The position numbers were made by a program, and so were the translations under genes. From an uncultured Gemmatimonadaceae bacterium (GTDB taxonomy: Bacteria > Gemmatimonadota > Gemmatimonadetes > Gemmatimonadales > Gemmatimonadaceae): DNA of 64,000 nucleotides. How positions within the stretch are numbered: the stretch's first letter is position 1; every line of letters starts with the position of its first letter. This document shows, piece by piece, positions 1 through 64,000 of the stretch. The notes under the pieces are model-generated. The model was not told where the DNA came from. It worked only from the letters and a program-made list of their open reading frames with translations, and made no database searches. The stretch covers positions 192,001 to 256,000 of the forward strand of contig CAWAGQ010000006.1 in NCBI GenBank assembly GCA_963781585.1, written 5' to 3'.

Positions 1-831
1 CCTTCGGCGGGGTACGGGCTGGACGACGCCAGCCAGCGATGGAGCTTCGCGAACCCACGGGCCGGCGTGACGGTGCGCGCGGCGCCGCAGGTGACGCTGT
101 TCGTGTCATACGGCACCACCGGCCGGGAGCCAACGCGCAACGATCTGTTCGCCGGTGCGGACGACGTCACGCCTGACGACGCCCCGACGCTGCTGCCGCT
201 CGCCCGCGTGCGCCCGGAACACGTGAACGACCTGGAGGCTGGTACCACGCTCGTCGTTGGGCCGGCCGGATTCACGCTGAACATCTATGATATGCGGTTC
301 CGCGACGAAATCGCGCGCACCGGCGCCACGACGCCCCTCGGGTATGACATCCGCGCGAACGTGGGGCGGAGCTACCGGCGCGGCGTGGAGCTCGACGGCT
401 CGTGGACCGTCACGCCGTCGCTGGATCTGGGCGTATCGGCGGCCGTGAGCCGCAACCGGATCGTCGCGTATCACGACGAAGCGAGCGGGATGACCTTTCG
501 GAACGTCGATCCGATCCTCACCCCCACGGTCGTCGCCAGCCACCGCCTGAGCTGGCACGCCGCGCCCGGGGTGTCGTTGACCGCCGACGGCCGGTATCAG
601 GGGCGCACGTTTCTCGCGCCCACCGGTGACGACCGCCTGACGACTCCAGGGTTCTACGTCCTCGACGGGGGAGTGACGATTGCAGTGGGTGGGCGGACGC
701 TGCTGGTGCAGGGGCGCAACCTGCTGGACCGGCGCGCCTATCCGTCGGGAGACGTGAGCAGTGACGGCGAGGCCCGGTATTTCATCCTGGCGCCGCGAAG
801 CGTCGACGTGACGCTGCGGATCCGGATGTAG
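1..831 (+). CDS. TonB-dependent receptor, C-terminal part (runs off the left edge)
   Basis: Frame is open from base 1 (..WSFANPRAG..). Barrel-type motifs REP..DL, PEHVNDLEAG, RRGVEL and GRNLLDRRAY, with a final amphipathic strand. Confidence 0.85.
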   Translation, partial: PSAGYGLDDASQRWSFANPRAGVTVRAAPQVTLFVSYGTTGREPTRNDLFAGADDVTPDDAPTLLPLARVRPEHVNDLEAGTTLVVGPAGFTLNIYDMRFRDEIARTGATTPLGYDIRANVGRSYRRGVELDGSWTVTPSLDLGVSAAVSRNRIVAYHDEASGMTFRNVDPILTPTVVASHRLSWHAAPGVSLTADGRYQGRTFLAPTGDDRLTTPGFYVLDGGVTIAVGGRTLLVQGRNLLDRRAYPSGDVSSDGEARYFILAPRSVDVTLRIRM

Positions 832-899
832 CCGACGTCCGGTGTGAAGCGCGCGGAACGCGGGCCGGAACGAACCAGCCGGGGCCGCCCGGCGCGCTG

Positions 900-955
900 C
901 TCTGGTTGACATTCTACCCGAGGAGGTTCATACTCGGGTCGAATGTCAACCAGAG
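900..955. promoter_or_regulatory. Sigma70-like promoter inside a long inverted repeat (likely PadR operator)
   Basis: TTGACA (906-911)-17 bp-CATACT. Arms 900-922 and 933-955 are reverse complements with one mismatch and cover the ATG at 943. Confidence 0.7.
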
Positions 956-1302
956 AGCTCGAATCGGATCGCGACGCCCTTCTGCAGGGGACGCTCGATC
1001 TCCTCGTCCTGCGCATCCTGGCCCTCGGACCGCACCACGGGCAGGGGATCGCGCGCACCATCCAGGTGCGCTCCGGCGACACGCTGCTGGTTGATCACGG
1101 ATCGCTCTATCCGGCGCTCCAACGCCTGGAATCGCGCGGCTGGATCAGGGGATCATGGGGCACGTCGGACAACAACCGGCGAGCCCGCTTCTACGCGCTG
1201 ACCGCCGCCGGGCGCAAACAATTCCTCGCCGAGTCGGGCCGCTGGAACCGCCTCGTGACGTCGATCGCCCGTGTGCTCGCGCCCGGGCTCGCGGAGAGCT
1301 GA
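943..1302 (+). CDS. PadR family transcriptional regulator (acidobacterial type)
   Basis: [44 protein letters not shown]. Confidence 0.95.
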
Positions 1303-1305
1303 TAC

Positions 1306-3972
1306 ATGCGCCGTCACCCGCGGAGTCAACGGGATTTCGAGGACGAGATTCGCGCCCACCTCAACCTGGAGACGGATCGACTCGTCCAGGAGGGACACTC
1401 GCCGGCCGAGGCGCGCGTGCTGGCACGCAAGCGGTTCGGCAATGTGGGGGCCTCGCAGGATCAGTTCCACGAAGCGCGCCGCGTCTCGCGGCTGGAAGAT
1501 CTCCTGAAGGACGTCCGCTACGCCGCGCGCATTCTCAGGAAGGCTCCGGCGTTCACGATTCTGGCAATCATGACCCTCGCCCTGGGGATCGGGGCCAACA
1601 CCGCGATCTTCTCCGTCATCAACGGCGTCGTCCTCAAGCCCCTCCCGTATCCAAAGCCGGAGCAACTGGTTTTCATCACCAGCCAGTTCCCCACGCTGGG
1701 ATTCGACCAGTTCTGGGTGGACCCGGTGGAGTACCTCGAGTTCCGGGAGCGGAACCGCTCTTTCCAGGAGGTGGGGGCGTATGTGACGTCGGCGGTCAAC
1801 ATGGGCGCCGGCGGAACACCCCAGCGCGTCACGGCGGCGGTTGCGACCTCGACGTTGTTTGGCGCCCTGGGTGTGCGACCCCGCGTGGGCCGGACGTTCA
1901 CGCCTGACGAGACGCTGCCGAATGCGCCCCGCACGGTGGTGCTCTCGTCGGAGCTGTGGAAATCGGCGCTCGGAAGCGATCCGGCGATCCTCGGCAAGGA
2001 GCTGGAGATCGACGGCGTGAAGCGCACCGTCATCGGCGTGATGCCGGCGGGCTTCGACATCCACGACCAGGGAGTCCGGATCTGGCTTCCGCTCCCACTC
2101 GACCCCGCCGAGCGCACGCAGGGACGAGGGGGGCACTTCCTGTACATGGTGGGGCGTCTCAAGGCGGGGGTGACGCTGCCGAATGCGCGCGCGGCCCTCA
2201 AGACGCTGCTCGGGCAGTGGCCGGCGATGGACGGCACGTCGCCGACCCTGAAGCCGGGACAGCCCGGCTTCGTGCACACGCCGAACAACATGACGCACCC
2301 GCTGCGGTTCGACGATCTGCAGACCGACATGATCGGCGGCGTGCGGCGGGCGCTGTGGGTGCTGCAGGCCGCGGTGGCGCTGGTTCTCCTGATCGCCTGC
2401 GCCAACATGGCGAATCTGCTGCTGATCCGCGCCGAAGGCCGCCACAAGGAGCTCGCGGTACGATCGGCGTTAGGCGCCGGGCGCGGGCGGTTGATGCGCC
2501 AGTTCATGACCGAAAGCGTACTGCTGTCGGTGGCGGGCGGGATCGCCGGCGTGCTGCTGGCGAACTGGGGGGTGAAGTCGCTGCTGGCGGCGAATGGCGG
2601 CAGCATTCCGCGGGCGTCGGCGGTCGGCATCGATCCGGTGGTCATGGGCTTCACGCTCCTCCTGGCAGTCGGCACCGGGCTCCTGTTCGGGCTCGCGCCG
2701 GTGCTTCACCTGACCGCACCGGGCGTGGGGCTGGCCCTCCGCGACGCGGGAAGCCGGACCACCGCCACGTCGGCGCGGCATCGCGTACGTCGCGGACTGG
2801 TGGTGACCGAGATCGCGCTCGCGATGATGCTGGTGGTTGGCGCCGGACTGCTGGTGCGGAGCTTCTGGAATCTGATGCGGGTCGACGCCGGATTCGACCG
2901 CACGCATCTCACCACGTTCGGGGTCGTCCTGCCGTCGGCGGCCTACGCGGACAGCACCCGGCGGGTCGCGTTCTTCTCCGACCTCGACCTGCGGCTGGCC
3001 GCGATCCCGGGGGTGCAGGGCGTGGCCGCGATGAGCGGGCTCCCGCCGCGTCGTCAGGTGAACGCGAACGACACCGATATGGAGGGATACGTTCCCGCGC
3101 CCAACGGCTTTCCGCCTAACGTCGATTACTACCAGTACGTTACGCCCGACTACGCGTCCACCATGGGCATCAAGGTGGTGGAGGGGCGCGGGTTCGAACC
3201 GACCGACGTCGCCGGTGCGCCGCCGGTGGCGCTGATCAACCAGACGCTGGCCCGGGTGTTCTACCAGAATCAGAGCCCGATCGGGCGCCGCATCCGACCG
3301 AGCGGCAACACCGTGTGGTGCACGATTGTCGGGGTGTTGAAGGACGTGAAACAGGGCGGCGTGGACCAGAAGACGGGGACGGAACTGTACTTCAGCTACC
3401 CGCAGACCCCGGAGACGCAGGGCTACGCCCCGCGGAGCATGAACGTGGTGCTCCGCGCCACGCTGCCGGCGTCGGCCCTGGCGTCGTCGATTCGCCGGGC
3501 GGTGAGCGGGCTCGATCCGGCGCTCCCGATCGTGAGCCTCCGCAGCATGGATGACGTGTTCAGCGATTCAGTGAGCCGGCCACGCTTCCTCGCCCAGTTG
3601 CTCGGCGTCTTTGCGAGCGTCGCGCTGATGCTGGCCGCGATCGGCACCTACGGGGTGCTCGCCTATACGGTGGCGGAACGGCGTCGCGAGATCGGCATCC
3701 GTATGGCGTTAGGCGCGATGGCGCAGGGCGTGGTCGGGATGGTCCTCCGCGAGGGGATGTCGCTCGCCGTGGTGGGCGTGGCGGTGGGGGTGGCCGGCGC
3801 ACTCGCCCTCACCCGGGTCGCGTCGACGCTCCTGTTCGGGGTGAAAGCGGCCGATCCGCTCACGTTCATCGCGGTTGCCGGGTTCATGCTGGTGGTGGCA
3901 CTGCTCGCCTGCGCGGTACCGGCCCGGCGCGCCACCCGGGTCGATCCCCTGGTGGCCCTGCGGCAGGACTAG
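1306..3972 (+). CDS. ADOP family duplicated ABC permease (MacB-PCD/FtsX x2)
   Basis: TLALGIGANTAIFSVINGV, LLIACANMANLLL, RRREIGIRMALGA and RATRVDPLVALR; directly follows PadR. Confidence 0.95.
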   Translation: MRRHPRSQRDFEDEIRAHLNLETDRLVQEGHSPAEARVLARKRFGNVGASQDQFHEARRVSRLEDLLKDVRYAARILRKAPAFTILAIMTLALGIGANTAIFSVINGVVLKPLPYPKPEQLVFITSQFPTLGFDQFWVDPVEYLEFRERNRSFQEVGAYVTSAVNMGAGGTPQRVTAAVATSTLFGALGVRPRVGRTFTPDETLPNAPRTVVLSSELWKSALGSDPAILGKELEIDGVKRTVIGVMPAGFDIHDQGVRIWLPLPLDPAERTQGRGGHFLYMVGRLKAGVTLPNARAALKTLLGQWPAMDGTSPTLKPGQPGFVHTPNNMTHPLRFDDLQTDMIGGVRRALWVLQAAVALVLLIACANMANLLLIRAEGRHKELAVRSALGAGRGRLMRQFMTESVLLSVAGGIAGVLLANWGVKSLLAANGGSIPRASAVGIDPVVMGFTLLLAVGTGLLFGLAPVLHLTAPGVGLALRDAGSRTTATSARHRVRRGLVVTEIALAMMLVVGAGLLVRSFWNLMRVDAGFDRTHLTTFGVVLPSAAYADSTRRVAFFSDLDLRLAAIPGVQGVAAMSGLPPRRQVNANDTDMEGYVPAPNGFPPNVDYYQYVTPDYASTMGIKVVEGRGFEPTDVAGAPPVALINQTLARVFYQNQSPIGRRIRPSGNTVWCTIVGVLKDVKQGGVDQKTGTELYFSYPQTPETQGYAPRSMNVVLRATLPASALASSIRRAVSGLDPALPIVSLRSMDDVFSDSVSRPRFLAQLLGVFASVALMLAAIGTYGVLAYTVAERRREIGIRMALGAMAQGVVGMVLREGMSLAVVGVAVGVAGALALTRVASTLLFGVKAADPLTFIAVAGFMLVVALLACAVPARRATRVDPLVALRQD

Positions 3973-3981
3973 TCGGACCCG

Positions 3982-4863
3982 GTGCGTCGGAATCAACCCA
4001 GTCGCACCGCCTGGCGGGTGGCCATTCGCCGGGCCGCGCACCAGCTGCTCGACGCGCCCGTTGTCTTCGCGGATCCGGTGGCGCTCAGGATTCTCGGACC
4101 GGAACAGGCATTGGCGCTTCGCGCAAACGCGGCCGCACAGGAGCGGGGGCCGATCGCGCGGGCGCTGCGGGCGTTCCTGGCCGCGCGGAGCCGGGTCGCG
4201 GAGGAGACGCTGGCCCAACTCGTGGCCGCGGGGGGCGTCCGCCAATACGTGATTCTCGGTGCGGGACTCGACACGTTCGGGTACCGGAATCCCTACCCGG
4301 CGGACCAGCTCCGGGTGTTCGAGGTGGACCACCCGTCCACCCAGATCTGGAAGCGCGAACAGCTCGAAGATTCGGGAATCGACGCGCCGGACACGCTGAC
4401 GTTCGTTCCGGTGGACTTCGGGCAGCAGGATCTGACGGCGCAGCTGCGTGACGCCGGATTGCTGGTGGGAGAGGGGGCGTTCTTTTCGTGGCTGGGTGTG
4501 GTGCCGTATCTCGACGAAGCGTCGGTGTGGACGACCCTGAAGTCGATCGCGGAACTCAGTCGTACCGGTGGCGGCGTGGTGTTCGACTACGCGATGCCGC
4601 CGGACGCGCTGACCCCGCTGCAGCGAACGGCGTTCGAGTCAATGGCGGCCCGCGTGGCCGCGGCGGGAGAACCGTGGCGGAGCTTCTTCGTGCCGGCGGA
4701 TCTGGAGCGCGAAGTGCGGGCGATGGGCTTCGGCCAAGTTGACGACCTCAGTGGCGATGAAATCAATCGGCGGTACTTCGCGGGTCGGCACGACGGACTG
4801 CGGGTTGGCTCGCTCGGCAGGATCCTCAGGGCCCTGTCGCTTAACGGCCGGAAGGTCGTATGA
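3982..4863 (+). CDS. Class I SAM-dependent methyltransferase (LCM-like)
   Basis: PSRTA, QYVILGAGLDT, FEVDHP, WLGVVPYL. Confidence 0.9.
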   Translation: MRRNQPSRTAWRVAIRRAAHQLLDAPVVFADPVALRILGPEQALALRANAAAQERGPIARALRAFLAARSRVAEETLAQLVAAGGVRQYVILGAGLDTFGYRNPYPADQLRVFEVDHPSTQIWKREQLEDSGIDAPDTLTFVPVDFGQQDLTAQLRDAGLLVGEGAFFSWLGVVPYLDEASVWTTLKSIAELSRTGGGVVFDYAMPPDALTPLQRTAFESMAARVAAAGEPWRSFFVPADLEREVRAMGFGQVDDLSGDEINRRYFAGRHDGLRVGSLGRILRALSLNGRKVV

Positions 4864-4866
4864 TCC

Positions 4867-6780
4867 GTGATGCGCGAGAACCAGGACTACGTATCCGGAT
4901 TGCCATCGCGTGAAGAGCGGACGCCAGCCGCCGGTCGTGCGACGTCGATCGTTCGATTCGGCCAGTTCGAGATAGACCCCGGACCGTGGGAGCTGCGAGC
5001 CGGCGCAAAGCGGGTCGCGCTAGGACCGAATCCCGTCCGCTTGTTGCACCTTCTGGTGAGCCGCAGAGGAGAACTGGTCACGCGCGACGAGATCTACCGT
5101 CTTCTGTGGCCGGATGGAGAGATCGACGTCAATCGCGGCACCAACACGTGCATCCGCCAGATCCGGCGGGCAATCGGGGACCGGGTGGGCGCCGAAGCGC
5201 TCATCCGAACCTATCCCGGACGCGGATACAGGTTCGTTGAAGACGTGCGCGTGACAGAACACGACCAACGCGGTCCGCGTTTGCGATGGAAGCGGCCAGG
5301 CTGGCGCCGCTCCGCGGCGGCGGTCGCTCTCCTGGCCGCCGTGCTCGCCTTCGGCATTGCGCGCGCTCGGGATCGAATTCCCACGATCTGGGTCCTCCCC
5401 TTCTCGACTACCGGGTTGGATTCGGCGCCCCTCCGCGGTGAAGGGATCGCGGCCGAACTCATCACCGTTCTGACGCGGATCGATCCAGCGCACCTGCGGG
5501 TGCTGGCCAGCGGCTCCGCTCGCTCGGCGGCCGCGCATGGCGCTGCGGACTACGTACTCGACGGAACGCTGCGGATGGACTCGACGGGCTCGGTCGTTAC
5601 CGCGAGCCTGGTTCGGGTGCGCGATGGCATGACGCTGTGGGCCGATCGCTTCGAGCGCGTCGGGGAAGGGCCGCTCGTGCTCCAGCGCGAAATCGCGGAA
5701 CGCATCGTCCAGGTGATCGCTCCGGCGATGGCTCCGGAAATCCACGCGACCTGGCAGCGTGATCCGGCCCCGGCCGCGCGCGACGCGTTTCTGCGCGCGG
5801 GCTATTTCGTCAGGCAGGGTCGCGAACTGCGCCTGGCGCTGTCGTACCTGGATACCGTGATCGCGCGCGACCGTCGCTTCGCGCCCGGTCACGCGTTGCG
5901 CGCGGATGCCCTGTTCCTGCTTCACGACCGTGGCGCGGCTCGCGCGGCGGCCGAGCAGGCGCTGCGCCTTGATTCGGCAGAGGCGCATGCGCACTTCATC
6001 CTCGGCAACGTCGATCTCGTGACCGACTGGCGTTGGAGCGCCGCGGAAGTGGAGTTGCGGAAAGCGATCGAGCTGGCTCCGGGGACGGCGCTGTACCATC
6101 TCGGGTACGGCTTCTTTCTCGCGGCCGCTGGCCGATCTGACGAGGCCATTCGCGAGGCGGAGCTCGCCGTGGCGCTGGATCCACTGTCGCCGGCGATGCT
6201 GACCGAAGCGGGCATGGTCTTTCTCTTCAGCCGGGCCTTTGATCGCGCCGCGCGCAGTTGCGATCAGGCGCTCGAGCTGGACAGCACTACCGGCTACGGG
6301 GCGGAGTGCGCCACGCAGGCCCATGCGCTCGCGGGTGACGTCACCATCGAGCTAGCCGATCGCCTCGCGCGCGCCAGCGGTGCCGACCCCGGCACGCTGT
6401 TCGCAAACGCCGGCCAGAGCGTGGCCGATCGACTACATCTGCTCCGCCAGTGGCGGCTCCGGCGTCTCGAAGCGCGGGCGAGGGTGTCCCCGGACTCACT
6501 CGGCGGACACGGCTGGTACGATCTGGCTGTCGCGTACACCGAAGCGGGACGTAGCGACGAAGCGCTGGCCGCCCTGCAGCGCTCGGCCGGGGAGCGCGCG
6601 ATCGCCTTCGTTGCCATGCGGGTGGACCCGCGACTGCACGCCCTTCGGACGGAGCAGCGATTCCGGGCTCTCGAGCGGGACCTGGCGGGATCGGATTGTC
6701 GCTGGGATGGCAATCGCGTCTGGCGCTGTCCCTCCGAAGCGGCTGGCGCGACGCGACGAGGAGCGACTGCGGCGGGTTGA
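4867..6780 (+). CDS. Winged-helix (OmpR/CadC-type) - TolB-like - TPR regulator
   Basis: N-terminal LVTRDEI..LWP..IRQIRRA..IRTYPGRGYRF, a TM segment, a VLPF TolB-like domain and TPR repeats. Confidence 0.85.
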   Translation: MMRENQDYVSGLPSREERTPAAGRATSIVRFGQFEIDPGPWELRAGAKRVALGPNPVRLLHLLVSRRGELVTRDEIYRLLWPDGEIDVNRGTNTCIRQIRRAIGDRVGAEALIRTYPGRGYRFVEDVRVTEHDQRGPRLRWKRPGWRRSAAAVALLAAVLAFGIARARDRIPTIWVLPFSTTGLDSAPLRGEGIAAELITVLTRIDPAHLRVLASGSARSAAAHGAADYVLDGTLRMDSTGSVVTASLVRVRDGMTLWADRFERVGEGPLVLQREIAERIVQVIAPAMAPEIHATWQRDPAPAARDAFLRAGYFVRQGRELRLALSYLDTVIARDRRFAPGHALRADALFLLHDRGAARAAAEQALRLDSAEAHAHFILGNVDLVTDWRWSAAEVELRKAIELAPGTALYHLGYGFFLAAAGRSDEAIREAELAVALDPLSPAMLTEAGMVFLFSRAFDRAARSCDQALELDSTTGYGAECATQAHALAGDVTIELADRLARASGADPGTLFANAGQSVADRLHLLRQWRLRRLEARARVSPDSLGGHGWYDLAVAYTEAGRSDEALAALQRSAGERAIAFVAMRVDPRLHALRTEQRFRALERDLAGSDCRWDGNRVWRCPSEAAGATRRGATAAG

Positions 6781-6893
6781 CACGACGGCGTGGACGCGTG
6801 ACGACCGCGTGTTCACCTCGTGCTTACACGGATTCCATTGCTCATGCGAGCCGGGATCTCAGATTGGGCGCCCGTCGTTCACGAGGAGATCGC

Positions 6894-7508
6894 ATGTGGC
6901 GTGTAGTGCGCATCGGTTCGGTCGTTCTGTCCCTGGCAGGGCTCGCACCGGCGGTGGTCCGCGGGCAGACTCAGGCGTCCGTGCGTGGTTATCTGGCGGA
7001 CAGTTCGCTCGCGCTTCTGCGGCCGTTGATCGGGCGCTGGCGACCGCTGGTGGTGATCAGTACCTCCGCGCAATCAGCAGGCGCGAGCATCGTCGCCGAG
7101 GAGTATCGCTGGGTGGTGGGCGGCAAGGCGATCCGATACGTCGAAAACTATCCGCTGGCGCATCCGGACTCGGCACAGGTGCAGGGACTGATCTACTGGA
7201 ATCCGGCGACCGAGCGGGTGGAGTTCGTGTCCGTTGCAGGGACGGGACCCGGACAGGGGCATTTGTACCAGGGTGAATTTCATGAGCTCGCGGACGGGGA
7301 TGTGGAGCGCGTGTTCGAGGGATTCTACCGGACGCCGGAGGATATTCCGGGCGACTCGTTCGGCGGGATGCGCCGGCGTTATCGCCAGCGCTTCCACATT
7401 ATCACCGCGGACAGTGTGGCCTTCACGCTGGAGTGGTTTCACGATGGGGCGTGGCGTCCGTTCGGCGGCCAGCGGGCGAGCAACACGCTGGTTCGCATCC
7501 CTGGGTAA
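6894..7508 (+). CDS. Hypothetical exported protein
   Basis: RBS GAGGAG before ATG 6894; signal peptide; LIGRW beta-barrel-like start. Confidence 0.7.
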   Translation: MWRVVRIGSVVLSLAGLAPAVVRGQTQASVRGYLADSSLALLRPLIGRWRPLVVISTSAQSAGASIVAEEYRWVVGGKAIRYVENYPLAHPDSAQVQGLIYWNPATERVEFVSVAGTGPGQGHLYQGEFHELADGDVERVFEGFYRTPEDIPGDSFGGMRRRYRQRFHIITADSVAFTLEWFHDGAWRPFGGQRASNTLVRIPG

Positions 7509-7642
7509 ATTCCGGGTCGGCAGCGGCGGCCAACGGACTCGCGGGAGTGCTCCCGGAGCACAAGTCGCGCGGTTTGCACCGACGCCCGCGCGTGCCTTCA
7601 CAGAGCGGGAACGGAGCAACCGATCCAATGAGGAGGTTACGT

Positions 7643-8299
7643 ATGACGAATGCATCCATTCGTTTGCCGATCATCATGATGCTCGCACTCTTCTTCCCGA
7701 GCGTCGTCGTGGCGCAGCGCGGGAATGGAGGGCAGGCGCCGCGACCCGAAGTCCTGCCGCGGGCGCAGGAAATGGAGCTCGCGTTGAGCGCCGCGCCGGA
7801 ACAGCTGCGGCCGGGCGCCGGTGTGTACGTGCTGGAGGACCACGGGTACGTACAGGTCCGCTCGAGCTCGAACGGATTCACCTGCATCGTCAATCGCGAT
7901 GCGCCCAAGGCCATCAAGCCCACCTGTTACGACGCGGAGGGAACAGCCACCATCATTCCCAAGGTGCTTCGCGTCGGTGAGATGCTGATGCAGGGGAAGT
8001 CGGCTGGGGAGATCGATGCCATGGAGGAGGAGGGATTCCGAGATGGGACCTTCATCGCCCCGCGGCGTCCGGGCGTGGCGTACATGCTCTCCGAGCATAT
8101 TCGGAACGAGGACCCGGCCACGGGCCAGACCAGCGGTTTCCCGCCGCACATCATGTTCTACGCCCCCAACCTGACGAATGCCGATCTGGGAGTGACGCCC
8201 GAGGCCATGCGCGCGTATCCGTTTCTTCCGTTCATCGCATATCAGGGCCCGCACGGGTTCATGGTCGTGGTCCCCGACTGGAAGAAGGGATCGGGGTAG
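7643..8299 (+). CDS. Hypothetical exported protein
   Basis: AGGAGG RBS; signal peptide; conserved-looking ALSAAP, NGFTC, PTCYD, GVAYMLS and PPHIMFYAP. Confidence 0.75.
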   Translation: MTNASIRLPIIMMLALFFPSVVVAQRGNGGQAPRPEVLPRAQEMELALSAAPEQLRPGAGVYVLEDHGYVQVRSSSNGFTCIVNRDAPKAIKPTCYDAEGTATIIPKVLRVGEMLMQGKSAGEIDAMEEEGFRDGTFIAPRRPGVAYMLSEHIRNEDPATGQTSGFPPHIMFYAPNLTNADLGVTPEAMRAYPFLPFIAYQGPHGFMVVVPDWKKGSG

Positions 8300-8416
8300 C
8301 TTCAGCCCGTCGCTGACCAGAGCGGATTCGCGCTTCTGGCATCCTCCGACGTACGTTGGACAGGTCATTCATGTCCCGCGGCACGACGAGTTCGGACGCG
8401 GAACCGGAGTAGCGTC

Positions 8417-9547
8417 ATGCCACGTGCAGTCATCCTCGCTTGTCTGCTCGTGCCTGTGGTTGGCTCAGGGCAGCTCGCGTGTCGCGGCATGCCCGGCGGT
8501 GCACCGGCGCCCGCACTCGCTCAGACCGAAACCTGGCCGGCGCTTGGCGACGAGCTTGTTCTCGGTCGCGATGTGCGCGCCGACCTGCTCTCGGATGGGA
8601 GCGCCGTCGTCATCGACCGCTCGAAGCTGGAGCTGCTTCGGGTTGACCGAAAGAGCGGCCGCGTGACGACTCTCGCACACAAGGGGCCGGGGCCGGGAGA
8701 GATCGGATCGGTTGTCGGTGTAGTCGTCACGGTCGGCGACACGATTGTGGTGCTCGATCTCTCGAAGCGGCGAGCGATGCGCCTGGACATACAGGGGAAA
8801 TTGATCGCGGCGCCCCCATATCAACCTGTCGGCCTGCCGTTTCCGGTACTGCTCGCCGCCAGCGGCGGCGACGTCATCGAGGTGACTCGGAATCGCCCTC
8901 AACGAGGCAAGGCGGAGCCTCCGGTGATGATTATCCGGACTCTGGATCGGGACTCGGCGCGCGTCGCGCGTACGGTCGAGTTGAGCGATCCCCCTTCGGA
9001 GCCTGGCATCTTCACACCCAATGGGGTCGCCGCGCCCGCGGGCGACGGGCACGTCCTCCTCGCCTCTGGTGCGAGCGGCGACGTGCTCGTGGCCTCGCTG
9101 CGTGACACTACCGACAGCGTGGTCCATCTCGGAATCGGACCGCCGCAGAGACTCACGCGCGACTTCGCCGAGCGTGTGATGACGCAGGCGATGACGCAGC
9201 TTCCTGCTCAGGATCGTCCTCGAGCAATCGCCGCCTTGCTCGGAGCGCTGCCGCTCGCTCCGTTCTATCCGATGTTCTCCCGCATCCTGGTGGGGACATC
9301 AGGTTCCCTGTGGGTGCAACGCACGTACCCCGCAGCCGGCGACACGGCATCCTCCGACGCCCCGGCCACGTTTTCGATGGACGATCTGGGCGGCTTCGTG
9401 TGGCAGCAATTCGGACGTCAGGGTGCACTCTCGGCGGAGTGTCGTACTCCTTCGGAATGGCGGGTCGTGCTCGCGCGCCGGAGCGAAATCCTGTTCGCGG
9501 AGGATGACGCGACCGCGACGCGATTCTTCACCTGGCGACTGCGGTGA
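8417..9547 (+). CDS. 6-bladed beta-propeller-like exported protein or lipoprotein
   Basis: Signal with Cys; KGPGPGE motif; G.LWVQR near the C-terminus. Confidence 0.7.
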   Translation: MPRAVILACLLVPVVGSGQLACRGMPGGAPAPALAQTETWPALGDELVLGRDVRADLLSDGSAVVIDRSKLELLRVDRKSGRVTTLAHKGPGPGEIGSVVGVVVTVGDTIVVLDLSKRRAMRLDIQGKLIAAPPYQPVGLPFPVLLAASGGDVIEVTRNRPQRGKAEPPVMIIRTLDRDSARVARTVELSDPPSEPGIFTPNGVAAPAGDGHVLLASGASGDVLVASLRDTTDSVVHLGIGPPQRLTRDFAERVMTQAMTQLPAQDRPRAIAALLGALPLAPFYPMFSRILVGTSGSLWVQRTYPAAGDTASSDAPATFSMDDLGGFVWQQFGRQGALSAECRTPSEWRVVLARRSEILFAEDDATATRFFTWRLR

Positions 9548-9553
9548 GGTCTC

Positions 9554-10102
9554 ATGCGAGGACGGAGCGACAACCATCGCGGTACCATCGAGTGGTTGAG
9601 GTGGTCGGCAGGCATTGCACGCCGCCCGGCCGGTACCCTGTTGCTCGCGGCCGGCGCGTGCATGCCGTTCGTTCAGCCGGTCGGCACGCTCAGTCCCGTT
9701 CTGGGCCCACGCGACTCGCTCGCCCTCGCCTACGACACCGGACGGTGCGACGGGTTGATAATCTATCCAAGCCATCGCCCGGGCATCGTGTTCTATCTGG
9801 CCGTGCCGGTGGGTTTGATGGTCGCCAATCGGACCGGCAACTACTGGATGGTGCCAGTCTCAATGACGGCGGCGCGGTTCGGTGAGGCGCTGGGGTCGTA
9901 CGGAAGAACGCGCGCTGCGGTACCGGCGCCACCCGATTCCATGCGCTCCCGCTACGGACTGAACTCCCCGGTGCTGTGGAATCAGTACGGCCGTGGATTC
10001 GGCAGAGCGGTCGAGGATCGGCGACGTGCGGACCTCAACGGCAGCCTTCGATCCGCGCTAATCGGTGCGTTCATCCTGATCCCGTTGCTGGCACGGCGCT
10101 GA
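9554..10102 (+). CDS. Hypothetical lipoprotein or membrane protein
   Basis: LAAGAC lipobox-like motif and C-terminal hydrophobic helix; operonic with the previous gene; start uncertain. Confidence 0.5.
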   Translation: MRGRSDNHRGTIEWLRWSAGIARRPAGTLLLAAGACMPFVQPVGTLSPVLGPRDSLALAYDTGRCDGLIIYPSHRPGIVFYLAVPVGLMVANRTGNYWMVPVSMTAARFGEALGSYGRTRAAVPAPPDSMRSRYGLNSPVLWNQYGRGFGRAVEDRRRADLNGSLRSALIGAFILIPLLARR

Positions 10103-10341
10103 CGCGGCCGGGCAGGTCGGTACCGGCTCGGTGCGCGAGGCCCCGGGGAAGGGTTCCGTTTGGAGCGCGCGTGGGCCCGCCCTGTCGCGCACCTGGTGGG
10201 GCCGCGGCGTTCCTTCGGGCGCCGGGACCTCTCACGCGGGCGCGAGAGAGCGCCGGGTATTAACATGCCACGGATGACCGACTGCCTGGCGCTTCGCCCG
10301 AAGTGGCTGCGGACTGCGCGCAAGGACGCCATCGCGCCCTC

Positions 10342-11229
10342 ATGACCAGCGCCATTGCGATTGCCACGTTAGGCTTCTTCCTCGGCATGCGGCACGCGAC
10401 CGACGCCGACCACGTGATCGCAGTGACCACGATCGTGGCGCGGCATCGGAGCCTGAAGAGCGCGGCCTGGATCGGCGCCGTGTGGGGGATCGGGCACACC
10501 GTCACGATCCTGGTGGTGGGCGGCGCGATCATTCTCTTCAGCTGGGTCATCCCGCCGCGTATCGGATTGTCGATGGAGCTGGCGGTCGGACTGATGCTGG
10601 TCGCGCTGGGCGTGATGAATCTCGGCGGGTTCTGGCAGCGGGTGCAGGAAGTACAGCCTGCGCCGGAGGCGCCGGCGCATGGGCACGCGGCCGCACCTCC
10701 GGCGCAGGCGCCGTCGTGTCCTGCCGTGGATCCCCGTGGGCACGCGCACGAGCTCCCGCACGTCCACTCCCATGCGCACCGCCACGGCGACTACATCCAC
10801 ACCCATGCGCACGAGCACGACCCCGAACGTCACCCGCATGATCCCGATCGAACGCCGTTGAGCCGCCTCGACCAGCGACTGGGATCCTTGCGCCTGTACC
10901 AGCTCGCGCGCCCGCTGGTTGTGGGCGTTGTGCATGGGCTGGCCGGGTCAGCCGCCATTGCCCTGCTGGTGCTCACCACCATCCGGAGCACGACCTGGGG
11001 CGTCGTGTATCTGCTCATCTTCGGGCTCGGCACCATCGCCGGCATGATGCTCGTCACCGCCGTGGTCAGCGTCCCGTTCGCCATGACCGGCGCCCAGTTC
11101 GGCCGCCTGAATCGGCAGCTCCGGATCGCATCCGGCGTGGTGAGTCTCGCCTTCGGACTGTTCATTGCCTGGCGGATCGGCATCGTCGGCGGGCTGTTCA
11201 CCGGCCATCCGCAGTGGACGCCGCGGTAG
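10342..11229 (+). CDS. High-affinity nickel/cobalt transporter (NiCoT/UreH-like) with His-rich loop
   Basis: GMRHATDADHV signature, WGIGH, GVVHGLAGSAA and a long His-rich loop. Confidence 0.9.
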   Translation: MTSAIAIATLGFFLGMRHATDADHVIAVTTIVARHRSLKSAAWIGAVWGIGHTVTILVVGGAIILFSWVIPPRIGLSMELAVGLMLVALGVMNLGGFWQRVQEVQPAPEAPAHGHAAAPPAQAPSCPAVDPRGHAHELPHVHSHAHRHGDYIHTHAHEHDPERHPHDPDRTPLSRLDQRLGSLRLYQLARPLVVGVVHGLAGSAAIALLVLTTIRSTTWGVVYLLIFGLGTIAGMMLVTAVVSVPFAMTGAQFGRLNRQLRIASGVVSLAFGLFIAWRIGIVGGLFTGHPQWTPR

Positions 11230-11234
11230 GCGCG

Positions 11235-11534
11235 ATGCTTCTGGAACTGCGACCTGTGTCGCGCAAGACGCCACTCGACGGCAAACTCGAGATCACGGCG
11301 GCGGCTGCCGATCGGCTGGCGGCGCTGGGGCCGGAGTTTCTGCTCTCGGTCGACGAGCGCCAGACGACCGGATGTCTGCGTGCGCTCGCATGCACTTGCG
11401 CGAAGGGGGCCGGACCGTCGCACGTGCACCACTTTCTCGAGAGTCCCGCCCTCCGTGCACTGTTGCCTGGGGTCGAGGTGCGGGTCGAGCTGGACGAGGC
11501 GGCGGGCATTGTGCGAGTCGGAACCCGGGGCTGA
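11235..11534 (+). CDS. Small hypothetical protein with CxC...HxHH motif
   Basis: ATG 5 bp after the transporter stop; CTCAKG..HVHHFLES. Confidence 0.65.
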   Translation: MLLELRPVSRKTPLDGKLEITAAAADRLAALGPEFLLSVDERQTTGCLRALACTCAKGAGPSHVHHFLESPALRALLPGVEVRVELDEAAGIVRVGTRG

Positions 11535-11548
11535 CGTGCCCGTTCCCG

Positions 11549-11571
11549 TAATTGGGGTCAGACCCCAATTA
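11549..11571. repeat. REP-like palindrome TAATTGGGGTC-A-GACCCCAATTA
   Basis: Perfect 11-bp arms; a related copy lies at 17151-17171. Confidence 0.6.
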
Positions 11572-11671
11572 GTCCAACTTCACTTGCCGCGGCCCCGTGA
11601 CAATCCCCGCCCGCGGCATCAGCTTAGGGAAGCACCCCCCAACCATACCACCACCCTTCAGGAGTCTGAGG

Positions 11672-13360
11672 ATGAAGCTCACCGCTCTCGCTGGCGTCCT
11701 GACGATCGCCGCGGCCAACACGGTGTGCACGCTGCCACTGGCGGCGCAAGAGAAGGTCGACGTCGCCACGGTCCAGCGCATCAAGGCCGAAGAGATGCAG
11801 CACTCCCAGGTCATGGACATCATGAGCTGGCTGTCCGATGTCTACGGCCCGCGACTCACCTGGTCGCCGAACCTCACCCGAGCAAAGGTGTGGGCGATGG
11901 GCCAGATGAAGTCATGGGGCCTGGCCAACGTCCATGAGGAGATGTGGGACACGCCCCCGGGACTCGGCTGGGAGAACGAGCGGTTCTCCTTCATGGCGAC
12001 GTCCCCCATGCCGTTCATCGTCGAGGCGGTGCCGCGCGCGTGGTCGGCGAGCACGAAGGGTACGGTTACCGGGCCGGCACTGATGGTGAGCGCCGAATGC
12101 TCGGACGAGCTGAAGCAGATGTACGCGGGAAAACTGCATAACGCATTCGTGATGACGTCGCCGCCGGAAGAGCAGGCCGTGAACGACTTCGAGCCAACGG
12201 CGTCACGCTACTCCGATTCCGCCTTGGCAGTCATGGCGGCCGCGCAGCCGGCCGCTGCGGGCGGTCGCGGTGGTCGGGGCGGAGGCGCTCCGCCGCAGCG
12301 CTCGGCGGTGTGCCAGGCGCAATTCAAGCGTGACTCGATTGCGACGGCCGCATCCGGCCGCGGTGGGGGACGGGGTGGATTCTTCGGCGGGCGCGGCGGA
12401 CTCAACATGAGCGACACCACCACGCTCCGATGGATGGAAGCACAAGGGACCGCGGCCGTCCTGCTGGAGGACACGCGGCATGTCGGCGGCGACATCGGCA
12501 CCGACAACGGCGCGTCGCGCGCTGCCGGCGCGCCCCAGGTCCCGTTCGTGCACGTCGCGCGGGAATCGTATGGACGCATCGCACGCATGGTGGAGAAAAA
12601 GGTCCCGGTCGCACTCGAGCTGAACATGCAGAACAGGTTCTTCCCCGAGAACAAGACCTCGTTCGACATCATCGGCGAGATCCCCGGAACCGACCCGCAG
12701 CTCAAGGACCAGGTGGTGATGATCGGCGCCCACTTCGATTCGTGGCACTCCGGAACGGGTGCAACGGACAACGGCGCGGGCTCCGGTGTGATGCTCGAGG
12801 CGATGCGGCTCCTCAAGTCACTCAACCTGCAGCCTCGGCGGACGATCCGGATCGGACTCTGGACCGGAGAAGAGCAGGGACTTCTGGGATCGCGCGCGTA
12901 CGTCGCGAAGCACTTCGGCACCACCGACGCGAGCGGGTTCCACCCCACCGCGGAGCAGGCAAAGTTCGCCGCCTACTTCAACGTCGATAACGGAAGCGGC
13001 AAGATCCGCGGCGTGTACCTCCAGGGGATTGAAGCAGAACGTCCGATCTTCGATGCCTGGATGGATCCGTTCAAGGGAATGGGGATGAATACGCTGACGA
13101 TCCGGAACACCGGTGGTACGGATCACCTCTCGTACATCGGCGTGGGACTCCCCGGCTTCCAGTTCATCCAGGATCCGCTCGACTACGGCAACGTCACACA
13201 CCATACCAACCAGGACGTCTACGAACGGCTACAGCCTGACGACATGAAGTTCAACGCGGCGGTGGTGGCCAGCTTCGCCTGGTTGGCCGCTCAGCGCGAT
13301 GAGATGCTGCCCCGGCCACCGCTACCAACGGCGGTGCAGGGCGGTCGCGGAGGCCGGTAG
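11672..13360 (+). CDS. M28 family (carboxypeptidase Q-like) exported metallopeptidase
   Basis: Signal peptide; GPRLT, GAHFDSW, GATDNGAG, WTGEEQGLLGS, GGTDH, HHT. Confidence 0.92.
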   Translation: MKLTALAGVLTIAAANTVCTLPLAAQEKVDVATVQRIKAEEMQHSQVMDIMSWLSDVYGPRLTWSPNLTRAKVWAMGQMKSWGLANVHEEMWDTPPGLGWENERFSFMATSPMPFIVEAVPRAWSASTKGTVTGPALMVSAECSDELKQMYAGKLHNAFVMTSPPEEQAVNDFEPTASRYSDSALAVMAAAQPAAAGGRGGRGGGAPPQRSAVCQAQFKRDSIATAASGRGGGRGGFFGGRGGLNMSDTTTLRWMEAQGTAAVLLEDTRHVGGDIGTDNGASRAAGAPQVPFVHVARESYGRIARMVEKKVPVALELNMQNRFFPENKTSFDIIGEIPGTDPQLKDQVVMIGAHFDSWHSGTGATDNGAGSGVMLEAMRLLKSLNLQPRRTIRIGLWTGEEQGLLGSRAYVAKHFGTTDASGFHPTAEQAKFAAYFNVDNGSGKIRGVYLQGIEAERPIFDAWMDPFKGMGMNTLTIRNTGGTDHLSYIGVGLPGFQFIQDPLDYGNVTHHTNQDVYERLQPDDMKFNAAVVASFAWLAAQRDEMLPRPPLPTAVQGGRGGR

Positions 13361-13384
13361 CGCAGATGTCGATGGGGAGATGCG

Positions 13385-13430
13385 CGGTTGCGGCGAAGGG
13401 GCGGCTCAGGCCGCCCCTTCGCTGCAACCG
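13385..13430. terminator. Long GC-rich hairpin between convergent genes
   Basis: 21-bp stem (one G-U pair) with a 4-nt loop; no clear U tract. Confidence 0.55.
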
Positions 13431-13472
13431 GCGCTGCCGCACGCCACGTGCCCATGAGCCATGACCTCCGGG

Positions 13473-14888
13473 CTATAAGCTGTCCTTCTCGGGCAACGGG
13501 AGGCTGACACGGAATTCTGTGCGCCCAGGCCGCGTTTCCAGTTCCACGCTTCCACCGTGCTGCTGAACCTGACGACGCACGATGTCGAGTCCCAGGCCCG
13601 TGCCCTGTCCGACGGGTTTGGTGGTGAAGAAGGGGTCGAAGATGCGACCGGATATCTCATCGGGGATTCCGGGGCCGTTGTCGATGACACGGACCACCAC
13701 CCAGCCGCGCTCGTGCTGCGCCGTGACGGTCACCTGCCCCGACGCCGGCACCGCATCGATGGCGTTGTCGATGAGATTGGCCCACACCTGATTCAGCTCG
13801 CCGCCGGACCCCATCACCCGCGGCAATTCAGGCTCCAGCTCGAGTCGCACTCCCACCGATTTCTGGCGTGCCTTGGAGCTGAGGACCGCGATGGTGTCGG
13901 AGAGCCCTCGCCCGACATCGAGCGGTTCCGGCGTGGAGGGGCGATCCATATGGGTGAAGCCCTTGACCGCGCTCACCAGAGTGTAGACGCGTGACGCCGC
14001 CTTCTCGATGTCCGACACCAGTCCACGCGTGGCACAGCCTGATGCGATCCAGCGAACGGCCGCGTCGAGCGCGGTGCCGTGGACGACCTGCGCCATGTCA
14101 TCGAGCATCGGCAAGGTGACGGCGGAGTCGGCGAGCGCGTGTGCCGCCCCGACATCGAGTTCGCGCGCCACCAGCCACTCGGCGATGGAGTCCTCGCGGT
14201 CTGCGCGCTCGAGGGGCGACTGCACACCGGCCGGCGCCCCCACGCACAACTCGCGCACGTGCTTCAAGGCGCCAAGGGCCGCGTCCGAGAGTCCCGCCGC
14301 ACCCAGTACCAGCGCGGCTTCGTCCGACTCCGCCAGCGTTCCCGCCAGCAGCGTGGCGCTTCGCGCCGCGGCCGATGCCGGATTGTTCAACTCGTGCGCG
14401 AGCCCGGCGGCCAGCTTTCCCAGCGACATCATCTTCTCGACCTGCGAGTCGTCCGCGCGGAAGACACGGGCGCGGTCGAGCATGACGTGCACCAGAAGGG
14501 TGGCGATCTCGGGACATTCCCGGATCAGAGCCGGGAAATGTCGGCGGTGAATGGCCAGTGCCTCCGACACCTCTTCGGAGTAAACCTGGCCAGGCGAGAA
14601 CTTCATGCGCGAGTAGGGGAGGTTGCCCACCACATCGCCGCCGACCCACTCCATCACCTTTCGCCGGGCACCGCCGCGATCGAGGTAAATTGCGATGTGG
14701 CCCGAGAAGAGCACGTAGAGATAGTCGATGGCATTCGCCACCGCCGTGACGTTGTCGCCCTTGCCGAACTGCACAAGACCGCCGTGCGACACCAGCCAGG
14801 CGAGCTCCTCGCGCGGGGCGCTGCCGAGGGTCCGGTGCGTCTGCAGACGGTCGATGAGATGCGCGGTGGTGTAAGCGGTTCCGGTCAT
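13473..14888 (-). CDS. Cyclic nucleotide-binding-domain sensor histidine kinase
   Basis: N-terminal cNMP-binding-like fold; [11 protein letters not shown]-box, [10 protein letters not shown]-box, [20 protein letters not shown]. Confidence 0.92.
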
Positions 14889-15065
14889 GGCGGTTCGCGG
14901 AAGTCTGCCGGCCTGCTCGCGCTGCCACAAGGCGAACAGGTCGTCGTGGCATCATTATTCTCCGAGGGTCACCCGCCGCCAGCGCGTTCCCTGGCGGGCG
15001 CCGCGGCTCCATTGCCCGATGTGAACGGGTGACAGGCAGGGCAGTTCGAACCCGAGGAGATCGCC

Positions 15066-17111
15066 GTGCGTAATCGTTCCACTCGATCCCCGTTTTCCAT
15101 GGGGCCCACGATCGCAGCCCTGACGATGAGTCTGGCGCACCCGCTGGCCGGGCAGACGCGCCCGCTGCCGCTACTCGAACCGTCCGTCAGCGTACAAACG
15201 GGCCGACCGCTGCCGGGGCCCGTTTACGAAACCTCCGCCTTCACTCGCGCCGTGGAGCGGCGAACACGCACGCGCAACGGTGCCCCCGGTGAGGCGTCGT
15301 GGACCCAGTATGCCCGCTACTATATAGATGCGCGTCTGGATCCGGCGGCGACGCGAGTGTCGGGCAGCGAACGCGTCGTCTATCTCAACAATTCGCACGA
15401 CACGCTGACGCGGGTCGCGGTTCACTTGAGACAGAACGCGTTCGCGCCCGGAAACGCGCGCCGTACGGCTGTGCCCACCACAGGCGGCATGACGCTGAAC
15501 CGGGTGGCGGTGCGCGGAACCACCGTTGCGCCGCCGTCCGGCGCACCGAACAGCAGTTCGTCGCGCACCGCCGCGTCGAGGGACAGCTACCTCGTCGACG
15601 GAACGGTCATGTGGATCACGCTGGCCACGCCCCTGATGCCGCGCGACAGCATTCGGCTCGACTTCAGCTGGTCGTACTCGCCGGCGCCGGCTCCATCCGA
15701 CGGGCGCGAGGGACGCGAGTCAGACGTCTTCTTCATGGGCTACTGGTATCCGCAAGTCGCCGTGTACGACGACGTGAATGGGTGGGTCGCCGATCAGTAT
15801 CTGCTGCAGGCCGAGTTCTACATGGACCCGGCGGACTACGACGTGCGCCTGCAGGTGCCGCGCGAGTGGGTCGTGGGCGCTACCGGTCAGCTGCAGAACC
15901 CGGACTCGGTGCTGAGCAGCGTCACGCGCGCGCGGCTTGACGAGGCGCGGCGCACCGGGAGTGTGGTCCATGTGGTGACGCCTGGACCCGAAGCATCACG
16001 CGCGCTCGCCGGCACGGGTCCGTCGCTCACCTGGCACTTCGTGGCGCGCGACGTGCGCGATTTCGCCTGGGGCGCGGGCAACGCCTACGTGTGGGACGCG
16101 ACCCGCGCAATCATCACCGGCGCCGGCGGCCGTCCCGACACCGTCACCATCAACAGCTTCTATCGGCGTCACCCGCCGGCGTCAGCCTGGGCGACGGGCG
16201 GCGCGCGCTACACCCGCGACGCCATCGAGCAGCTCTCCGCGTACCTCTGGCCGTATCCGTGGCCCCAGATGACCTCGATGGAGGGGATCCTCGACGGCGG
16301 CGGCATGGAGTATCCGATGATGACCATCATGCAGCCCTGGGCGGACACGCTCTCGCTGGCGGGCGACCTGATGCACGAGACGGGACACATGTGGTTCCCG
16401 ATGCAGGTGGGATCGAACGAGACCCGGTATCCGTGGATGGACGAGGGCTTCACGCAGTTCGACGATGCCCAGGGAATGCGCGTGCTGTACGGCGAGCCGC
16501 GTAGTGGCGGGCGGCCTAACGATTCTGAACCTGGACAGCGGCGCCTCTATCTGGACGCGGCGCGCGCCGGCAACGATCAGCGGCTGATGGTACCGGGCGA
16601 TCTGTATCCCGCCGAGTGGTACTTCATCATGTACTACGACAAGACCGCGCAGGTGCTGGCGGCGCTGCGCGGGATGCTGGGAGAGGAGACGTTTCATCGC
16701 GCGTTCCGCGAGTATGGCCACCGCTGGATCGACAAGCACCCGTACCCGTACGACTTCTTCAACGCGATCGCCGATGTCTCCGGGCGCGACCTCTCCTGGT
16801 TCTGGACGACCTGGTTCTACGAGCCGTGGTCGCTGGATCAGGCGATCGCATCGGTGTCCACCGTGGGCGATTCCACGGCGATTACGATCGAGGATCGCGG
16901 GCTCGCGCCGATGCCCGTGCGCGTCGCCATCACCCGCGCCGACGGTACCGTACAGCGACTGGATCTGCCGGTGGACATCTGGTTGACCGGAGCGCGCCGC
17001 CACGAGGTGCGCGTGGCCGGCTCCCCAGCCATTACACGCATCGAGATCGATCCCGACGCGGCCTTCCCCGACATCGAGCGCCGCAACCAGGCTTGGACAG
17101 TGCCCCGATAG
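15066..17111 (+). CDS. M1 family aminopeptidase (exported)
   Basis: GGMEY and HETGHMWF...WMDEGF zinc motif; start may lie somewhat downstream. Confidence 0.92.
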   Translation: MRNRSTRSPFSMGPTIAALTMSLAHPLAGQTRPLPLLEPSVSVQTGRPLPGPVYETSAFTRAVERRTRTRNGAPGEASWTQYARYYIDARLDPAATRVSGSERVVYLNNSHDTLTRVAVHLRQNAFAPGNARRTAVPTTGGMTLNRVAVRGTTVAPPSGAPNSSSSRTAASRDSYLVDGTVMWITLATPLMPRDSIRLDFSWSYSPAPAPSDGREGRESDVFFMGYWYPQVAVYDDVNGWVADQYLLQAEFYMDPADYDVRLQVPREWVVGATGQLQNPDSVLSSVTRARLDEARRTGSVVHVVTPGPEASRALAGTGPSLTWHFVARDVRDFAWGAGNAYVWDATRAIITGAGGRPDTVTINSFYRRHPPASAWATGGARYTRDAIEQLSAYLWPYPWPQMTSMEGILDGGGMEYPMMTIMQPWADTLSLAGDLMHETGHMWFPMQVGSNETRYPWMDEGFTQFDDAQGMRVLYGEPRSGGRPNDSEPGQRRLYLDAARAGNDQRLMVPGDLYPAEWYFIMYYDKTAQVLAALRGMLGEETFHRAFREYGHRWIDKHPYPYDFFNAIADVSGRDLSWFWTTWFYEPWSLDQAIASVSTVGDSTAITIEDRGLAPMPVRVAITRADGTVQRLDLPVDIWLTGARRHEVRVAGSPAITRIEIDPDAAFPDIERRNQAWTVPR

Positions 17112-17150
17112 GCACGGCGGACGCCCCGTCGTGCCAGGGCGAGCGCCGAA

Positions 17151-17171
17151 AATCGAGTCTGACCCCAATTA
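17151..17171. repeat. Second, degenerate REP-like palindrome
   Basis: AATCGAGTC-T-GACCCCAATTA, matching the element at 11549; overlaps the hutG-like stop. Confidence 0.5.
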
Positions 17172-18014
17172 CGCCACTCCGTCCGCCAGCACGCGCGTGA
17201 GTCGCAGCAGGGCATCCTGCAGCGGGCCGAATCCCGCCGTCTTCTCCACGCGAAGCTCGTCGAGGTACAGCGCGCGATTGATCTCAATCTGCACGCTGTG
17301 AATGCTGTCGCCGGGCCGGCCGATGCGCCGGACGATTGCCCCGCCCTTGTACGGGTGGTTCACCGAGACCGCGTAGCCGAGGGATCGAAGCGTCTCCACG
17401 ACCAAGTGCGAGACCTGCGGCGAGGCGGTCGTCCCATCGCGGTCGGAGACCACGAAGTCGGCTCGCCGGTCGCCGGCGCCGTCCGGGGTCATGGTGTTGC
17501 CGGCGGACTTCATGGAGTGCCAGTCGACGTGCAACACCGGCGTCCCGCGCGAGTGCAATTCCGCCACCAGACCATCCAGCGCCTCGTGATAGGGTACGTA
17601 CACGTCCTCGAGACGCCGCTCTACTTCGGAGACGCGCAGCTTCCGCGCGTTCACGGGGACGCCCGGCGTCGCGAATCGCCTGATGAGGCCGAGCCCGCGC
17701 GCGGACTTCTCCGTGGGATTGAGGGGGAAGGGCCATGGTTCGGCGAGCAGGTCGGCATCGATGTCATCGGGGGGTCGATTGAGGTCGATGTAGCAGCGGG
17801 CGTAGGTCGCGGTGAGCAGGACGGCGCCCACGTCCACCGCCGGTGCGAGCAGCTCGTCGACGTACGCATCCTCGGCGCGACGGAGTTCCTCGATGGCGGC
17901 GCCCGCGGCCAGGTCGTCGGGATAGACGCGTCCGCTGTGCGGCGAGTCGTAGAGCAGTCGCGCCGGTCCCGAGGGTCGACGAATCTCGCAAGGCGGCGGC
18001 TCGCGCATCGCCAT
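17169..18014 (-). CDS. hutG: N-formylglutamate amidohydrolase
   Basis: DSPHSG, EDAYVDEL, RCYIDLNR, DWHSM, NHPYKGG, QIEINRALY. Confidence 0.88.
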   Translation of the reverse strand: MAMREPPPCEIRRPSGPARLLYDSPHSGRVYPDDLAAGAAIEELRRAEDAYVDELLAPAVDVGAVLLTATYARCYIDLNRPPDDIDADLLAEPWPFPLNPTEKSARGLGLIRRFATPGVPVNARKLRVSEVERRLEDVYVPYHEALDGLVAELHSRGTPVLHVDWHSMKSAGNTMTPDGAGDRRADFVVSDRDGTTASPQVSHLVVETLRSLGYAVSVNHPYKGGAIVRRIGRPGDSIHSVQIEINRALYLDELRVEKTAGFGPLQDALLRLTRVLADGVA

Positions 18015-18015
18015 G

Positions 18016-19410
18016 TCAGTGGCCGGTGACCACCGCGAGCGCCGTGGCAACCAGGCAAAGCACCCCCAGCACGGCCGCCAGGGGCGCGATGAAGCGCAGC
18101 CACGCCCCGTATCCGACCTTGCCGGTGGCCAGGTAAGCGAGCAGCATCCCCGACGTGGGGGTGATGATGTTCGTGAGGCCGTTACCGAAGAGAAAAGCCT
18201 GCACCGTCACCTGGCCGCTCACACCCGCGATCTGTCCGAGCGGGCCGAGGATGGGCATGGTGACGGCGGCCTGCCCGGAGGTCGAGGGGATGAAGACGTC
18301 GATCACCATCTGGATCGCGACCATCAGTTGGCCGACAACGACCGGGTGGCGCCCCTCCACCGCGCGTGCCAGGAACGCGATGATCGAATCGAGCACGAGG
18401 CTGTTGCGCAGCACGATCTCCACCGCGGACGCGAGCCCGACCAGCAGCGCCGCGAGCATCATGCCCTGCGTCCCCTTGAGGAAGGCCTGTGCGGCGCGAC
18501 GGGAATCGAGTCCGGCGATCACCGCGAGGACGAGTCGAGACCGCGAGATACATCGCCGCGAGCTCGCGATTCCCCCATGCCAGTTGCTGCGCGCCATAGA
18601 CCATCAGCCCCACCGACAGGCCGAGCACCGCAAGCATGGCCGACGTGCCGCGCGGGAGAGCGGGCGACCGCGTCGGGGCGGACGCCGCGGTTGCGCCGCC
18701 ACTGTGGCCGCGCGCGTACCGCAGGAGGTACGCGATGCCGATTGGCAGGAAGATCGCGAACGTCGCGAAGCCGGAAGCCGGCCCCGCTGAACACGGGCAC
18801 GCCCACGATCGGCTGCGCGATGACGAGCGGCAGCGGATTGGTCACCGACGTCAGGTAGCCGATCTTCGCGGCTATGGTCACCATTGCCACACCGACGAGC
18901 GCGTCGTACCCCAGCCGCTCGGCAAGCAGCACCACCATCGGGATGATGACCAGATACTCCGAGATGAGTCCGAGGAAGGTGCTGCCGCAGGCGATCACCA
19001 GCATGAGCACTGGGGCGAGGACGTTGATGTTCCCACGCGTGGCCGTGAGTAACCGGTCCACCCCGGCCTTCAGCGCCCCCGACTCCTCCAGCACGCCGAA
19101 CATGCCCCCGATGAAGAGGATCATGAAGATCAGCGCAGCCGACTCGGACCATGCCCGCCGGAACGGAGGACACAATGGCAACCGGGCTTGCCGGATACGC
19201 CAGCGAATCGGTGCTCCGCATCGGGCGACGCAATCCGGCCGCGAAGTCCTTGGGGATGGTGTGGTACGTGCCCGGGATGACGAGTCCGTCCTTTGTGCGC
19301 TCGAACGTGCCGGCAGGGACGAGCCAGGTCAGCGCCACCGCCGCCGCAATGATGAGCAGCATCATCACCAGCGCGTGTGGCATGCGAACGCCTTGCGTGG
19401 GCAGGGGCAT
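18016..19410 (-). pseudogene. YfcC/C4-dicarboxylate anaerobic carrier family transporter, several frameshifts
   Basis: N-terminus PHALV..LTWLVPAGTFER, middle IGGMFGVLEESGA and C-terminus IPSTSGQA..GNGLTN..PTSG lie in different frames; may be read errors. Confidence 0.8.
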
Positions 19411-19679
19411 CTGAGGAGCGACGGGTGGTGTCCGGGTCGGCAGAGACCTTGCGATCGTGTCTGTTGGGACGGTCCTGCTCGACGGGAGCCGCGGAGTCGA
19501 ACATGGTTGCCGGACGATGCGCGGGCAAATCGGGCCGCGCCACTTGCCACGGGGCGCGTGGGCGAAGCACTTTCGCAGCTCACGGGTGCCTCACGGGGGT
19601 CTCGATGCTCGCTCTTTCCGGTTCGTTCGCACATTGTCGCCCGACCGTTCGCTCGTGCGGCCAGCACTCTGGCGGGACG

Positions 19680-20989
19680 GCATGAATTGCTCGGCGCTGG
19701 TCTCTTCACGTCGCTGCTCTCGCTGGCCATGCTCGCGGCTCAGGTGGCGGCGCCCCTGGCAGCGCAAGGACGCTACTTCCCGCCGCGCGGCGAATGGGAG
19801 AAGCGATCACCCGCGCAGGTCGGCCTGAACCCGGCTGCCGTGGACTCCGCGGTCGCGATCGCTCTCCGCAGCGAATCGACGGCGCCGCGCGATCAGCTCG
19901 AGATGCAGCGCGGATCGTTCGGAAGGGAACCGCACGGCGAAGGGATCGGTCCGTTCAAGCCCCGCGGTGGCCCAGCGGGACTGATCGTGCGCCACGGTTA
20001 CATCGTGGCCGAGTGGGGCGATCCCGACCGCGTCGATCTCACGCACAGCGTCACCAAGAGCTTTCTCTCCACCACCGTCGGGCTCGCGTACGACCGCAAG
20101 TTGATCCGCGACGTGCACGACCCAGTGCGCCAGTACATGTCGCCGATCGTGGCGCTAAAGGGACCGCCGGGCAACGGCGCCGCCCTGGTGCCGATGCCGG
20201 CCGACGTGATGGGCGCCAACGTGAGCGACAGCGCCGCGCCGCCGCCGCCGGCGGGCGTAGCGTTCGACGCCTTCGAGGTGCTCCAGCCGTTCGAATCGGA
20301 CCACAATCGCAAGATCACCTGGGATGAGATGCTGCGGCAGACGAGCGAGTGGCAGGGGACGCTCTGGGGGAAGCCCGACTGGGCCGATCGGCCGCGCGGC
20401 GATATCGAGCAGTGGAAGCGCCGCGAACGTCCCGAGCCCGGCACCGTGTACACATACAACGACGTGCGGGTGAACCTGCTCGCGCTCGCGGCGCTCTATG
20501 GTGTGGCGCCGTCCGCTGCCGCAGGTGCTGCGCGACTCGGTGATGGATCCGATCGGCGCGTCGAACACCTGGCGGTGGTCCGGCTACGACAACTCGTGGG
20601 TGGTGCTCGACGGCCAGCTGGTGCAGTCGGTGACCGGGGGCGGGCACTGGGGCGGCGGCATGTGGATCAGCGCGCGCGACATGGCGCGCTTCGGGTACCT
20701 CACGCTGAACAGGGGACGTTGGGGGAACCGGCAGGTGCTCTCCGAGGCGTGGATCCGCATGGCGACCACGCCCGGCGTGAACCCGGGCTACGGCTTCTGC
20801 AACTATTTCCTGAACACCGGGCGGCGCGCGCTGCCGGACGCTCCGGAGCAGGCGTTCTACCACCTGGGGAACGGCAACAACATCATCTACGTCGATCCGG
20901 TGAACGACCTGGTGGTGGTGGCGCGGTGGATCAACAGCACGCGCTCCCTGGATGCGATGCTGAAGGCGCTGCTGACCGGTGCGCGTTAG
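19680..20989 (+). pseudogene. Serine hydrolase (beta-lactamase class C-like), one frameshift near 20495
   Basis: HSVTKS (SxxK) and YTYND in one frame, then MDPIG..GGG..SARDMARFG in the next; start approximate. Confidence 0.82.
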
Positions 20990-21217
20990 GCGCCGGACCG
21001 ACGCGAGGCCGGGGTGCCGCGCCTCCAGGCGCAGGGCCGCCAGCGCGAACCCGTCCTGCTCACGGATCAGCAGCGCGCGCCGGAGACCGGGCCTAACGCG
21101 GACCGGAATGTGACGCCGGACACGATCCCGGTCTCCTGCGGCTGACGCTGTCGGCGACTCGACGCGCGGGTGCCGGTGTATCACCCGCGCCAGACAGTAC
21201 GCAAACCAGGAGGTCAC

Positions 21218-21859
21218 ATGCGGAAAGCAATCCCGGCCGCAATGATAGGCGGCCTGATGTTTGTAGCCTGCGCGCGTCAGGCGCGCATCGAGTCGGGCGG
21301 AGACGTCGATCTCAGCGCCACACCGCTCGACGCCCGCACGCTGCCAAGCGGGATCGCGGTGGACGTGCGTCTGGACAAGGAAATCGGCACCAAATCCAGC
21401 AGGGTGGGCGACCAGTTCAGCGCGACCGTCGAGCACGCCGTGGTCGCGCAGAACGGGGAGACCGTGGTGCCCGAGGGTGCCAGGGTCTACGGGACGGTGA
21501 CCGGGCTCGATAACTCCGAGCACGTCGGCGACCCAGCTGCCATCCGGATCGACTTCGATCACCTGAACATGCGGGGCAGGAACTATCCGTTCGAGGCCAA
21601 GGTGACGGCGACCAATCTGGCCACCCGCGGCCAGGACACGAGGAGCGAGACGCTCAAGAAGGCCGGCATCGGGGCCGCGGCGGGCGCCGCGATGGGGGCC
21701 ATTCTCACCGGCGGTGACCTCGACAAGATCCTGCTCGGCGGCGCGATCGGCGCCGCCGCCGGCACTGTTGTTTCGTTAGGCACGGGCGAAGTGGAGGGGG
21801 TCCTCCCGGCCGGCACCCACATGACGCTGCAGACCACCCGGACCATCGCGCTTCGTTAG
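21218..21859 (+). CDS. Hypothetical lipoprotein with glycine zipper
   Basis: AGGAGG RBS, FVAC lipobox, GD.F.A motif and GAAAGA..GAI zipper. Confidence 0.8.
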   Translation: MRKAIPAAMIGGLMFVACARQARIESGGDVDLSATPLDARTLPSGIAVDVRLDKEIGTKSSRVGDQFSATVEHAVVAQNGETVVPEGARVYGTVTGLDNSEHVGDPAAIRIDFDHLNMRGRNYPFEAKVTATNLATRGQDTRSETLKKAGIGAAAGAAMGAILTGGDLDKILLGGAIGAAAGTVVSLGTGEVEGVLPAGTHMTLQTTRTIALR

Positions 21860-21881
21860 GCACGCCGGTCCCTGAGGCAAG

Positions 21882-21920
21882 CGCCGTCCGCCGCGATCCA
21901 GGTCGCGGCGGACGGCGTTT
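21882..21920 (+). terminator. Probable intrinsic terminator
   Basis: CGCCGTCCGCCGCGA...TCGCGGCGGACGGCG hairpin followed by TTT. Confidence 0.55.
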
Positions 21921-22050
21921 CGCACGCCCGGCGACGGGCGCCGCGCGGGTCGTACGGGAATGCCCAACCGGAGTCGCCCCGCGTCGGGGCCAGGCCGACC
22001 TGGGCTCAGGGAATAGATGACAAGGACGCCAGGCATATTGCCTAGTATAC

Positions 22051-22079
22051 TTGACACCAGGCAATCGCGTCCGTACTCT
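22051..22079 (+). promoter_or_regulatory. Sigma70-like promoter for the XRE operon
   Basis: TTGACA-17 bp-TACTCT; short palindromes AGGCA-TAT-TGCCT and AGTATACT just upstream. Confidence 0.65.
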
Positions 22080-22129
22080 TCCGGTCACCAGAGAAACGCA
22101 CCCGGCAGGCCCAAGCGGAGGATTCGCCA

Positions 22130-22348
22130 ATCGCTGCGCCACGCCTGGAGAATCGCCTGAAGGTCGCACGCGCCGAGCGCGGGCTGTCGCAAACCGACCT
22201 CGCCCGCCTCGCCCACGTCACGCGGCAGACGATCAGCTCGATCGAGACGGGCCAGTACATCCCGTCCGCACTGCTCGCCTTCATCCTCGCGAAGCGGCTG
22301 GGCCAGCGCGTCGACGAGTTGTTTACCCTGCACGGAGACGATGCATGA
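22130..22348 (+). CDS. XRE/Cro-CI helix-turn-helix regulator (absent from the ORF track)
   Basis: Manual translation LENRLKVARAERGLSQTDLARLAHVTRQTISSIETGQYIPSALLAF..VDELF; stop overlaps the next ATG (ATGA); no ATG/GTG/TTG start. Confidence 0.88.
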   Translation: MAAPRLENRLKVARAERGLSQTDLARLAHVTRQTISSIETGQYIPSALLAFILAKRLGQRVDELFTLHGDDA

Positions 22349-22638
22349 AAGACGAAGACGTTGAACGCGACGAACGGACCGTCGCCACCGAGAACGTCAG
22401 CTATCGCTGGGCTTATCTGCTGCTGAGTTTCGGGTTGCTCGCGTCCACGGCGTATCGCGCATTCGTGACGAAGGAGGCGGCGTGGGACCTTCTCGGTCTT
22501 GTGATTCTCGGCGGCGTCGTCAGCTCTTCCTATCAGGCGACGCATCGCGTACTCGGCAAACGGTGGGTGCGCGGCAGTCTGCTGACCATGGCCGCTGCCG
22601 CGGTGGTCGCGGTGCTGATGTGGCTCGTGCTGCGCTGA
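22345..22638 (+). CDS. Small membrane protein (DERT-motif type, usual partner of XRE regulators)
   Basis: RDERT followed by about 3 TM helices; translationally coupled to the XRE gene. Confidence 0.75.
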   Translation: MKDEDVERDERTVATENVSYRWAYLLLSFGLLASTAYRAFVTKEAAWDLLGLVILGGVVSSSYQATHRVLGKRWVRGSLLTMAAAAVVAVLMWLVLR

Positions 22639-22817
22639 TTTCGAGTGCGTGGCCGCCACGGTTGCGCGACGGCCGCTGTTCTGGCGTCGCCGCACGTCTG
22701 TTGGGGATGTGACGAGCCGCTGGCCCCGTGCGCGATGGTGCGGTGCGATCGCGCGCCAGTAGCGGCGAACGCGGCCCGCGCGCACGTTATCGGGCTTCGT
22801 GACCCGCGCGCCAGTCC

Positions 22818-23525
22818 ATGACTGCAACGGTAAAGTCCACCACAGGCCGTCTCACCCGCCTCGTCAGGCAGCTCCGCGCCCTCCATGGCGCGCCGGTCGC
22901 GCCCCCGACGCGCGATCCGTATCGGCTGCTGCTCTGGGAACAGGTCGGGTATCTGGCGGACGATGCAACACGGCTGGCGGCCTGGCGGCTGCTCGAGGAA
23001 CGGGTCGGCACGAAGCCCGACGAAATCCTCGCCGCGTCCACCAGTGCGCTGCGCGCCGTCGCGCGGCGCGGCGGATCGATCGCGGTGGCGCAGCGCGCCG
23101 AGCGATTGCGCACCGTCGCCCGTCGAGTCCGGGATGTATGGAATGGCACGCTACGCGCCGCGGTGCGTCAGCCGCTCGATCAGGCCCGCCGCGAACTGGC
23201 AAAGTATCCATCCATCGGCGTCCCCGGCGCCGAGCGGATTCTGCTCCTGAGCGGCGTGCACCCCGTTCTTGGTCTCGACTCGAATGCGTTGCGCGTTCTC
23301 CAGCGCCTCGGCTACGGACGCGAGTATCCGCAGTGGGCCCGGACGTATCGCAGCGTTCAGGAGGCCGCCGAGCGTGAGCTTTCGCGCACGGTGCCCGCGC
23401 GGCGAGCGGCCTATCTGCTGCTCCGATACCACGGTCAGACGCTGTGTCGTCGCTCCGCGCCGCTGTGCGAGGGCTGCCCGCTGCGGCCGGACTGTCCGAC
23501 CGGTTCGAAGGGTCGCGCCAGCTGA
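22818..23525 (+). CDS. Endonuclease III-like HhH-GPD glycosylase with 4Fe-4S motif
   Basis: YPSIG.PGAE, LDSNALRV and a C-terminal CX6CX2CX5C. Confidence 0.8.
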   Translation: MTATVKSTTGRLTRLVRQLRALHGAPVAPPTRDPYRLLLWEQVGYLADDATRLAAWRLLEERVGTKPDEILAASTSALRAVARRGGSIAVAQRAERLRTVARRVRDVWNGTLRAAVRQPLDQARRELAKYPSIGVPGAERILLLSGVHPVLGLDSNALRVLQRLGYGREYPQWARTYRSVQEAAERELSRTVPARRAAYLLLRYHGQTLCRRSAPLCEGCPLRPDCPTGSKGRAS

Positions 23526-23645
23526 AGCGAGCCTGCCGCCTTGCCCGAACTCACGCCCTGAAACGGAGAGAAGGTCTGTGCGCTCGCGTAGCGAGCGCGC
23601 GTCCGCAGGCCTACATTCTGCCGACGTGATCCATTGCACGGCGGG

Positions 23646-26600
23646 ATGAGCACCGACCTGCGCGAGCAGCTCCAGCAGACGCTGGGCAGCGCGTACACGC
23701 TCGAGCGTGAGCTCGGCGGCGGCGGCATGTCGCGCGTCTTCGTGGCAGAGGAGACCAGGCTTCACCGCAAAGTCGTGGTGAAAGTGTTGTCCCCCGAACT
23801 CGCGGCCGGCGTCAGCGCCGAGCGCTTCGAGCGCGAGATCCAGCTCGCGGCCTCCCTGCAGCAGGCGAACATCGTGCCTCTGCTCTCGGCCGGCGAGACG
23901 AATGGACTGCCGTACTTCACCATGCCGTTCGTTGAAGGGGAATCGCTGCGAGTCCGGCTGGGGAAAGGGCCGCTGAGCGTGACCGAGGTGGTCGGCGTGT
24001 TGCGCGATGTGTCGCGGGCGCTGAGCTACGCGCACGAGCGTGGCGTGGTGCACCGGGACATCAAACCCGACAACGTGTTGCTCTCGCATGGCACGGCGGT
24101 GGTGACGGACTTCGGCATCGCCAAGGCGCTGTCCGCGTCGCGCACGAAGAGCGGCGACGCCACGCTCACGCAGCTCGGAACGTCCATCGGCACGCCGGCC
24201 TACATGTCGCCGGAGCAGGCGGCCGGGGAGACGGAGATCGATCACCGGGCCGACATCTACGCCTTCGGGTGCATGGCGTATGAGTTGCTCGCCGGCCATC
24301 CGCCTTTCCATGGACGGACCCCCACGCGCGTGCTCGCCGCCCAGATGAGCGAAACGCCGCCGCCGGTGAACGATCTGCGCCCCGACACGCCGGTGGTCCT
24401 CGGCGAGCTGGTCATGCGCTGTCTGGAGAAGGATCCCGGGTCGCGGCCGCAGTCGGCGAACGACCTCGCGCGGACGCTCGACAACGTCACCAGCGGCGCG
24501 GGCATGCCATCGATGCCCGCCGTGCTGCTGGGAGGGCGGGGCATGCTCCGCCGCGCCCTGCTCGTCTATGCGGCCGCCTTCATTGGCGTAGCGGTCGTGG
24601 CCAAGGCGGCGATCATCGCCATCGGACTGCCGTCGTGGGTATTCCCGGGGGCGCTCATCGTCATGGCGCTGGGCCTGCCGGTGATCCTGTTCACGGCCTA
24701 CGTGCACCGGGCCACGCGACGGGCCCTCACCGCCACACCGACGCTCACGCCGCGGGGCACCCAGCCGGCGGCGGCGGGAACGATGATGACCATCGCGCTC
24801 AAGGCGAGCCCGCACCTGAGCTGGCGCCGCGCCGCGTTCGGCGGACTGTATGCGTTAGGCGCTTTCGTGCTCCTGGTCGGGGCCTACATGGTGCTCCGGA
24901 TGTTCGGGATCGGACCGGAGGGCTCGCTGCTCGCCGCGGGCAAGCTGTCGAGCCGGGACGAGGTGCTGATCGCCGATTTCGCCGTGCCGGGATCGGACTC
25001 CTCCCTCAGTACCGCGCTCACCCAGGCCCTCCGGTCGCAGCTCGAACAATCGACGGCCGTCTCGGTGATGCCGGTCAGCTCGGTGACCGCGGCGCTCGAG
25101 GAATCGCGTCGCCCGGCGAACACGCGGATCGACCTCGACGTCGCCAAGGACATCGGACTGCGGCGGGGCGTGAAGGCGATCGTGGCGGCCGATGCGACGC
25201 AGCTCCCCGGCGGCGGCTACCTGGTGACGACGAAGCTCGTGAACACCCGCACCGGCGACGTGCTCGCGAGCTATCAGGAGACGGCGCAGGACGCGGCCGG
25301 GCTCCTTGGCGCGATCGACGCCGCGACGCGCAAACTGCGGGCGCGGATCGGCGAGTCGCTCAAGACCATCCAGGCCGAGGCACCGCTCGAGCAGGCGACG
25401 ACGTCCTCGTTGGAGGCGCTCCGCAAGTACGCCGAGGGGGTGCGCGCCAATGACGTGGAGGGCGACTACCTGAAGGCGGTGACGGTGCTGCGCGAAGCGA
25501 TCGCAATCGACAGCACCTTCGGCATCGCCTATCGCAAACTTGCGGTGGCGCTCAGCAATGCTCTGGAGCCGCCCAGTCTGCAGCGTGCGGCAATCGAGAG
25601 AGCCTACCAGCTCCGGGACCGGATGTCGCCGCGCGAACGCGATCTGGCGATGGGTGTCTACTTCAACACCCGGCCCTACGTCGATCGCGCCAAGGCGATC
25701 GAGGCATACAGTGACGCGCTGCGACTCGATCCGCGGTCGTACACCGCCAGCGGAAATCTCGGGCAGCTCGCGGCGTCGAAACGGGACTGGGAGGGGGCCC
25801 TCCGATATGGGCGGCTGACGGCGGAGCTGCTCCCGATGTCGTCGTTCGGCTACTGGTACGTGGTCGACGCGCTGGCGTCGACCGGGCGGTTTGCCGAGTC
25901 AGCCGCCATGCTCGATACGCTCGCCCGCGTGGACAGTACGAGCAGTACGTGGGTCCTGGCCAACGTTTCGCTGCTGGTGGCTCGACAGGACTACGATTCA
26001 CTGCGCGCGCTGCTCCGACGCCAAGTCACGGCCCGGGATCGCGACGCGCGTCTGGCAGCGATGCAGAACCTGGCCAACGTTGCGGCGGTTCAGGGTCGTG
26101 TCGCCGAGGCGCGGCGCTGGCTCGACTCGCTCAATGCGGGCCTGCACCTCCGGACCCGGGCGGATTCGGCGACGGCGACGCTGGGCCAGGCGTTCTTTGC
26201 TGCGGCGTACGATCTCGACCGCCCCGGCGCGATCGCCATGACCGATCGCATCTCGTCGCCGGAGTACCTGGCCGGGATTCCCTTGCCAGACCGTCCGTAC
26301 CTCGGCATCGCCGCCGTGTATGCGCGCGCCGGCGACGCGACGCGAGCCCGCGCGATGCTGTCACGCTATGATGCGGAGGTGCGTGACAGCGCGCTGCTGC
26401 GGCAGGACGGGGCGACCCGGCACGGCGTCCTCGGGGAGGTGGCACTCGCCGAGCATCAGCCGGACGTCGCGATCCGGGAGTTCCGTCTGGCCGACGTGCA
26501 GTCCGACGGCGCACCCGATCCCTGTGCGGACTGCCTCGACCTCGACCTGGGGCGCGCCTACGATCTCGCGGGGAAGGCCGATTCGGCGATCGCGGCCTTC

Positions 26601-26834
26601 GATCGCTATGTGCACAGCCCCTTCAGCGGCCGCATCCTGACGGACCAGTACTTCCTTGGTCCGGTCGTGAAGCGGCTGGGAGAGCTGTATGAGGCGAAGG
26701 GGAATCGCCAACAGGCCATCTCATCGTACACGCGTTTCACCGATCTCTGGAAGAATGCGGATCCACTTCTGGAACCCATGGTGAGCGACGTCAGGCAGCG
26801 GATCGCACGGCTGTCCAGGGCTGAGGGGCGTTAG
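23646..26834 (+). CDS. Hanks-type Ser/Thr protein kinase with TM segments and TPR region
   Basis: LGGGGMS, VVVK, HRDIKPDN, DFG, GTPAYMSPEQ; TM helices; TPR tail. Confidence 0.95.
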   Translation: MSTDLREQLQQTLGSAYTLERELGGGGMSRVFVAEETRLHRKVVVKVLSPELAAGVSAERFEREIQLAASLQQANIVPLLSAGETNGLPYFTMPFVEGESLRVRLGKGPLSVTEVVGVLRDVSRALSYAHERGVVHRDIKPDNVLLSHGTAVVTDFGIAKALSASRTKSGDATLTQLGTSIGTPAYMSPEQAAGETEIDHRADIYAFGCMAYELLAGHPPFHGRTPTRVLAAQMSETPPPVNDLRPDTPVVLGELVMRCLEKDPGSRPQSANDLARTLDNVTSGAGMPSMPAVLLGGRGMLRRALLVYAAAFIGVAVVAKAAIIAIGLPSWVFPGALIVMALGLPVILFTAYVHRATRRALTATPTLTPRGTQPAAAGTMMTIALKASPHLSWRRAAFGGLYALGAFVLLVGAYMVLRMFGIGPEGSLLAAGKLSSRDEVLIADFAVPGSDSSLSTALTQALRSQLEQSTAVSVMPVSSVTAALEESRRPANTRIDLDVAKDIGLRRGVKAIVAADATQLPGGGYLVTTKLVNTRTGDVLASYQETAQDAAGLLGAIDAATRKLRARIGESLKTIQAEAPLEQATTSSLEALRKYAEGVRANDVEGDYLKAVTVLREAIAIDSTFGIAYRKLAVALSNALEPPSLQRAAIERAYQLRDRMSPRERDLAMGVYFNTRPYVDRAKAIEAYSDALRLDPRSYTASGNLGQLAASKRDWEGALRYGRLTAELLPMSSFGYWYVVDALASTGRFAESAAMLDTLARVDSTSSTWVLANVSLLVARQDYDSLRALLRRQVTARDRDARLAAMQNLANVAAVQGRVAEARRWLDSLNAGLHLRTRADSATATLGQAFFAAAYDLDRPGAIAMTDRISSPEYLAGIPLPDRPYLGIAAVYARAGDATRARAMLSRYDAEVRDSALLRQDGATRHGVLGEVALAEHQPDVAIREFRLADVQSDGAPDPCADCLDLDLGRAYDLAGKADSAIAAFDRYVHSPFSGRILTDQYFLGPVVKRLGELYEAKGNRQQAISSYTRFTDLWKNADPLLEPMVSDVRQRIARLSRAEGR

Positions 26835-26946
26835 GCAGTACGCCTGCCTCCACCGCCGCGTTCGCCGTCGGGAAGAGTGGTCGACGCTCCGCGGTCGCAC
26901 GCACGTCCCCCGCTCACCCGAGGCGTTCGGCAACATACTCATTCAA

Positions 26947-27777
26947 ATGGTCATTCACCTCGTCGACGGCACCTACGAACTCTTCCGCCACTTCTACGGC
27001 CTGCGTCACTCTCCAGATAGCGGCGACCGTCCCTTTGGCGCCGCGACCGGCGTACTGCACACGGTCCTGCAGATGATCGAGTCCGGCGCCACGCACATCG
27101 GTGTCGCGACCGATCACGTGATCGAGTCGTTCCGCAATGCGCTCTGGGCCGACTACAAGACCGGCGATGGCATCGACCCTGCGCTGTGGGCGCAATTCCA
27201 TCCGCTGGAGGACGCGCTGCGCGAGATGGGGGTCGCCGTCTGGCCGATGACCGAACTCGAAGCCGACGACGCGCTCGCCTCGGCCGCACATCTCGCCGCA
27301 GCGGACGAGCGAGTGCAGCAGGTGTGCATCTGGACCCCCGACAAGGATCTGGCGCAATGCGTGATCGGGGACCGCGTGGTGCAGGTGGACCGCAGGAGCG
27401 GGCGCATCCGCAACGCGGAAGGCGTGCGCGAGAAGTTCGGTGTGGAGCCACGGCTGATTCCCGACTATCTGGCGCTCGTCGGTGACGCCGCGGACGGGTA
27501 TCCGGGAATGCCGGGCATCGGCGCTGTCACCGCGGCCCGACTGCTCAATCGCCATGGCGCGATCGAGGAGTTTCCGCCCGACGTTCTCGGCGACGGACGC
27601 GATCGCGCACTGCTCTTCAAGCAGCTGGCGACGCTGAGGACCGACGCGCCGCTGTTCGACGACGTGAGCGCCCTTGGATGGCAGGGTCCGACGCCAGACT
27701 TTGGTGGACGTGCTGAGCAGCTGGGCGACGTGAGGCTGGTCGAACGAGCCCGGCGCGCGGCAAGCCGGGCCGGGTAG
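26947..27777 (+). CDS. 5'-3' exonuclease / flap endonuclease
   Basis: LVDG, EADD, DKDL, LVGD..DG.PG..GIG..TA H3TH motif. Confidence 0.92.
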   Translation: MVIHLVDGTYELFRHFYGLRHSPDSGDRPFGAATGVLHTVLQMIESGATHIGVATDHVIESFRNALWADYKTGDGIDPALWAQFHPLEDALREMGVAVWPMTELEADDALASAAHLAAADERVQQVCIWTPDKDLAQCVIGDRVVQVDRRSGRIRNAEGVREKFGVEPRLIPDYLALVGDAADGYPGMPGIGAVTAARLLNRHGAIEEFPPDVLGDGRDRALLFKQLATLRTDAPLFDDVSALGWQGPTPDFGGRAEQLGDVRLVERARRAASRAG

Positions 27778-27874
27778 CACGCGCATCGTTCAGCTGCCGC
27801 GCTCTGCTGACCTGGGATACGGGTCGGCGCCATGCCTTGGCTCTCCGACTGCTCTCCTTCGCCGCGATGAGAGA

Positions 27875-30538
27875 CTACGTGGCGTCGGACAATACGGACG
27901 TCGGCGCCATCGTGGCCGCCCGACGCGCGGGCACCAGAGCCGCCGCAACGCCGGTCGCGATCAGCACCGCCACCACGAGCAGGTACGTCACTGGGTCCCG
28001 CTGCGTGATGCCGACCAGCAACGTGGACAGGATCCGCGACGACGCGAGAGCGGCTGGAATGCCGATCACGAGCCCGATCGCCACCACGCGCAGGCCATGC
28101 CGCAGCACGAGCCCCAGCACCTGCGCCTGCTGCGCACCGAGCGCCATCCGGATGCCGAGTTCGTGACGACGCCTTCCCACCACGTACGACACCACCGCGT
28201 ACACCCCGCTCACTGCCAGAAGGAGCGCGAGCGCCGCGAACAGGGTGAGGGCCCCCACCAGGGTGCGCTGCCTGACGAGAGACTTGTCGAGCTTGTCGCG
28301 CATGGTGCCGGGGTCGTAGACCGGCAGCTCCGGATCGAGCTCCTGGATCGCGTGCCGCATGGACCCGAGCAGTGTCGCCGGGTCGCCGTGGGTGTACACC
28401 GTGAAGCGCATGGAATTCACGTCGTCCGTCTTCCGGATCGCCTCCAGGGGAATGTACACGCCCGGACGCGGCGGCTGGTCGAGTCCGTAGTGCCGCTCAT
28501 CCGTCGTCACGCCGACGACGGTGCGCCAGTGGGCGGCGGTGTCCCCGCGGAAGCGGACCCGTTTCCCGATCGGATCGGTTCCGGTAGGCCAGAACCGCCG
28601 GACGAAGCTCTGGTTCACGACGATCGGCATGAACCCGTCCGGGTCGCCCTCGCGGTCGCGATAGAAGCGTCCGTGCACGAGCGGGGTGCCCATCGCCGCG
28701 AAGTAGCTGCCTGACGCGACGCGAAAGAGAATGACCGGATCGGGCTGTCCGGCGGCGAGCGGGGGTTGTCCCTCGGCCTCCATGAACCCGCCCCAGTGGC
28801 AGGTGAGCGGTGGGCAGCTGATGGCGCCGGCCGCGACGACGCCGGGGAGGGCCTTCAGTCGCTCCTGTACGGATTCGAAGAACGCCCGCTGTGCGAAGCC
28901 GTCCGCGTATTTCACCTTCGGCAACGCCACGCCGAAGCCGGCAACGCCGTCGACGCGGAAGCCGGTCTCCACACTCGTGAGGTTGCGGTAGCCGCGCACC
29001 AGCAGCCCGCCGCCCACCAGCAGCACGGCGGCGAGCGCCACTTCGATCGCGACCAGCGCATCGAGCAGCCGGCGCTGCGGCACCGACGCCGTGGTCCTCG
29101 TGCCGACCGACGACAGCGCAGCGCGCAGATCGAGCCGGCGCGCCTGCAGCGCCGGCACGAGCCCGAACAGAATGGCCGTCACCAGCACCACCGAGACCGC
29201 GAACCCCAGGCTGCGCGCATCGAGGGTAAAGCGTGCCCAGGCGGGAAGCTCGTTAGGCGCCGAGGCGACCAGGAGGCGCAATCCCCACCAGCCGAGCGCC
29301 ATGCCGGCGATCCCCGCTACCATGGCCAGGAGCAGGCTCTCGGTGAGCATCTGTCGTGCGACCCGCCTCCCGCTGGCGCCCAGCGCCATGCGGATTCCCA
29401 TCTCGGCGCGGCGAAAGACCGAGCGCGCGAGCATCGCACCGGCCACGTTCACGCAGGCGATGAGCAGCACCAGCACCACCGCCGCGCCCAGCGTGCGCCC
29501 CATCACGCGCATCTGCCCGACGTACTTCTCGCGGAGCGGCATGATGCGCGGCACCACCACGTGCGAGGAATCGCGCTGTCGCCAGATAATGTCCTGCGCC
29601 TGGTCGAGATCCGTGTGCGCCGCCTCGATGGTCACGCCGGGGTTGAGGCGCGCGACGCCATCATAGGCGTACGACTGCCCTTGCTGATTGGGCTTCTCGC
29701 CAAGCGGCGTCCACAGCTTCACCGAGCCCGGGAACTCGGCGGCCGGCGGCATCACGCCGATGATCGTGGTGGACACGCTGTTGATGCGGATCGTGCGGCC
29801 GACGACATCGCGCGCACCGGCGAAACGCGACTGCCAGAGCCCGTAGCCGATCACCGCGACCGCGGGAGGATCTGGTCGATCCTCGTCCTTCGTGAACGTT
29901 CGCCCGAGCAGAGGATGGAGGCCTAGCGCGTCGGGCAGATCGTACGTGATCCTCGCGCCGTCGATTCGCTCGGCCGAAGTCCCATCGGAGACATTGAACT
30001 GCGTCTCATCGAAGAGCCCCATGGCAGCGAACGACGTGGTGTGCTCACGCCAGGCGAGGAAATCGTCGTAATTGATGCCAGTGTAGTCCAGGTTCCACTT
30101 CGGCGCTTCTTCGTTGAGGTACACGAGACGTTCAGGTTGCGGAAACGCCAGAGGACGGAAGAAGAGACCGTCCAGGAGGGCGAAGACCGTGGAGTTGACC
30201 GCCACCGCCAGCGTGAGCGTGAGGAGGATCATCGCGGTCGCGCCCTTCTGGCGGGAGAAGGCGCGCACGGCGAAGCGGAGGTCGGACAGGAAGGACTGCA
30301 TGGAGCGCTCCCGTGGTCGCGGCAGGTGCCGGCGGCGCCAGTGTTCGTAGGGTGCGTGTCGCACCACGTCCCAGGTGATCGCCATCGCCGTGGCGCAGAA
30401 CGCCACGAAGCCGCGTCGGCGCGCGCTGTCGAGCTCCTGCCTGACGAGGTCGACCATCTCGTCCTCGTGCTGGAGTCGGAAGCCCTCCGGAAGGAGACGG
30501 ATCAGGATCCGGTAGAATCGCAGGGGCAGGCTCCTCAC
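27875..30538 (-). CDS. ADOP family duplicated ABC permease
   Basis: DLRFAVR, LLIACVNVAG, ELGIRMALGA, VPARRA; GTG start overlaps the PadR stop. Confidence 0.93.
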   Translation of the reverse strand: MRSLPLRFYRILIRLLPEGFRLQHEDEMVDLVRQELDSARRRGFVAFCATAMAITWDVVRHAPYEHWRRRHLPRPRERSMQSFLSDLRFAVRAFSRQKGATAMILLTLTLAVAVNSTVFALLDGLFFRPLAFPQPERLVYLNEEAPKWNLDYTGINYDDFLAWREHTTSFAAMGLFDETQFNVSDGTSAERIDGARITYDLPDALGLHPLLGRTFTKDEDRPDPPAVAVIGYGLWQSRFAGARDVVGRTIRINSVSTTIIGVMPPAAEFPGSVKLWTPLGEKPNQQGQSYAYDGVARLNPGVTIEAAHTDLDQAQDIIWRQRDSSHVVVPRIMPLREKYVGQMRVMGRTLGAAVVLVLLIACVNVAGAMLARSVFRRAEMGIRMALGASGRRVARQMLTESLLLAMVAGIAGMALGWWGLRLLVASAPNELPAWARFTLDARSLGFAVSVVLVTAILFGLVPALQARRLDLRAALSSVGTRTTASVPQRRLLDALVAIEVALAAVLLVGGGLLVRGYRNLTSVETGFRVDGVAGFGVALPKVKYADGFAQRAFFESVQERLKALPGVVAAGAISCPPLTCHWGGFMEAEGQPPLAAGQPDPVILFRVASGSYFAAMGTPLVHGRFYRDREGDPDGFMPIVVNQSFVRRFWPTGTDPIGKRVRFRGDTAAHWRTVVGVTTDERHYGLDQPPRPGVYIPLEAIRKTDDVNSMRFTVYTHGDPATLLGSMRHAIQELDPELPVYDPGTMRDKLDKSLVRQRTLVGALTLFAALALLLAVSGVYAVVSYVVGRRRHELGIRMALGAQQAQVLGLVLRHGLRVVAIGLVIGIPAALASSRILSTLLVGITQRDPVTYLLVVAVLIATGVAAALVPARRAATMAPTSVLSDAT

Positions 30539-30864
30539 GACGATTCTCCGGAATGCGCGAGCCGGCGCTGGGCGACCCTGACCATCGACTCGGTGCGGGC
30601 CACCTCGGCCGAGAGGGCACGGCGTCCGGCCGGGGTGATGCGAAACCATCGGCGCCGCGCGCTGTCGTTGTCTGCATCGACCGGCGGAGCGTCGAGCTCG
30701 CGGATCCAGCCATGTTCGCGGAGTTCGTCGAGGGCGCCGTAGAGGCTTGCGGGCCAGAGGCGCAGGTCGCCCGCGGTGAGCTCGAGCACGTCGCGCATGA
30801 TGCCCGACCCGTGGCGCTCGCGTTCGGCGAGTGAGAGGAGGATGAAGAACCAGTGGCGGCGCAT
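30535..30864 (-). CDS. PadR family transcriptional regulator
   Basis: ILLSLA..RHG.GI, LWPASLYGAL, RRRWFRITPAGR. Confidence 0.92.
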   Translation of the reverse strand: MRRHWFFILLSLAERERHGSGIMRDVLELTAGDLRLWPASLYGALDELREHGWIRELDAPPVDADNDSARRRWFRITPAGRRALSAEVARTESMVRVAQRRLAHSGESS

Positions 30865-30886
30865 GGATGGCTGGTGAAGTCGGCAG

Positions 30887-30910
30887 CTACTATATCATTT
30901 GATATAATAG
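30887..30910. promoter_or_regulatory. AT-rich palindrome, probable PadR operator
   Basis: CTACTATATC-ATTT-GATATAATAG (10-bp arms, one mismatch) just upstream of padR. Confidence 0.6.
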
Positions 30911-31229
30911 AGCGCAAGAAGGTTGCGTGGTGGCCGCTGGTCCGGGCCGAAGCGCCGACCGGCGGGCCCGGTGGGGGCCCGGTCTCGTGGCCGAGACGAG
31001 ACACGAAGTCCCCGCGTTGAGGGAGGCAGGCGCCTGGGACGCACCGATTGCCTGGCCGTCCAGTGCGCGTCGCGGCCGCGCTAGCGGAGGTGCGTGGGAC
31101 CAGCCGACGCACCGGCTGTACCCTCGCGCTGCGTGTTGCTGTGGCGGATCATAGGTTGGAGCAGGCACTGCCACCCTCGCCGCGCGCGTGACCGGCACGT
31201 GCGGGGCGGTCATGGCGCAGGATGTGTTC

Positions 31230-31718
31230 ATGTCGCAGCATCATGTCCGACGTTCCCCGGTCCGTCGCAGAAGGGTGGCGATTGCCCTCGCAGTATTCGT
31301 TAGGCTGGGGATGACCGTGGCGTGCGGCGACCCGGCAGGACCGAATGCGCTTTTTCCCGCCGGGGCGGTCCGCGTGCTGCCCGTCCCCGCGGAATACCTC
31401 CAGTGGTGGATGGAGGTGGAAGGGTGCTCGGGCCTGGGCGGGGATGTGCGTCGGGTACGGTTCTATGTGATGCCCGACGTGTACGCCTGGTGGGCACAGG
31501 ACCTTGGGGCATATGTGATGGGAGGCTGGACCGCGCGGGGCAATCGCATCACCGTGGGCGCCTTCCTGAAAGACGACGCGGGCCTGGTCCGCCACGAGAT
31601 GTTGCATGCCCTGCTGCAGCGTGGCGATCATCCCGTCGTGTATTTCGTGAAGCGCTGTGGGCCGCTGCTGGCGTCCGCCAGGGATCCGCTGTTCGGTGCC
31701 GGTGCGGTCGTGCGCTGA
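31230..31718 (+). CDS. Hypothetical lipoprotein with HEXXH (minimal zincin-like)
   Basis: TVAC lipobox; WW..VE.CSG and RHEMLHALL; paralogue at 44238. Confidence 0.7.
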   Translation: MSQHHVRRSPVRRRRVAIALAVFVRLGMTVACGDPAGPNALFPAGAVRVLPVPAEYLQWWMEVEGCSGLGGDVRRVRFYVMPDVYAWWAQDLGAYVMGGWTARGNRITVGAFLKDDAGLVRHEMLHALLQRGDHPVVYFVKRCGPLLASARDPLFGAGAVVR

Positions 31719-31938
31719 CGGGATGCTCGGACAATCCTCGCTCGCCCTTGACCGGTGGACCCCTGGAGGACGCCTTTCTGCGCTGAAGCCGATTCCGGGA
31801 AGATTCACCGCTCGTTCCGGGCTGCGATCGGATGTATCGTATGTGCGGGGGTACGCCGGAGGCGCGTCAGGCGAGCGAACTCGGCGAGCGGCCCGTACGT
31901 CCGGGACGGCGCCCGAACATGCCACCGAAGCGGTGCGA

Positions 31939-32920
31939 GTGAACCCACGACCCGTCGTGCAACATCCTGCCGTAGCAGCTTTCCTGATGTCGGCGGTCAC
32001 ACTGGAAGCGTGCGCGACCGGCACGCCGAGAGCCCCGTCCCCAGCCCCCTCGCCGGTAGCGACTGCCGAGTACCGTTCGTTCGACGTGCGACGCAGGGGA
32101 TGGGTGGGGCTCGATGGCGTGGCCACGGCGGCGGACACCGCCCAGGTGGTCTTCTTCGGCGAGGAACACGACGATCCCGCGACGCACAGGGTCGAGCTGG
32201 CGCTCCTCAGGTCGCTCGGCGAGCGCCACAGTCATATCGTCCTCTCGCTGGAAATGTTCGAGCGGGACGTTCAGCCGGTGGTAGATCAGTATCTCGCTGG
32301 CGCAATCAGCCACGAGGATTTTCTCGCGCGCTCGCGTCCCTGGTCCGCCTACATGACGGACTATCACCCGCTCGTGGAACTGGCGAAATCGCACGGCTGG
32401 CCGGTGGTCGCGGCCAACGTCCCCCGCCCGCTGGCGTCGGCGGTGGGACGCGTTGGCCTGGCCGCGCTCGACAGCCTGTCGCCGGCCGAGCGCGCGTACG
32501 CGGCGCGGGAAATCGTCTGTCCCGACGATGCCTATCGCGCGCGCTTCATGGACGAGATGCGCACGCACAGCGCGGGCAGTGGCGCGGCGCCGTCGCCTGA
32601 CGACTCGCTGCCGACCGCGGTCGCGGCGCGGTTCTATCTGGCTCAGTGCGTGAAGGACGAGACGATGGCCGAATCGATCGCGAATGCATTGGCGAAGGCC
32701 GGGCCCGACGCGCTGATCTTCCATGTGACCGGATCGTTCCACAGCGCCTACGGCCAGGGGACGGTGGAGCGATTCGTCCGCCGGGTGCCGCAGGCGCGGA
32801 TCGTCACCGTCACCGCGGTGCCGGTGGCCGATCCGGCGAAGGGGTCGGCGGACGCGTATGCGAAACGGGCGGACTTCATCATCCTCACACGGCGCGCGAC
32901 CGGGCCGCCGCCCAGCGGAT
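31939..32920 (+). CDS. ChaN family lipoprotein (no in-frame stop at the expected end)
   Basis: LEAC lipobox, FGEEHDD, LSLEMFERD, AANVPR, KDETMAESI, GSFHS. Homology ends near 32900 but the frame stays open to 34632. Confidence 0.8.
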
Positions 32921-34674
32921 CAGACCAGCGTCGTCAGGTACTCAGGCGCCCGCCGAGCCCTGGTCGTCTGTTCGAACGCATACGCGAGCCTGAGCAGCGC
33001 CCCCTCGCTCCACGCCGGCCCGATGAACGAGAGCCCGCTCGGCAGGCCGTGGACGAGCCCCATCGGCACCGTGATGCTCGGATAGCCGGCCACCGCCGCG
33101 AAGGTCGTGTCGCCCCCCTTGAAGTGGTCGCCGTTGAGATAGTCGGTCGGCCACGCCGGCTGATTCGACGGCAAGACGATCGCATGAAGCCGGTTCTTCG
33201 CCAGTGCCGCATCGATGCCCTGAGCGCGCGACATGCGGACGCACTTCGCGCGCGCGGCCCTGTAGCGGGCGTCGGTGAGCGGCCCCTTTACCTGCGCCTG
33301 CTGGAACAGTTCCTGCCCGAACCACGGCATCTCGCGATCCTTCTCGCGCTCGTTCCACGCGATCAGCTCGGCGAGCGTCTTCACCGGCGCCGTGGCGCCG
33401 AGCGACGCGAGATACGCGTTCAGGCCGTCCTTGAATTCGTACAGCAGCACCTGCAGCTCATCGTCGTCGAACCGGTGCGCGCCGGCGAGGTTCGCGGGAT
33501 CGACCACCTCGGCGCCGGCGCCCTTCATCGCTGCTATTGCCTCGTCGAGCAGGTGGTCAACGTCGGGGTTGAAACCCGCCAGGTTGCGCGACACGCCGAT
33601 GCGCGCGCCCTTGAGGCCCGCGGGGTCGAGGAATCGCGTGTAGTCGGATTCCGTGTGGCCGGTGCTCGCGTTAGTGGCCGCGTCGCGCGGATCGGTGCCA
33701 ACCAGCGCGCCGAGCAGCGCGGCGACATCCGCGACCGAGCGGCACATCGGACCCGCCGTGTCCTGGGATGCGGAGATCGGGATGATCCCCGAGCGGCTCC
33801 AGAGACCCACGGTGGGTTTGAGTCCCACCAGCCCACACATCGACGACGGGCAGATGACAGACCCGTCGGTCTCGGTGCCGATTCCGATCGCAGCGAAATC
33901 GGCAGCGATCGCGGCAGCCGTTCCCGAGCTCGACCCGCACGGGTTGCGATCGAGGATGTATGGATTGTGGGTCTGCCCGCCGCGCCCGCTCCATCCGCTG
34001 GTGGAACGGGTGGAGCGGAAGTTCGCCCACTCGCTGAGATTCGTCTTTCCGAGCAGCACGGCGCCGGCGGCGCGCAGGCGGTCAACGATGAATGCGTCGT
34101 TCGGCGGCGTACTCGTCGCGAGCGCCAAGGATCCGGCCGAGGTGCGCATCTTGTCGGCCGAGTCGATGTTGTCCTTGATGAGGATGGGGATGCCGTGCAG
34201 CGGGCCGCGCACACGTCCGGCTTTGCGCTCGGCGTCGAGGGCGTCGGCGATGGTCCGCGCGTCGGGGTTGAGTTCGATCACTGCATTGACCGCGGGTCCG
34301 CGCTTGTCCATCGCGTCGATGCGGGTCAGGTAGCGATCGACGAGTGCGCGCGAGGTGAGCGAGCCCCGCTCCATGGCGGCGCGCAGGTCGGCGACGGATT
34401 GCTCGAAGAGGGCGTCGCGTTCAGGTACTCCGGCGGCGGGCGTCGGGCCGCGTCGCGACGCCGTGTCGCTGGCCCTGGTGGAGTCGCCTGTATCGCGCGC
34501 GAGCGTGGTGCAGGCGGTGCCGGTGCCGAGGACTATGGTGGCGCCGGCAGCGATGGAGCGGCCGACGAATGTACGGCGGTCCACGGGCGCCTGGCCCGGT
34601 TGGTGGTGGTCACTCTGGGAGCCGACCGCTGAGCGCTGAGTGCTGTTGGCTGCATGTCGGGGAGCGTCAGGCAT
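32920..34674 (-). CDS. Amidase (amidase-signature family) with Tat signal
   Basis: DRRTF Tat motif; IKDNI, GKTNLSEW, CGSSSG, GTETDGS. Confidence 0.95.
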   Translation of the reverse strand: MPDAPRHAANSTQRSAVGSQSDHHQPGQAPVDRRTFVGRSIAAGATIVLGTGTACTTLARDTGDSTRASDTASRRGPTPAAGVPERDALFEQSVADLRAAMERGSLTSRALVDRYLTRIDAMDKRGPAVNAVIELNPDARTIADALDAERKAGRVRGPLHGIPILIKDNIDSADKMRTSAGSLALATSTPPNDAFIVDRLRAAGAVLLGKTNLSEWANFRSTRSTSGWSGRGGQTHNPYILDRNPCGSSSGTAAAIAADFAAIGIGTETDGSVICPSSMCGLVGLKPTVGLWSRSGIIPISASQDTAGPMCRSVADVAALLGALVGTDPRDAATNASTGHTESDYTRFLDPAGLKGARIGVSRNLAGFNPDVDHLLDEAIAAMKGAGAEVVDPANLAGAHRFDDDELQVLLYEFKDGLNAYLASLGATAPVKTLAELIAWNEREKDREMPWFGQELFQQAQVKGPLTDARYRAARAKCVRMSRAQGIDAALAKNRLHAIVLPSNQPAWPTDYLNGDHFKGGDTTFAAVAGYPSITVPMGLVHGLPSGLSFIGPAWSEGALLRLAYAFEQTTRARRAPEYLTTLV

Positions 34675-35088
34675 CGGCGGATTGTGCGAAGGGTTGGACA
34701 AATGGGACGCCGGTGGAGGTACGGCGCTCGCGGGCGGGGGGGGGCGCCGCGCGCCTCTGACCGATCAGCGAACCCCTTGCGGCGGGCGAACACCAAAGTC
34801 GTCCACGACGCGGCAGCACGCCACCCTCGCGCTCGGCTGAGACACGTCGTGAGGACACGGGTCCGGAGCGCGTTAGCGCTCCCTTTCGCGTCGGTTTATC
34901 CCGGGAATCCGCGGAAATGTTACGTCATGTATCAGCGTTGCCCATGGCGTGTCGGTTGTTGCGTGTCTCGCGCCCCAGACTGGAAGCGTCCAAACAGGTC
35001 GAGCGAGGGACGGGCCGCTTCATTAATGAGGCGACGTCGTCGTTCGACGGCCTCGGCAGTTGCCGCAGTGGGCGATGGGAAGGCTCTG

Positions 35089-35910
35089 ATGTCGCAGTCA
35101 ATCCAAACGGCCGGTGCGGGTCGGCCGAAGGTGCTCGTCTTCTGCACGTCGGCGCCGATGGAGCGTGTGATTCGCGAGTCGCTGGCCGGGCAGTTCACGA
35201 TTCGCTCGACCGACAAGTGGAGCGACGTCGAAGCCGAGGCGGCGGCGAGCGCGTGTGTGGTGGCGGTGGTGCCCAGGTTGCGGCCGCCTGACATCGGAGA
35301 ACACCTTGAAGCGGTCAGGACCCATGCGCCGGAGACGCTGATTGTCGTGGTGACGACGAGGACCGCCGAGAATGCGGAGGCGATCCTGCGCATTCCGGTC
35401 GACGCGGTGGTGTGGGAGACGGCCGTACGCGAGCAGCTCCTGCCGGCGGTGGTTCGGGTTCTGGAACACTCGTACCTCGCCGTCGTCGCCCGGAACGCGT
35501 TACGCGAGGGGACGTTCGCACACGAGGTACGCATCGCGATCGCGGCCGCGTGCCGGAGTCATGCTCCCCCGTACTCGGTCGAGCGTTCGGCGATGGCCTG
35601 CGGGGTGCCACGGAGCACGCTGAATGCCGCGTGGAGGAAGGCGGGAGCGCCGCGCCTCAGTCCGAAGCTGTACCTCCGGTGGATTCGCCTGCTGCAGGCG
35701 GTGGCGTGGAAGACGGCTCAGCGCAGCTGGGAGTCGATCGCCGCCGAGCTGCACGTGGACGTGGACACCTTGGCGCGCGATGCGACGAAGGTCGCGGGTC
35801 TTCACCTCCGGGACCTCAGCGTCGAGACAATTGGCCTCCTTCGCGAGAAATTCGAGGACTCTGTGCTTCGTCCGCTGGGTATTCCGGCACCGCCAGCGAA
35901 AATGCGGTAA
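35089..35910 (+). CDS. AraC-like transcriptional regulator, copy 1
   Basis: C-terminal double HTH (SVERSAMACGVPRSTL..SPKLYLRWIRLLQA..SWESIAAEL); receiver-like N-terminus. Confidence 0.75.
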   Translation: MSQSIQTAGAGRPKVLVFCTSAPMERVIRESLAGQFTIRSTDKWSDVEAEAAASACVVAVVPRLRPPDIGEHLEAVRTHAPETLIVVVTTRTAENAEAILRIPVDAVVWETAVREQLLPAVVRVLEHSYLAVVARNALREGTFAHEVRIAIAAACRSHAPPYSVERSAMACGVPRSTLNAAWRKAGAPRLSPKLYLRWIRLLQAVAWKTAQRSWESIAAELHVDVDTLARDATKVAGLHLRDLSVETIGLLREKFEDSVLRPLGIPAPPAKMR

Positions 35911-35954
35911 AGCTGGCCAGTTTGCGGTTGACGGGTTGAGCCGGAATGCACGAT
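35903..35954 (+). promoter_or_regulatory. TGCGGT-N14-TGCGGT repeat plus -10-like CACGAT (also at 41201, 47700, 52110)
   Basis: 20-bp period kept in all four copies; a (C/T)(A/G)CGAT hexamer starts 25-26 bp after the start of the second site. Confidence 0.55.
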
Positions 35955-36181
35955 GTTGGTGCTCGTTCGGGGACCCGCAGCCACGGATCATCTCGCTCAC
36001 CTGGCGAAAAGAAGAACCGTCTGCGGCACGTGCGGCCGGCCGGACCGAGCGTGGTACGATCGGGAGCGTCGCCGCGATTCTCCTATGAGAACGCGGAGCG
36101 CACCGATCGAAGTCGGCTAAAATCACCCACTCATTTCCCCGAAGAACCAGAAAGATTTCCCCTCCACCCAGGGAGAACCGG

Positions 36182-36478
36182 ATGCACTCCTTCAAGACCC
36201 CCTTCAAAATCGCATTGCTTGCGGCTGCACTCGTGGCGTCTCTGGCGATGTCGGGCACTCGCGTTCCGGCGCTACACGAAGAGAACGGGCTTCCAACCAA
36301 CGTGGACCAAGTCTGTCCGAAGCACGTGCCGGGCGCTTTGCCTCTGGCAAAGTGTGAGGATCCATGTCACTGTGTTGAGGACCGCTACCTCACTACATGT
36401 GCCACGCCGGACTTCAAGTGCGTCTGTGACGTGCAATCCGACGTGCAAGCCAAAGAGAACAAGAGCGCGCGGCACTAG
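36182..36478 (+). CDS. Small exported cysteine-rich protein
   Basis: AGGGAGA RBS; signal peptide; 7 Cys in the mature region. Confidence 0.75.
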   Translation: MHSFKTPFKIALLAAALVASLAMSGTRVPALHEENGLPTNVDQVCPKHVPGALPLAKCEDPCHCVEDRYLTTCATPDFKCVCDVQSDVQAKENKSARH

Positions 36479-36628
36479 GGGCCAATAGCATGCAGTGAGG
36501 GTGCGGAGTTTCCCCTGCATTTTGGCCGCGCGAGAGGGTGCTCTCCGGGCCACATGGCCGCAGCAACATCTTTCCGCGCCCAGTACTTCCACGATTTGGC
36601 GTAACGACAGCGTAGGCAGGCAAAGACG

Positions 36629-37804
36629 ATGTATGCACGTCTGTTGCGATGGATTGGCGGCGCGACTTGTGTCGTTGTGGTTGCTTCCGACGGGCTTTCT
36701 CTGCATCCTGCCCCGCAGCCACTCGATGCGTTGATCGCTCAACCAGAGCCTCTGTTGCAGGAGGCGACTTGGATCTTCTCGCGCCGCTCCGTGAAGGCGT
36801 TCGGTGGCGTTGGAGACTCTTCGTTCACGTTTGGGGTGATCGTCGGAGGTCAGATCATCGGCGACAGCACTATCGTCATTGCCGACGGGTCCAACGGATC
36901 CATTCACTACTTTTCCATGAACGGGGGGACTACGCGGAACTTCGGCCGTCTCGGCCCGGGACCGGGGGAATTCCAGGCGCTAACTGATGTGCATGAGTGC
37001 GAGCCCAGTACCTTGGCCACGTACGATGCCGCAACGGCCCGGATCACTAGGTTTGGTCCCGCCGGAGAGGTTCTCATCGAGAAGAGATCACCCGTCGGCT
37101 TTGTAATCTTGAGACCACTGACTTGTCTCGCCGACGGCTCGATTATCGCTGCCTTCGATCGCCGAGCGCCAATTCCCCAACAGTCGAGCGTTGTTCGCGC
37201 CACTGGACTGCTCGTCCGGATCTCCTCCGACCTTAGTGCCGTTGATACGCTGGCGACGTTTCCGGGAAACGAGCGCTACTTCGCAAACGAGGTTGGCGGA
37301 TATGGAGAACTTCCATTGGGGCGCTCTGGTGTCGTCGCCGCCGGCGCGCACTTCGCCGTGCTCGGTCAGACGGACTCAACTAGAATCCACATTCTACCCT
37401 TGGCAGGAGGGAGTGACCAACTCCTCGATCTTCCTCTCCGCCGTTATCCGGTAACCGCTGCGGCCTTTCGACGCGCCGTAGAACAGAGATTGGAGGACGA
37501 GCCAAGTCGACACACCCAAGACGTGCTGCGAGCCGTATACGCGCACGCGCCCCAACCAACCGGCAACAGGTTTCTTCGGGACCTCTTTGTGGACTCTGTT
37601 GACCGAATATGGGTGCAGACGCCTGCGCTGTCACGGCTCCGGGAGTCGATTTGGCGCGTCTTTGACGCAAGAGGACGTGACGTCGCGCGGGCACTGCTTC
37701 CCGAGACCGCGCGAGTACTCTTCGCCTCGGCTGATCATGTTCTCTTGAGAGTCACCGGCCCAGATGGCGATCAACACGTGGAACTTTTCCACATGCCTCC
37801 CTAG
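36629..37804 (+). CDS. 6-bladed beta-propeller-like exported protein (type A)
   Basis: FGRLGPGPGEF and VDSVDRIWVQ; paralogue of 50449-51582. Confidence 0.75.
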   Translation: MYARLLRWIGGATCVVVVASDGLSLHPAPQPLDALIAQPEPLLQEATWIFSRRSVKAFGGVGDSSFTFGVIVGGQIIGDSTIVIADGSNGSIHYFSMNGGTTRNFGRLGPGPGEFQALTDVHECEPSTLATYDAATARITRFGPAGEVLIEKRSPVGFVILRPLTCLADGSIIAAFDRRAPIPQQSSVVRATGLLVRISSDLSAVDTLATFPGNERYFANEVGGYGELPLGRSGVVAAGAHFAVLGQTDSTRIHILPLAGGSDQLLDLPLRRYPVTAAAFRRAVEQRLEDEPSRHTQDVLRAVYAHAPQPTGNRFLRDLFVDSVDRIWVQTPALSRLRESIWRVFDARGRDVARALLPETARVLFASADHVLLRVTGPDGDQHVELFHMPP

Positions 37805-37857
37805 CGAAATGTAGGAGGCCCCACCGGCTCTGCCGGGGATACTTACTGGCGTGTTTG

Positions 37858-39172
37858 TGCCGCCGGATACGCTTCTCATGCGCGTCGTGTCGGACCTGCT
37901 GACTGGGAAACGTCCGTTCGCCACGTCCCGCCAACCTCCGCCGTGAAAGGTCCGGGAGCCATGCTTCGATGTGATGTATGGTAGGCGCAGCAGCCGCATG
38001 TATCGCACGGCTTGCGGCAGTAGGCCAGGCGCCTGATACCCGACTCGCGACGCGAACTCTCTGGTGGAGCGGACTGGCGACTCTGGTTGCGCCGGCCCTG
38101 TCACTGGCACAGCAGATCCCGCGCACGACGCTCGAACGCCGAGATGCCACGGTCGATTTTGCATTCAACCACATCGGTGGTTGCCGTGAACTAACGGACG
38201 GGCGCGTCCTGATCGGCGACGACTACGAGAGGACGCTCTATCTGATCGACTTTGCGGCCGGAAAGGCAACGGCTCTTGGTAGGTCCGGCTCGGGACCGGG
38301 AGAATTCGAATCGGTAAGCACGCTTCACTATATGGCGGACGATTCGACGCTTCTGGAAGACCGCCGACAAGGTCGCTGGCTGTACTTGCAGGGGCCCCGG
38401 GCGGTCGAAACGATCAACGCGATCACTCGTTTCGGGTACACGCCGACCCTTCACGGAGTGGACAGCATGGGGAGGTTCCTGGAGCTCCGACCTTCGCTGT
38501 ACGGCAAGTCTCCCGGCCTCCCCGCTTTGCGCATTCAATCGTCAGCAGAGTCGCTGCTGGTCATTGTCGGCCATCGGAGCGTTGCCTCCGCGGATACCTT
38601 GGGGCGGATCCGGGGTCAATTTCGAGGTGTCAGGGAGGTTATGAAACCGCTGGTCGCTGGTGGCCCGAGCGTTTCCAGAATAGTGGGCAACCCCTTGGCC
38701 GCGGAGGAACAGGCCATTCTGCTCCTGGATGGGTGGGCCGCGATCGTCTTCGCTGATCCATATCACGTCGAATGGATCACTCCGCGAAAGGTGAGGGTGC
38801 GCGGTCCGCCCCTTCCATTCCAACGAGTGCCGGTCGACGACGCGCAGAAACGGTATGCGGTAGAGATGAGCCGCGGTTACAGGGGTCTGTTTTCACCGGA
38901 CGAACTGCCCGCGTGGCCAGCCATCCTTCCTCCGTTTCTTAACGATGCAGTACTGGCCCTTCCAGATGGACGGATTGCCATTCGACGCACACCGGTGGCT
39001 GGTACGGGTGAGATCTTGTACGACATAGTGGACCGAAGGGGGCAGCTGACATCGCGAATCGCAGTATCGTCTGGTCAGAGATTAGTGGGATTCGGTAGAC
39101 ATGCCGCATATGTCGTGCATGAATCAGGTGACGACAGCGAACGCCTCGATCGCTATCACTGGCCGTAGCCCG
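37858..39172. repeat. ~1.3-kb duplication (DsbA tail + beta-propeller), partner at 56170-57485
   Basis: Near-identical DNA by eye. Confidence 0.9.
37978..39168 (+). CDS. 6-bladed beta-propeller-like exported protein (type B)
   Basis: LGRSGSGPGEF and RLVGFG..YVV; start uncertain. Confidence 0.75.
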   Translation: MVGAAAACIARLAAVGQAPDTRLATRTLWWSGLATLVAPALSLAQQIPRTTLERRDATVDFAFNHIGGCRELTDGRVLIGDDYERTLYLIDFAAGKATALGRSGSGPGEFESVSTLHYMADDSTLLEDRRQGRWLYLQGPRAVETINAITRFGYTPTLHGVDSMGRFLELRPSLYGKSPGLPALRIQSSAESLLVIVGHRSVASADTLGRIRGQFRGVREVMKPLVAGGPSVSRIVGNPLAAEEQAILLLDGWAAIVFADPYHVEWITPRKVRVRGPPLPFQRVPVDDAQKRYAVEMSRGYRGLFSPDELPAWPAILPPFLNDAVLALPDGRIAIRRTPVAGTGEILYDIVDRRGQLTSRIAVSSGQRLVGFGRHAAYVVHESGDDSERLDRYHWP

Positions 39173-39361
39173 CAGGGTGATGGTGTTTGTCCCAACGGGC
39201 GTCGATGATCGGGTGGAATCCTGAATCCGATGTAAGAATGCCGAAATCTCATCCAGGCGTTGATCACCCGGGGCGTACGCCAAGTACGAAGAGGCAAGGA
39301 CAACCAGGCTCGAAGCGCGCGGCTCGCCCTGAGGGTGGTGGCAGCAAGGCAGCGACGGGTC

Positions 39362-39970
39362 AGCGGCGCGCAGGCGTTCGACGATAAACGCGTCCCTGGG
39401 CGGCGTGCTCGTCGCGAGCGCCAGCGATCCGGCCGAGGTGCGCATCCTGTCGGCCGAGTCGATGTTGTCCTTGATGAGGATGGGAATGCCGTGCAGCGGG
39501 CCGCGCACGTGTCCGGCTTTGCGCTCGGCGTCGAGGGCGTAGGCGATGGTACGCGCGTCGGGGTTGAGTTCGATCACTGCGTTGACCGCGGGGCCGCGCT
39601 TGTCCATGGCGTCGATGCGGGTCAGGTAGCGATCAACCAGCGCGCGCGAAGTGAGCGCACCGCGCTCCATGGCGGCGCGGAGGTTGGCGACGGATTGCTC
39701 GAACAGCGCGTCGCGCGCGGGAACGCCTGACGCCGGAACGGGGCCAGGTCGCGACGCCGTGTCGCTGGCCCTGGTGGAGTCGCCGGTATCGCGCGCGGGT
39801 GTGGTGCAGGCAGTGCCGGTGCCGAGGATAATGGTGGCGCCGGCAGCGATGGAGCGGCCGACGAAGGTGCGGCGGTCGACGGGAGCCTGGCCTGCGTGGT
39901 GGTCGTCACTCTGGGAGCTGACCGCTGATCGCTGATGGCTGTTGGCTGCATGTCGGGGAGCGTGAGGCAT
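39362..39970 (-). pseudogene. Truncated amidase (5' third)
   Basis: Tat motif through IVERLRAA, then homology is lost. Confidence 0.9.
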
Positions 39971-40386
39971 TGGCGTGTTGCGCGAAGGGTTGGACAACCA
40001 GGACGCCGGTGGCCGTGCGTGTTCCTGCGGGCGGGGGGGCGCCGCGCGCCTCTGACCGATCAGCCGAACCCCTTGCTGCGGGCGACACCAAACGTCGTCG
40101 ACGACGCGGCAGCACGCCACCCTCGTGCTCGCCTGAGACGCGAGGTGAGCACGCGGGTCCGGAGCGTCAGCGTTCCCTTTCGCGTCGGGTGATCCCGGAA
40201 CACCCGCGGAAATGTTACGTGGTGTATCGGCGTTGCCCATTGCGTGTCGGCTGTTGCTTGCCGAGCGCCCCAGACTGGAACGGTCCAATCAGGTCGCGTC
40301 GATGGGCGGGCGCCTTTCATTAGTGAGGCGACCGTCGTCCGTCGACGGCCTCGGCAGTGGCAGACTTGGGCGATGTGAAGGCGCAG

Positions 40387-41208
40387 ATGTCGCAGTCAAT
40401 CCAAAGCTCAGGTGCGGGTCGGCCGAAGGTGCTCGTCTTCTGCGCCTCCGCGCCGATGGCCGGTGCGATTCGCGAGGCGCTGGCCGGGCACTTCACGATT
40501 CGTGCGACCGACCAGTGGAGCGACGTCGAAGTCGAGGCGGCGGCGAGCGCGTGTGTGGTGGCGGTGGCGCCCAGGTTGCGGCTGCCTGACATCGGAGAAC
40601 ACCTTGAAACGGTCAGGACCCATGCGCCGGAGACGCTGATTGTCGTGGTGACGACGAGGACCGCCGAGAATGCGGAGGCGATCCCGAGCATTCCGGTCGA
40701 CGCGGTGGTCTGGGAGACGGCCGTACGCGAGCAGCTCCTGCCCGCGGTGGTTCGTGTAGTGGAACACTCGTACCTCGCCGTCGTCGCCCGGAACGCATTG
40801 CGCGAGGGGACGCTCGCACACGAGGTACGCATCGCGATCGCGGCCGCGTGCCGGAGTCATGCTCCACCGTACTCCGTCGAGCGTTTGGCGATGGCCTGCG
40901 GGGTGCCACGGAGCACGCTGAATGCCGCGTGGCGCAAGGCGGGAGCGCCGCGCCTCACGCCGAAGCTGTTCCTCCGGTGGATTCGCCTGCTGCATGCGGT
41001 GGCGGGGAAGACCGCTCAGCGCAGCTGGGAGTCGATCGCCGCCGAGCTCCACGCTGACGTGGACACCTTGGCGCGCGATGCGACGCGGGTCGCGGATCTT
41101 CATCTGAGGGACCTGAGTGTGGAGACGATCGACCTCGTTCGCGAGAAATTCGAGGACTCTGTGCTTCGGCCGCTGGGTATTCCGGCACCGCCAGCGAGAA
41201 TGCGGTAA
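40387..41208 (+). CDS. AraC-like transcriptional regulator, copy 2
   Basis: Paralogue of 35089-35910. Confidence 0.75.
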   Translation: MSQSIQSSGAGRPKVLVFCASAPMAGAIREALAGHFTIRATDQWSDVEVEAAASACVVAVAPRLRLPDIGEHLETVRTHAPETLIVVVTTRTAENAEAIPSIPVDAVVWETAVREQLLPAVVRVVEHSYLAVVARNALREGTLAHEVRIAIAAACRSHAPPYSVERLAMACGVPRSTLNAAWRKAGAPRLTPKLFLRWIRLLHAVAGKTAQRSWESIAAELHADVDTLARDATRVADLHLRDLSVETIDLVREKFEDSVLRPLGIPAPPARMR

Positions 41209-41512
41209 AGCTGGCCAGTTTGCGGTTGACGGGTTGAGCCGGAATGCGCGATCTTGGCCCTCGCGTTCGATGCCGACGGATGGGGTGCCCTGATACGCGC
41301 GAGAGTTGTACCGCTGGCAGAGGAGCTGGGCCTTCGAACATCTCCAACCATAGTTCTTGACAGCGCGCAGCTGCCCGACCTCCCGCGAGGGGCCTGGTTT
41401 GGAAACGGCCGTCGGAGGTGGCAAGTAGACCGAGGCAGGGAGGTCCAGACCACCTGCGTACAAACCACCTGCGGACATCGTCGGTGCCAGTCTTCCATTT
41501 CAGAGGCGAAAC

Positions 41513-42436
41513 ATGAGACAACTGACCTACCGCGCGGCTGCAATGCCCTTCGTAGCGCTGCTAGCCGTAACGACGGGGTCGTGCTCAGATTCTGTATCAC
41601 GGTCAGTTAGCGAGCCATCACGGGTGTCGCTGCTCCAGAGTTCCGTCGTTGGAAATGCGGCGCGATCTGTCTCTGTGAATGGCAGCTTCCCTGTCGTATC
41701 TACGCAACTGAGTAGTCGGCCGGAAATCTCTGCGGAGCACGCTGCTTCCATTGCTGCCCTGTGGCTCAAGAGATTCAACGCGGCAGTGATCAAGCCGTTC
41801 GAACGGGATCGTGGAAGCCCCATCGCCATCAAGTCCCTACGAGCCTGCGGGCGGTACTTCTATGAGAATTCGGCTTACGAGCCGCCGTCGCCGGCGACGC
41901 CAGAATGGGTGCGGCGGGTGGCAGGAGCGCATTGGCTCATTCCGTTCTGCGCTGGGGCGGACCAGCAAATGTCTGTATCCGTCTCAGTTTACGCAGATGA
42001 CTCGTTCCGGCCCAGCGCGTCGGACGATCCGGACCCGCACGGGGTTGACTTCTTTGCTGTGGCCGTCCCAACGGGATTCGGAGCTCCTGCAGCGCCCGAG
42101 AACGTCACGATCTTCGTCGCCGCAAGAACAGGTCGGCGTATCCGCGAAATCCCCGAACTGGTATCGCGAGGTTATGGATCGGCGCCTCAGTTCGCCGTTT
42201 GGAGGGTCGTTCTTGATACCTCCGTAACCGTACGCGGGAACTCTACCGGCACCGATTACACGACGTCCGAGTTGTATGTTCGTATCGTTGACGGCTGGTC
42301 CCTAGCAATGTTCGCCGAGCGTCCGAGCGCTCAGCCTAACGAGACAGAGTATTTGCACTTGCATCCCTCCGTCATGCTGGTGCGCCGAGACCACGGCGCG
42401 CGCAACCTTGAGAGGGTGACAGTGGGGGAACAGTGA
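41513..42436 (+). CDS. Hypothetical lipoprotein
   Basis: GAGG RBS; signal ending in TGSC. Confidence 0.7.
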   Translation: MRQLTYRAAAMPFVALLAVTTGSCSDSVSRSVSEPSRVSLLQSSVVGNAARSVSVNGSFPVVSTQLSSRPEISAEHAASIAALWLKRFNAAVIKPFERDRGSPIAIKSLRACGRYFYENSAYEPPSPATPEWVRRVAGAHWLIPFCAGADQQMSVSVSVYADDSFRPSASDDPDPHGVDFFAVAVPTGFGAPAAPENVTIFVAARTGRRIREIPELVSRGYGSAPQFAVWRVVLDTSVTVRGNSTGTDYTTSELYVRIVDGWSLAMFAERPSAQPNETEYLHLHPSVMLVRRDHGARNLERVTVGEQ

Positions 42437-42438
42437 CA

Positions 42439-44023
42439 ATGCGTACCAGGGCGAGGACGGCTTGGCCTGAAAGAAGGTTGGTTGGACTTGTGACGCTCGT
42501 GATGTCTTCGATATCGCCGTTCGCCTGCGGTGGTGGCGGTGGAGGGCAGCATACGGCGTCGTGCGAGGCGGTCTCGGAAAATGCAGGCTGGGATTCGGTT
42601 CACACTGAATGGTTCGCGGCACCGCCGCGGTCGAGCACGTTCCGGAGCTTGTGATTCCAGCAGCGTTGCTCGGCGCTCTGGGGATAGACGCTGGCCAGCG
42701 CACCCCAGATGCCGAGATGCCCGTCCGCGATCGTGAGCCTCGGCGCCCGCAGGCCGCGGCGCTTCAGGTCGCGCAGCACGCCGGCCCAGCTCTCGGTGGA
42801 CTCCCGCTGCCCGCTGGTGACGGCCAGCACGTGCTTCTGCCCGTCTGCGTCGGCGCCGATCAGCACGAGCAGGGCCGCCTTGCCGCCCTCGAGGCCGGCC
42901 TGCACGTACACGCCGTCGGCCCAGAGGTACACGAGCTTCACCTCGGACAGATCCCGCTGCTGCCACGCGGCGTACTGCGCCTGCCAGGTCGCCTTGAGGC
43001 GCACGAGCGCGCTGGCCGAGAGCGGCGCCGCATCCCCCAGCAGGCCCCGCAGCGCCAGTTCGAAATCCCCCAACGCCAGGCCGTGCAGGTAGAGCTCGGG
43101 CAGCAGCGCGGCGACTTCCGGGGTGATGTCCGTATCTCGTTAAGGCAGTTGGCGATACGGTACCGATGGTATTCGTCATCGACGCAGACGGTATTAAGGA
43201 TTCATATACTCCCTATGTGGGCCTCGGGTATGAGATTCACGTGACGGTTCGCGATGAGCGTGGCGGAAGCTACTACAAGGTCAACACGTACTTTGTTTGG
43301 AGCGAGCACTCTCCGACCGCTGGGAAGGAACGGGCGATCTTCGTATTCGCTGTAAACGGAGCGGAACGCGTGGGCGGCGGCCCAAGCTCGGCGGACGAAG
43401 ACGACATCGAGTTCAATTTCTTCAATCCGAATCAGCTTAACGGCTACGCGCATGCACACTGGACTTGGAGTTCCGAGGTCAATCCCAGCGGTCAGGCCGA
43501 TGTGCTGGGCGCTTCAACTGTATACGTGGGTAACACAATTGAACTGAGATCATATCCCTATTGGGACACCACCGGCTATTTCTACCAATGGGGAGTCGAC
43601 GCTCAGGATGTCCCGAATGCAACTTCATCCGTCTTCTCGACGCATTTCAGCACCCAAGGGATTCGCGCGATTCGGGTCATCCACACACTCGCGGATGGTA
43701 CCACCGATACGGCCACTAAGTCGGTGACAGTTACTCTACCGCCGTTGTTGGTGGAGATACACGGTTCAAGCGAGGTCCCACCCAACATTCAGTCATGCTA
43801 CTTCTACGCATCAATCACCGGAGGTAACGGCGACTACACCTACGAATGGAAGAAGGATAACCAGTCCGTTGGCCAAAATTCACCCGATCTTTTCATTCCG
43901 ACGGGGACAACGGATTTTGCGCTATCTATTACGGTCTACGAGACCGGGTTTAGCAACGGCCAGGCTTCGCGGACAATCACGGTTTCGAGCGCGGCACCAA
44001 GCGAATCCTGTGCCCAGTCGTAG
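42439..44023 (+). pseudogene. Lipoprotein with C-terminal PKD/Ig-like domains, split by an IS256 fragment
   Basis: N-part 42439-42627 has a PFAC lipobox; C-part 43127-44023 has Y.W.VD..F...G and ITGGNGDYTYEWKKD Ig-like repeats. Confidence 0.6.
42628..43126 (-). mobile_element. IS256 family transposase internal fragment
   Basis: LLPELYLHG, YLWADGVY, RESTESW, IADGHLG, QRCWNHK.RNVLD; no IS ends seen. Confidence 0.9.
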
Positions 44024-44237
44024 CGCTACGGACGCTGAATGTGGTTCCGTCGTATTGTCGTCGCCGCAGGGCACCGAGTGGCAGACGGGGCTAACGTTCG
44101 GAGAAGAACAGCTACAACTGGAGGATCCTCGAGGTATTCGGAAATCGCCAGGTTCGAAGGCTTTTTGCAGGTGGAGCCGATCGTGGGCCGCCATTGCGGC
44201 AGTGGCTGGGAGAGACTGCGTCGTCGCACTTCTATGG

Positions 44238-45044
44238 ATGGTCATCGTTCCAACCGCGTGCCGTGACCTCCTGAGCCCCACGTTTCCGGCGGAGAGTGTG
44301 GCGTTTGCCGCGCTTCCGAAATACGGTGTGTGGTGGATGCTCGTGGAAGAATGCTCTGGAACCTCGCGTGACCTGTCAGCGGTGCGCTGGTACACCGTAC
44401 CGGCTGGACGCCCGCTCTCCGTAGACGGCCGGGACGTCGACGGCATCTGGTTCAGGCAAGGCAATCGCGTAGTGCTCCACGAAGACGTCGTCGAGTCCGG
44501 GGCGTTCATTCGTCATGAGATGCTCCATGCTGTCTTGCACAGAGAGGACCATCCGAGGGACTACTTTCAGGTCCGCTGCGGCGATGTTGTGACTTGCGGG
44601 CGGGTCTGTAGCGACAATGGGCCTTATTCGGGGCCGGAGCTTCCGGGAGCCGTCGCCGTGACGCCCGACCATCTGCTTCTCACGGCGCGCCTCACACCTT
44701 CTTCTCCCAGTTTGACGGAGTTCGGCGGCCACTTCAGCGTCAGTGTTTCGGTCCAGAATCCCGATGTCACCCCTGGTCGCGTGCGACTCTGGACGCCCGA
44801 CGGTCTTTCCGCGTGCTCGTTCGGGTTTATCCTCCAACCGCGCGACGGTAGTAGCGGATACGCGTCGCAGTGCGCCATCCTCAATGACTCGGTCTTGGTC
44901 CTGGGGCCCCATGAGGACCGCACGTATGTCTTCGAAGCCGACTTCATCAACGCGGCAAGTCCATTTTCCACGGGAGAGTTTGGTCTGTCCGCGAAGTTTC
45001 TGTCGCAACAGAAGTCCGTGGATGTGGTGCAGATTCGTCCCTAA
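44238..45044 (+). CDS. Hypothetical lipoprotein with HEXXH plus a C-terminal beta domain
   Basis: PTAC, WW..VEECSG and RHEMLHAVL; true start probably somewhat upstream (ORF open from 43869). Confidence 0.65.
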   Translation: MVIVPTACRDLLSPTFPAESVAFAALPKYGVWWMLVEECSGTSRDLSAVRWYTVPAGRPLSVDGRDVDGIWFRQGNRVVLHEDVVESGAFIRHEMLHAVLHREDHPRDYFQVRCGDVVTCGRVCSDNGPYSGPELPGAVAVTPDHLLLTARLTPSSPSLTEFGGHFSVSVSVQNPDVTPGRVRLWTPDGLSACSFGFILQPRDGSSGYASQCAILNDSVLVLGPHEDRTYVFEADFINAASPFSTGEFGLSAKFLSQQKSVDVVQIRP

Positions 45045-45198
45045 CACGTCGCCAGCGTGCCATCGACATGTATGCCGTTGCCCCACCGGTTGGCGAACTG
45101 AGGCGGATGATTGAACCGGCGCGTGCCCACCGTGGAGCCGAACGTTGACGCGTTGAGCCGGGTTCCCGGAGCGTCATCATACCTTCGATGGTGATGCC

Positions 45199-45748
45199 AT
45201 GAGCCTCATGAGACGAGGGACTTACCTCGTGTGCCTCGCGTTGGCTCTGAGTAGTCCGCTTGCCGCGGGACACGCGCAGCGTGGCAGCATTTTCCTGAGC
45301 GTCGCTGTGCGCGATGCCAGCACCGGCGAACCGCTGACCGGTGCGGAAGTCACGATCCGAGACGCCAAGCTGCAAGGTCGCACTGATTCGCTCGGCCGCG
45401 TGCTGTTCTCCAACGTGGCCGCTGTTCATCACCGAAAAGGAGATCCGGTCCGCACATTGGAGCCGGCTGTCTGATCTCATTCTGACGAAAATCCCGGGCC
45501 TGCGCGTTCGCGACATTCAGGGAGGAGGCGCGATCGCTTATAGCACTCGAGGACCCCGGTCCATTTATGGCGACCTGTGTACTATTGCGGTCTATCAGGA
45601 TGGCGTGCGGGTATCCACCGGTGAGGTGGACGTGCTCCCACTGAGCCTTCTTGCTGGCGTGGAGTACTACTCGCCCGGCTTTGTTCCAGTCCAGTATCGC
45701 ACGCTGGGAGCGGAATGCGGGGTGATGCTCCTCTGGACTATCCATTGA
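45199..45748 (+). pseudogene. CarboxypepD_reg-like + plug-like protein, internally deleted and frameshifted
   Basis: Matches 57688-58494 at both ends; about 200 bp missing near 45420 with a frame change. Confidence 0.8.
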
Positions 45749-45797
45749 GTCGCGGGTGAGTCGCAAACCCCCCGACGCCGCCAGGCGCTCTTCTCCC

Positions 45798-46469
45798 TCA
45801 AGCGGCAACATACAGGTTTCGTGCGGAAGTCGCCCACTCGCTCAGATTCGTCTTCCCGAGCAGAACGGCACCGGCGGCGCGCAGGCGGTCAACGATGAAC
45901 GCGTCCTTGGACGGAGTACTCGTCGCCAGCGCGAGCGAGCCCGCCGAGGTGCGCATCTTGTCGGCCGAGTCGATGTTGTCCTTGATGAGGATGGGGATGC
46001 CGTGGAGCGGGCCGCGCACGTGTCCGGCCTTGCGCTCGGCGTCGAGCGCGTCGGCGATGGTGCGCGCGTCGGGATTGAGCTCGATGACGGCGTTGACCGC
46101 GGGCCCGCGCTTATCCATCGCGTCGATGCGGGTGAGGTAGCGATCGACCAGCGCGCGTGAAGTGAGGGAGCCCCGCTCCATGGCGGTGCGGAGGTCGGCG
46201 ACGGATTGCTCGAAGAGCGTATCGCGAGCGGGGACGCCGGGTGCGGGCGCCGGTCCTGGCCGCACCGTGTCGGCGGAGTTCGCCGCGCGGCCGGTGTCGC
46301 CCGCGCGTGTGGAGCAGGCGGTGCCGGTGAGGGCGATAGCGGCGCCGGCGGCGAGGGACCGGCCGACGAAGGTGCGGCGGTCGACGGGCGCCTGGTCCGT
46401 CTGGTTGTCGTCACTCTGGGAGCTGACCGCTGATCGTCTATTGGCTGGATTTCTGGGAGCGTCAGGCAT
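45798..46469 (-). pseudogene. Truncated amidase (5' third)
   Basis: Tat motif through GKTNLSEWA, then an early stop. Confidence 0.9.
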
Positions 46470-47762
46470 TGGCGGGTTGCGCGAAGGGTTGGACACCTGG
46501 GACGCCGGTAGGCCGTGCGTCTGCTCGTGGGCGGGGGGGCGCCGCGCGCCTGTGAGCGATCGCCGAATCCCTGGCTTCAGGCGACACCAAACGTCGTCGA
46601 CGACGCGGCAGCACGCCACCCTCGTGCTCGCCTGAGACGCGAGGTGAGCACGCGGGTCCGGAGCGTCAGCGTTCCCTTTCGCGTCGGGTGATCCCGGAAC
46701 ACCCGCGGACATGTTACGTGGTGTATCGGCGTTGCCCATTGCGTGTCGGCTGTTGCTTGCCGAGCGCCCCAGACTGGAACGGTCCAATCAGGTCGCGTCG
46801 ATGGGCGGGCGCCTTTCATTAGTAAGGCGACCGTCGCCCTTCGACGGCCTCGGCAGTGGCAGACTTGGGCGATGTGAAGGCGCAGATGTCGCAGTCAATC
46901 CAAAGCTCAGGTGCGGGTCGGCCGAAGGTGCTCGTCTTCTGCGCCTCCGCGCCGATGGCCGGTGCGATTCGCGAGGCGCTGGCCGGGCACTTCACGATTC
47001 GTGCGACCGACCAGTGGAGCGACGTCGAAGTCGAGGCGTCGGCAAGCGCGTGTATTGTGGTCGTCGTGCCCGGCCTGCGGCATCCCGACGTCAGGTATCA
47101 CCTTGAATCGGTCAGGACCAGCGCGCCCGACACCCCGATGGTGGTGGTGACGACGAAGGACGCTGAGAATGCGCAGGCGATCGCGGGCATGCCGGTGGAC
47201 GAGGTTGTGTGGGAGACGACTATCCGAGACCAGCTCCGGCCCGCGGTGCTTCGCGTTCTGGAGCAGTCGTACCTCGCCGTCGTCGCACGCAACGTGTTAC
47301 GCCAGGTCTCGCTCGGGCGCGACGTACGGCTTGCGATCGCGGCCGCGTGCAGGAGTCATCCTCCCCTGCAGTCCGTCGACCGGTTGGCGATGGTTTGCGG
47401 CGTGCCACGGAGCACGCTGAATGCCGCGTGGAGCAAGGCGGCACCGCCGACCCTCACTCCGAAGCTGTTCCTTCGGTGGGTTCGACTGCTGCGTGCGGTG
47501 GCGGGGAAGACCGCTCACCGCAGCTGGGAGTCGATCGCCGCCGAGCTCCAAGTCGACGTGGACACGTTGGCGCGCGATGCGACGCATGTCGCGGGTCTAC
47601 ATCTGCGGGACCTGAGCGTGGCGACGATCGACCTCCTTCGCGAGATATTCGAGGACTCTGTCCTTCGGCCGCTGGGTATTCCGGCACCGCCAGCCAAAAT
47701 GCGGTAAAGCTGGCCAGTTTGCGGTTGACGGGTTGAGCAGGTGTGCACGATGTTGGTGCTCG
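45823..47762. repeat. Repeat module copy 3
   Basis: Similar to copies 1 and 2. Confidence 0.9.
46886..47707 (+). CDS. AraC-like transcriptional regulator, copy 3
   Basis: Paralogue of copies 1 and 2. Confidence 0.75.
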   Translation: MSQSIQSSGAGRPKVLVFCASAPMAGAIREALAGHFTIRATDQWSDVEVEASASACIVVVVPGLRHPDVRYHLESVRTSAPDTPMVVVTTKDAENAQAIAGMPVDEVVWETTIRDQLRPAVLRVLEQSYLAVVARNVLRQVSLGRDVRLAIAAACRSHPPLQSVDRLAMVCGVPRSTLNAAWSKAAPPTLTPKLFLRWVRLLRAVAGKTAHRSWESIAAELQVDVDTLARDATHVAGLHLRDLSVATIDLLREIFEDSVLRPLGIPAPPAKMR

Positions 47763-47784
47763 CGCTCGGATTATGGTTGATGGG

Positions 47785-48170
47785 CGTCGATGCGCCGGTT
47801 TGTCGGCATCGAGCTCGCCGAAGAGATCGTCCCAGATGAGAGCACCATTCTGCGATTTCGACGGCTGTTGGAGAGGCACGACCTGGCCCAAGCGATGTTC
47901 GGCGAGAGCGGGGCGCTCCTGACGCAGCGCGGGTGCGCGTGGCGACGGGGAAGATTGTCGACGCGACGATCATCGCCGCGACGATCATCGCCGCGCCCAG
48001 CTCGACGAAGAACGCGACCGAGACGCGGGACGCGGAGATGTGGCAGACGAAAAGGGGGAAGCAGTGGTACTTCGAGATGAAGTTCCACTCCGGGACCGAT
48101 CTCAACGGGCTCGTGCATCACGCGATCGCCATCGACGCCGCGACGGCCGACATATTCTCAGTTGCCCGAT
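47785..48170 (+). mobile_element. IS5 family transposase remnant
   Basis: MRRFVGI..PDESTILRFRRLLE, then in another frame IVDATII.APSSTKN..RD.EM.QTK.G.QWYF.MK; includes a 15-bp tandem duplication. Confidence 0.9.
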
Positions 48171-48394
48171 ATTGAGGGACGTGAGTGCGATCCCTGTGGG
48201 GACCACGCGTACCGGAAGGCGGATCATCGCGTACACTGGCAGCTGGCGGGTGGGCGCTACCGAGTGAATCGCCGTGGCACGAAGGCGAAGCCACTGGCGG
48301 ACCACCAGAAAGCGATCAACTGGTCACGCTCGCGGCGGCAGGCCTAGATGACCCACCACATTCACGGTCCCATCCTGAGCCACTTGAGGAACCA

Positions 48395-49636
48395 GTGAAA
48401 TACTCGAGTTTCATGCTCCTATCGACGATGGCCGTGATTGCGTGTTCCGACGACGCCCACCAAGCTACCGCCCCGGTGGGCCGCACAGTGATCTCGGCTC
48501 GCGAAAACATTGTTCCACCCGGGTATGTTGCGACGCCAGTTGGCCTTCTGCACAGCTCTTGCGTCCATGCGCTTGCGGCCACGGACCGCCTCGACCGAAC
48601 GGGCAACGTAGTCCACCGTGACGGTTCAGTAACGCCGACGCCCCCCTGTCTCTACCAGCCCATCAGCTCGATCGTCTCCGGTCCCGATGGCATCGTCAGC
48701 CCACGCCAAATCACCGGCCAGGGCGTCAGTCCCCAGCTGGATGGCTGGTTGGAGTTCAGCGTGGCGCTCGCCAATACCGGGCGGACCTTCCACTCCCTCG
48801 CCGCAGCCTGGACTGTACCCCAGTATCCAGTGCAAGGCTACGATAACCCGAATAAGGTGTACTTCACTTTCCCGGGCTTGGCGAACGGCTACTACATCAT
48901 CCAGCCTGTACTGTTCTACGGGAATACCGGCGAGATGGGCGGCGCTTTCTGGAGCATCGCCAGTTGGATGTGTCATACTGCCGCAGACCATTGCTGGCAT
49001 AGTCCCCCATTCGCCGTCAACGTCGGTGACCAGATTCAGGGGTCGGTGGCAGGCGACTGCGCCGGTGGATACTGCAGCTGGACAATCACCACGCACGATG
49101 AGACTAGGCAAAGAACGACCACCTTCTACGGTTGGGACTCGGACGACTATACGTGGTCAACGTCCGGCGCTGTGGAGGTGTACGCGCTGACAACCTGCGG
49201 TAACTTCCCGGCGAACGGTGTCTTCTACACGGACGTCGACATTGCTGACGACCTCGGCCAAGGGGTCCTGAGCTGGGGCCGACAGCTTCCAACAAACCCA
49301 GACCCGTCATGCGCCTTCAACGTAACGACGACCGGTTCGACGGCGAATCTCTATCACAATCCGAACCCGCCGCCCCCGCCACTGCAGGTGTCGATCGTGG
49401 GACCGAGCGAGGTTCCAGCAGATGAAGGCGGAACGTGGTCGGCCTACTTCAGCATTACTGGCACGCCGCCGTATACGTATGAGTGGTCAGGAATTCTGTC
49501 GGGTACCGAACCATCAATCACAGGGACGCCGACTACGAGTGATGACCTGATCCTGACGGTCCATGATGCTGCGGGAAACGTCGCCACGGCGTGGCAGTAT
49601 GTGACCGTGTGCCCGTCAGGACAGCGCGGCTGCTGA
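48395..49636 (+). CDS. Lipoprotein with putative G1/glutamic-peptidase-like domain and C-terminal Ig/PKD-like domain
   Basis: GAGGA RBS with GTG; VIAC lipobox; YVATP.G..HSSCVH, W.VP, IIQPVL, GAVEVY; PPPPP linker; GTPPYTYEW. Confidence 0.65.
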   Translation: MKYSSFMLLSTMAVIACSDDAHQATAPVGRTVISARENIVPPGYVATPVGLLHSSCVHALAATDRLDRTGNVVHRDGSVTPTPPCLYQPISSIVSGPDGIVSPRQITGQGVSPQLDGWLEFSVALANTGRTFHSLAAAWTVPQYPVQGYDNPNKVYFTFPGLANGYYIIQPVLFYGNTGEMGGAFWSIASWMCHTAADHCWHSPPFAVNVGDQIQGSVAGDCAGGYCSWTITTHDETRQRTTTFYGWDSDDYTWSTSGAVEVYALTTCGNFPANGVFYTDVDIADDLGQGVLSWGRQLPTNPDPSCAFNVTTTGSTANLYHNPNPPPPPLQVSIVGPSEVPADEGGTWSAYFSITGTPPYTYEWSGILSGTEPSITGTPTTSDDLILTVHDAAGNVATAWQYVTVCPSGQRGC

Positions 49637-49734
49637 CCCCGGCGAGTCGCTGTCCCGTCTCACCGACCGACTTCATGCCGAACTCGTTCGACAAGGGTCA
49701 CGGGCAACCACATTACTTTCAGGTGTGAGGTGCA

Positions 49735-50202
49735 ATGCGACGAAGATATCTCTCAAGTCTGGTCACGCTAGCCGTGACCTTCTCCGCCGGCGCTCCGTCA
49801 CCAGCCCTTGCACAGTATGCGGTTGCCTCGGCGGTGCCGTATTCCCTTCGTCCGCGTGTGCAGCATGATCCGTCCAGCATTAGAGCTTTTCCGGTGGCGC
49901 GTGTCCGGGGCAGCGGCCCGTCGCACCGACGGGCCATGATAATCGGGGGAATTATCGGTGGGGCCCTCGGCGGCCTTGGGGGCGCAGCCTTAAGCCGGAG
50001 TCGAGGTCGCATCGTCTGTGTGCCCAGTGGCCCGCCGTGCGTGCGCGAATCGTCTCACCCAGCCGCGTACACCGTCTGCGGGATAGCGCTCGGCGCCGGA
50101 GCCGGCGCTTGGGTCGGGTACCTTCTGACATCCACGGTCATGCCAAAGACCACTCGCCATTGGCGCCGTCCTGTACCTTTCGGCCTCCCGCCTAACTCAT
50201 GA
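49735..50202 (+). CDS. Hypothetical exported protein with glycine zipper
   Basis: GAGGT RBS; signal peptide; GGIIGGALGGLGG; a Cys pair between two hydrophobic helices. Confidence 0.65.
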   Translation: MRRRYLSSLVTLAVTFSAGAPSPALAQYAVASAVPYSLRPRVQHDPSSIRAFPVARVRGSGPSHRRAMIIGGIIGGALGGLGGAALSRSRGRIVCVPSGPPCVRESSHPAAYTVCGIALGAGAGAWVGYLLTSTVMPKTTRHWRRPVPFGLPPNS

Positions 50203-50448
50203 AGCGCCGAGCAGTGTGGCGTGGCTCGCCAGGCGAACTCTGCAAGCACCTGCGACTGGATTGCCCCTCATTCCGGTCTCGCGGCGATTCCGCGTGCCCG
50301 CGTACAAGCGCCGCGTCCGCGGATGCCGCGCGTGTTACGACGAGTAGAGAGGCGATCTGCTCGGAAGACCTCGACCTGCGGCATGAGAGGGCAGGTCCAC
50401 GCGGCGGGGAATGTCGGGGTACTTCGCTGCCACCAAGAAAAGGCGCGA

Positions 50449-51582
50449 TGGATGCTCATGTTGTTGAGGACACACAGGCAACTTGCAACCAGTCTGCTGT
50501 GCTCGGCGCTCGGCCCAGGTCATCAAGAGCAACGGATTCCGCAATGGACGATAGTGGAACCCGCTGTCCAGCTCTTGGGCCGCGCGCCGCAAGACACGAG
50601 CCAGCAGTTCGGCGTTGTTACGGGAGGGTTTCTGGGCGCGGATGGCATGATCGCGATCGGAGACGGGGCGACAGGAAGCATTCGGTTCTTTCGCTCGCCA
50701 GGACGTCTGATTCGTAGTGTTGGCCGAACCGGAAGTGGACCGGGGGAATTCCGCGAACTGAGTTGGGTTGGTGAGTGCGGGCCGAGAGCGTTTGCCGCAT
50801 TCGACGCGCCCGCCTTGCAACTCACACGTTTCGATTCGAGTGGTCAGGTGGCGCTCGTACGCAGAGCGCCCACCCCTTTTGTGGTACTGCGACCACTCAC
50901 GTGCCGCGCCAATGGCGGTATTATCGCGGTCTTCGATTCGCCAGGAACCCTGCCTGAGCAGTCAGGAATATTTCGAACACCCGGTCTCCTGATCTCGATC
51001 GATCGAGACTTCCTCACGTCGGATACGATCGCCGTGTTCCCAGGAAGTGAACGCTACGTCTCACGAGAGGTCGGTGGCTACGGTGAGCTACCGCTGGGGC
51101 TCACCAGCTTTGCGGCCGCCGGTCCCCACGTTGCTGTCGTGGCAAGAAACGATTCGCCATGGATCAGCATCTATCAGGTGCTCTCACGGGACACGAGTCG
51201 CGTCCACGTGCCACTGACACCTCATCAGGTGACCCAGACCGAGTTTGCAGCCGCGGTGGCCGCGCGGGTTGCAGATGAGTCCACGCCGCGCGTTCGCCAG
51301 CTGCTCACTCGCGTGTATGCTTCGGCTCCGGTACCGCGAGGTGTTCGGTACCTGCGTCAGCTGGCGGTGGACGAACTCGATCAAGTCTGGATAGAGACCT
51401 GGGAAGGAACGTCGACAGATATGACCGTCTGGCTTGTTGTCGACATGCGTGGCAAGGTGCTTGGTCGAATCAAACTTCCAGCGGCGGCACGCATCCTGTA
51501 CGCAGATGGTCATGATCTTCTGTTGCGCTTGCCAGCCGCAGATGGTCCGGAGACGGTCGCGCTCTATCGCCTGCGCAAATAG
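50449..51582 (+). CDS. 6-bladed beta-propeller-like exported protein (type A)
   Basis: VGRTGSGPGEF and FPGSERY..EVGGYGELPLG; start uncertain (ORF open from 50221). Confidence 0.75.
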   Translation, partial: WMLMLLRTHRQLATSLLCSALGPGHQEQRIPQWTIVEPAVQLLGRAPQDTSQQFGVVTGGFLGADGMIAIGDGATGSIRFFRSPGRLIRSVGRTGSGPGEFRELSWVGECGPRAFAAFDAPALQLTRFDSSGQVALVRRAPTPFVVLRPLTCRANGGIIAVFDSPGTLPEQSGIFRTPGLLISIDRDFLTSDTIAVFPGSERYVSREVGGYGELPLGLTSFAAAGPHVAVVARNDSPWISIYQVLSRDTSRVHVPLTPHQVTQTEFAAAVAARVADESTPRVRQLLTRVYASAPVPRGVRYLRQLAVDELDQVWIETWEGTSTDMTVWLVVDMRGKVLGRIKLPAAARILYADGHDLLLRLPAADGPETVALYRLRK

Positions 51583-51611
51583 CGGCCCAGGCCCCGACTG
51601 TCCTCGCGGGC

Positions 51612-52117
51612 GCGGTGGTCTGGATGACGGCGATTCCGGAGCAGCTCTACCGTGCAGTGGTCCGCGCCCTCAAGCAGTCATGCCTGGAGGCCGTGGCCGG
51701 CAACGCGTTGCGCGCGGGTTCGCTCCCGCGGGACGTGCGGATCGCGATCGCCGCCGCGTGCAGGAGTCATGCTCCGGTGAACTCTGTGGAGCGCCTGGCG
51801 AAGGACTGCGGATTGTCCCCGGATACCTGTCCGGCGTCTGGAGAAGATCGGTATCGGGGAGCATCACTCCGAAGGCGTTCCTGCGGTGGATTCGATTGCT
51901 TCGCGCGGTGGCCCGGAAGACCCCGCAGCGAAGCTGGGAGTCCATCGCCGCGGAATTCGAGGTGGACGTGGACACGCTGTGGCGGGATGCGACGCAGGTG
52001 GCCGGGTTTCGGCTTCGTGACGTGAGCCTGGGAACGATCGAGGCGCTTCGCGACCGATTCCAGGATACGGTGCTCTATCTCCTGGGAATTGCTTCACCCC
52101 CGGCAAGAATGCGGTAA
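51612..52117 (+). pseudogene. AraC-like regulator copy 4, 5'-truncated and frameshifted
   Basis: VRIAIAAACRSH..SVERLA in one frame and TPKAFLRWIRLL..SWESIAAE..PARMR in another. Confidence 0.85.
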
Positions 52118-52429
52118 ACTCGCCGTCTTTGCGGTTCCGGAAGGATCGGGAAGGTACGATCGTGGTTCGCGCTTTGACGGGCGGGTGAGATCACGTCAGG
52201 TAATGCACGCCGGCGTTGAACCGTTGGTGGCGGACAGTCAGCGGCGGGAGGCAGGGACGAGCAACGATAGAATGTGCACTCACGACGATCAGGCCTGGCA
52301 CCTGCGTTGGCGCTATGGCACCTCGTACCTCCTGGATACCTCCACCTGGTGGGAGACCTCGAGGTCTGTGTAGTACGTGTAGTCTGGCGCCGTGAGGAGT
52401 GCACCATACGGGTCCGCCCAGTAGGCCGT

Positions 52430-52688
52430 GTACCTCCCGCATGGCAGTTGGACCCCGTCAATTGCCTGGCTCGTTATCTGGAAGGGCGCCGATGGCGGCG
52501 ACACGCAAACGTTAGTCAATGTGCAGACAGGGAAGCGAACGTCGGTCGTCCTGCCCTCTTCCTCGCGGGTTGTTGGATTCGGGGGAGGAACAGTCTATGT
52601 TGCTGAGGCAGACAGCAACGGTTTCGAATGGCTGCGACGGGTCCCGCTTCCGGCTTTGGGTGGTACAGCCGGTGGTGCACAGAGGTGA
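52430..52688 (+). pseudogene. Beta-propeller protein C-terminal remnant
   Basis: LP...RVVGFG.GTVYV...D..G..WLRR resembles the type B C-termini. Confidence 0.5.
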
Positions 52689-53023
52689 GGAGACCCACTC
52701 TGGATAGGCCAAGCGAAATCATGATTAAGTGCATCTTGATACTCCCGGCGTGCGCTCTCGAACTTGCCGTTATCGGTAGCCATGGCGTGGTCGCGCCTCA
52801 AGTGCGTATTTCGCCACATCTCGTTCACCGATTTCGCTCCAAGCCGTTCACCCATTTCGGTCCAAGCCGTTCAGTCGTTTCGCTCCAAGCCGTTCGCTCA
52901 TTTCGGCCCATGCCGGTCACCCGTGCCGGTCCAAGGCGATCGGGCGTGATGCGATGAGTTGAGGGCCGCGGGATCCCGTCCACTGCCAGCGATCCTTCCG
53001 GGAACTCTTTCCGGAGCGACGCC

Positions 53024-54685
53024 GTGGCAGCTGTGAGGGTATCCATGCGGAAGGTCCTTGACGTCGTGCGGCTCCGCTTCGAGGCGGGCCGCAGCCAGCA
53101 TGAGATCGGGCTCGCCCTGGGGCTGGCGCAGAGCACCGTCGGCGAGTACCTGCGCCGCTTTCAGGCGAGCGGGCTCGCGTGGCCGCTCGCCGCGGACCTC
53201 GACGAGGCGGTGCTCGAGGCGCGGCTCTTTGCTCGTCCCGCTGCGCCGGCGGCCGAGGCGAGACCGCTCCCCGACTGGCCGACTGTTCACCGCGAGCTCC
53301 GGCGCAAGGGGGTGACGCTCCAGCTCCTGTGGCACGAGTACAAACAGGGCGAAGCGGACGGCGCGGCGTGCTATCAGTACACTCAGTTCTGCCGCCACTA
53401 CCACGCGTGGGCCGCCCAGCTCGATCCGGTGCTCCGGCAGCAGCACACAGCGGGCGAGCGCACCTTCGTGGACTATGCGGGCCAGACCATCGACGTCGTC
53501 GACACGACGACGGGCGAGGTCCGCGCGGCGCAGCTCTTCCTCGGCGTGCTCGGCGCAAGCAACTACTTCTTCGCGGAGGCAACGTGGACGCAGACGCTGC
53601 CGGACTGGATCGCGTCGCATGTGCGCATGGTCGAGTATTTCGGGGGCGTCAGCGCCTTGATCGTGCCCGACAATTTGCGGAGCGGCGTGACGCACGCCTC
53701 GTTCTACGAGCCGACCGTCAACGCGACCTATCAAGACTTCGCCACCCATTACGGCACGGCGATTCTACCCACGCGGGCCGCGCGGCCCCGCGACAAGGCG
53801 AAAGCGGAGTCGGGCGTGCTGGTCGCCGAGCGCTGGCTCCTGGCCCCCCTGCGCCATCACACCTTTACGTCGCTCGCGGAGCTCAATGGCGCGATTGCGC
53901 AGTTGCGGGAGGTTGCGAACGACCGGCCGTTCCAGAAGCTCGCCGGCTCGCGCCGCTCGCTCTTCGAGACGCTCGACCAACCGGCGCTCCGCCCGCTGCC
54001 CGCCACGCGCTACGAGCTGGCGGAATGGCGCACGGCGAAGGTGAACATCGATTATCACATCGCGGTCGACGGCCACTTCTATAGTGTGCCGTATGCCCTG
54101 GTGCGCGCGGCGGTCCGTGTCCGCCTCACCGCGTCGATGATCGAGGTGCTGCATGAGGGCAAGCGGGTGGCGACCCATGCGCGGAGCGCGCAGCGCGGGT
54201 GCTTCACGACCGAGCCCGCGCATCGGCCCAAGTCGCATCAGGCGCACCTCGAGTGGACGCCCTCCCGTCTGGTCCACTGGGGCGCCAGCATTGGCCCGTC
54301 GACCGGGGCGCTCGTGACGAGGATCCTCGAGCGCTGGCCGCATCCCGAGCAGGGGTACCGCGCGTGTCTCGGCCTCTTGTCCCTGCGCAAACGCTACCCC
54401 GACGCGCGGCTGGAAGCCGCGTGTGTCCGCGCGCTCACCACCGGCGCGACGAGTTACAAGTCGGTGAAGTCGATCCTCGCCGCCGGGCTCGATCAGGTCG
54501 CCCCGGAGGAGCCACCACCCCTGCGGCTGCCGGCGACGCACGCCCACATCCGCGGCGCCGACTACTACGCCGACTCCCCGGCTCCGGAGTCCGCGCTGGA
54601 ACTCCCCCGGTCGTCTTCGGCCTCCTTGTCCTCCTCCTCCTCCTCCTCCTCCTCCTCCTCTACGTCTGGAGACCGCTCATGCTGA
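53024..54685 (+). CDS. istA: IS21 transposase IstA
   Basis: FVDYAG, VPDNLRSGV, PRDKAKAE DDE motifs; HFYSVPY. Confidence 0.96.
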   Translation: MAAVRVSMRKVLDVVRLRFEAGRSQHEIGLALGLAQSTVGEYLRRFQASGLAWPLAADLDEAVLEARLFARPAAPAAEARPLPDWPTVHRELRRKGVTLQLLWHEYKQGEADGAACYQYTQFCRHYHAWAAQLDPVLRQQHTAGERTFVDYAGQTIDVVDTTTGEVRAAQLFLGVLGASNYFFAEATWTQTLPDWIASHVRMVEYFGGVSALIVPDNLRSGVTHASFYEPTVNATYQDFATHYGTAILPTRAARPRDKAKAESGVLVAERWLLAPLRHHTFTSLAELNGAIAQLREVANDRPFQKLAGSRRSLFETLDQPALRPLPATRYELAEWRTAKVNIDYHIAVDGHFYSVPYALVRAAVRVRLTASMIEVLHEGKRVATHARSAQRGCFTTEPAHRPKSHQAHLEWTPSRLVHWGASIGPSTGALVTRILERWPHPEQGYRACLGLLSLRKRYPDARLEAACVRALTTGATSYKSVKSILAAGLDQVAPEEPPPLRLPATHAHIRGADYYADSPAPESALELPRSSSASLSSSSSSSSSSSTSGDRSC

Positions 54686-55434
54686 TGCAACAAACGCTCG
54701 ACCTCCTGCACACGCTGCGGCTCCCCGGAATGGCCCAAGCGCTCGAAGAACAGCAGGGTGTGCCGGATCTCGCGAGTCTCGCTTTTGAAGACCGCCTCGC
54801 GCTCCTCCTTGAACGGGAGCGCCTCGGCCGCGACGATCGGCGACTCACGCGGCTGCTCCAGATCGCACGCTTTCGCGAGGCGGCCTGTCTGGAGGACGTG
54901 AACTTCCGCGTGAAGCGCGGCCTCGACCGGAACATCTTCCTCCGGCTCGGTACCGGCGACTGGATCCGGCACCATGACGTGATTCTCATGGTCGGTCCCA
55001 CTGGAACGGGGAAGACCTGGCTGGCCTGTGCGCTCGGCCACAGTGCGTGCCGCCAAGGGCACGTGGTCCGCTACGTCCGTCTGCCGCGACTCCTCAGCGA
55101 GCTGGCGATTGCGCGCGGTGATGGATCGTACGGACGGCTCCTGCAACAACTCGCCAAGACCGACCTGCTCATCCTGGATGACTGGGGGCTCGCCCCGCTC
55201 GGCGATCGCGAACGCCGCGATCTCCTCGAAGTGATCGAAGATCGATCCGGTCGGCGCTCGACTCTCGTAACCAGCCAAGTGCCCGTGGACCACTGGCACG
55301 AACTCGTCGGCGACGCCACGTTTGGCGACGCCATCCTCGATCGCCTCGTCCATCACGCGCACCGCATCACGCTGACCGGAGGCTCGCTCCGGAAACTCAA
55401 ACCGGCCCAGGCCGTGTCCCCTACCACCGAATAA
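54679..55434 (+). CDS. istB: IS21 helper ATPase IstB
   Basis: GPTGTGKT, LLILDDWG, TSQ, DAILDRLVH. Confidence 0.96.
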   Translation: MLMQQTLDLLHTLRLPGMAQALEEQQGVPDLASLAFEDRLALLLERERLGRDDRRLTRLLQIARFREAACLEDVNFRVKRGLDRNIFLRLGTGDWIRHHDVILMVGPTGTGKTWLACALGHSACRQGHVVRYVRLPRLLSELAIARGDGSYGRLLQQLAKTDLLILDDWGLAPLGDRERRDLLEVIEDRSGRRSTLVTSQVPVDHWHELVGDATFGDAILDRLVHHAHRITLTGGSLRKLKPAQAVSPTTE

Positions 55435-55994
55435 CCGTGACTCCACCGATCCCGTGTCTCTCCGCTCGTCGCTGAACGCGATCGTCCGAACCCCGTGAAC
55501 GCTTTGGAGCGAAACGGCTGACCGGCTTCACGCGAAACGCGTGACCGACTTGAGCGAAATACGCATCAAGGTGGCGGCGCATGGTTTGAGCTCACAGGGC
55601 GCGGTCCAGTCACTGTAGAAGTGGACACGAGCTGGCTGCCGATTGACAGTGTGGGAGTGCGGTTTCAGATGAGAGTCACCTACAGGGACCGCAGCTTGTT
55701 CCGCACTTCGTCGAGGGCGGACACGGGGTCAGTAGGGATACGTCCCTTGGCGAGGAGTACCGTACAGCGGATTAGTGAGCACTATGTCGACTGCGGCCAC
55801 CAGCGAATCCGACTGGTGCGACTGGTTGAGGTCGATTCCGCGGGCAGTGCCGTAGTTGAGCGGGCAGGAGCCGTCGACCGCTGGGAACCGTTCGGGGCCT
55901 TCTTCGGATCTATCGCGACCCCTTCCTTCTGTATGCGCTAGAGTTCGCGCGAGGTAGCTATCTCATGATCTGGGCTTGACCTGATGTTGCCTTG

Positions 55995-56259
55995 ACAACG
56001 TGGATGCCCAGTTGCCGTCGAGGCCGGCATCTCGGACATCGTGGCGTTTCAGCGCTGTGCCGCGGACTCCGTGTCGGTTCCTCGCATTGAGGCCGGCGTT
56101 GCAGCGGCCAACAGGCTCGGAATAACGTCCACACCGACAGTGATTGTTAACGGGTGGCGCTTCATGACGATGCCGCCGGATACGCTTCTCATGCGCGTTG
56201 TGTCGGATTTGCTGATTGGGAAACGTCCGTTCGCCACGTCCGGCCAACCTCCGCCGTGA
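55995..56259 (+). pseudogene. DsbA-like thioredoxin C-terminal remnant
   Basis: A.EAGISD...F.RC and LGITSTPTVIVNG; the CxxC-containing N-terminus is absent. Confidence 0.7.
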
Positions 56260-56290
56260 AGGGTCCGGGAGCCATGCTTCGATGTGATGT

Positions 56291-57481
56291 ATGGTAGGCG
56301 CAACAGCCGCATGTGGCGAACGGCTTGCGGCAGTAGGCCCGTCGCCTGATACCCGGCGCGCGATGCGACCTCTCTTGTGGAGCGCATTCGCGACTCTCGC
56401 TGCGCCGGCGCTGTCACTGGCACAGCAGATCCCGCGCACGACGCTCGAACGCCGAGATGCCACGGTCGATTTTGCATTCAACCACATCCATGGTTGCCGT
56501 GAACTATCGGACGGGCGTGTCCTGATCGGCGACGACTACGAGAGGACGCTCTATCTGATCGACTTTGCGGCCGGAAGGGCAACGGCTCTTGGCAGGTCCG
56601 GCTCGGGACCGGGAGAATTCGAATCGGTAAGCGCGCTTCACCTTATGGCAGGCGATTCGACGCTTCTGGAAGACCGCCGGCAAGGTCGCTGGCTGTACTT
56701 GCAGGGGCCCCGGGCGGTCGAAACGATCAACGCGATCACTCGTTTCGGGTACACCCCGACCCTTCACGGAGTGGACAGCATGGGGAGGTTCCTGGAGCTC
56801 CGACCTTCGCTGTATGGCAAGTCTCCCGGCCTCCCCGCTTTGCGCATTCAATCGTCAGCAGAGTCGCTGCTGGTCATTGTCGGCCATCGGAGCGGAGCCT
56901 CCGCGGATACCTTGGGGCGGATACGGGGTCAATTTCGAGGTGTCAGGGAGGTCATGAAACCGCTGGTCGCTGGTGGCCCGAGCGTTTCCAGAATAGTGGG
57001 CAACCCCTTGGCCGAGGAGGAACAGGCCATTCTGCTCCTGGATGGGTGGGCCGCGATCATCTTCGCTGATCCATATCACGTCGAATGGATCACTCCGCGA
57101 AAGGTGAGGGTGCGCGGTCCCCCCCTTCCATTCCAACGAGTGCTGGTCGACGACGCGCAGAAGCGGTACGCGGTAGAGATGAGCCGCGGTTACCGGGGTC
57201 AGTTTTCACCGCACGAACTGCCCGGGTGGCCAGCCATCCTTCCTCCGTTCCTGAACGATGCAGTTCTTGCCCTTCCGGATGGACGAATTGCCATTCGGCG
57301 CACACCGGTGGCTGGTGCGGGTGAGATATTGTATGACATAGTGGACCGCAGCGGGCGGCTGACGTCCCGAATTGCTGTGTCGCCTCGTCAGCGAATAGTG
57401 GGATTCGGTCCGCGTGCAGCATATGTCGTGAGTGAATCAGGTGACGACAGCGAACGCCTCGATCGTTATCAGTGGCCGTAG
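56291..57481 (+). CDS. 6-bladed beta-propeller-like exported protein (type B)
   Basis: Near-identical to 37978-39168; likely start is ATG 56363. Confidence 0.75.
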   Translation: MVGATAACGERLAAVGPSPDTRRAMRPLLWSAFATLAAPALSLAQQIPRTTLERRDATVDFAFNHIHGCRELSDGRVLIGDDYERTLYLIDFAAGRATALGRSGSGPGEFESVSALHLMAGDSTLLEDRRQGRWLYLQGPRAVETINAITRFGYTPTLHGVDSMGRFLELRPSLYGKSPGLPALRIQSSAESLLVIVGHRSGASADTLGRIRGQFRGVREVMKPLVAGGPSVSRIVGNPLAEEEQAILLLDGWAAIIFADPYHVEWITPRKVRVRGPPLPFQRVLVDDAQKRYAVEMSRGYRGQFSPHELPGWPAILPPFLNDAVLALPDGRIAIRRTPVAGAGEILYDIVDRSGRLTSRIAVSPRQRIVGFGPRAAYVVSESGDDSERLDRYQWP

Positions 57482-57687
57482 CCCGGAGGTGGCGGTGTAT
57501 GTCCCGAAGTTGGTTGATAATCGGGTGGGTGCCTGGCTAACGAATGCTGCGCAGTGTTGTCGCCGGCCGGTGCACCCCAAGGGATCTTGCCCGGCCCACC
57601 GGCGACCGCCAGTTTGAACAAGATACGGTTCCTCTGGGACGCGGAATGTCGACGGCGCAGGCGCGCATTCGTCCGTTACGAGGCGGA

Positions 57688-58494
57688 GTGCCGATGCCGT
57701 GGACCCTCGGGAAACAGGTGGTTGGCGCGCTATGCCTGGCGGCGTCAATCTGCGCGCTCTCCTCCACCGCCAAGGCTCAGCGCAGCGGGATCGTCCTGAG
57801 CGTCGTGGTTCGGGATGCCGACACCGGTGAACCCGTGGCAGGCGCAGAAGTGACAGTGCGAGATGCAAACCTGCAGTCGCGCACTGACTCACTCGGCCGC
57901 GTGGTCTTCTCGAACGTCCCGACACCCTCGGGTTCCATCGACGTGCGGCGCCTTGGGTACGCGTCGCTCGAGACCACGTTTCGCTCAGCCGAACGTGATA
58001 CGGTGCGGCTGATGGTCCGGCTGGAACCGGTCGCGCAGGCCCTGCCGCGTGCATCCGTCGTTGATACCGAAGGTCTGTCGCGGCTTCCCGAATTCGAGTC
58101 GAGACACGGAAAGCGGTTTGGCCGGTTCATCACCGAGAAGGAGATCCGTGCCGCTCTCGGTAGTACGCTGTCTGACCTGGTCATGACGAAGATCCCTGGC
58201 CTGCGCATCAGCTACGTTCCCGGATTTGGCGCGAAGGCATATAGCACTCGTGGACCTCGGTCGATCCATGTGGATCTATGCCAGGTGGCGGTCTACCTGG
58301 ATGGCGTCCGGGTGTCTAATGGAGTCGTCGATCTGGTCGCGCTCAGCCTACTGGCTGGCGTGGAGTACTACCCGCCCGGGTTCGTGCCCGTCCAGTACAA
58401 AGTTCTGGGTGCAGCGCCCGGCATGGGGCGCATCCCTTCGGAGGAAGGCGGGAGCGCGGAGTGCGGGGTGCTGCTGCTCTGGACGATCCGCTGA
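57688..58494 (+). CDS. CarboxypepD_reg-like + TonB plug-like domain exported protein (no barrel)
   Basis: VRDADTGEPVAGAEV, RTDSLG, VRRLGY, then GRFIT..EI, C...VYLDG, GVEYY, CGVLLLWT. Confidence 0.8.
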   Translation: MPMPWTLGKQVVGALCLAASICALSSTAKAQRSGIVLSVVVRDADTGEPVAGAEVTVRDANLQSRTDSLGRVVFSNVPTPSGSIDVRRLGYASLETTFRSAERDTVRLMVRLEPVAQALPRASVVDTEGLSRLPEFESRHGKRFGRFITEKEIRAALGSTLSDLVMTKIPGLRISYVPGFGAKAYSTRGPRSIHVDLCQVAVYLDGVRVSNGVVDLVALSLLAGVEYYPPGFVPVQYKVLGAAPGMGRIPSEEGGSAECGVLLLWTIR

Positions 58495-58562
58495 GGGGCG
58501 AGAATCGCGACAAACTCGCCGATACTGAATGACGCCGGTGGGGGAGGCCCCGCCGAGTGCCG

Positions 58563-58991
58563 CTAGGGCGCGTCAAGCGCGGGCAGCGCCGTCACACGCT
58601 TCCGCACGAGTTGAGCGGCCTGTATCACGTCCTTCAATAGCCGATCATCCATGTCGAGCGTGCCTTCGTATTCCGACAGGTTCCTTCGTTCATGCGCCTT
58701 GGCGAGAACGCGCCACGTTGCCGGTGGCAAACGCAGCGTGTGTGCCAGGGTCTGGAAGACGACGTAGCGATTCTCAGGGCGGTAGCCGTAATACCGGAGT
58801 GCCGCCAGTGCGAGCGCGTGGGCAGCGTTGTAGGCGAGATCGAACCGACCATCCATGGACAGGCCGACGTTGGTCGCATCCGCAAGGCGCGCTGTTCCGG
58901 ACTGGACGAGGTTGTCGAGTTCGCGCTGCGAAGGAGCCTCTCGCTTGAGGTGGCCGAGGCGGACGAGATTCTCGAGCTCAGGCGAGGTCAT
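58563..58991 (-). CDS. HEPN-like protein (putative toxin)
   Basis: Helical; LAYNAAH..A.AAL..GYR and RRNLSEY; coupled to the upstream nucleotidyltransferase. Confidence 0.7.
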   Translation of the reverse strand: MTSPELENLVRLGHLKREAPSQRELDNLVQSGTARLADATNVGLSMDGRFDLAYNAAHALALAALRYYGYRPENRYVVFQTLAHTLRLPPATWRVLAKAHERRNLSEYEGTLDMDDRLLKDVIQAAQLVRKRVTALPALDAP

Positions 58992-59583
58992 CGTCGGAGC
59001 CGATCAGGAAGTGGCGAGGCTGGCGGGCGATGCGGGATGCGAACGAGCCGGCCAGGTCGCGTTTGGCCTTCCATTCGGCGCGCGTCATGACATTCGGGTT
59101 GACGGGCCGCGCGAGCAGTCGCTCCGCTCCTTGAAATGCCATGAACAGATCCGGGTAGCTCACGCTGTCGCTGATCACCAGGACGTCGATGTCGCTCCTG
59201 ACTGTGTCGCGGCCCCGGGCCACCGATCCGTACACGAACGCGGCGGCGATCCGCTTCGCAAAGGGTGCGAGGGCGCGCCGCAGCGGGCTGACAACCCCCA
59301 CGGTCTTGACCACCAGCCGGTGCAGCTCGCCGAAGATCGGGCTGTCGCGATTCGCCTGGTAGTGCTTCTGGTTCCCGGAACGGGTCACGGTGATGATCCC
59401 GGCGTCCGCGAGCCGCGTCAGCAACCGGTGCACCGCCCCGGTGCCGCTTCCCGCGAGACGAATCAATTCCGCGCTCTGGAAACGCCGTCGCGGCTGTCCG
59501 AACAGCAGGGCGAGGACGCGCTGCTGCACGGGGGTGAAGAGGACGTCGGCCAAGCCACGAGGTGGTCGGGAGATCGTTCCCAT
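58978..59583 (-). CDS. HTH + minimal nucleotidyltransferase (MNT antitoxin)
   Basis: N-terminal wHTH; YGSVARG..SDIDV motif. Confidence 0.88.
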   Translation of the reverse strand: MGTISRPPRGLADVLFTPVQQRVLALLFGQPRRRFQSAELIRLAGSGTGAVHRLLTRLADAGIITVTRSGNQKHYQANRDSPIFGELHRLVVKTVGVVSPLRRALAPFAKRIAAAFVYGSVARGRDTVRSDIDVLVISDSVSYPDLFMAFQGAERLLARPVNPNVMTRAEWKAKRDLAGSFASRIARQPRHFLIGSDDDLA

Positions 59584-59614
59584 ATTGGGTATGATCATAC
59601 CCAATATGGGAACG
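59575..59614. promoter_or_regulatory. Perfect 40-bp palindrome, probable TA operator
   Basis: CGTTCCCATATTGGGTATGATCATACCCAATATGGGAACG overlaps the MNT start codon. Confidence 0.75.
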
Positions 59615-59861
59615 CGCAGCAAGCCCCCGGCGACGCTTCGGACCTCCGATGCCGCCTGACGTCCGTGATTCCACCTCGCCCGCGCGCATCCGAACAGTGT
59701 AGGCCTCCACCCGACGAACTACGGGAACCAGCCTGATTTTTCCGGTCAAGCCGCACCCGCAATGATTGTCGTGATTCCAACGCTCCACGCACGCCGTTGA
59801 CGTCGAATCCTGCGCCGCCATCGCGCCGTCGCGGGTAAGGCCACGTCGATCGCGCTGGTGC

Positions 59862-61091
59862 GTGGCGCTGATGCTCCAGCCCGGCTTGAGTGTGAGCACA
59901 CTGGCAGAGGTGAACGTTGGCTCAACCCAGCTCGCAAGCCTGGGGAAAGTGATCTTCACAGACAACGACCTGTCACGCGAGAGGAACCAGTCGTGCGCCG
60001 CGTGCCATAGTCCGGAATGGAGATGGACCGGACCGATTCCCACGATCAACGCCGCAGGTGCCGTATACGAGGGCTCGATCGCCGGCCGGTTTGGTAACCG
60101 GAAACCGCCATCGTCGGCGTATGCCACCATCAGCCCGGTTTTCCACCGTGAGCGTTCTGGACTTTTTGTGGGTGGCAACTTCTGGGACGGACGAGCGACG
60201 GGATTCAAGCTTGGCAACCCTGCCGCCGATCAGGCGCAGAGTCCTTTCCTGAACGCCCTGGAAATGGCGCTGCCAGACGCCGCCTGCGTAGTGTACCGCG
60301 TCTCGGTGTCGGCCTATGCCGGGCTGTACGCCGCCGTGTGGGGCGGCAACCTCGCGTCGATCGTTTTCCCTGGCACGACCGATGCCAGCTGTGCGGCGGG
60401 TACCCCAATCGCACTCGACGCGACGAACCGCGCCAAGGTGAACGACGAAATCGACAACATTGCCCGCTCGATCGCCGCGTTCGAAGGCTCACCGGAATCG
60501 AATCAGTATTCCTCCAGGTTCGACGCGTGGAAGGCCGGACTTGCATCCCTGACTAAGGAGGAGGTAAAGGGGTGGTCGCTATTCCAGGGCAAGGGAGGGT
60601 GCCAGGGCTGCCACGTATCGCGCGGACCACGCCCGGCATTCACCGACTTCACGTTTGACAACATCGGCGTCCCGAAGAACCCTGCGAATCCGGTGTACAA
60701 CGGCACCCCGGGCTTCATCGACTACGGACTCGGGGGCTTCCTGGCGTCGATGCCCTCGCTGGGCAATCCGGTGCCCGAAATGGGAAAACAGAAGGTGCCA
60801 ACCCTGCGGAACGTGGACCGCCGTCCGTTCCCGCTGGCAGCGAAGGCCTACATGCACAACGGGGTGTTCAAGAGCCTCGAAGAGGTCGTGCACTTCTACA
60901 ACACGCGGGACGTCCTCCCACGCTGCGCGTCGACGCCTTCTCCGGTATTCGGCGTGAACTGCTGGCCCGAGCCGGAAGTGCTGCAGAACATGAACACCGA
61001 CGAACTCGGCAATCTGGGCCTGAGCGCAGCCGAGGAGAGTGCGCTGGTCGCGTTCCTGCGTACGCTGTCCGACGGATTCTTCAACCGCTAG
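59862..61091 (+). CDS. Di-heme cytochrome c peroxidase (MauG/CCP family)
   Basis: CAACH and CQGCH; FWDGRA, KVPTLRNV, YMHNG.F.SLEEVV.FY. Confidence 0.93.
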   Translation: MALMLQPGLSVSTLAEVNVGSTQLASLGKVIFTDNDLSRERNQSCAACHSPEWRWTGPIPTINAAGAVYEGSIAGRFGNRKPPSSAYATISPVFHRERSGLFVGGNFWDGRATGFKLGNPAADQAQSPFLNALEMALPDAACVVYRVSVSAYAGLYAAVWGGNLASIVFPGTTDASCAAGTPIALDATNRAKVNDEIDNIARSIAAFEGSPESNQYSSRFDAWKAGLASLTKEEVKGWSLFQGKGGCQGCHVSRGPRPAFTDFTFDNIGVPKNPANPVYNGTPGFIDYGLGGFLASMPSLGNPVPEMGKQKVPTLRNVDRRPFPLAAKAYMHNGVFKSLEEVVHFYNTRDVLPRCASTPSPVFGVNCWPEPEVLQNMNTDELGNLGLSAAEESALVAFLRTLSDGFFNR

Positions 61092-61170
61092 GCAAGGGCG
61101 ATCCGACTCGTCAGGGGCCTGCTTCTCCAGGATGACGCGCGGCCACCAGGAACCGCGAGGAAACGACGGA

Positions 61171-62685
61171 CTACGTCCCCGTGTCTGTCCCGCGCCGCCG
61201 CCGTAGCGCCGGGTACGCCGCGCGAAATCGTGCGTACGCATCCAGGTAGGCCGCGCGCGCTGCGGGATCGGGCTGGAGGGGTGCGCTGCGCGTGAGCGTC
61301 GCGCGGCACGCGGCGGCCAGATCGGGGAACGCTCCCACGCCCACCGCGGCCAGCAGCGCCGCGCCATATGCCGGTCCCTCCTCGCGGTTCACCGTGCCAA
61401 CCGGCACTCCATAGACGTCGGCCTGGAGCTGCCGCACGAACGCGCTCCTCGCACCGCCGCCGGTGAGCAGGAGCTGTTCCGGTGCCAGTCCAAGCTCGCG
61501 AATGATCGCGACCGAATCGGCGAGCGCGAACGTGATCCCCTCGAACACTGCTCGGGCTAGATGCGCGCGGGTGTGGCGGGCGCTCAGTCCGAGGAACGCG
61601 CCCCGCGCCGACGCATCGCGGTGTGGCGTCCGCTCCCCGTGGAGATACGGCAGAAAGGTCGCGCCCCCGGCGCCCGGCGGAACCGTCGCCGCTTCTTCGC
61701 CTAACGACAAACTCGCGGTGGCGGGTTCCAGGTCACGTGCAAACTGATCGCGGAACCAGGCGAAGGCGCCGCCCGCGGAGAGCACCACGCCCATCACATA
61801 CCACGTGCCGGGCACCACGTGGCAGAACGTGTGGACCCGGAGTCCGGGATCGACGACCGGCCTGGGCGTCGGCGCGAGCACGGTGCCCGATGTCCCCCAG
61901 CTGCACACCGCGTCGCCGGGAGCGACGGCGCCGACTCCGGCGGCGCCGCAGGCGTTGTCCGCACCGCCACCCACCACCGGCGTCCCCGCCGTGAGTCCGG
62001 TGAGGGCAGCGGCCTCGGTCGTAACGCGACCCAGAACGTCCGCCGAGCCGCCGACGTCCGGCAGGAGCGATGCCGGCTGACGTCCACCGCGCGCAGCATC
62101 TCGTCGCTCCACCGCACGTGCGCCGGGTCGAACATGAGAGTCCCCGAGGCATCGGACGGCTCGGTCGCCAGAACACTCGTCAGGCGGAAGCGCACGTAGT
62201 CCTTGGCCAGCAGCACAGTCGCCACGCGCGCGAAGGCGTCGGGCTCCTGGTCGCGGAGCCAGAGGACCTTGGGGAGCGTGAAGCCCTCCAGCGCGGGGTT
62301 GCAGACCCACTCCCGCAGCCGATCCTCACCCCCAGCCAGCAGTGTGATCTCCGCGCACTGGCGTGTGGTGCGTCCGTCGCACCAGAGGAGGGCCGGGCGC
62401 ACCACATCGCCCGCGCGATCGAGAAATACCGACGAGTGCATCTGGCCCGAGATCCCGATCGCGGCGATGGACGCGCTGTCGCGGCCGGCGAGAAGCGACC
62501 GGACCGCCGCGATACAACCGGTCCACCACTCGTCAGGCGACTGCTCCGCCCAGCCCGCGATGCGGAGTGCTGAGCGAAAGCGGCGTCGACGAGTGAGCGA
62601 CCACGTTGCCTGTCGCGTCGATCAACAGGCCTTTGACGGCGCTGGTGCCGATGTCGAGGCCGAGGAACCGCGTGTCGGCCTTCAT
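61171..62685 (-). pseudogene. xylB: Xylulokinase, frameshifted
   Basis: LGLDIGTS, GISGQMH, WCDGRT, DASGT, GGADN, GTSG, PYL.GERTPH spread over several frames. Confidence 0.88.
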
Positions 62686-63716
62686 CCGGCCGCGTCCGGC
62701 GTCTCCCACTGACCGCTCTTCTCAGACCGGAACAGGGCATCGATCACGGCCATGTTGGCGATGCTGTCTTCCAGGGAAACGGGCACGCTCACGCGTCCAC
62801 GAATTGCTTCAGAGAATCGATCCGCCTGGAGCGCGTACTGGTCCACGAGCGGGAATTCGAACACCTCGGCCCCGGAACCGCGCAGGTCGCGTCCGTCATC
62901 GACGATGATCCGGCAGGGCCGGTCATTCGGCGCGTTGAACGGAATCTCCACCTCGATGCGACCCCCGGTGCCGAAGACGTGCATCCGTTGATACGCCACC
63001 AGCGCGCCGCCGCAGGTGAAGCTTGCCCGACCCGCGGGGAATCGCAGCACGCCGCTCGTCAGGTCGTCCACTCCGGTCGCCGCGTCGTGATGGATGTCCG
63101 CCAACACCTCCGTCGGCTCGCTGTCGAACAGCCATCGCGAGAGCATGATCGGATAGCAGCCGATGTCGTACAGCACCCCGCCGCCATAGTCCGCGCGATT
63201 GCGGATGTTGTCGGCGGCGTGCAGCCGGTAGCTGAAGTGGCCGGTGACCAGGTGGAGCGTTCCGATGCGTCCGGACCGCACGAGATCCCGCGTCTTCAAC
63301 CACTGCGGATGCACGCGCACCATGAACGCCTCGGCGATCAGCACGCGGTTCCGGTCCCGCACGGACTTCAGATGCTGGGCCGCGGCCGCCGAGAGCGCGA
63401 TGGGCTTTTCGCAGAGCACGTGCTTCCCGGCGTCGGCGGCGCGGACGGACCAGGGGACGTGCAGGTGATTGGGCAGCGGAATGTAGACGGCTTCGACCTC
63501 CGGGTCGGCGAGCAGAGCGTCGTATGATCCGTGGGCGCGCTCTATCCCCATCGCTTCGGCTGCCGAGCGTGCCCTGGATTCGTCGCGCGAGGCGATGGCG
63601 ACCACCCGCGACCAGCGACTCCGCTGCATGGCGGGGATGACTGCCTTGCGGGCGATGTTGGCGACGCCGAGCACGCCCCACCGGACCGGAGCGATCTCCG
63701 TGGCTGGAGCTGTCAC
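62682..63716 (-). CDS. Gfo/Idh/MocA oxidoreductase
   Basis: RWGVLG.A.IA, YIPLPN.LH, GKHVLCEKP, GGG..YDIGCY. Confidence 0.93.
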   Translation of the reverse strand: MTAPATEIAPVRWGVLGVANIARKAVIPAMQRSRWSRVVAIASRDESRARSAAEAMGIERAHGSYDALLADPEVEAVYIPLPNHLHVPWSVRAADAGKHVLCEKPIALSAAAAQHLKSVRDRNRVLIAEAFMVRVHPQWLKTRDLVRSGRIGTLHLVTGHFSYRLHAADNIRNRADYGGGVLYDIGCYPIMLSRWLFDSEPTEVLADIHHDAATGVDDLTSGVLRFPAGRASFTCGGALVAYQRMHVFGTGGRIEVEIPFNAPNDRPCRIIVDDGRDLRGSGAEVFEFPLVDQYALQADRFSEAIRGRVSVPVSLEDSIANMAVIDALFRSEKSGQWETPDAAG

Positions 63717-63870
63717 GACTCCTGCCGGCGGGGAAGCGCGCAACCAGCGGAAGCGGCACCGTTGGCGTCAGGTGGAGGGGCTGCTTCATCGACACGCTGC
63801 CGCGCGATTCCCGCCACGTGCATGACGGGACTGATGCCGACGGCGGCCGCGACACGGTGGGATGGTGGAC

Positions 63871-64000
63871 TCACGGAGCGCGGACGTGGATGATCCTGTC
63901 GAGCCGGATGTCGCCCGAGGAGGATCCGATCTCAAGGCGAAGCGGCTCGGGCTCCACCCGCCAGTCGTGCGCCGTACTGTCCCAGTACGCGAGCGACTTC
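63871..64000 (-). CDS. GH3 beta-glucosidase/xylosidase, C-terminal Fn3 end (partial)
   Basis: Manual translation SLAYWDSTAHDWRVEPEPLRLEIGSSSGDIRL..RAP*. Confidence 0.75.
   Translation of the reverse strand, partial: KSLAYWDSTAHDWRVEPEPLRLEIGSSSGDIRLDRIIHVRAP

Follow-up and report, generated by a model that had tools for sequence, protein, structure and literature searches.

The window analyzed here, the whole stretch of 64,000 nucleotides, belongs to a soil Gemmatimonadaceae genome and contains a 1.9-kb block in three and a half tandem copies. Each full block, which we refer to as an anchor, comprises the 5' third of a gene for an amidase with a Tat-type signal (VDRRTFVGRS in AmiA), a divergent intergenic region, a gene for a 273-aa regulator, and 55-61 bp past the regulator stop codon. 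The anchors head units spaced 5.3-6.5 kb apart, each of which continues with its own co-oriented genes, the cargo. The features are listed below in window coordinates.

32920-34701, minus: amiA, full-length amidase gene, ORF of 593 aa (Pfam Amidase 2.2e-93, profile 2-445/445; NCBIfam PRK08137 amidase 4e-222)
34015-35965, no strand assigned: anchor A, amidase 5' end, 414-bp divergent intergenic region, regA and post-stop motif (self-BLASTN, repeat search)
35089-35910, plus: regA, 273 aa, receiver-like domain and AraC-type double helix-turn-helix domain
35911-35965, 41209-41269 and 47708-47768, plus: conserved post-stop stretch, 55-61 bp (alignment)
36629-37804, plus: A2, 391 aa, exported beta-propeller-like protein (type 1), paralogue of C3
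37978-39168, plus: A3, 396 aa, exported protein of a Gemmatimonadota-specific 6-bladed-propeller-like family (type 2)
39349-41269, no strand assigned: anchor B, amidase 5' fragment, intergenic region, regB and motif (self-BLASTN, Pfam)
39349-39997, minus: amidase 5' fragment of unit B, 216 codons
40387-41208, plus: regB, within anchor B
41513-42436, plus: B1, 307 aa, putative lipoprotein (TGSC lipobox-like; sequence, pattern check)
42603-43139, minus: IS256-family transposase fragment (Pfam Transposase_mut 2e-28, profile 102-263/379)
43166-44023, plus: B3, 285-aa ORF without a signal-like N-terminus; frame opens at 43127
43869-45044, plus: B4, 391-aa ORF with a HEMLH (HExxH) motif (sequence inspection)
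45229-45748, plus: B5, D4-family pseudogene (CarboxypepD_reg and Plug), frameshifted, with an internal deletion (tblastn, Pfam Plug, tblastx)
45823-47768, no strand assigned: anchor C, amidase 5' fragment, intergenic region, regC and motif (self-BLASTN, Pfam)
45823-46496, minus: amidase 5' fragment of unit C, about 226 codons
46886-47707, plus: regC, within anchor C
47786-48344, plus: IS5-family transposase remnant, degraded, without its own left end (Pfam DUF772 2e-7)
48185-49636, plus: C1, lipoprotein, lipobox VIAC, likely start near 48413 (sequence, pattern check)
49735-50202, plus: C2 gene, 155-aa exported glycine-zipper protein (Pfam Gly-zipper_Omp 8.8e-5, below cutoff)
50221-51582, plus: C3, type-1 propeller-like protein
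51600-52274, plus: unit D, frameshifted 3' two-thirds of a second-subtype regulator and 160 bp downstream
52278-52469, plus: segment X
52803-55563, plus: intact IS21-family element (IstA 53024-54685; IstB inside ORF 54199-55434; Pfam Mu-transpos_C_2, rve, IstB_IS21)
56291-57481, plus: D3, type-2 propeller-like protein
57544-58494, plus: D4, 316-aa exported protein with CarboxypepD_reg and Plug and no barrel (Pfam, tblastn)

The repeated block and its regulator

Self-BLASTN and a repeat search recovered the ~1.9-kb unit that the initial annotation had placed at ~34.0, 39.4 and 45.8 kb, with copies that are 84-90% identical (A-B 89.6%, A-C 84.1% and B-C 87.7% over 1.9 kb by self-BLASTN) and 80-88% identical at the protein level. 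Pfam Amidase matches confirmed the amidase 5' end within it, and in the two fragments these matches span profile positions 2-91 and 2-107 of 445. The right edge of the block is sharp, and the alignment and self-BLASTN put the end of similarity 55-61 bp past each regulator stop, where about 50 bp had been estimated. This post-stop stretch includes a palindrome, CTGGCCAG, plus TTTGCGGTTGAC; a 24-nt piece of the motif occurs three times (zero expected from 100 shuffles), its TTTGCGGTT core is found in unit D too, and the motif yielded no promoter-like site in a simple sigma-70 scan.

Each unit closes with a type-2 propeller gene or a D4-type gene: A3 precedes amidase fragment B, the B5 pseudogene precedes amidase fragment C, and D3-D4 terminate the array. 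At the junctions, 133 bp and 75 bp of unique DNA separate the end of a cargo gene from an internal amidase position, and the two amidase truncation points are only 38 bp apart (34053 vs 34015), which fits the spread of a single type of junction.

The regulator gene is intact in each of the three full copies (dN/dS 0.40-0.47). The regulator has no Pfam matches, including none to Response_reg or HTH_18, and yet its proposed AraC-like character was borne out by structure models. The full-length model of RegA (pLDDT 87.2) gave REC matches at Z 11-13, and the model of its C-terminal part (pLDDT 85) matched MarA at Z 9.5, with the top 15 matches all belonging to the AraC family. By our own reading of the alignment against the model strands, no acidic residue stands at the receiver phospho-acceptor positions (0/6 aligned members). 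As modeled, then, the regulator couples a receiver-like domain that lacks phospho-acceptor residues with an AraC-type DNA-binding fold. This order of a receiver fold followed by an AraC-type double helix-turn-helix is that of response regulators with AraC-type output such as YesN, and PDB 3lsg is among the structural matches; unlike YesN-type proteins, all six members aligned here lack the acidic pocket, the phospho-acceptor Asp and the conserved Lys. We predict that each copy would regulate the exported-protein genes next to it, and that its signal would be a ligand or partner and not phosphorylation.

Cargo genes, unit D and mobile elements

The cargo had been described as more AT-rich and as carrying signal peptides or lipoboxes in almost all genes, and both descriptions were upheld. 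At 60-62%, its GC content falls below that of the anchors (68%) and the genome mean (67%) and ranks within the bottom 0.6-3.5% of 3-kb windows genome-wide. Of 10 cargo ORFs, 9 have a hydrophobic, signal-like stretch at the N-terminus, the exception being B3, as judged with a simple pattern, not a signal-peptide predictor. The cargo sets differ from unit to unit, but their genes, which had been called unrelated, are not all so: A2 and C3 are paralogues (43% protein identity; tblastn, tblastx), as are A3 and D3 (91%, dS 0.126) and B5 and D4 (two frames, 63-65% protein identity by tblastn), and B3 and C1 share similar C-terminal domains by our own reading of the translations. C3 is 73% identical to a further paralogue on contig C9. 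Such uneven divergence, set beside anchors that are 80-88% identical as proteins, argues against simple duplication.

For A2 the sole family lead was a weak NCBIfam NHL-type match (E 0.027). A3 fell into Atlas clusters with scores of 0.96-0.97, in some of which DUF5128 lies on 26-31% of members. The lead to a fold for C1 is weak, with Atlas Peptidase_A4 at only 0.79 against 0.97 for its own-type cluster. Profile searches placed B1 in no known family, and it has no paralogue in the genome; D4 belongs to a family with many paralogues there. B4, whose lipoprotein start likely lies further in, at MVIVPTAC, has paralogue fragments at 31284-31682 and on contig C2. At the cargo ends we found no conserved motif, inverted repeat, or attC-like or att-like site, and a search for tRNA genes at the array returned none.

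The fourth copy had been taken for a degenerate, regulator-only version of the same unit. A partial copy is indeed present (51608-52166, about 71% identical to the other three), but it represents the 3' two-thirds of a second regulator subtype, 85% identical to contig C10 at 276078-276753, not a decayed copy of that unit. Segment X, which follows it, is 95% identical to C10:274445-274638. On C10, segment X precedes the regulator unit, so the order in the array is permuted at the junction that we denote Y|X. A permuted junction of related form also lies on contig C10, as does another unit made up of an amidase fragment and a regulator.

Three mobile elements have left footprints in the array. 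The IS21 element is 99.96% identical over 2761 bp to C8:83896-86655, and the IS256 fragment adjoins the 5' end of B3, which it apparently truncated. The IS5 remnant starts 18 bp past anchor C and is 67% identical to 1009-bp repeats on contigs C11 and C7; an internally truncated remnant directly after this anchor is not specifically predicted by the recombination model set out below. The statement that no integrase is visible thus stands as regards tyrosine and serine recombinases, none of which occurs among the scanned ORFs, but DDE transposases (IS21, IS5/DUF772 and IS256) are present and are the sole recombinases there.

Divergence of the anchors and genomic setting

Recombination has left the anchors as mosaics, a pattern that points to gene conversion. 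Anchor B is 97-100% identical to C over A-coordinates 34779-35200 (roughly 420 bp) and 93-98% identical to A over 35200-35700, where C is at 75-80%. Amidase fragment C contains a 135-bp patch that is 92.6% identical to the copy on C10, whose regulator is only ~69% identical.

The truncated amidase fragments carry the mark of purifying selection. Their differences are mostly synonymous (dN/dS 0.05-0.23, dS 0.29-0.45), and over 120 catalytic-domain codons the branch counts of synonymous and non-synonymous changes were 11/2 for A, 11/10 for B and 18/4 for C, with P against neutrality of 2e-5, 0.011 and 1e-7, respectively. Their dS resembles that between the two related genomes of the bin (median 0.26, range 0.17-0.42, 7 ORF pairs), for which the median dN/dS is 0.12. 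Given this pattern of selection and the match in dS, we conclude that the stacked anchors diverged as working genes, not after a truncating duplication in place. Their divergence probably took place, most simply, in related lineages.

Bin contamination is 7.2%, and the second, related genome in the bin stands at a divergence similar to that of the anchors; the long contig pairs C2/C6, C5/C8 and C11/C17 are collinear at 81-93% identity. Sister contig C2 runs in step with C6 as far as window position 32902 and then continues as wholly different, mobile-element-rich DNA, a break showing that the site varies between close relatives. The octamer CGTTAGGC/GCCTAACG, found genome-wide at 0.25 per kb, occurs a single time within 31299-61698, a count of one or none being seen in only 2.2% of 25-kb windows. 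A regulator homologue is present in 5 of the 41 relatives searched, the best outside its own genome being 34-35% identical. Since neither these 41 relatives nor two metagenome scans contained a close version of the locus, we infer allele exchange between lineages from substitution patterns only.

Origin of the array and comparable systems

The locus is likely best read as a hypervariable one, amplified in tandem and reshuffled through homologous as well as illegitimate recombination. We give about an even chance to the specific proposal that general recombination on one such locus, and not a dedicated capture system, built the array of three full copies and one partial copy. In the ancestral locus, the amidase gene and its divergently transcribed regulator would have been followed by variable genes for exported proteins and, after these, by one gene each of the type-2 propeller and D4 types. 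Tandem duplications with a left breakpoint inside the amidase and a right one just past the type-2 propeller gene (A3) or the D4-type gene (B5) would have produced the truncated amidase junctions. Homologous recombination with diverged alleles of related lineages may then have replaced the anchors and cargo of single units, with the amidase-regulator block serving as homology arm on the left and, as is postulated, the conserved end genes on the right, leaving selection-filtered amidase sequence in truncated copies and homology that ends at one common point ~55 bp past the regulator. Afterwards, copies would have converted one another, three IS elements would have inserted and genes would have decayed. 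The initial annotation had likewise envisaged alleles of related strains stacking up by recombination in the anchor. Mosaic anchors that diverged as functional genes agree with this, but it is at the amidase truncation, not in the regulator, that the units are joined.

Alternatively, the array may have a purely in-genome history, in which complete units with functional amidases were duplicated in tandem long ago and diverged in place, followed by two later 3' deletions (in B and C) and with no DNA from another lineage. The head-to-tail repeats, the cargo paralogy (A2/C3, A3/D3 and B5/D4), the large paralogue families of cargo genes across the genome, and mosaic anchors read as gene conversion among copies are all consistent with such a history, and low amidase dN/dS would also be expected if the three copies had long been full-length and functional and were truncated recently. 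We nevertheless consider it unlikely, as it requires two independent deletions ending 38 bp apart in a 1.8-kb gene and parts of the supposed unit diverged very unevenly. Also against it stand cargo composition in the lowest 1-4% of the genome, an octamer depleted over the whole 30 kb, and an anchor divergence that matches that between genomes within the same sample. An assembly artefact, in which counterparts of the locus from two or three related populations present together were joined into one contig of the metagenome-assembled genome, would fit the bin contamination, the collinear contig pairs, anchors that differ by as much as these pairs do, and amidase fragments that look like orthologues. 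Contigs C2 and C6, however, were kept separate by the same assembly over about 225 kb at this divergence, the junctions lie in unique DNA and not at shared sequence, anchor B is finely mosaic, and the permuted junction and additional unit on C10 also speak against an artefact. Moreover, the unit spacing falls within single long reads if, as 17 contigs for 5.7 Mb alone suggest, this is a long-read assembly. We judge an assembly artefact to be quite improbable.

It is very doubtful that the array reflects dedicated, integrase-free cassette capture, with the post-stop motif as a recombination site for exported-protein cassettes and the regulator-promoter module as an expression platform. Nothing points to the cassette-accumulating mechanism first proposed, and no conserved site or inverted repeat marks the cargo ends. 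Homology does end at nearly one position (within about 6 bp) in three units, the TTTGCGGTT core is kept in a divergent subtype, the cargo is co-oriented and foreign in composition, and the Y|X junction could stem from a circular or tandem intermediate. Insertion at the motif, however, would not yield repeats of the whole anchor, useless amidase fragment included; the motif of unit C adjoins the IS5 remnant, not a cassette; the scanned ORFs hold no recombinase beyond IS transposases; and the octamer, which is integron-core-like, is depleted at the locus. The stack was likely built not by a new gene-capture machine but as diverged versions of a single variable locus underwent ordinary recombination with one another.

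The initial annotation had not recognised the array as a described system. Published models already explain the formation of such arrays, by displacement that is anchored in homology at T6SS and Rhs loci (Kirchberger et al. 2017, PMC5361080) or, for lipoprotein genes clustered in tandem, by recombination at conserved blocks (Tsuru and Kobayashi 2008, PMC2568036). According to PMC5361080, displacement ('orphan') arrays of polymorphic loci, namely the Vibrio cholerae T6SS effector-immunity arrays and those of Rhs/CDI C-terminal displacement, likewise have non-homologous modules in one orientation without an integrase, keep conserved-gene fragments at module heads, contain modules resembling alleles of other strains, and are proposed to form by a homologous anchor with illegitimate joining, followed by exchange through homologous recombination. 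In contrast to those arrays, the present anchor is a divergent pair (amidase 5' end and complete regulator gene) repeated whole, the modules are multi-gene exported-protein sets, and we infer the donor alleles; the scanned ORFs contain no toxin or immunity domains and no T6SS, Rhs or CDI genes. The Staphylococcus aureus lpl cluster, as described in PMC2568036, sits in a genomic island and also consists of tandem exported or lipoprotein genes, with a highly conserved block as the site of homologous recombination, shuffled variable parts and flanks of incongruent history. There, the block lies inside each lipoprotein ORF and the units are paralogues of one gene, whereas here it consists of the regulator and amidase fragment, and the units carry different gene families.

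The co-oriented variable units downstream of a conserved platform are reminiscent of an integron, although we found no IntI or attC-like element and the units are multi-gene, each repeating the platform. Replacement-type flexible genomic islands, as described by Lopez-Perez et al. 2014 (PMC4033161), share with the locus a low-GC, strain-variable set of surface or exported genes at a fixed place between conserved sequences, with homologous exchange in the flanks and no site-specific recombinase. Those islands are described with one version per genome, whereas here several versions are stacked, each with a copy of the left flank.

The repeated amidase-regulator block

The bin that contains our window (G000:C6:192001-256000) comprises 5.7 Mb in 17 contigs with 67% GC and was scored 93.5% complete and 7.2% contaminated. 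The initial annotation had described a repeated amidase-regulator block in this window, and by self-BLASTN of 30-64 kb and a repeat search we found a 1.9-kb block present three times in direct orientation, together with a partial copy. Each block, or anchor, contains the 5' part of an amidase gene (minus strand), a 414-bp intergenic region, a 273-codon regulator gene (plus strand), and 55-61 bp past the regulator stop codon. By self-BLASTN, anchors A and B were 89.6% identical, A and C 84.1%, and B and C 87.7%, and a shorter fourth match, approximately 71% identical to the anchors, lay at 51608-52166. The genes that follow each anchor are referred to as its cargo.

Anchors, cargo, and insertion sequences of the array (window coordinates)
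34015-35965, direct repeat: anchor A (self-BLASTN, repeat search)
Behind A: A2 and A3, both propeller-like
39349-41269, direct repeat: anchor B (self-BLASTN, repeat search)
Behind B, in order: lipoprotein B1; IS256-type fragment, minus strand (Pfam Transposase_mut 2e-28); B3; B4; B5
45823-47768, direct repeat: anchor C (self-BLASTN, repeat search)
Behind C, in order: IS5-family remnant at 47786-48344 (DUF772 2e-7; two 1009-bp repeats at other genomic sites match it at 67% identity); C1; C2; C3
After C3: partial unit D; propeller-gene fragment; intact IS21 at 52803-55563 (99.96% identical over 2761 bp to contig C8:83896-86655); then D3 and D4, which close the array

The amidase gene is complete only at copy A (32920-34701; Pfam Amidase 2e-93, NCBIfam PRK08137 4e-222), and copies B and C end after 216 and approximately 226 codons. 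Units B and C are each headed by a retained fragment of a conserved upstream gene, the amidase 5' end, as in a displacement array, and the repeats stand head to tail with a gene-truncating junction, as in a tandem duplication. The junctions fall just past A3, a type-2 propeller gene, and just past B5, a D4-type gene, and both join near-identical internal amidase positions (34053 and 34015).

We considered whether the anchors or units could be mobile elements in their own right. Inspection by eye of the anchor ends revealed neither target-site duplications nor terminal inverted repeats, and we rejected the anchor as a transposable unit in itself on this basis. Insertion sequences left three footprints in the array, one each of IS21, IS5, and IS256, at positions that are not equivalent; a composite transposon or IS-bounded unit also failed as an explanation, since no two copies of the same IS flank a repeated unit. 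The IS21 element looks recently active. A partial IS21 copy (83%) is present at C8:4690-5299. When the leader and gap regions were compared with the genome by tblastx, most matches were high-GC noise, and the comparison was informative only for the IS5, the IS256, and the propeller fragment.

No Phage_integrase or IntI-type tyrosine recombinase was matched by Pfam among 31 + 11 + 1 window ORFs, part of the 169 ORFs of at least 80 aa in 30-64 kb, and the only tyrosine-recombinase fragment we found is on the sister contig C2, outside the window. An integron was likewise rejected: the scanned ORFs included no IntI, the cargo ends carried no attC-like repeat, and an integron-core-like octamer occurred once in 30 kb. 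The three cargo ends have at most 7-9 nt in common with each other or with the motif that follows the regulator stop codon, and no tRNA was found in the window.

Unit D (51600-52274) represents a second subtype of the block and is 85% identical to C10:276078-276753, on another contig of the bin. The 192 bp that follow it match C10:274445-274638 at 95% identity, a segment located upstream of the regulator unit on that contig; this permuted order is expected from a tandem or circular form of a C10-type unit. In the C10 unit (locus L026, G000:C10:274445-276753), a frameshifted regulator with one internal TGA is preceded by a short amidase signal-peptide fragment, of which a 135-bp patch is 92.6% identical to copy C. 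The unit includes low-GC DNA, and 2.3 kb downstream lies a type-2 propeller gene. From metagenomes, two proteins match the second subtype at 72-83% identity; the second-subtype copies in G000 are both broken, and the metagenome relatives P0004 and P0005 are intact.

Cargo genes and their putative regulators

The cargo had been described as almost all exported and more AT-rich, and our counts agree. By a simple pattern check, a signal-like hydrophobic N-terminal run was present in 9 of the 10 cargo ORFs, and cargo GC was 60-62%, among the lowest 0.6-3.5% of 3-kb genome windows; anchor GC fell at the 60th-71st percentile of the same windows. The integron-core-like octamer CGTTAGGC/GCCTAACG, a signature of this genome with 1442 copies (0.25 per kb), occurred once in 31299-61698 versus 13 times in the first 31.3 kb of the window, and only 2.2% of 25-kb genome windows contain one copy or fewer. 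This depletion extends over the whole array region, anchors included.

The cargo sets had been described as unrelated, but three pairs of genes are paralogous across units: the type-1 propeller-like genes A2 and C3 (43% identical), the type-2 genes A3 and D3 (91% identical, with 93% DNA identity over 1359 bp), and B5 and D4 (63-65% identical). C3 is also 73% identical to a gene on contig C9. B5, a member of the D4 family, is a pseudogene that carries a frameshift, the reading frame of B3 opens at the IS256-type fragment, and B4 contains an HExxH motif on inspection of its sequence. In the protein atlas, the look-alikes of A3 and C1 were Gemmatimonadota clusters, and C1 had a weak Peptidase_A4 lead (0.79). 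No toxin or immunity family was matched in the cargo by Pfam or NCBIfam.

D4 is one of a large group of paralogous exported proteins, approximately 260-316 aa in length, that occur in more than 20 places in G000. These proteins combine CarboxypepD_reg with a TonB-receptor Plug and lack a beta-barrel, and all of their tblastn matches stop at the same C-terminal position. A B4-like fragment (37% over 133 aa) lies directly upstream of a ChaN-like haem-binding gene (window 31284-32902), and the same arrangement occurs at G000:C2:237929-239473 with 81% DNA identity. At the other side of the array, a perfect 40-bp palindrome (59575-59614; 100% opposite-strand self-match) lies in or beside a minus-strand ORF at 58978-59622 with nucleotidyltransferase and MarR-like matches.

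The 273-aa regulator had no Pfam match, HTH_18 and HTH_AraC were absent at E up to 10 in all six members examined, and the sole family trace by sequence was a weak match to NCBIfam AndR (E 0.024). Its alignment, used as a profile against solved structures, returned nothing below E 0.2. The "AraC-like" label of the initial annotation nevertheless proved apt at the level of fold. An AlphaFold model from the 6-sequence alignment had a pLDDT of 87.2, and the C-terminal 134 residues folded alone (pLDDT 85) matched MarA (1bl0) with Z 9.5 over 111 of 116 residues; structural ranks 1-15 were all AraC family members, after which Z fell to 5.4. The predicted structure thus has the two helix-turn-helix motifs of a MarA-like AraC/XylS fold, although family profiles did not recognize it.

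The N-terminal half adopts a receiver (CheY-like) fold in the model, matching many receiver domains with Z 11-13 and an rmsd of about 2 A over 110-120 residues, and Foldseek gave TM scores up to 0.79 (target side). When the alignment was read against the model strands, the residues used in phosphorylation (the acidic pair, the phospho-acceptor Asp, and the Lys) were missing in all six regulators, which instead carry C-A/S after strand 1, A/V-P after strand 3, and E/T-type residues after strand 5. From inspection of the alignment and model strands, we take this domain to be a putative pseudo-receiver.

When 1.84 billion cluster representatives were searched with the regulator profile, 836 matched with E no higher than 1e-3 and 109 with E no higher than 1e-30, most of them 250-290 aa long. 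The regulator family is uncharacterized and without a Pfam model but not tiny, with at least 836 cluster representatives, and the array serves to flag it. Four family proteins (P0032, P0040, P0066, and P0155) reach approximately 640-650 aa and carry the receiver-like/AraC part C-terminally. The additional N-terminal domain, fused to the regulator in some lineages, might hint at the signal that is sensed. It is plausible, from gene position, that the cargo is driven by the adjacent regulators. Scans of 34-53 kb for promoter and terminator consensus sites found no more than shuffled sequence would give, with nothing in the post-stop motif, and a search of the amidase-regulator intergenic region for that motif or shared 7-mers recovered one trivial 7-mer only.

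A mixed bin and the origin of the array

Several pairs of contigs within the bin (C2/C6, C5/C8, and C11/C17) are collinear at 81-96% identity; C2 and C6 have one HSP of 25 kb at 89%, and C5 and C8 are collinear over approximately 400 kb. Such long collinear pairs indicate that two related genomes are mixed in the bin, and this calls for caution with any repeat or paralogue finding there. Contig C2 is collinear with C6 as far as window position 32902, at 81-93% identity, and completely different thereafter: past the shared ChaN-like gene, it carries a tyrosine-recombinase fragment, a Hypoth_Ymh gene, an IS5-type transposase, and an amidohydrolase up to the contig end. Because the C2 DNA differs past the ChaN-like gene, this site varies between close relatives, and it looks like an integration/variation hotspot in the lineage. 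Within locus L025 (G000:C2:236000-244240), the recombinase fragment, which is C-terminal, the Hypoth_Ymh gene, and the 527-aa transposase span 3764-6914, and the contig ends shortly beyond. A shared flank with different genes beyond it is what a replacement-type flexible genomic island would show; C2 gives this picture on the left side, and for the right flank of the array the bin contained no homologous contig.

Given this mixture, the assembler might have joined haplotypes of related populations into a false array. We consider such an artefact unlikely, since C2 was kept apart from C6 at equal divergence, the junctions consist of unique DNA at non-homologous points, and copy B is finely mosaic. 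Across the intergenic region and regulator start, anchor B matches C at 97-100%; further on, it is A-like at 93-98%, where C is 75-80%. Judging from these alignments, the anchors are mosaics.

Simple in-place tandem duplication of the unit would account for the head-to-tail order and for the junctions after A3 and B5, joined at nearly the same amidase position, yet it fails on the divergence of the truncated copies. A fragment truncated at duplication should accumulate approximately 2.7 non-synonymous changes per synonymous change. Counted over 120 codons of the catalytic domain, the changes leading to truncated amidase C were instead 18 synonymous and 4 non-synonymous on its branch (P = 1e-7 versus neutrality), and those on the branch to truncated amidase B were 11 and 10 (P = 0.011); on the branch to intact amidase A they were 11 and 2. 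This synonymous excess indicates that most of the divergence arose in working amidase genes. Pairwise, the amidase fragments had dN/dS of 0.05-0.23 and dS of 0.29-0.45, the same range of dS as in seven long C2-C6 ORF pairs (0.17-0.42, median 0.26; median dN/dS 0.12). In-place duplication is also at odds with composition and with the uneven divergence of the units, in which cargo is non-homologous or 43-91% identical while anchors are 80-88% identical at the protein level. The dN/dS of truncated junction genes thereby offers a usable test of whether units were duplicated in place or stacked as alleles that had already diverged.

The account that calls for the least coincidence combines duplication with overwriting by recombination. 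One or two duplications would have produced the truncated-amidase junction, after which homologous recombination would have replaced single units with diverged alleles that related lineages carried at the same variable locus. The amidase-regulator block would have supplied one recombination arm and conserved end genes the second. Later layers would be gene conversion, IS insertion, and decay.

Known systems and relatives of the locus

The initial annotation had proposed a locus in which alleles from related strains are stacked by recombination, and had not recognized it as a described system. The amidase dN/dS and dS and the mosaic anchors give the stacking partial, indirect support. Novelty of kind is not supported: PMC5361080 already proposes the same stacking and recombination logic for T6SS effector-immunity arrays and Rhs orphans, and PMC2568036 presents the S. 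aureus lpl cluster as shaped by recombination at a conserved block. In contrast to these systems, the anchor here combines a complete regulator gene with a fragment of another gene, and the cargo comprises several genes and is apparently non-toxin. None of the 8 titles listed among 204 literature matches concerned such an array in Gemmatimonadetes.

A tentative and rather unlikely reading is that the locus is an operon-scale displacement array, a regulon-level counterpart of Rhs/T6SS orphan arrays in a phylum from which no such array is known. Homology-anchored recombination would stack regulator-headed sets of exported-protein genes from related lineages at a single hypervariable locus, the sets having no recombinase of their own and each coming with a private, phosphorylation-independent receiver/AraC regulator and hence separately switchable. 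Provided that the array itself is real, several variants of one changeable locus for surface or exported proteins can coexist in a genome rather than replace each other, each variant with its own regulator, and general recombination alone suffices for stacking. This would widen the displacement-array idea from pairs of toxin and immunity genes to entire sets of regulated genes, in a soil phylum that has received little study.

We found no close version of the locus in another genome across 41 genomes, a word-indexed search of 5.8 billion proteins, and scans of metagenome and genome contigs. Close relatives proved rare: regulator matches occurred in 5 of the 41 genomes, our own included, with the best outside match 34-35% identical, and the word-indexed search returned 6 regulator matches, 3 of them from the window. 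Among five relatives, the ChaN-like flank gene was present in one and the cytochrome c peroxidase gene in none. Scans of metagenome contigs gave no confirmed relative, and the scan of genome contigs yielded one locus, in another Gemmatimonadaceae MAG, with a 39% identical regulator. Directly behind that regulator is a gene that matches the DUF5128 propeller weakly (E 8e-4, below cutoff), and the regulator copies on contigs C10 and C7 of our bin have propeller genes within 2-4 kb.
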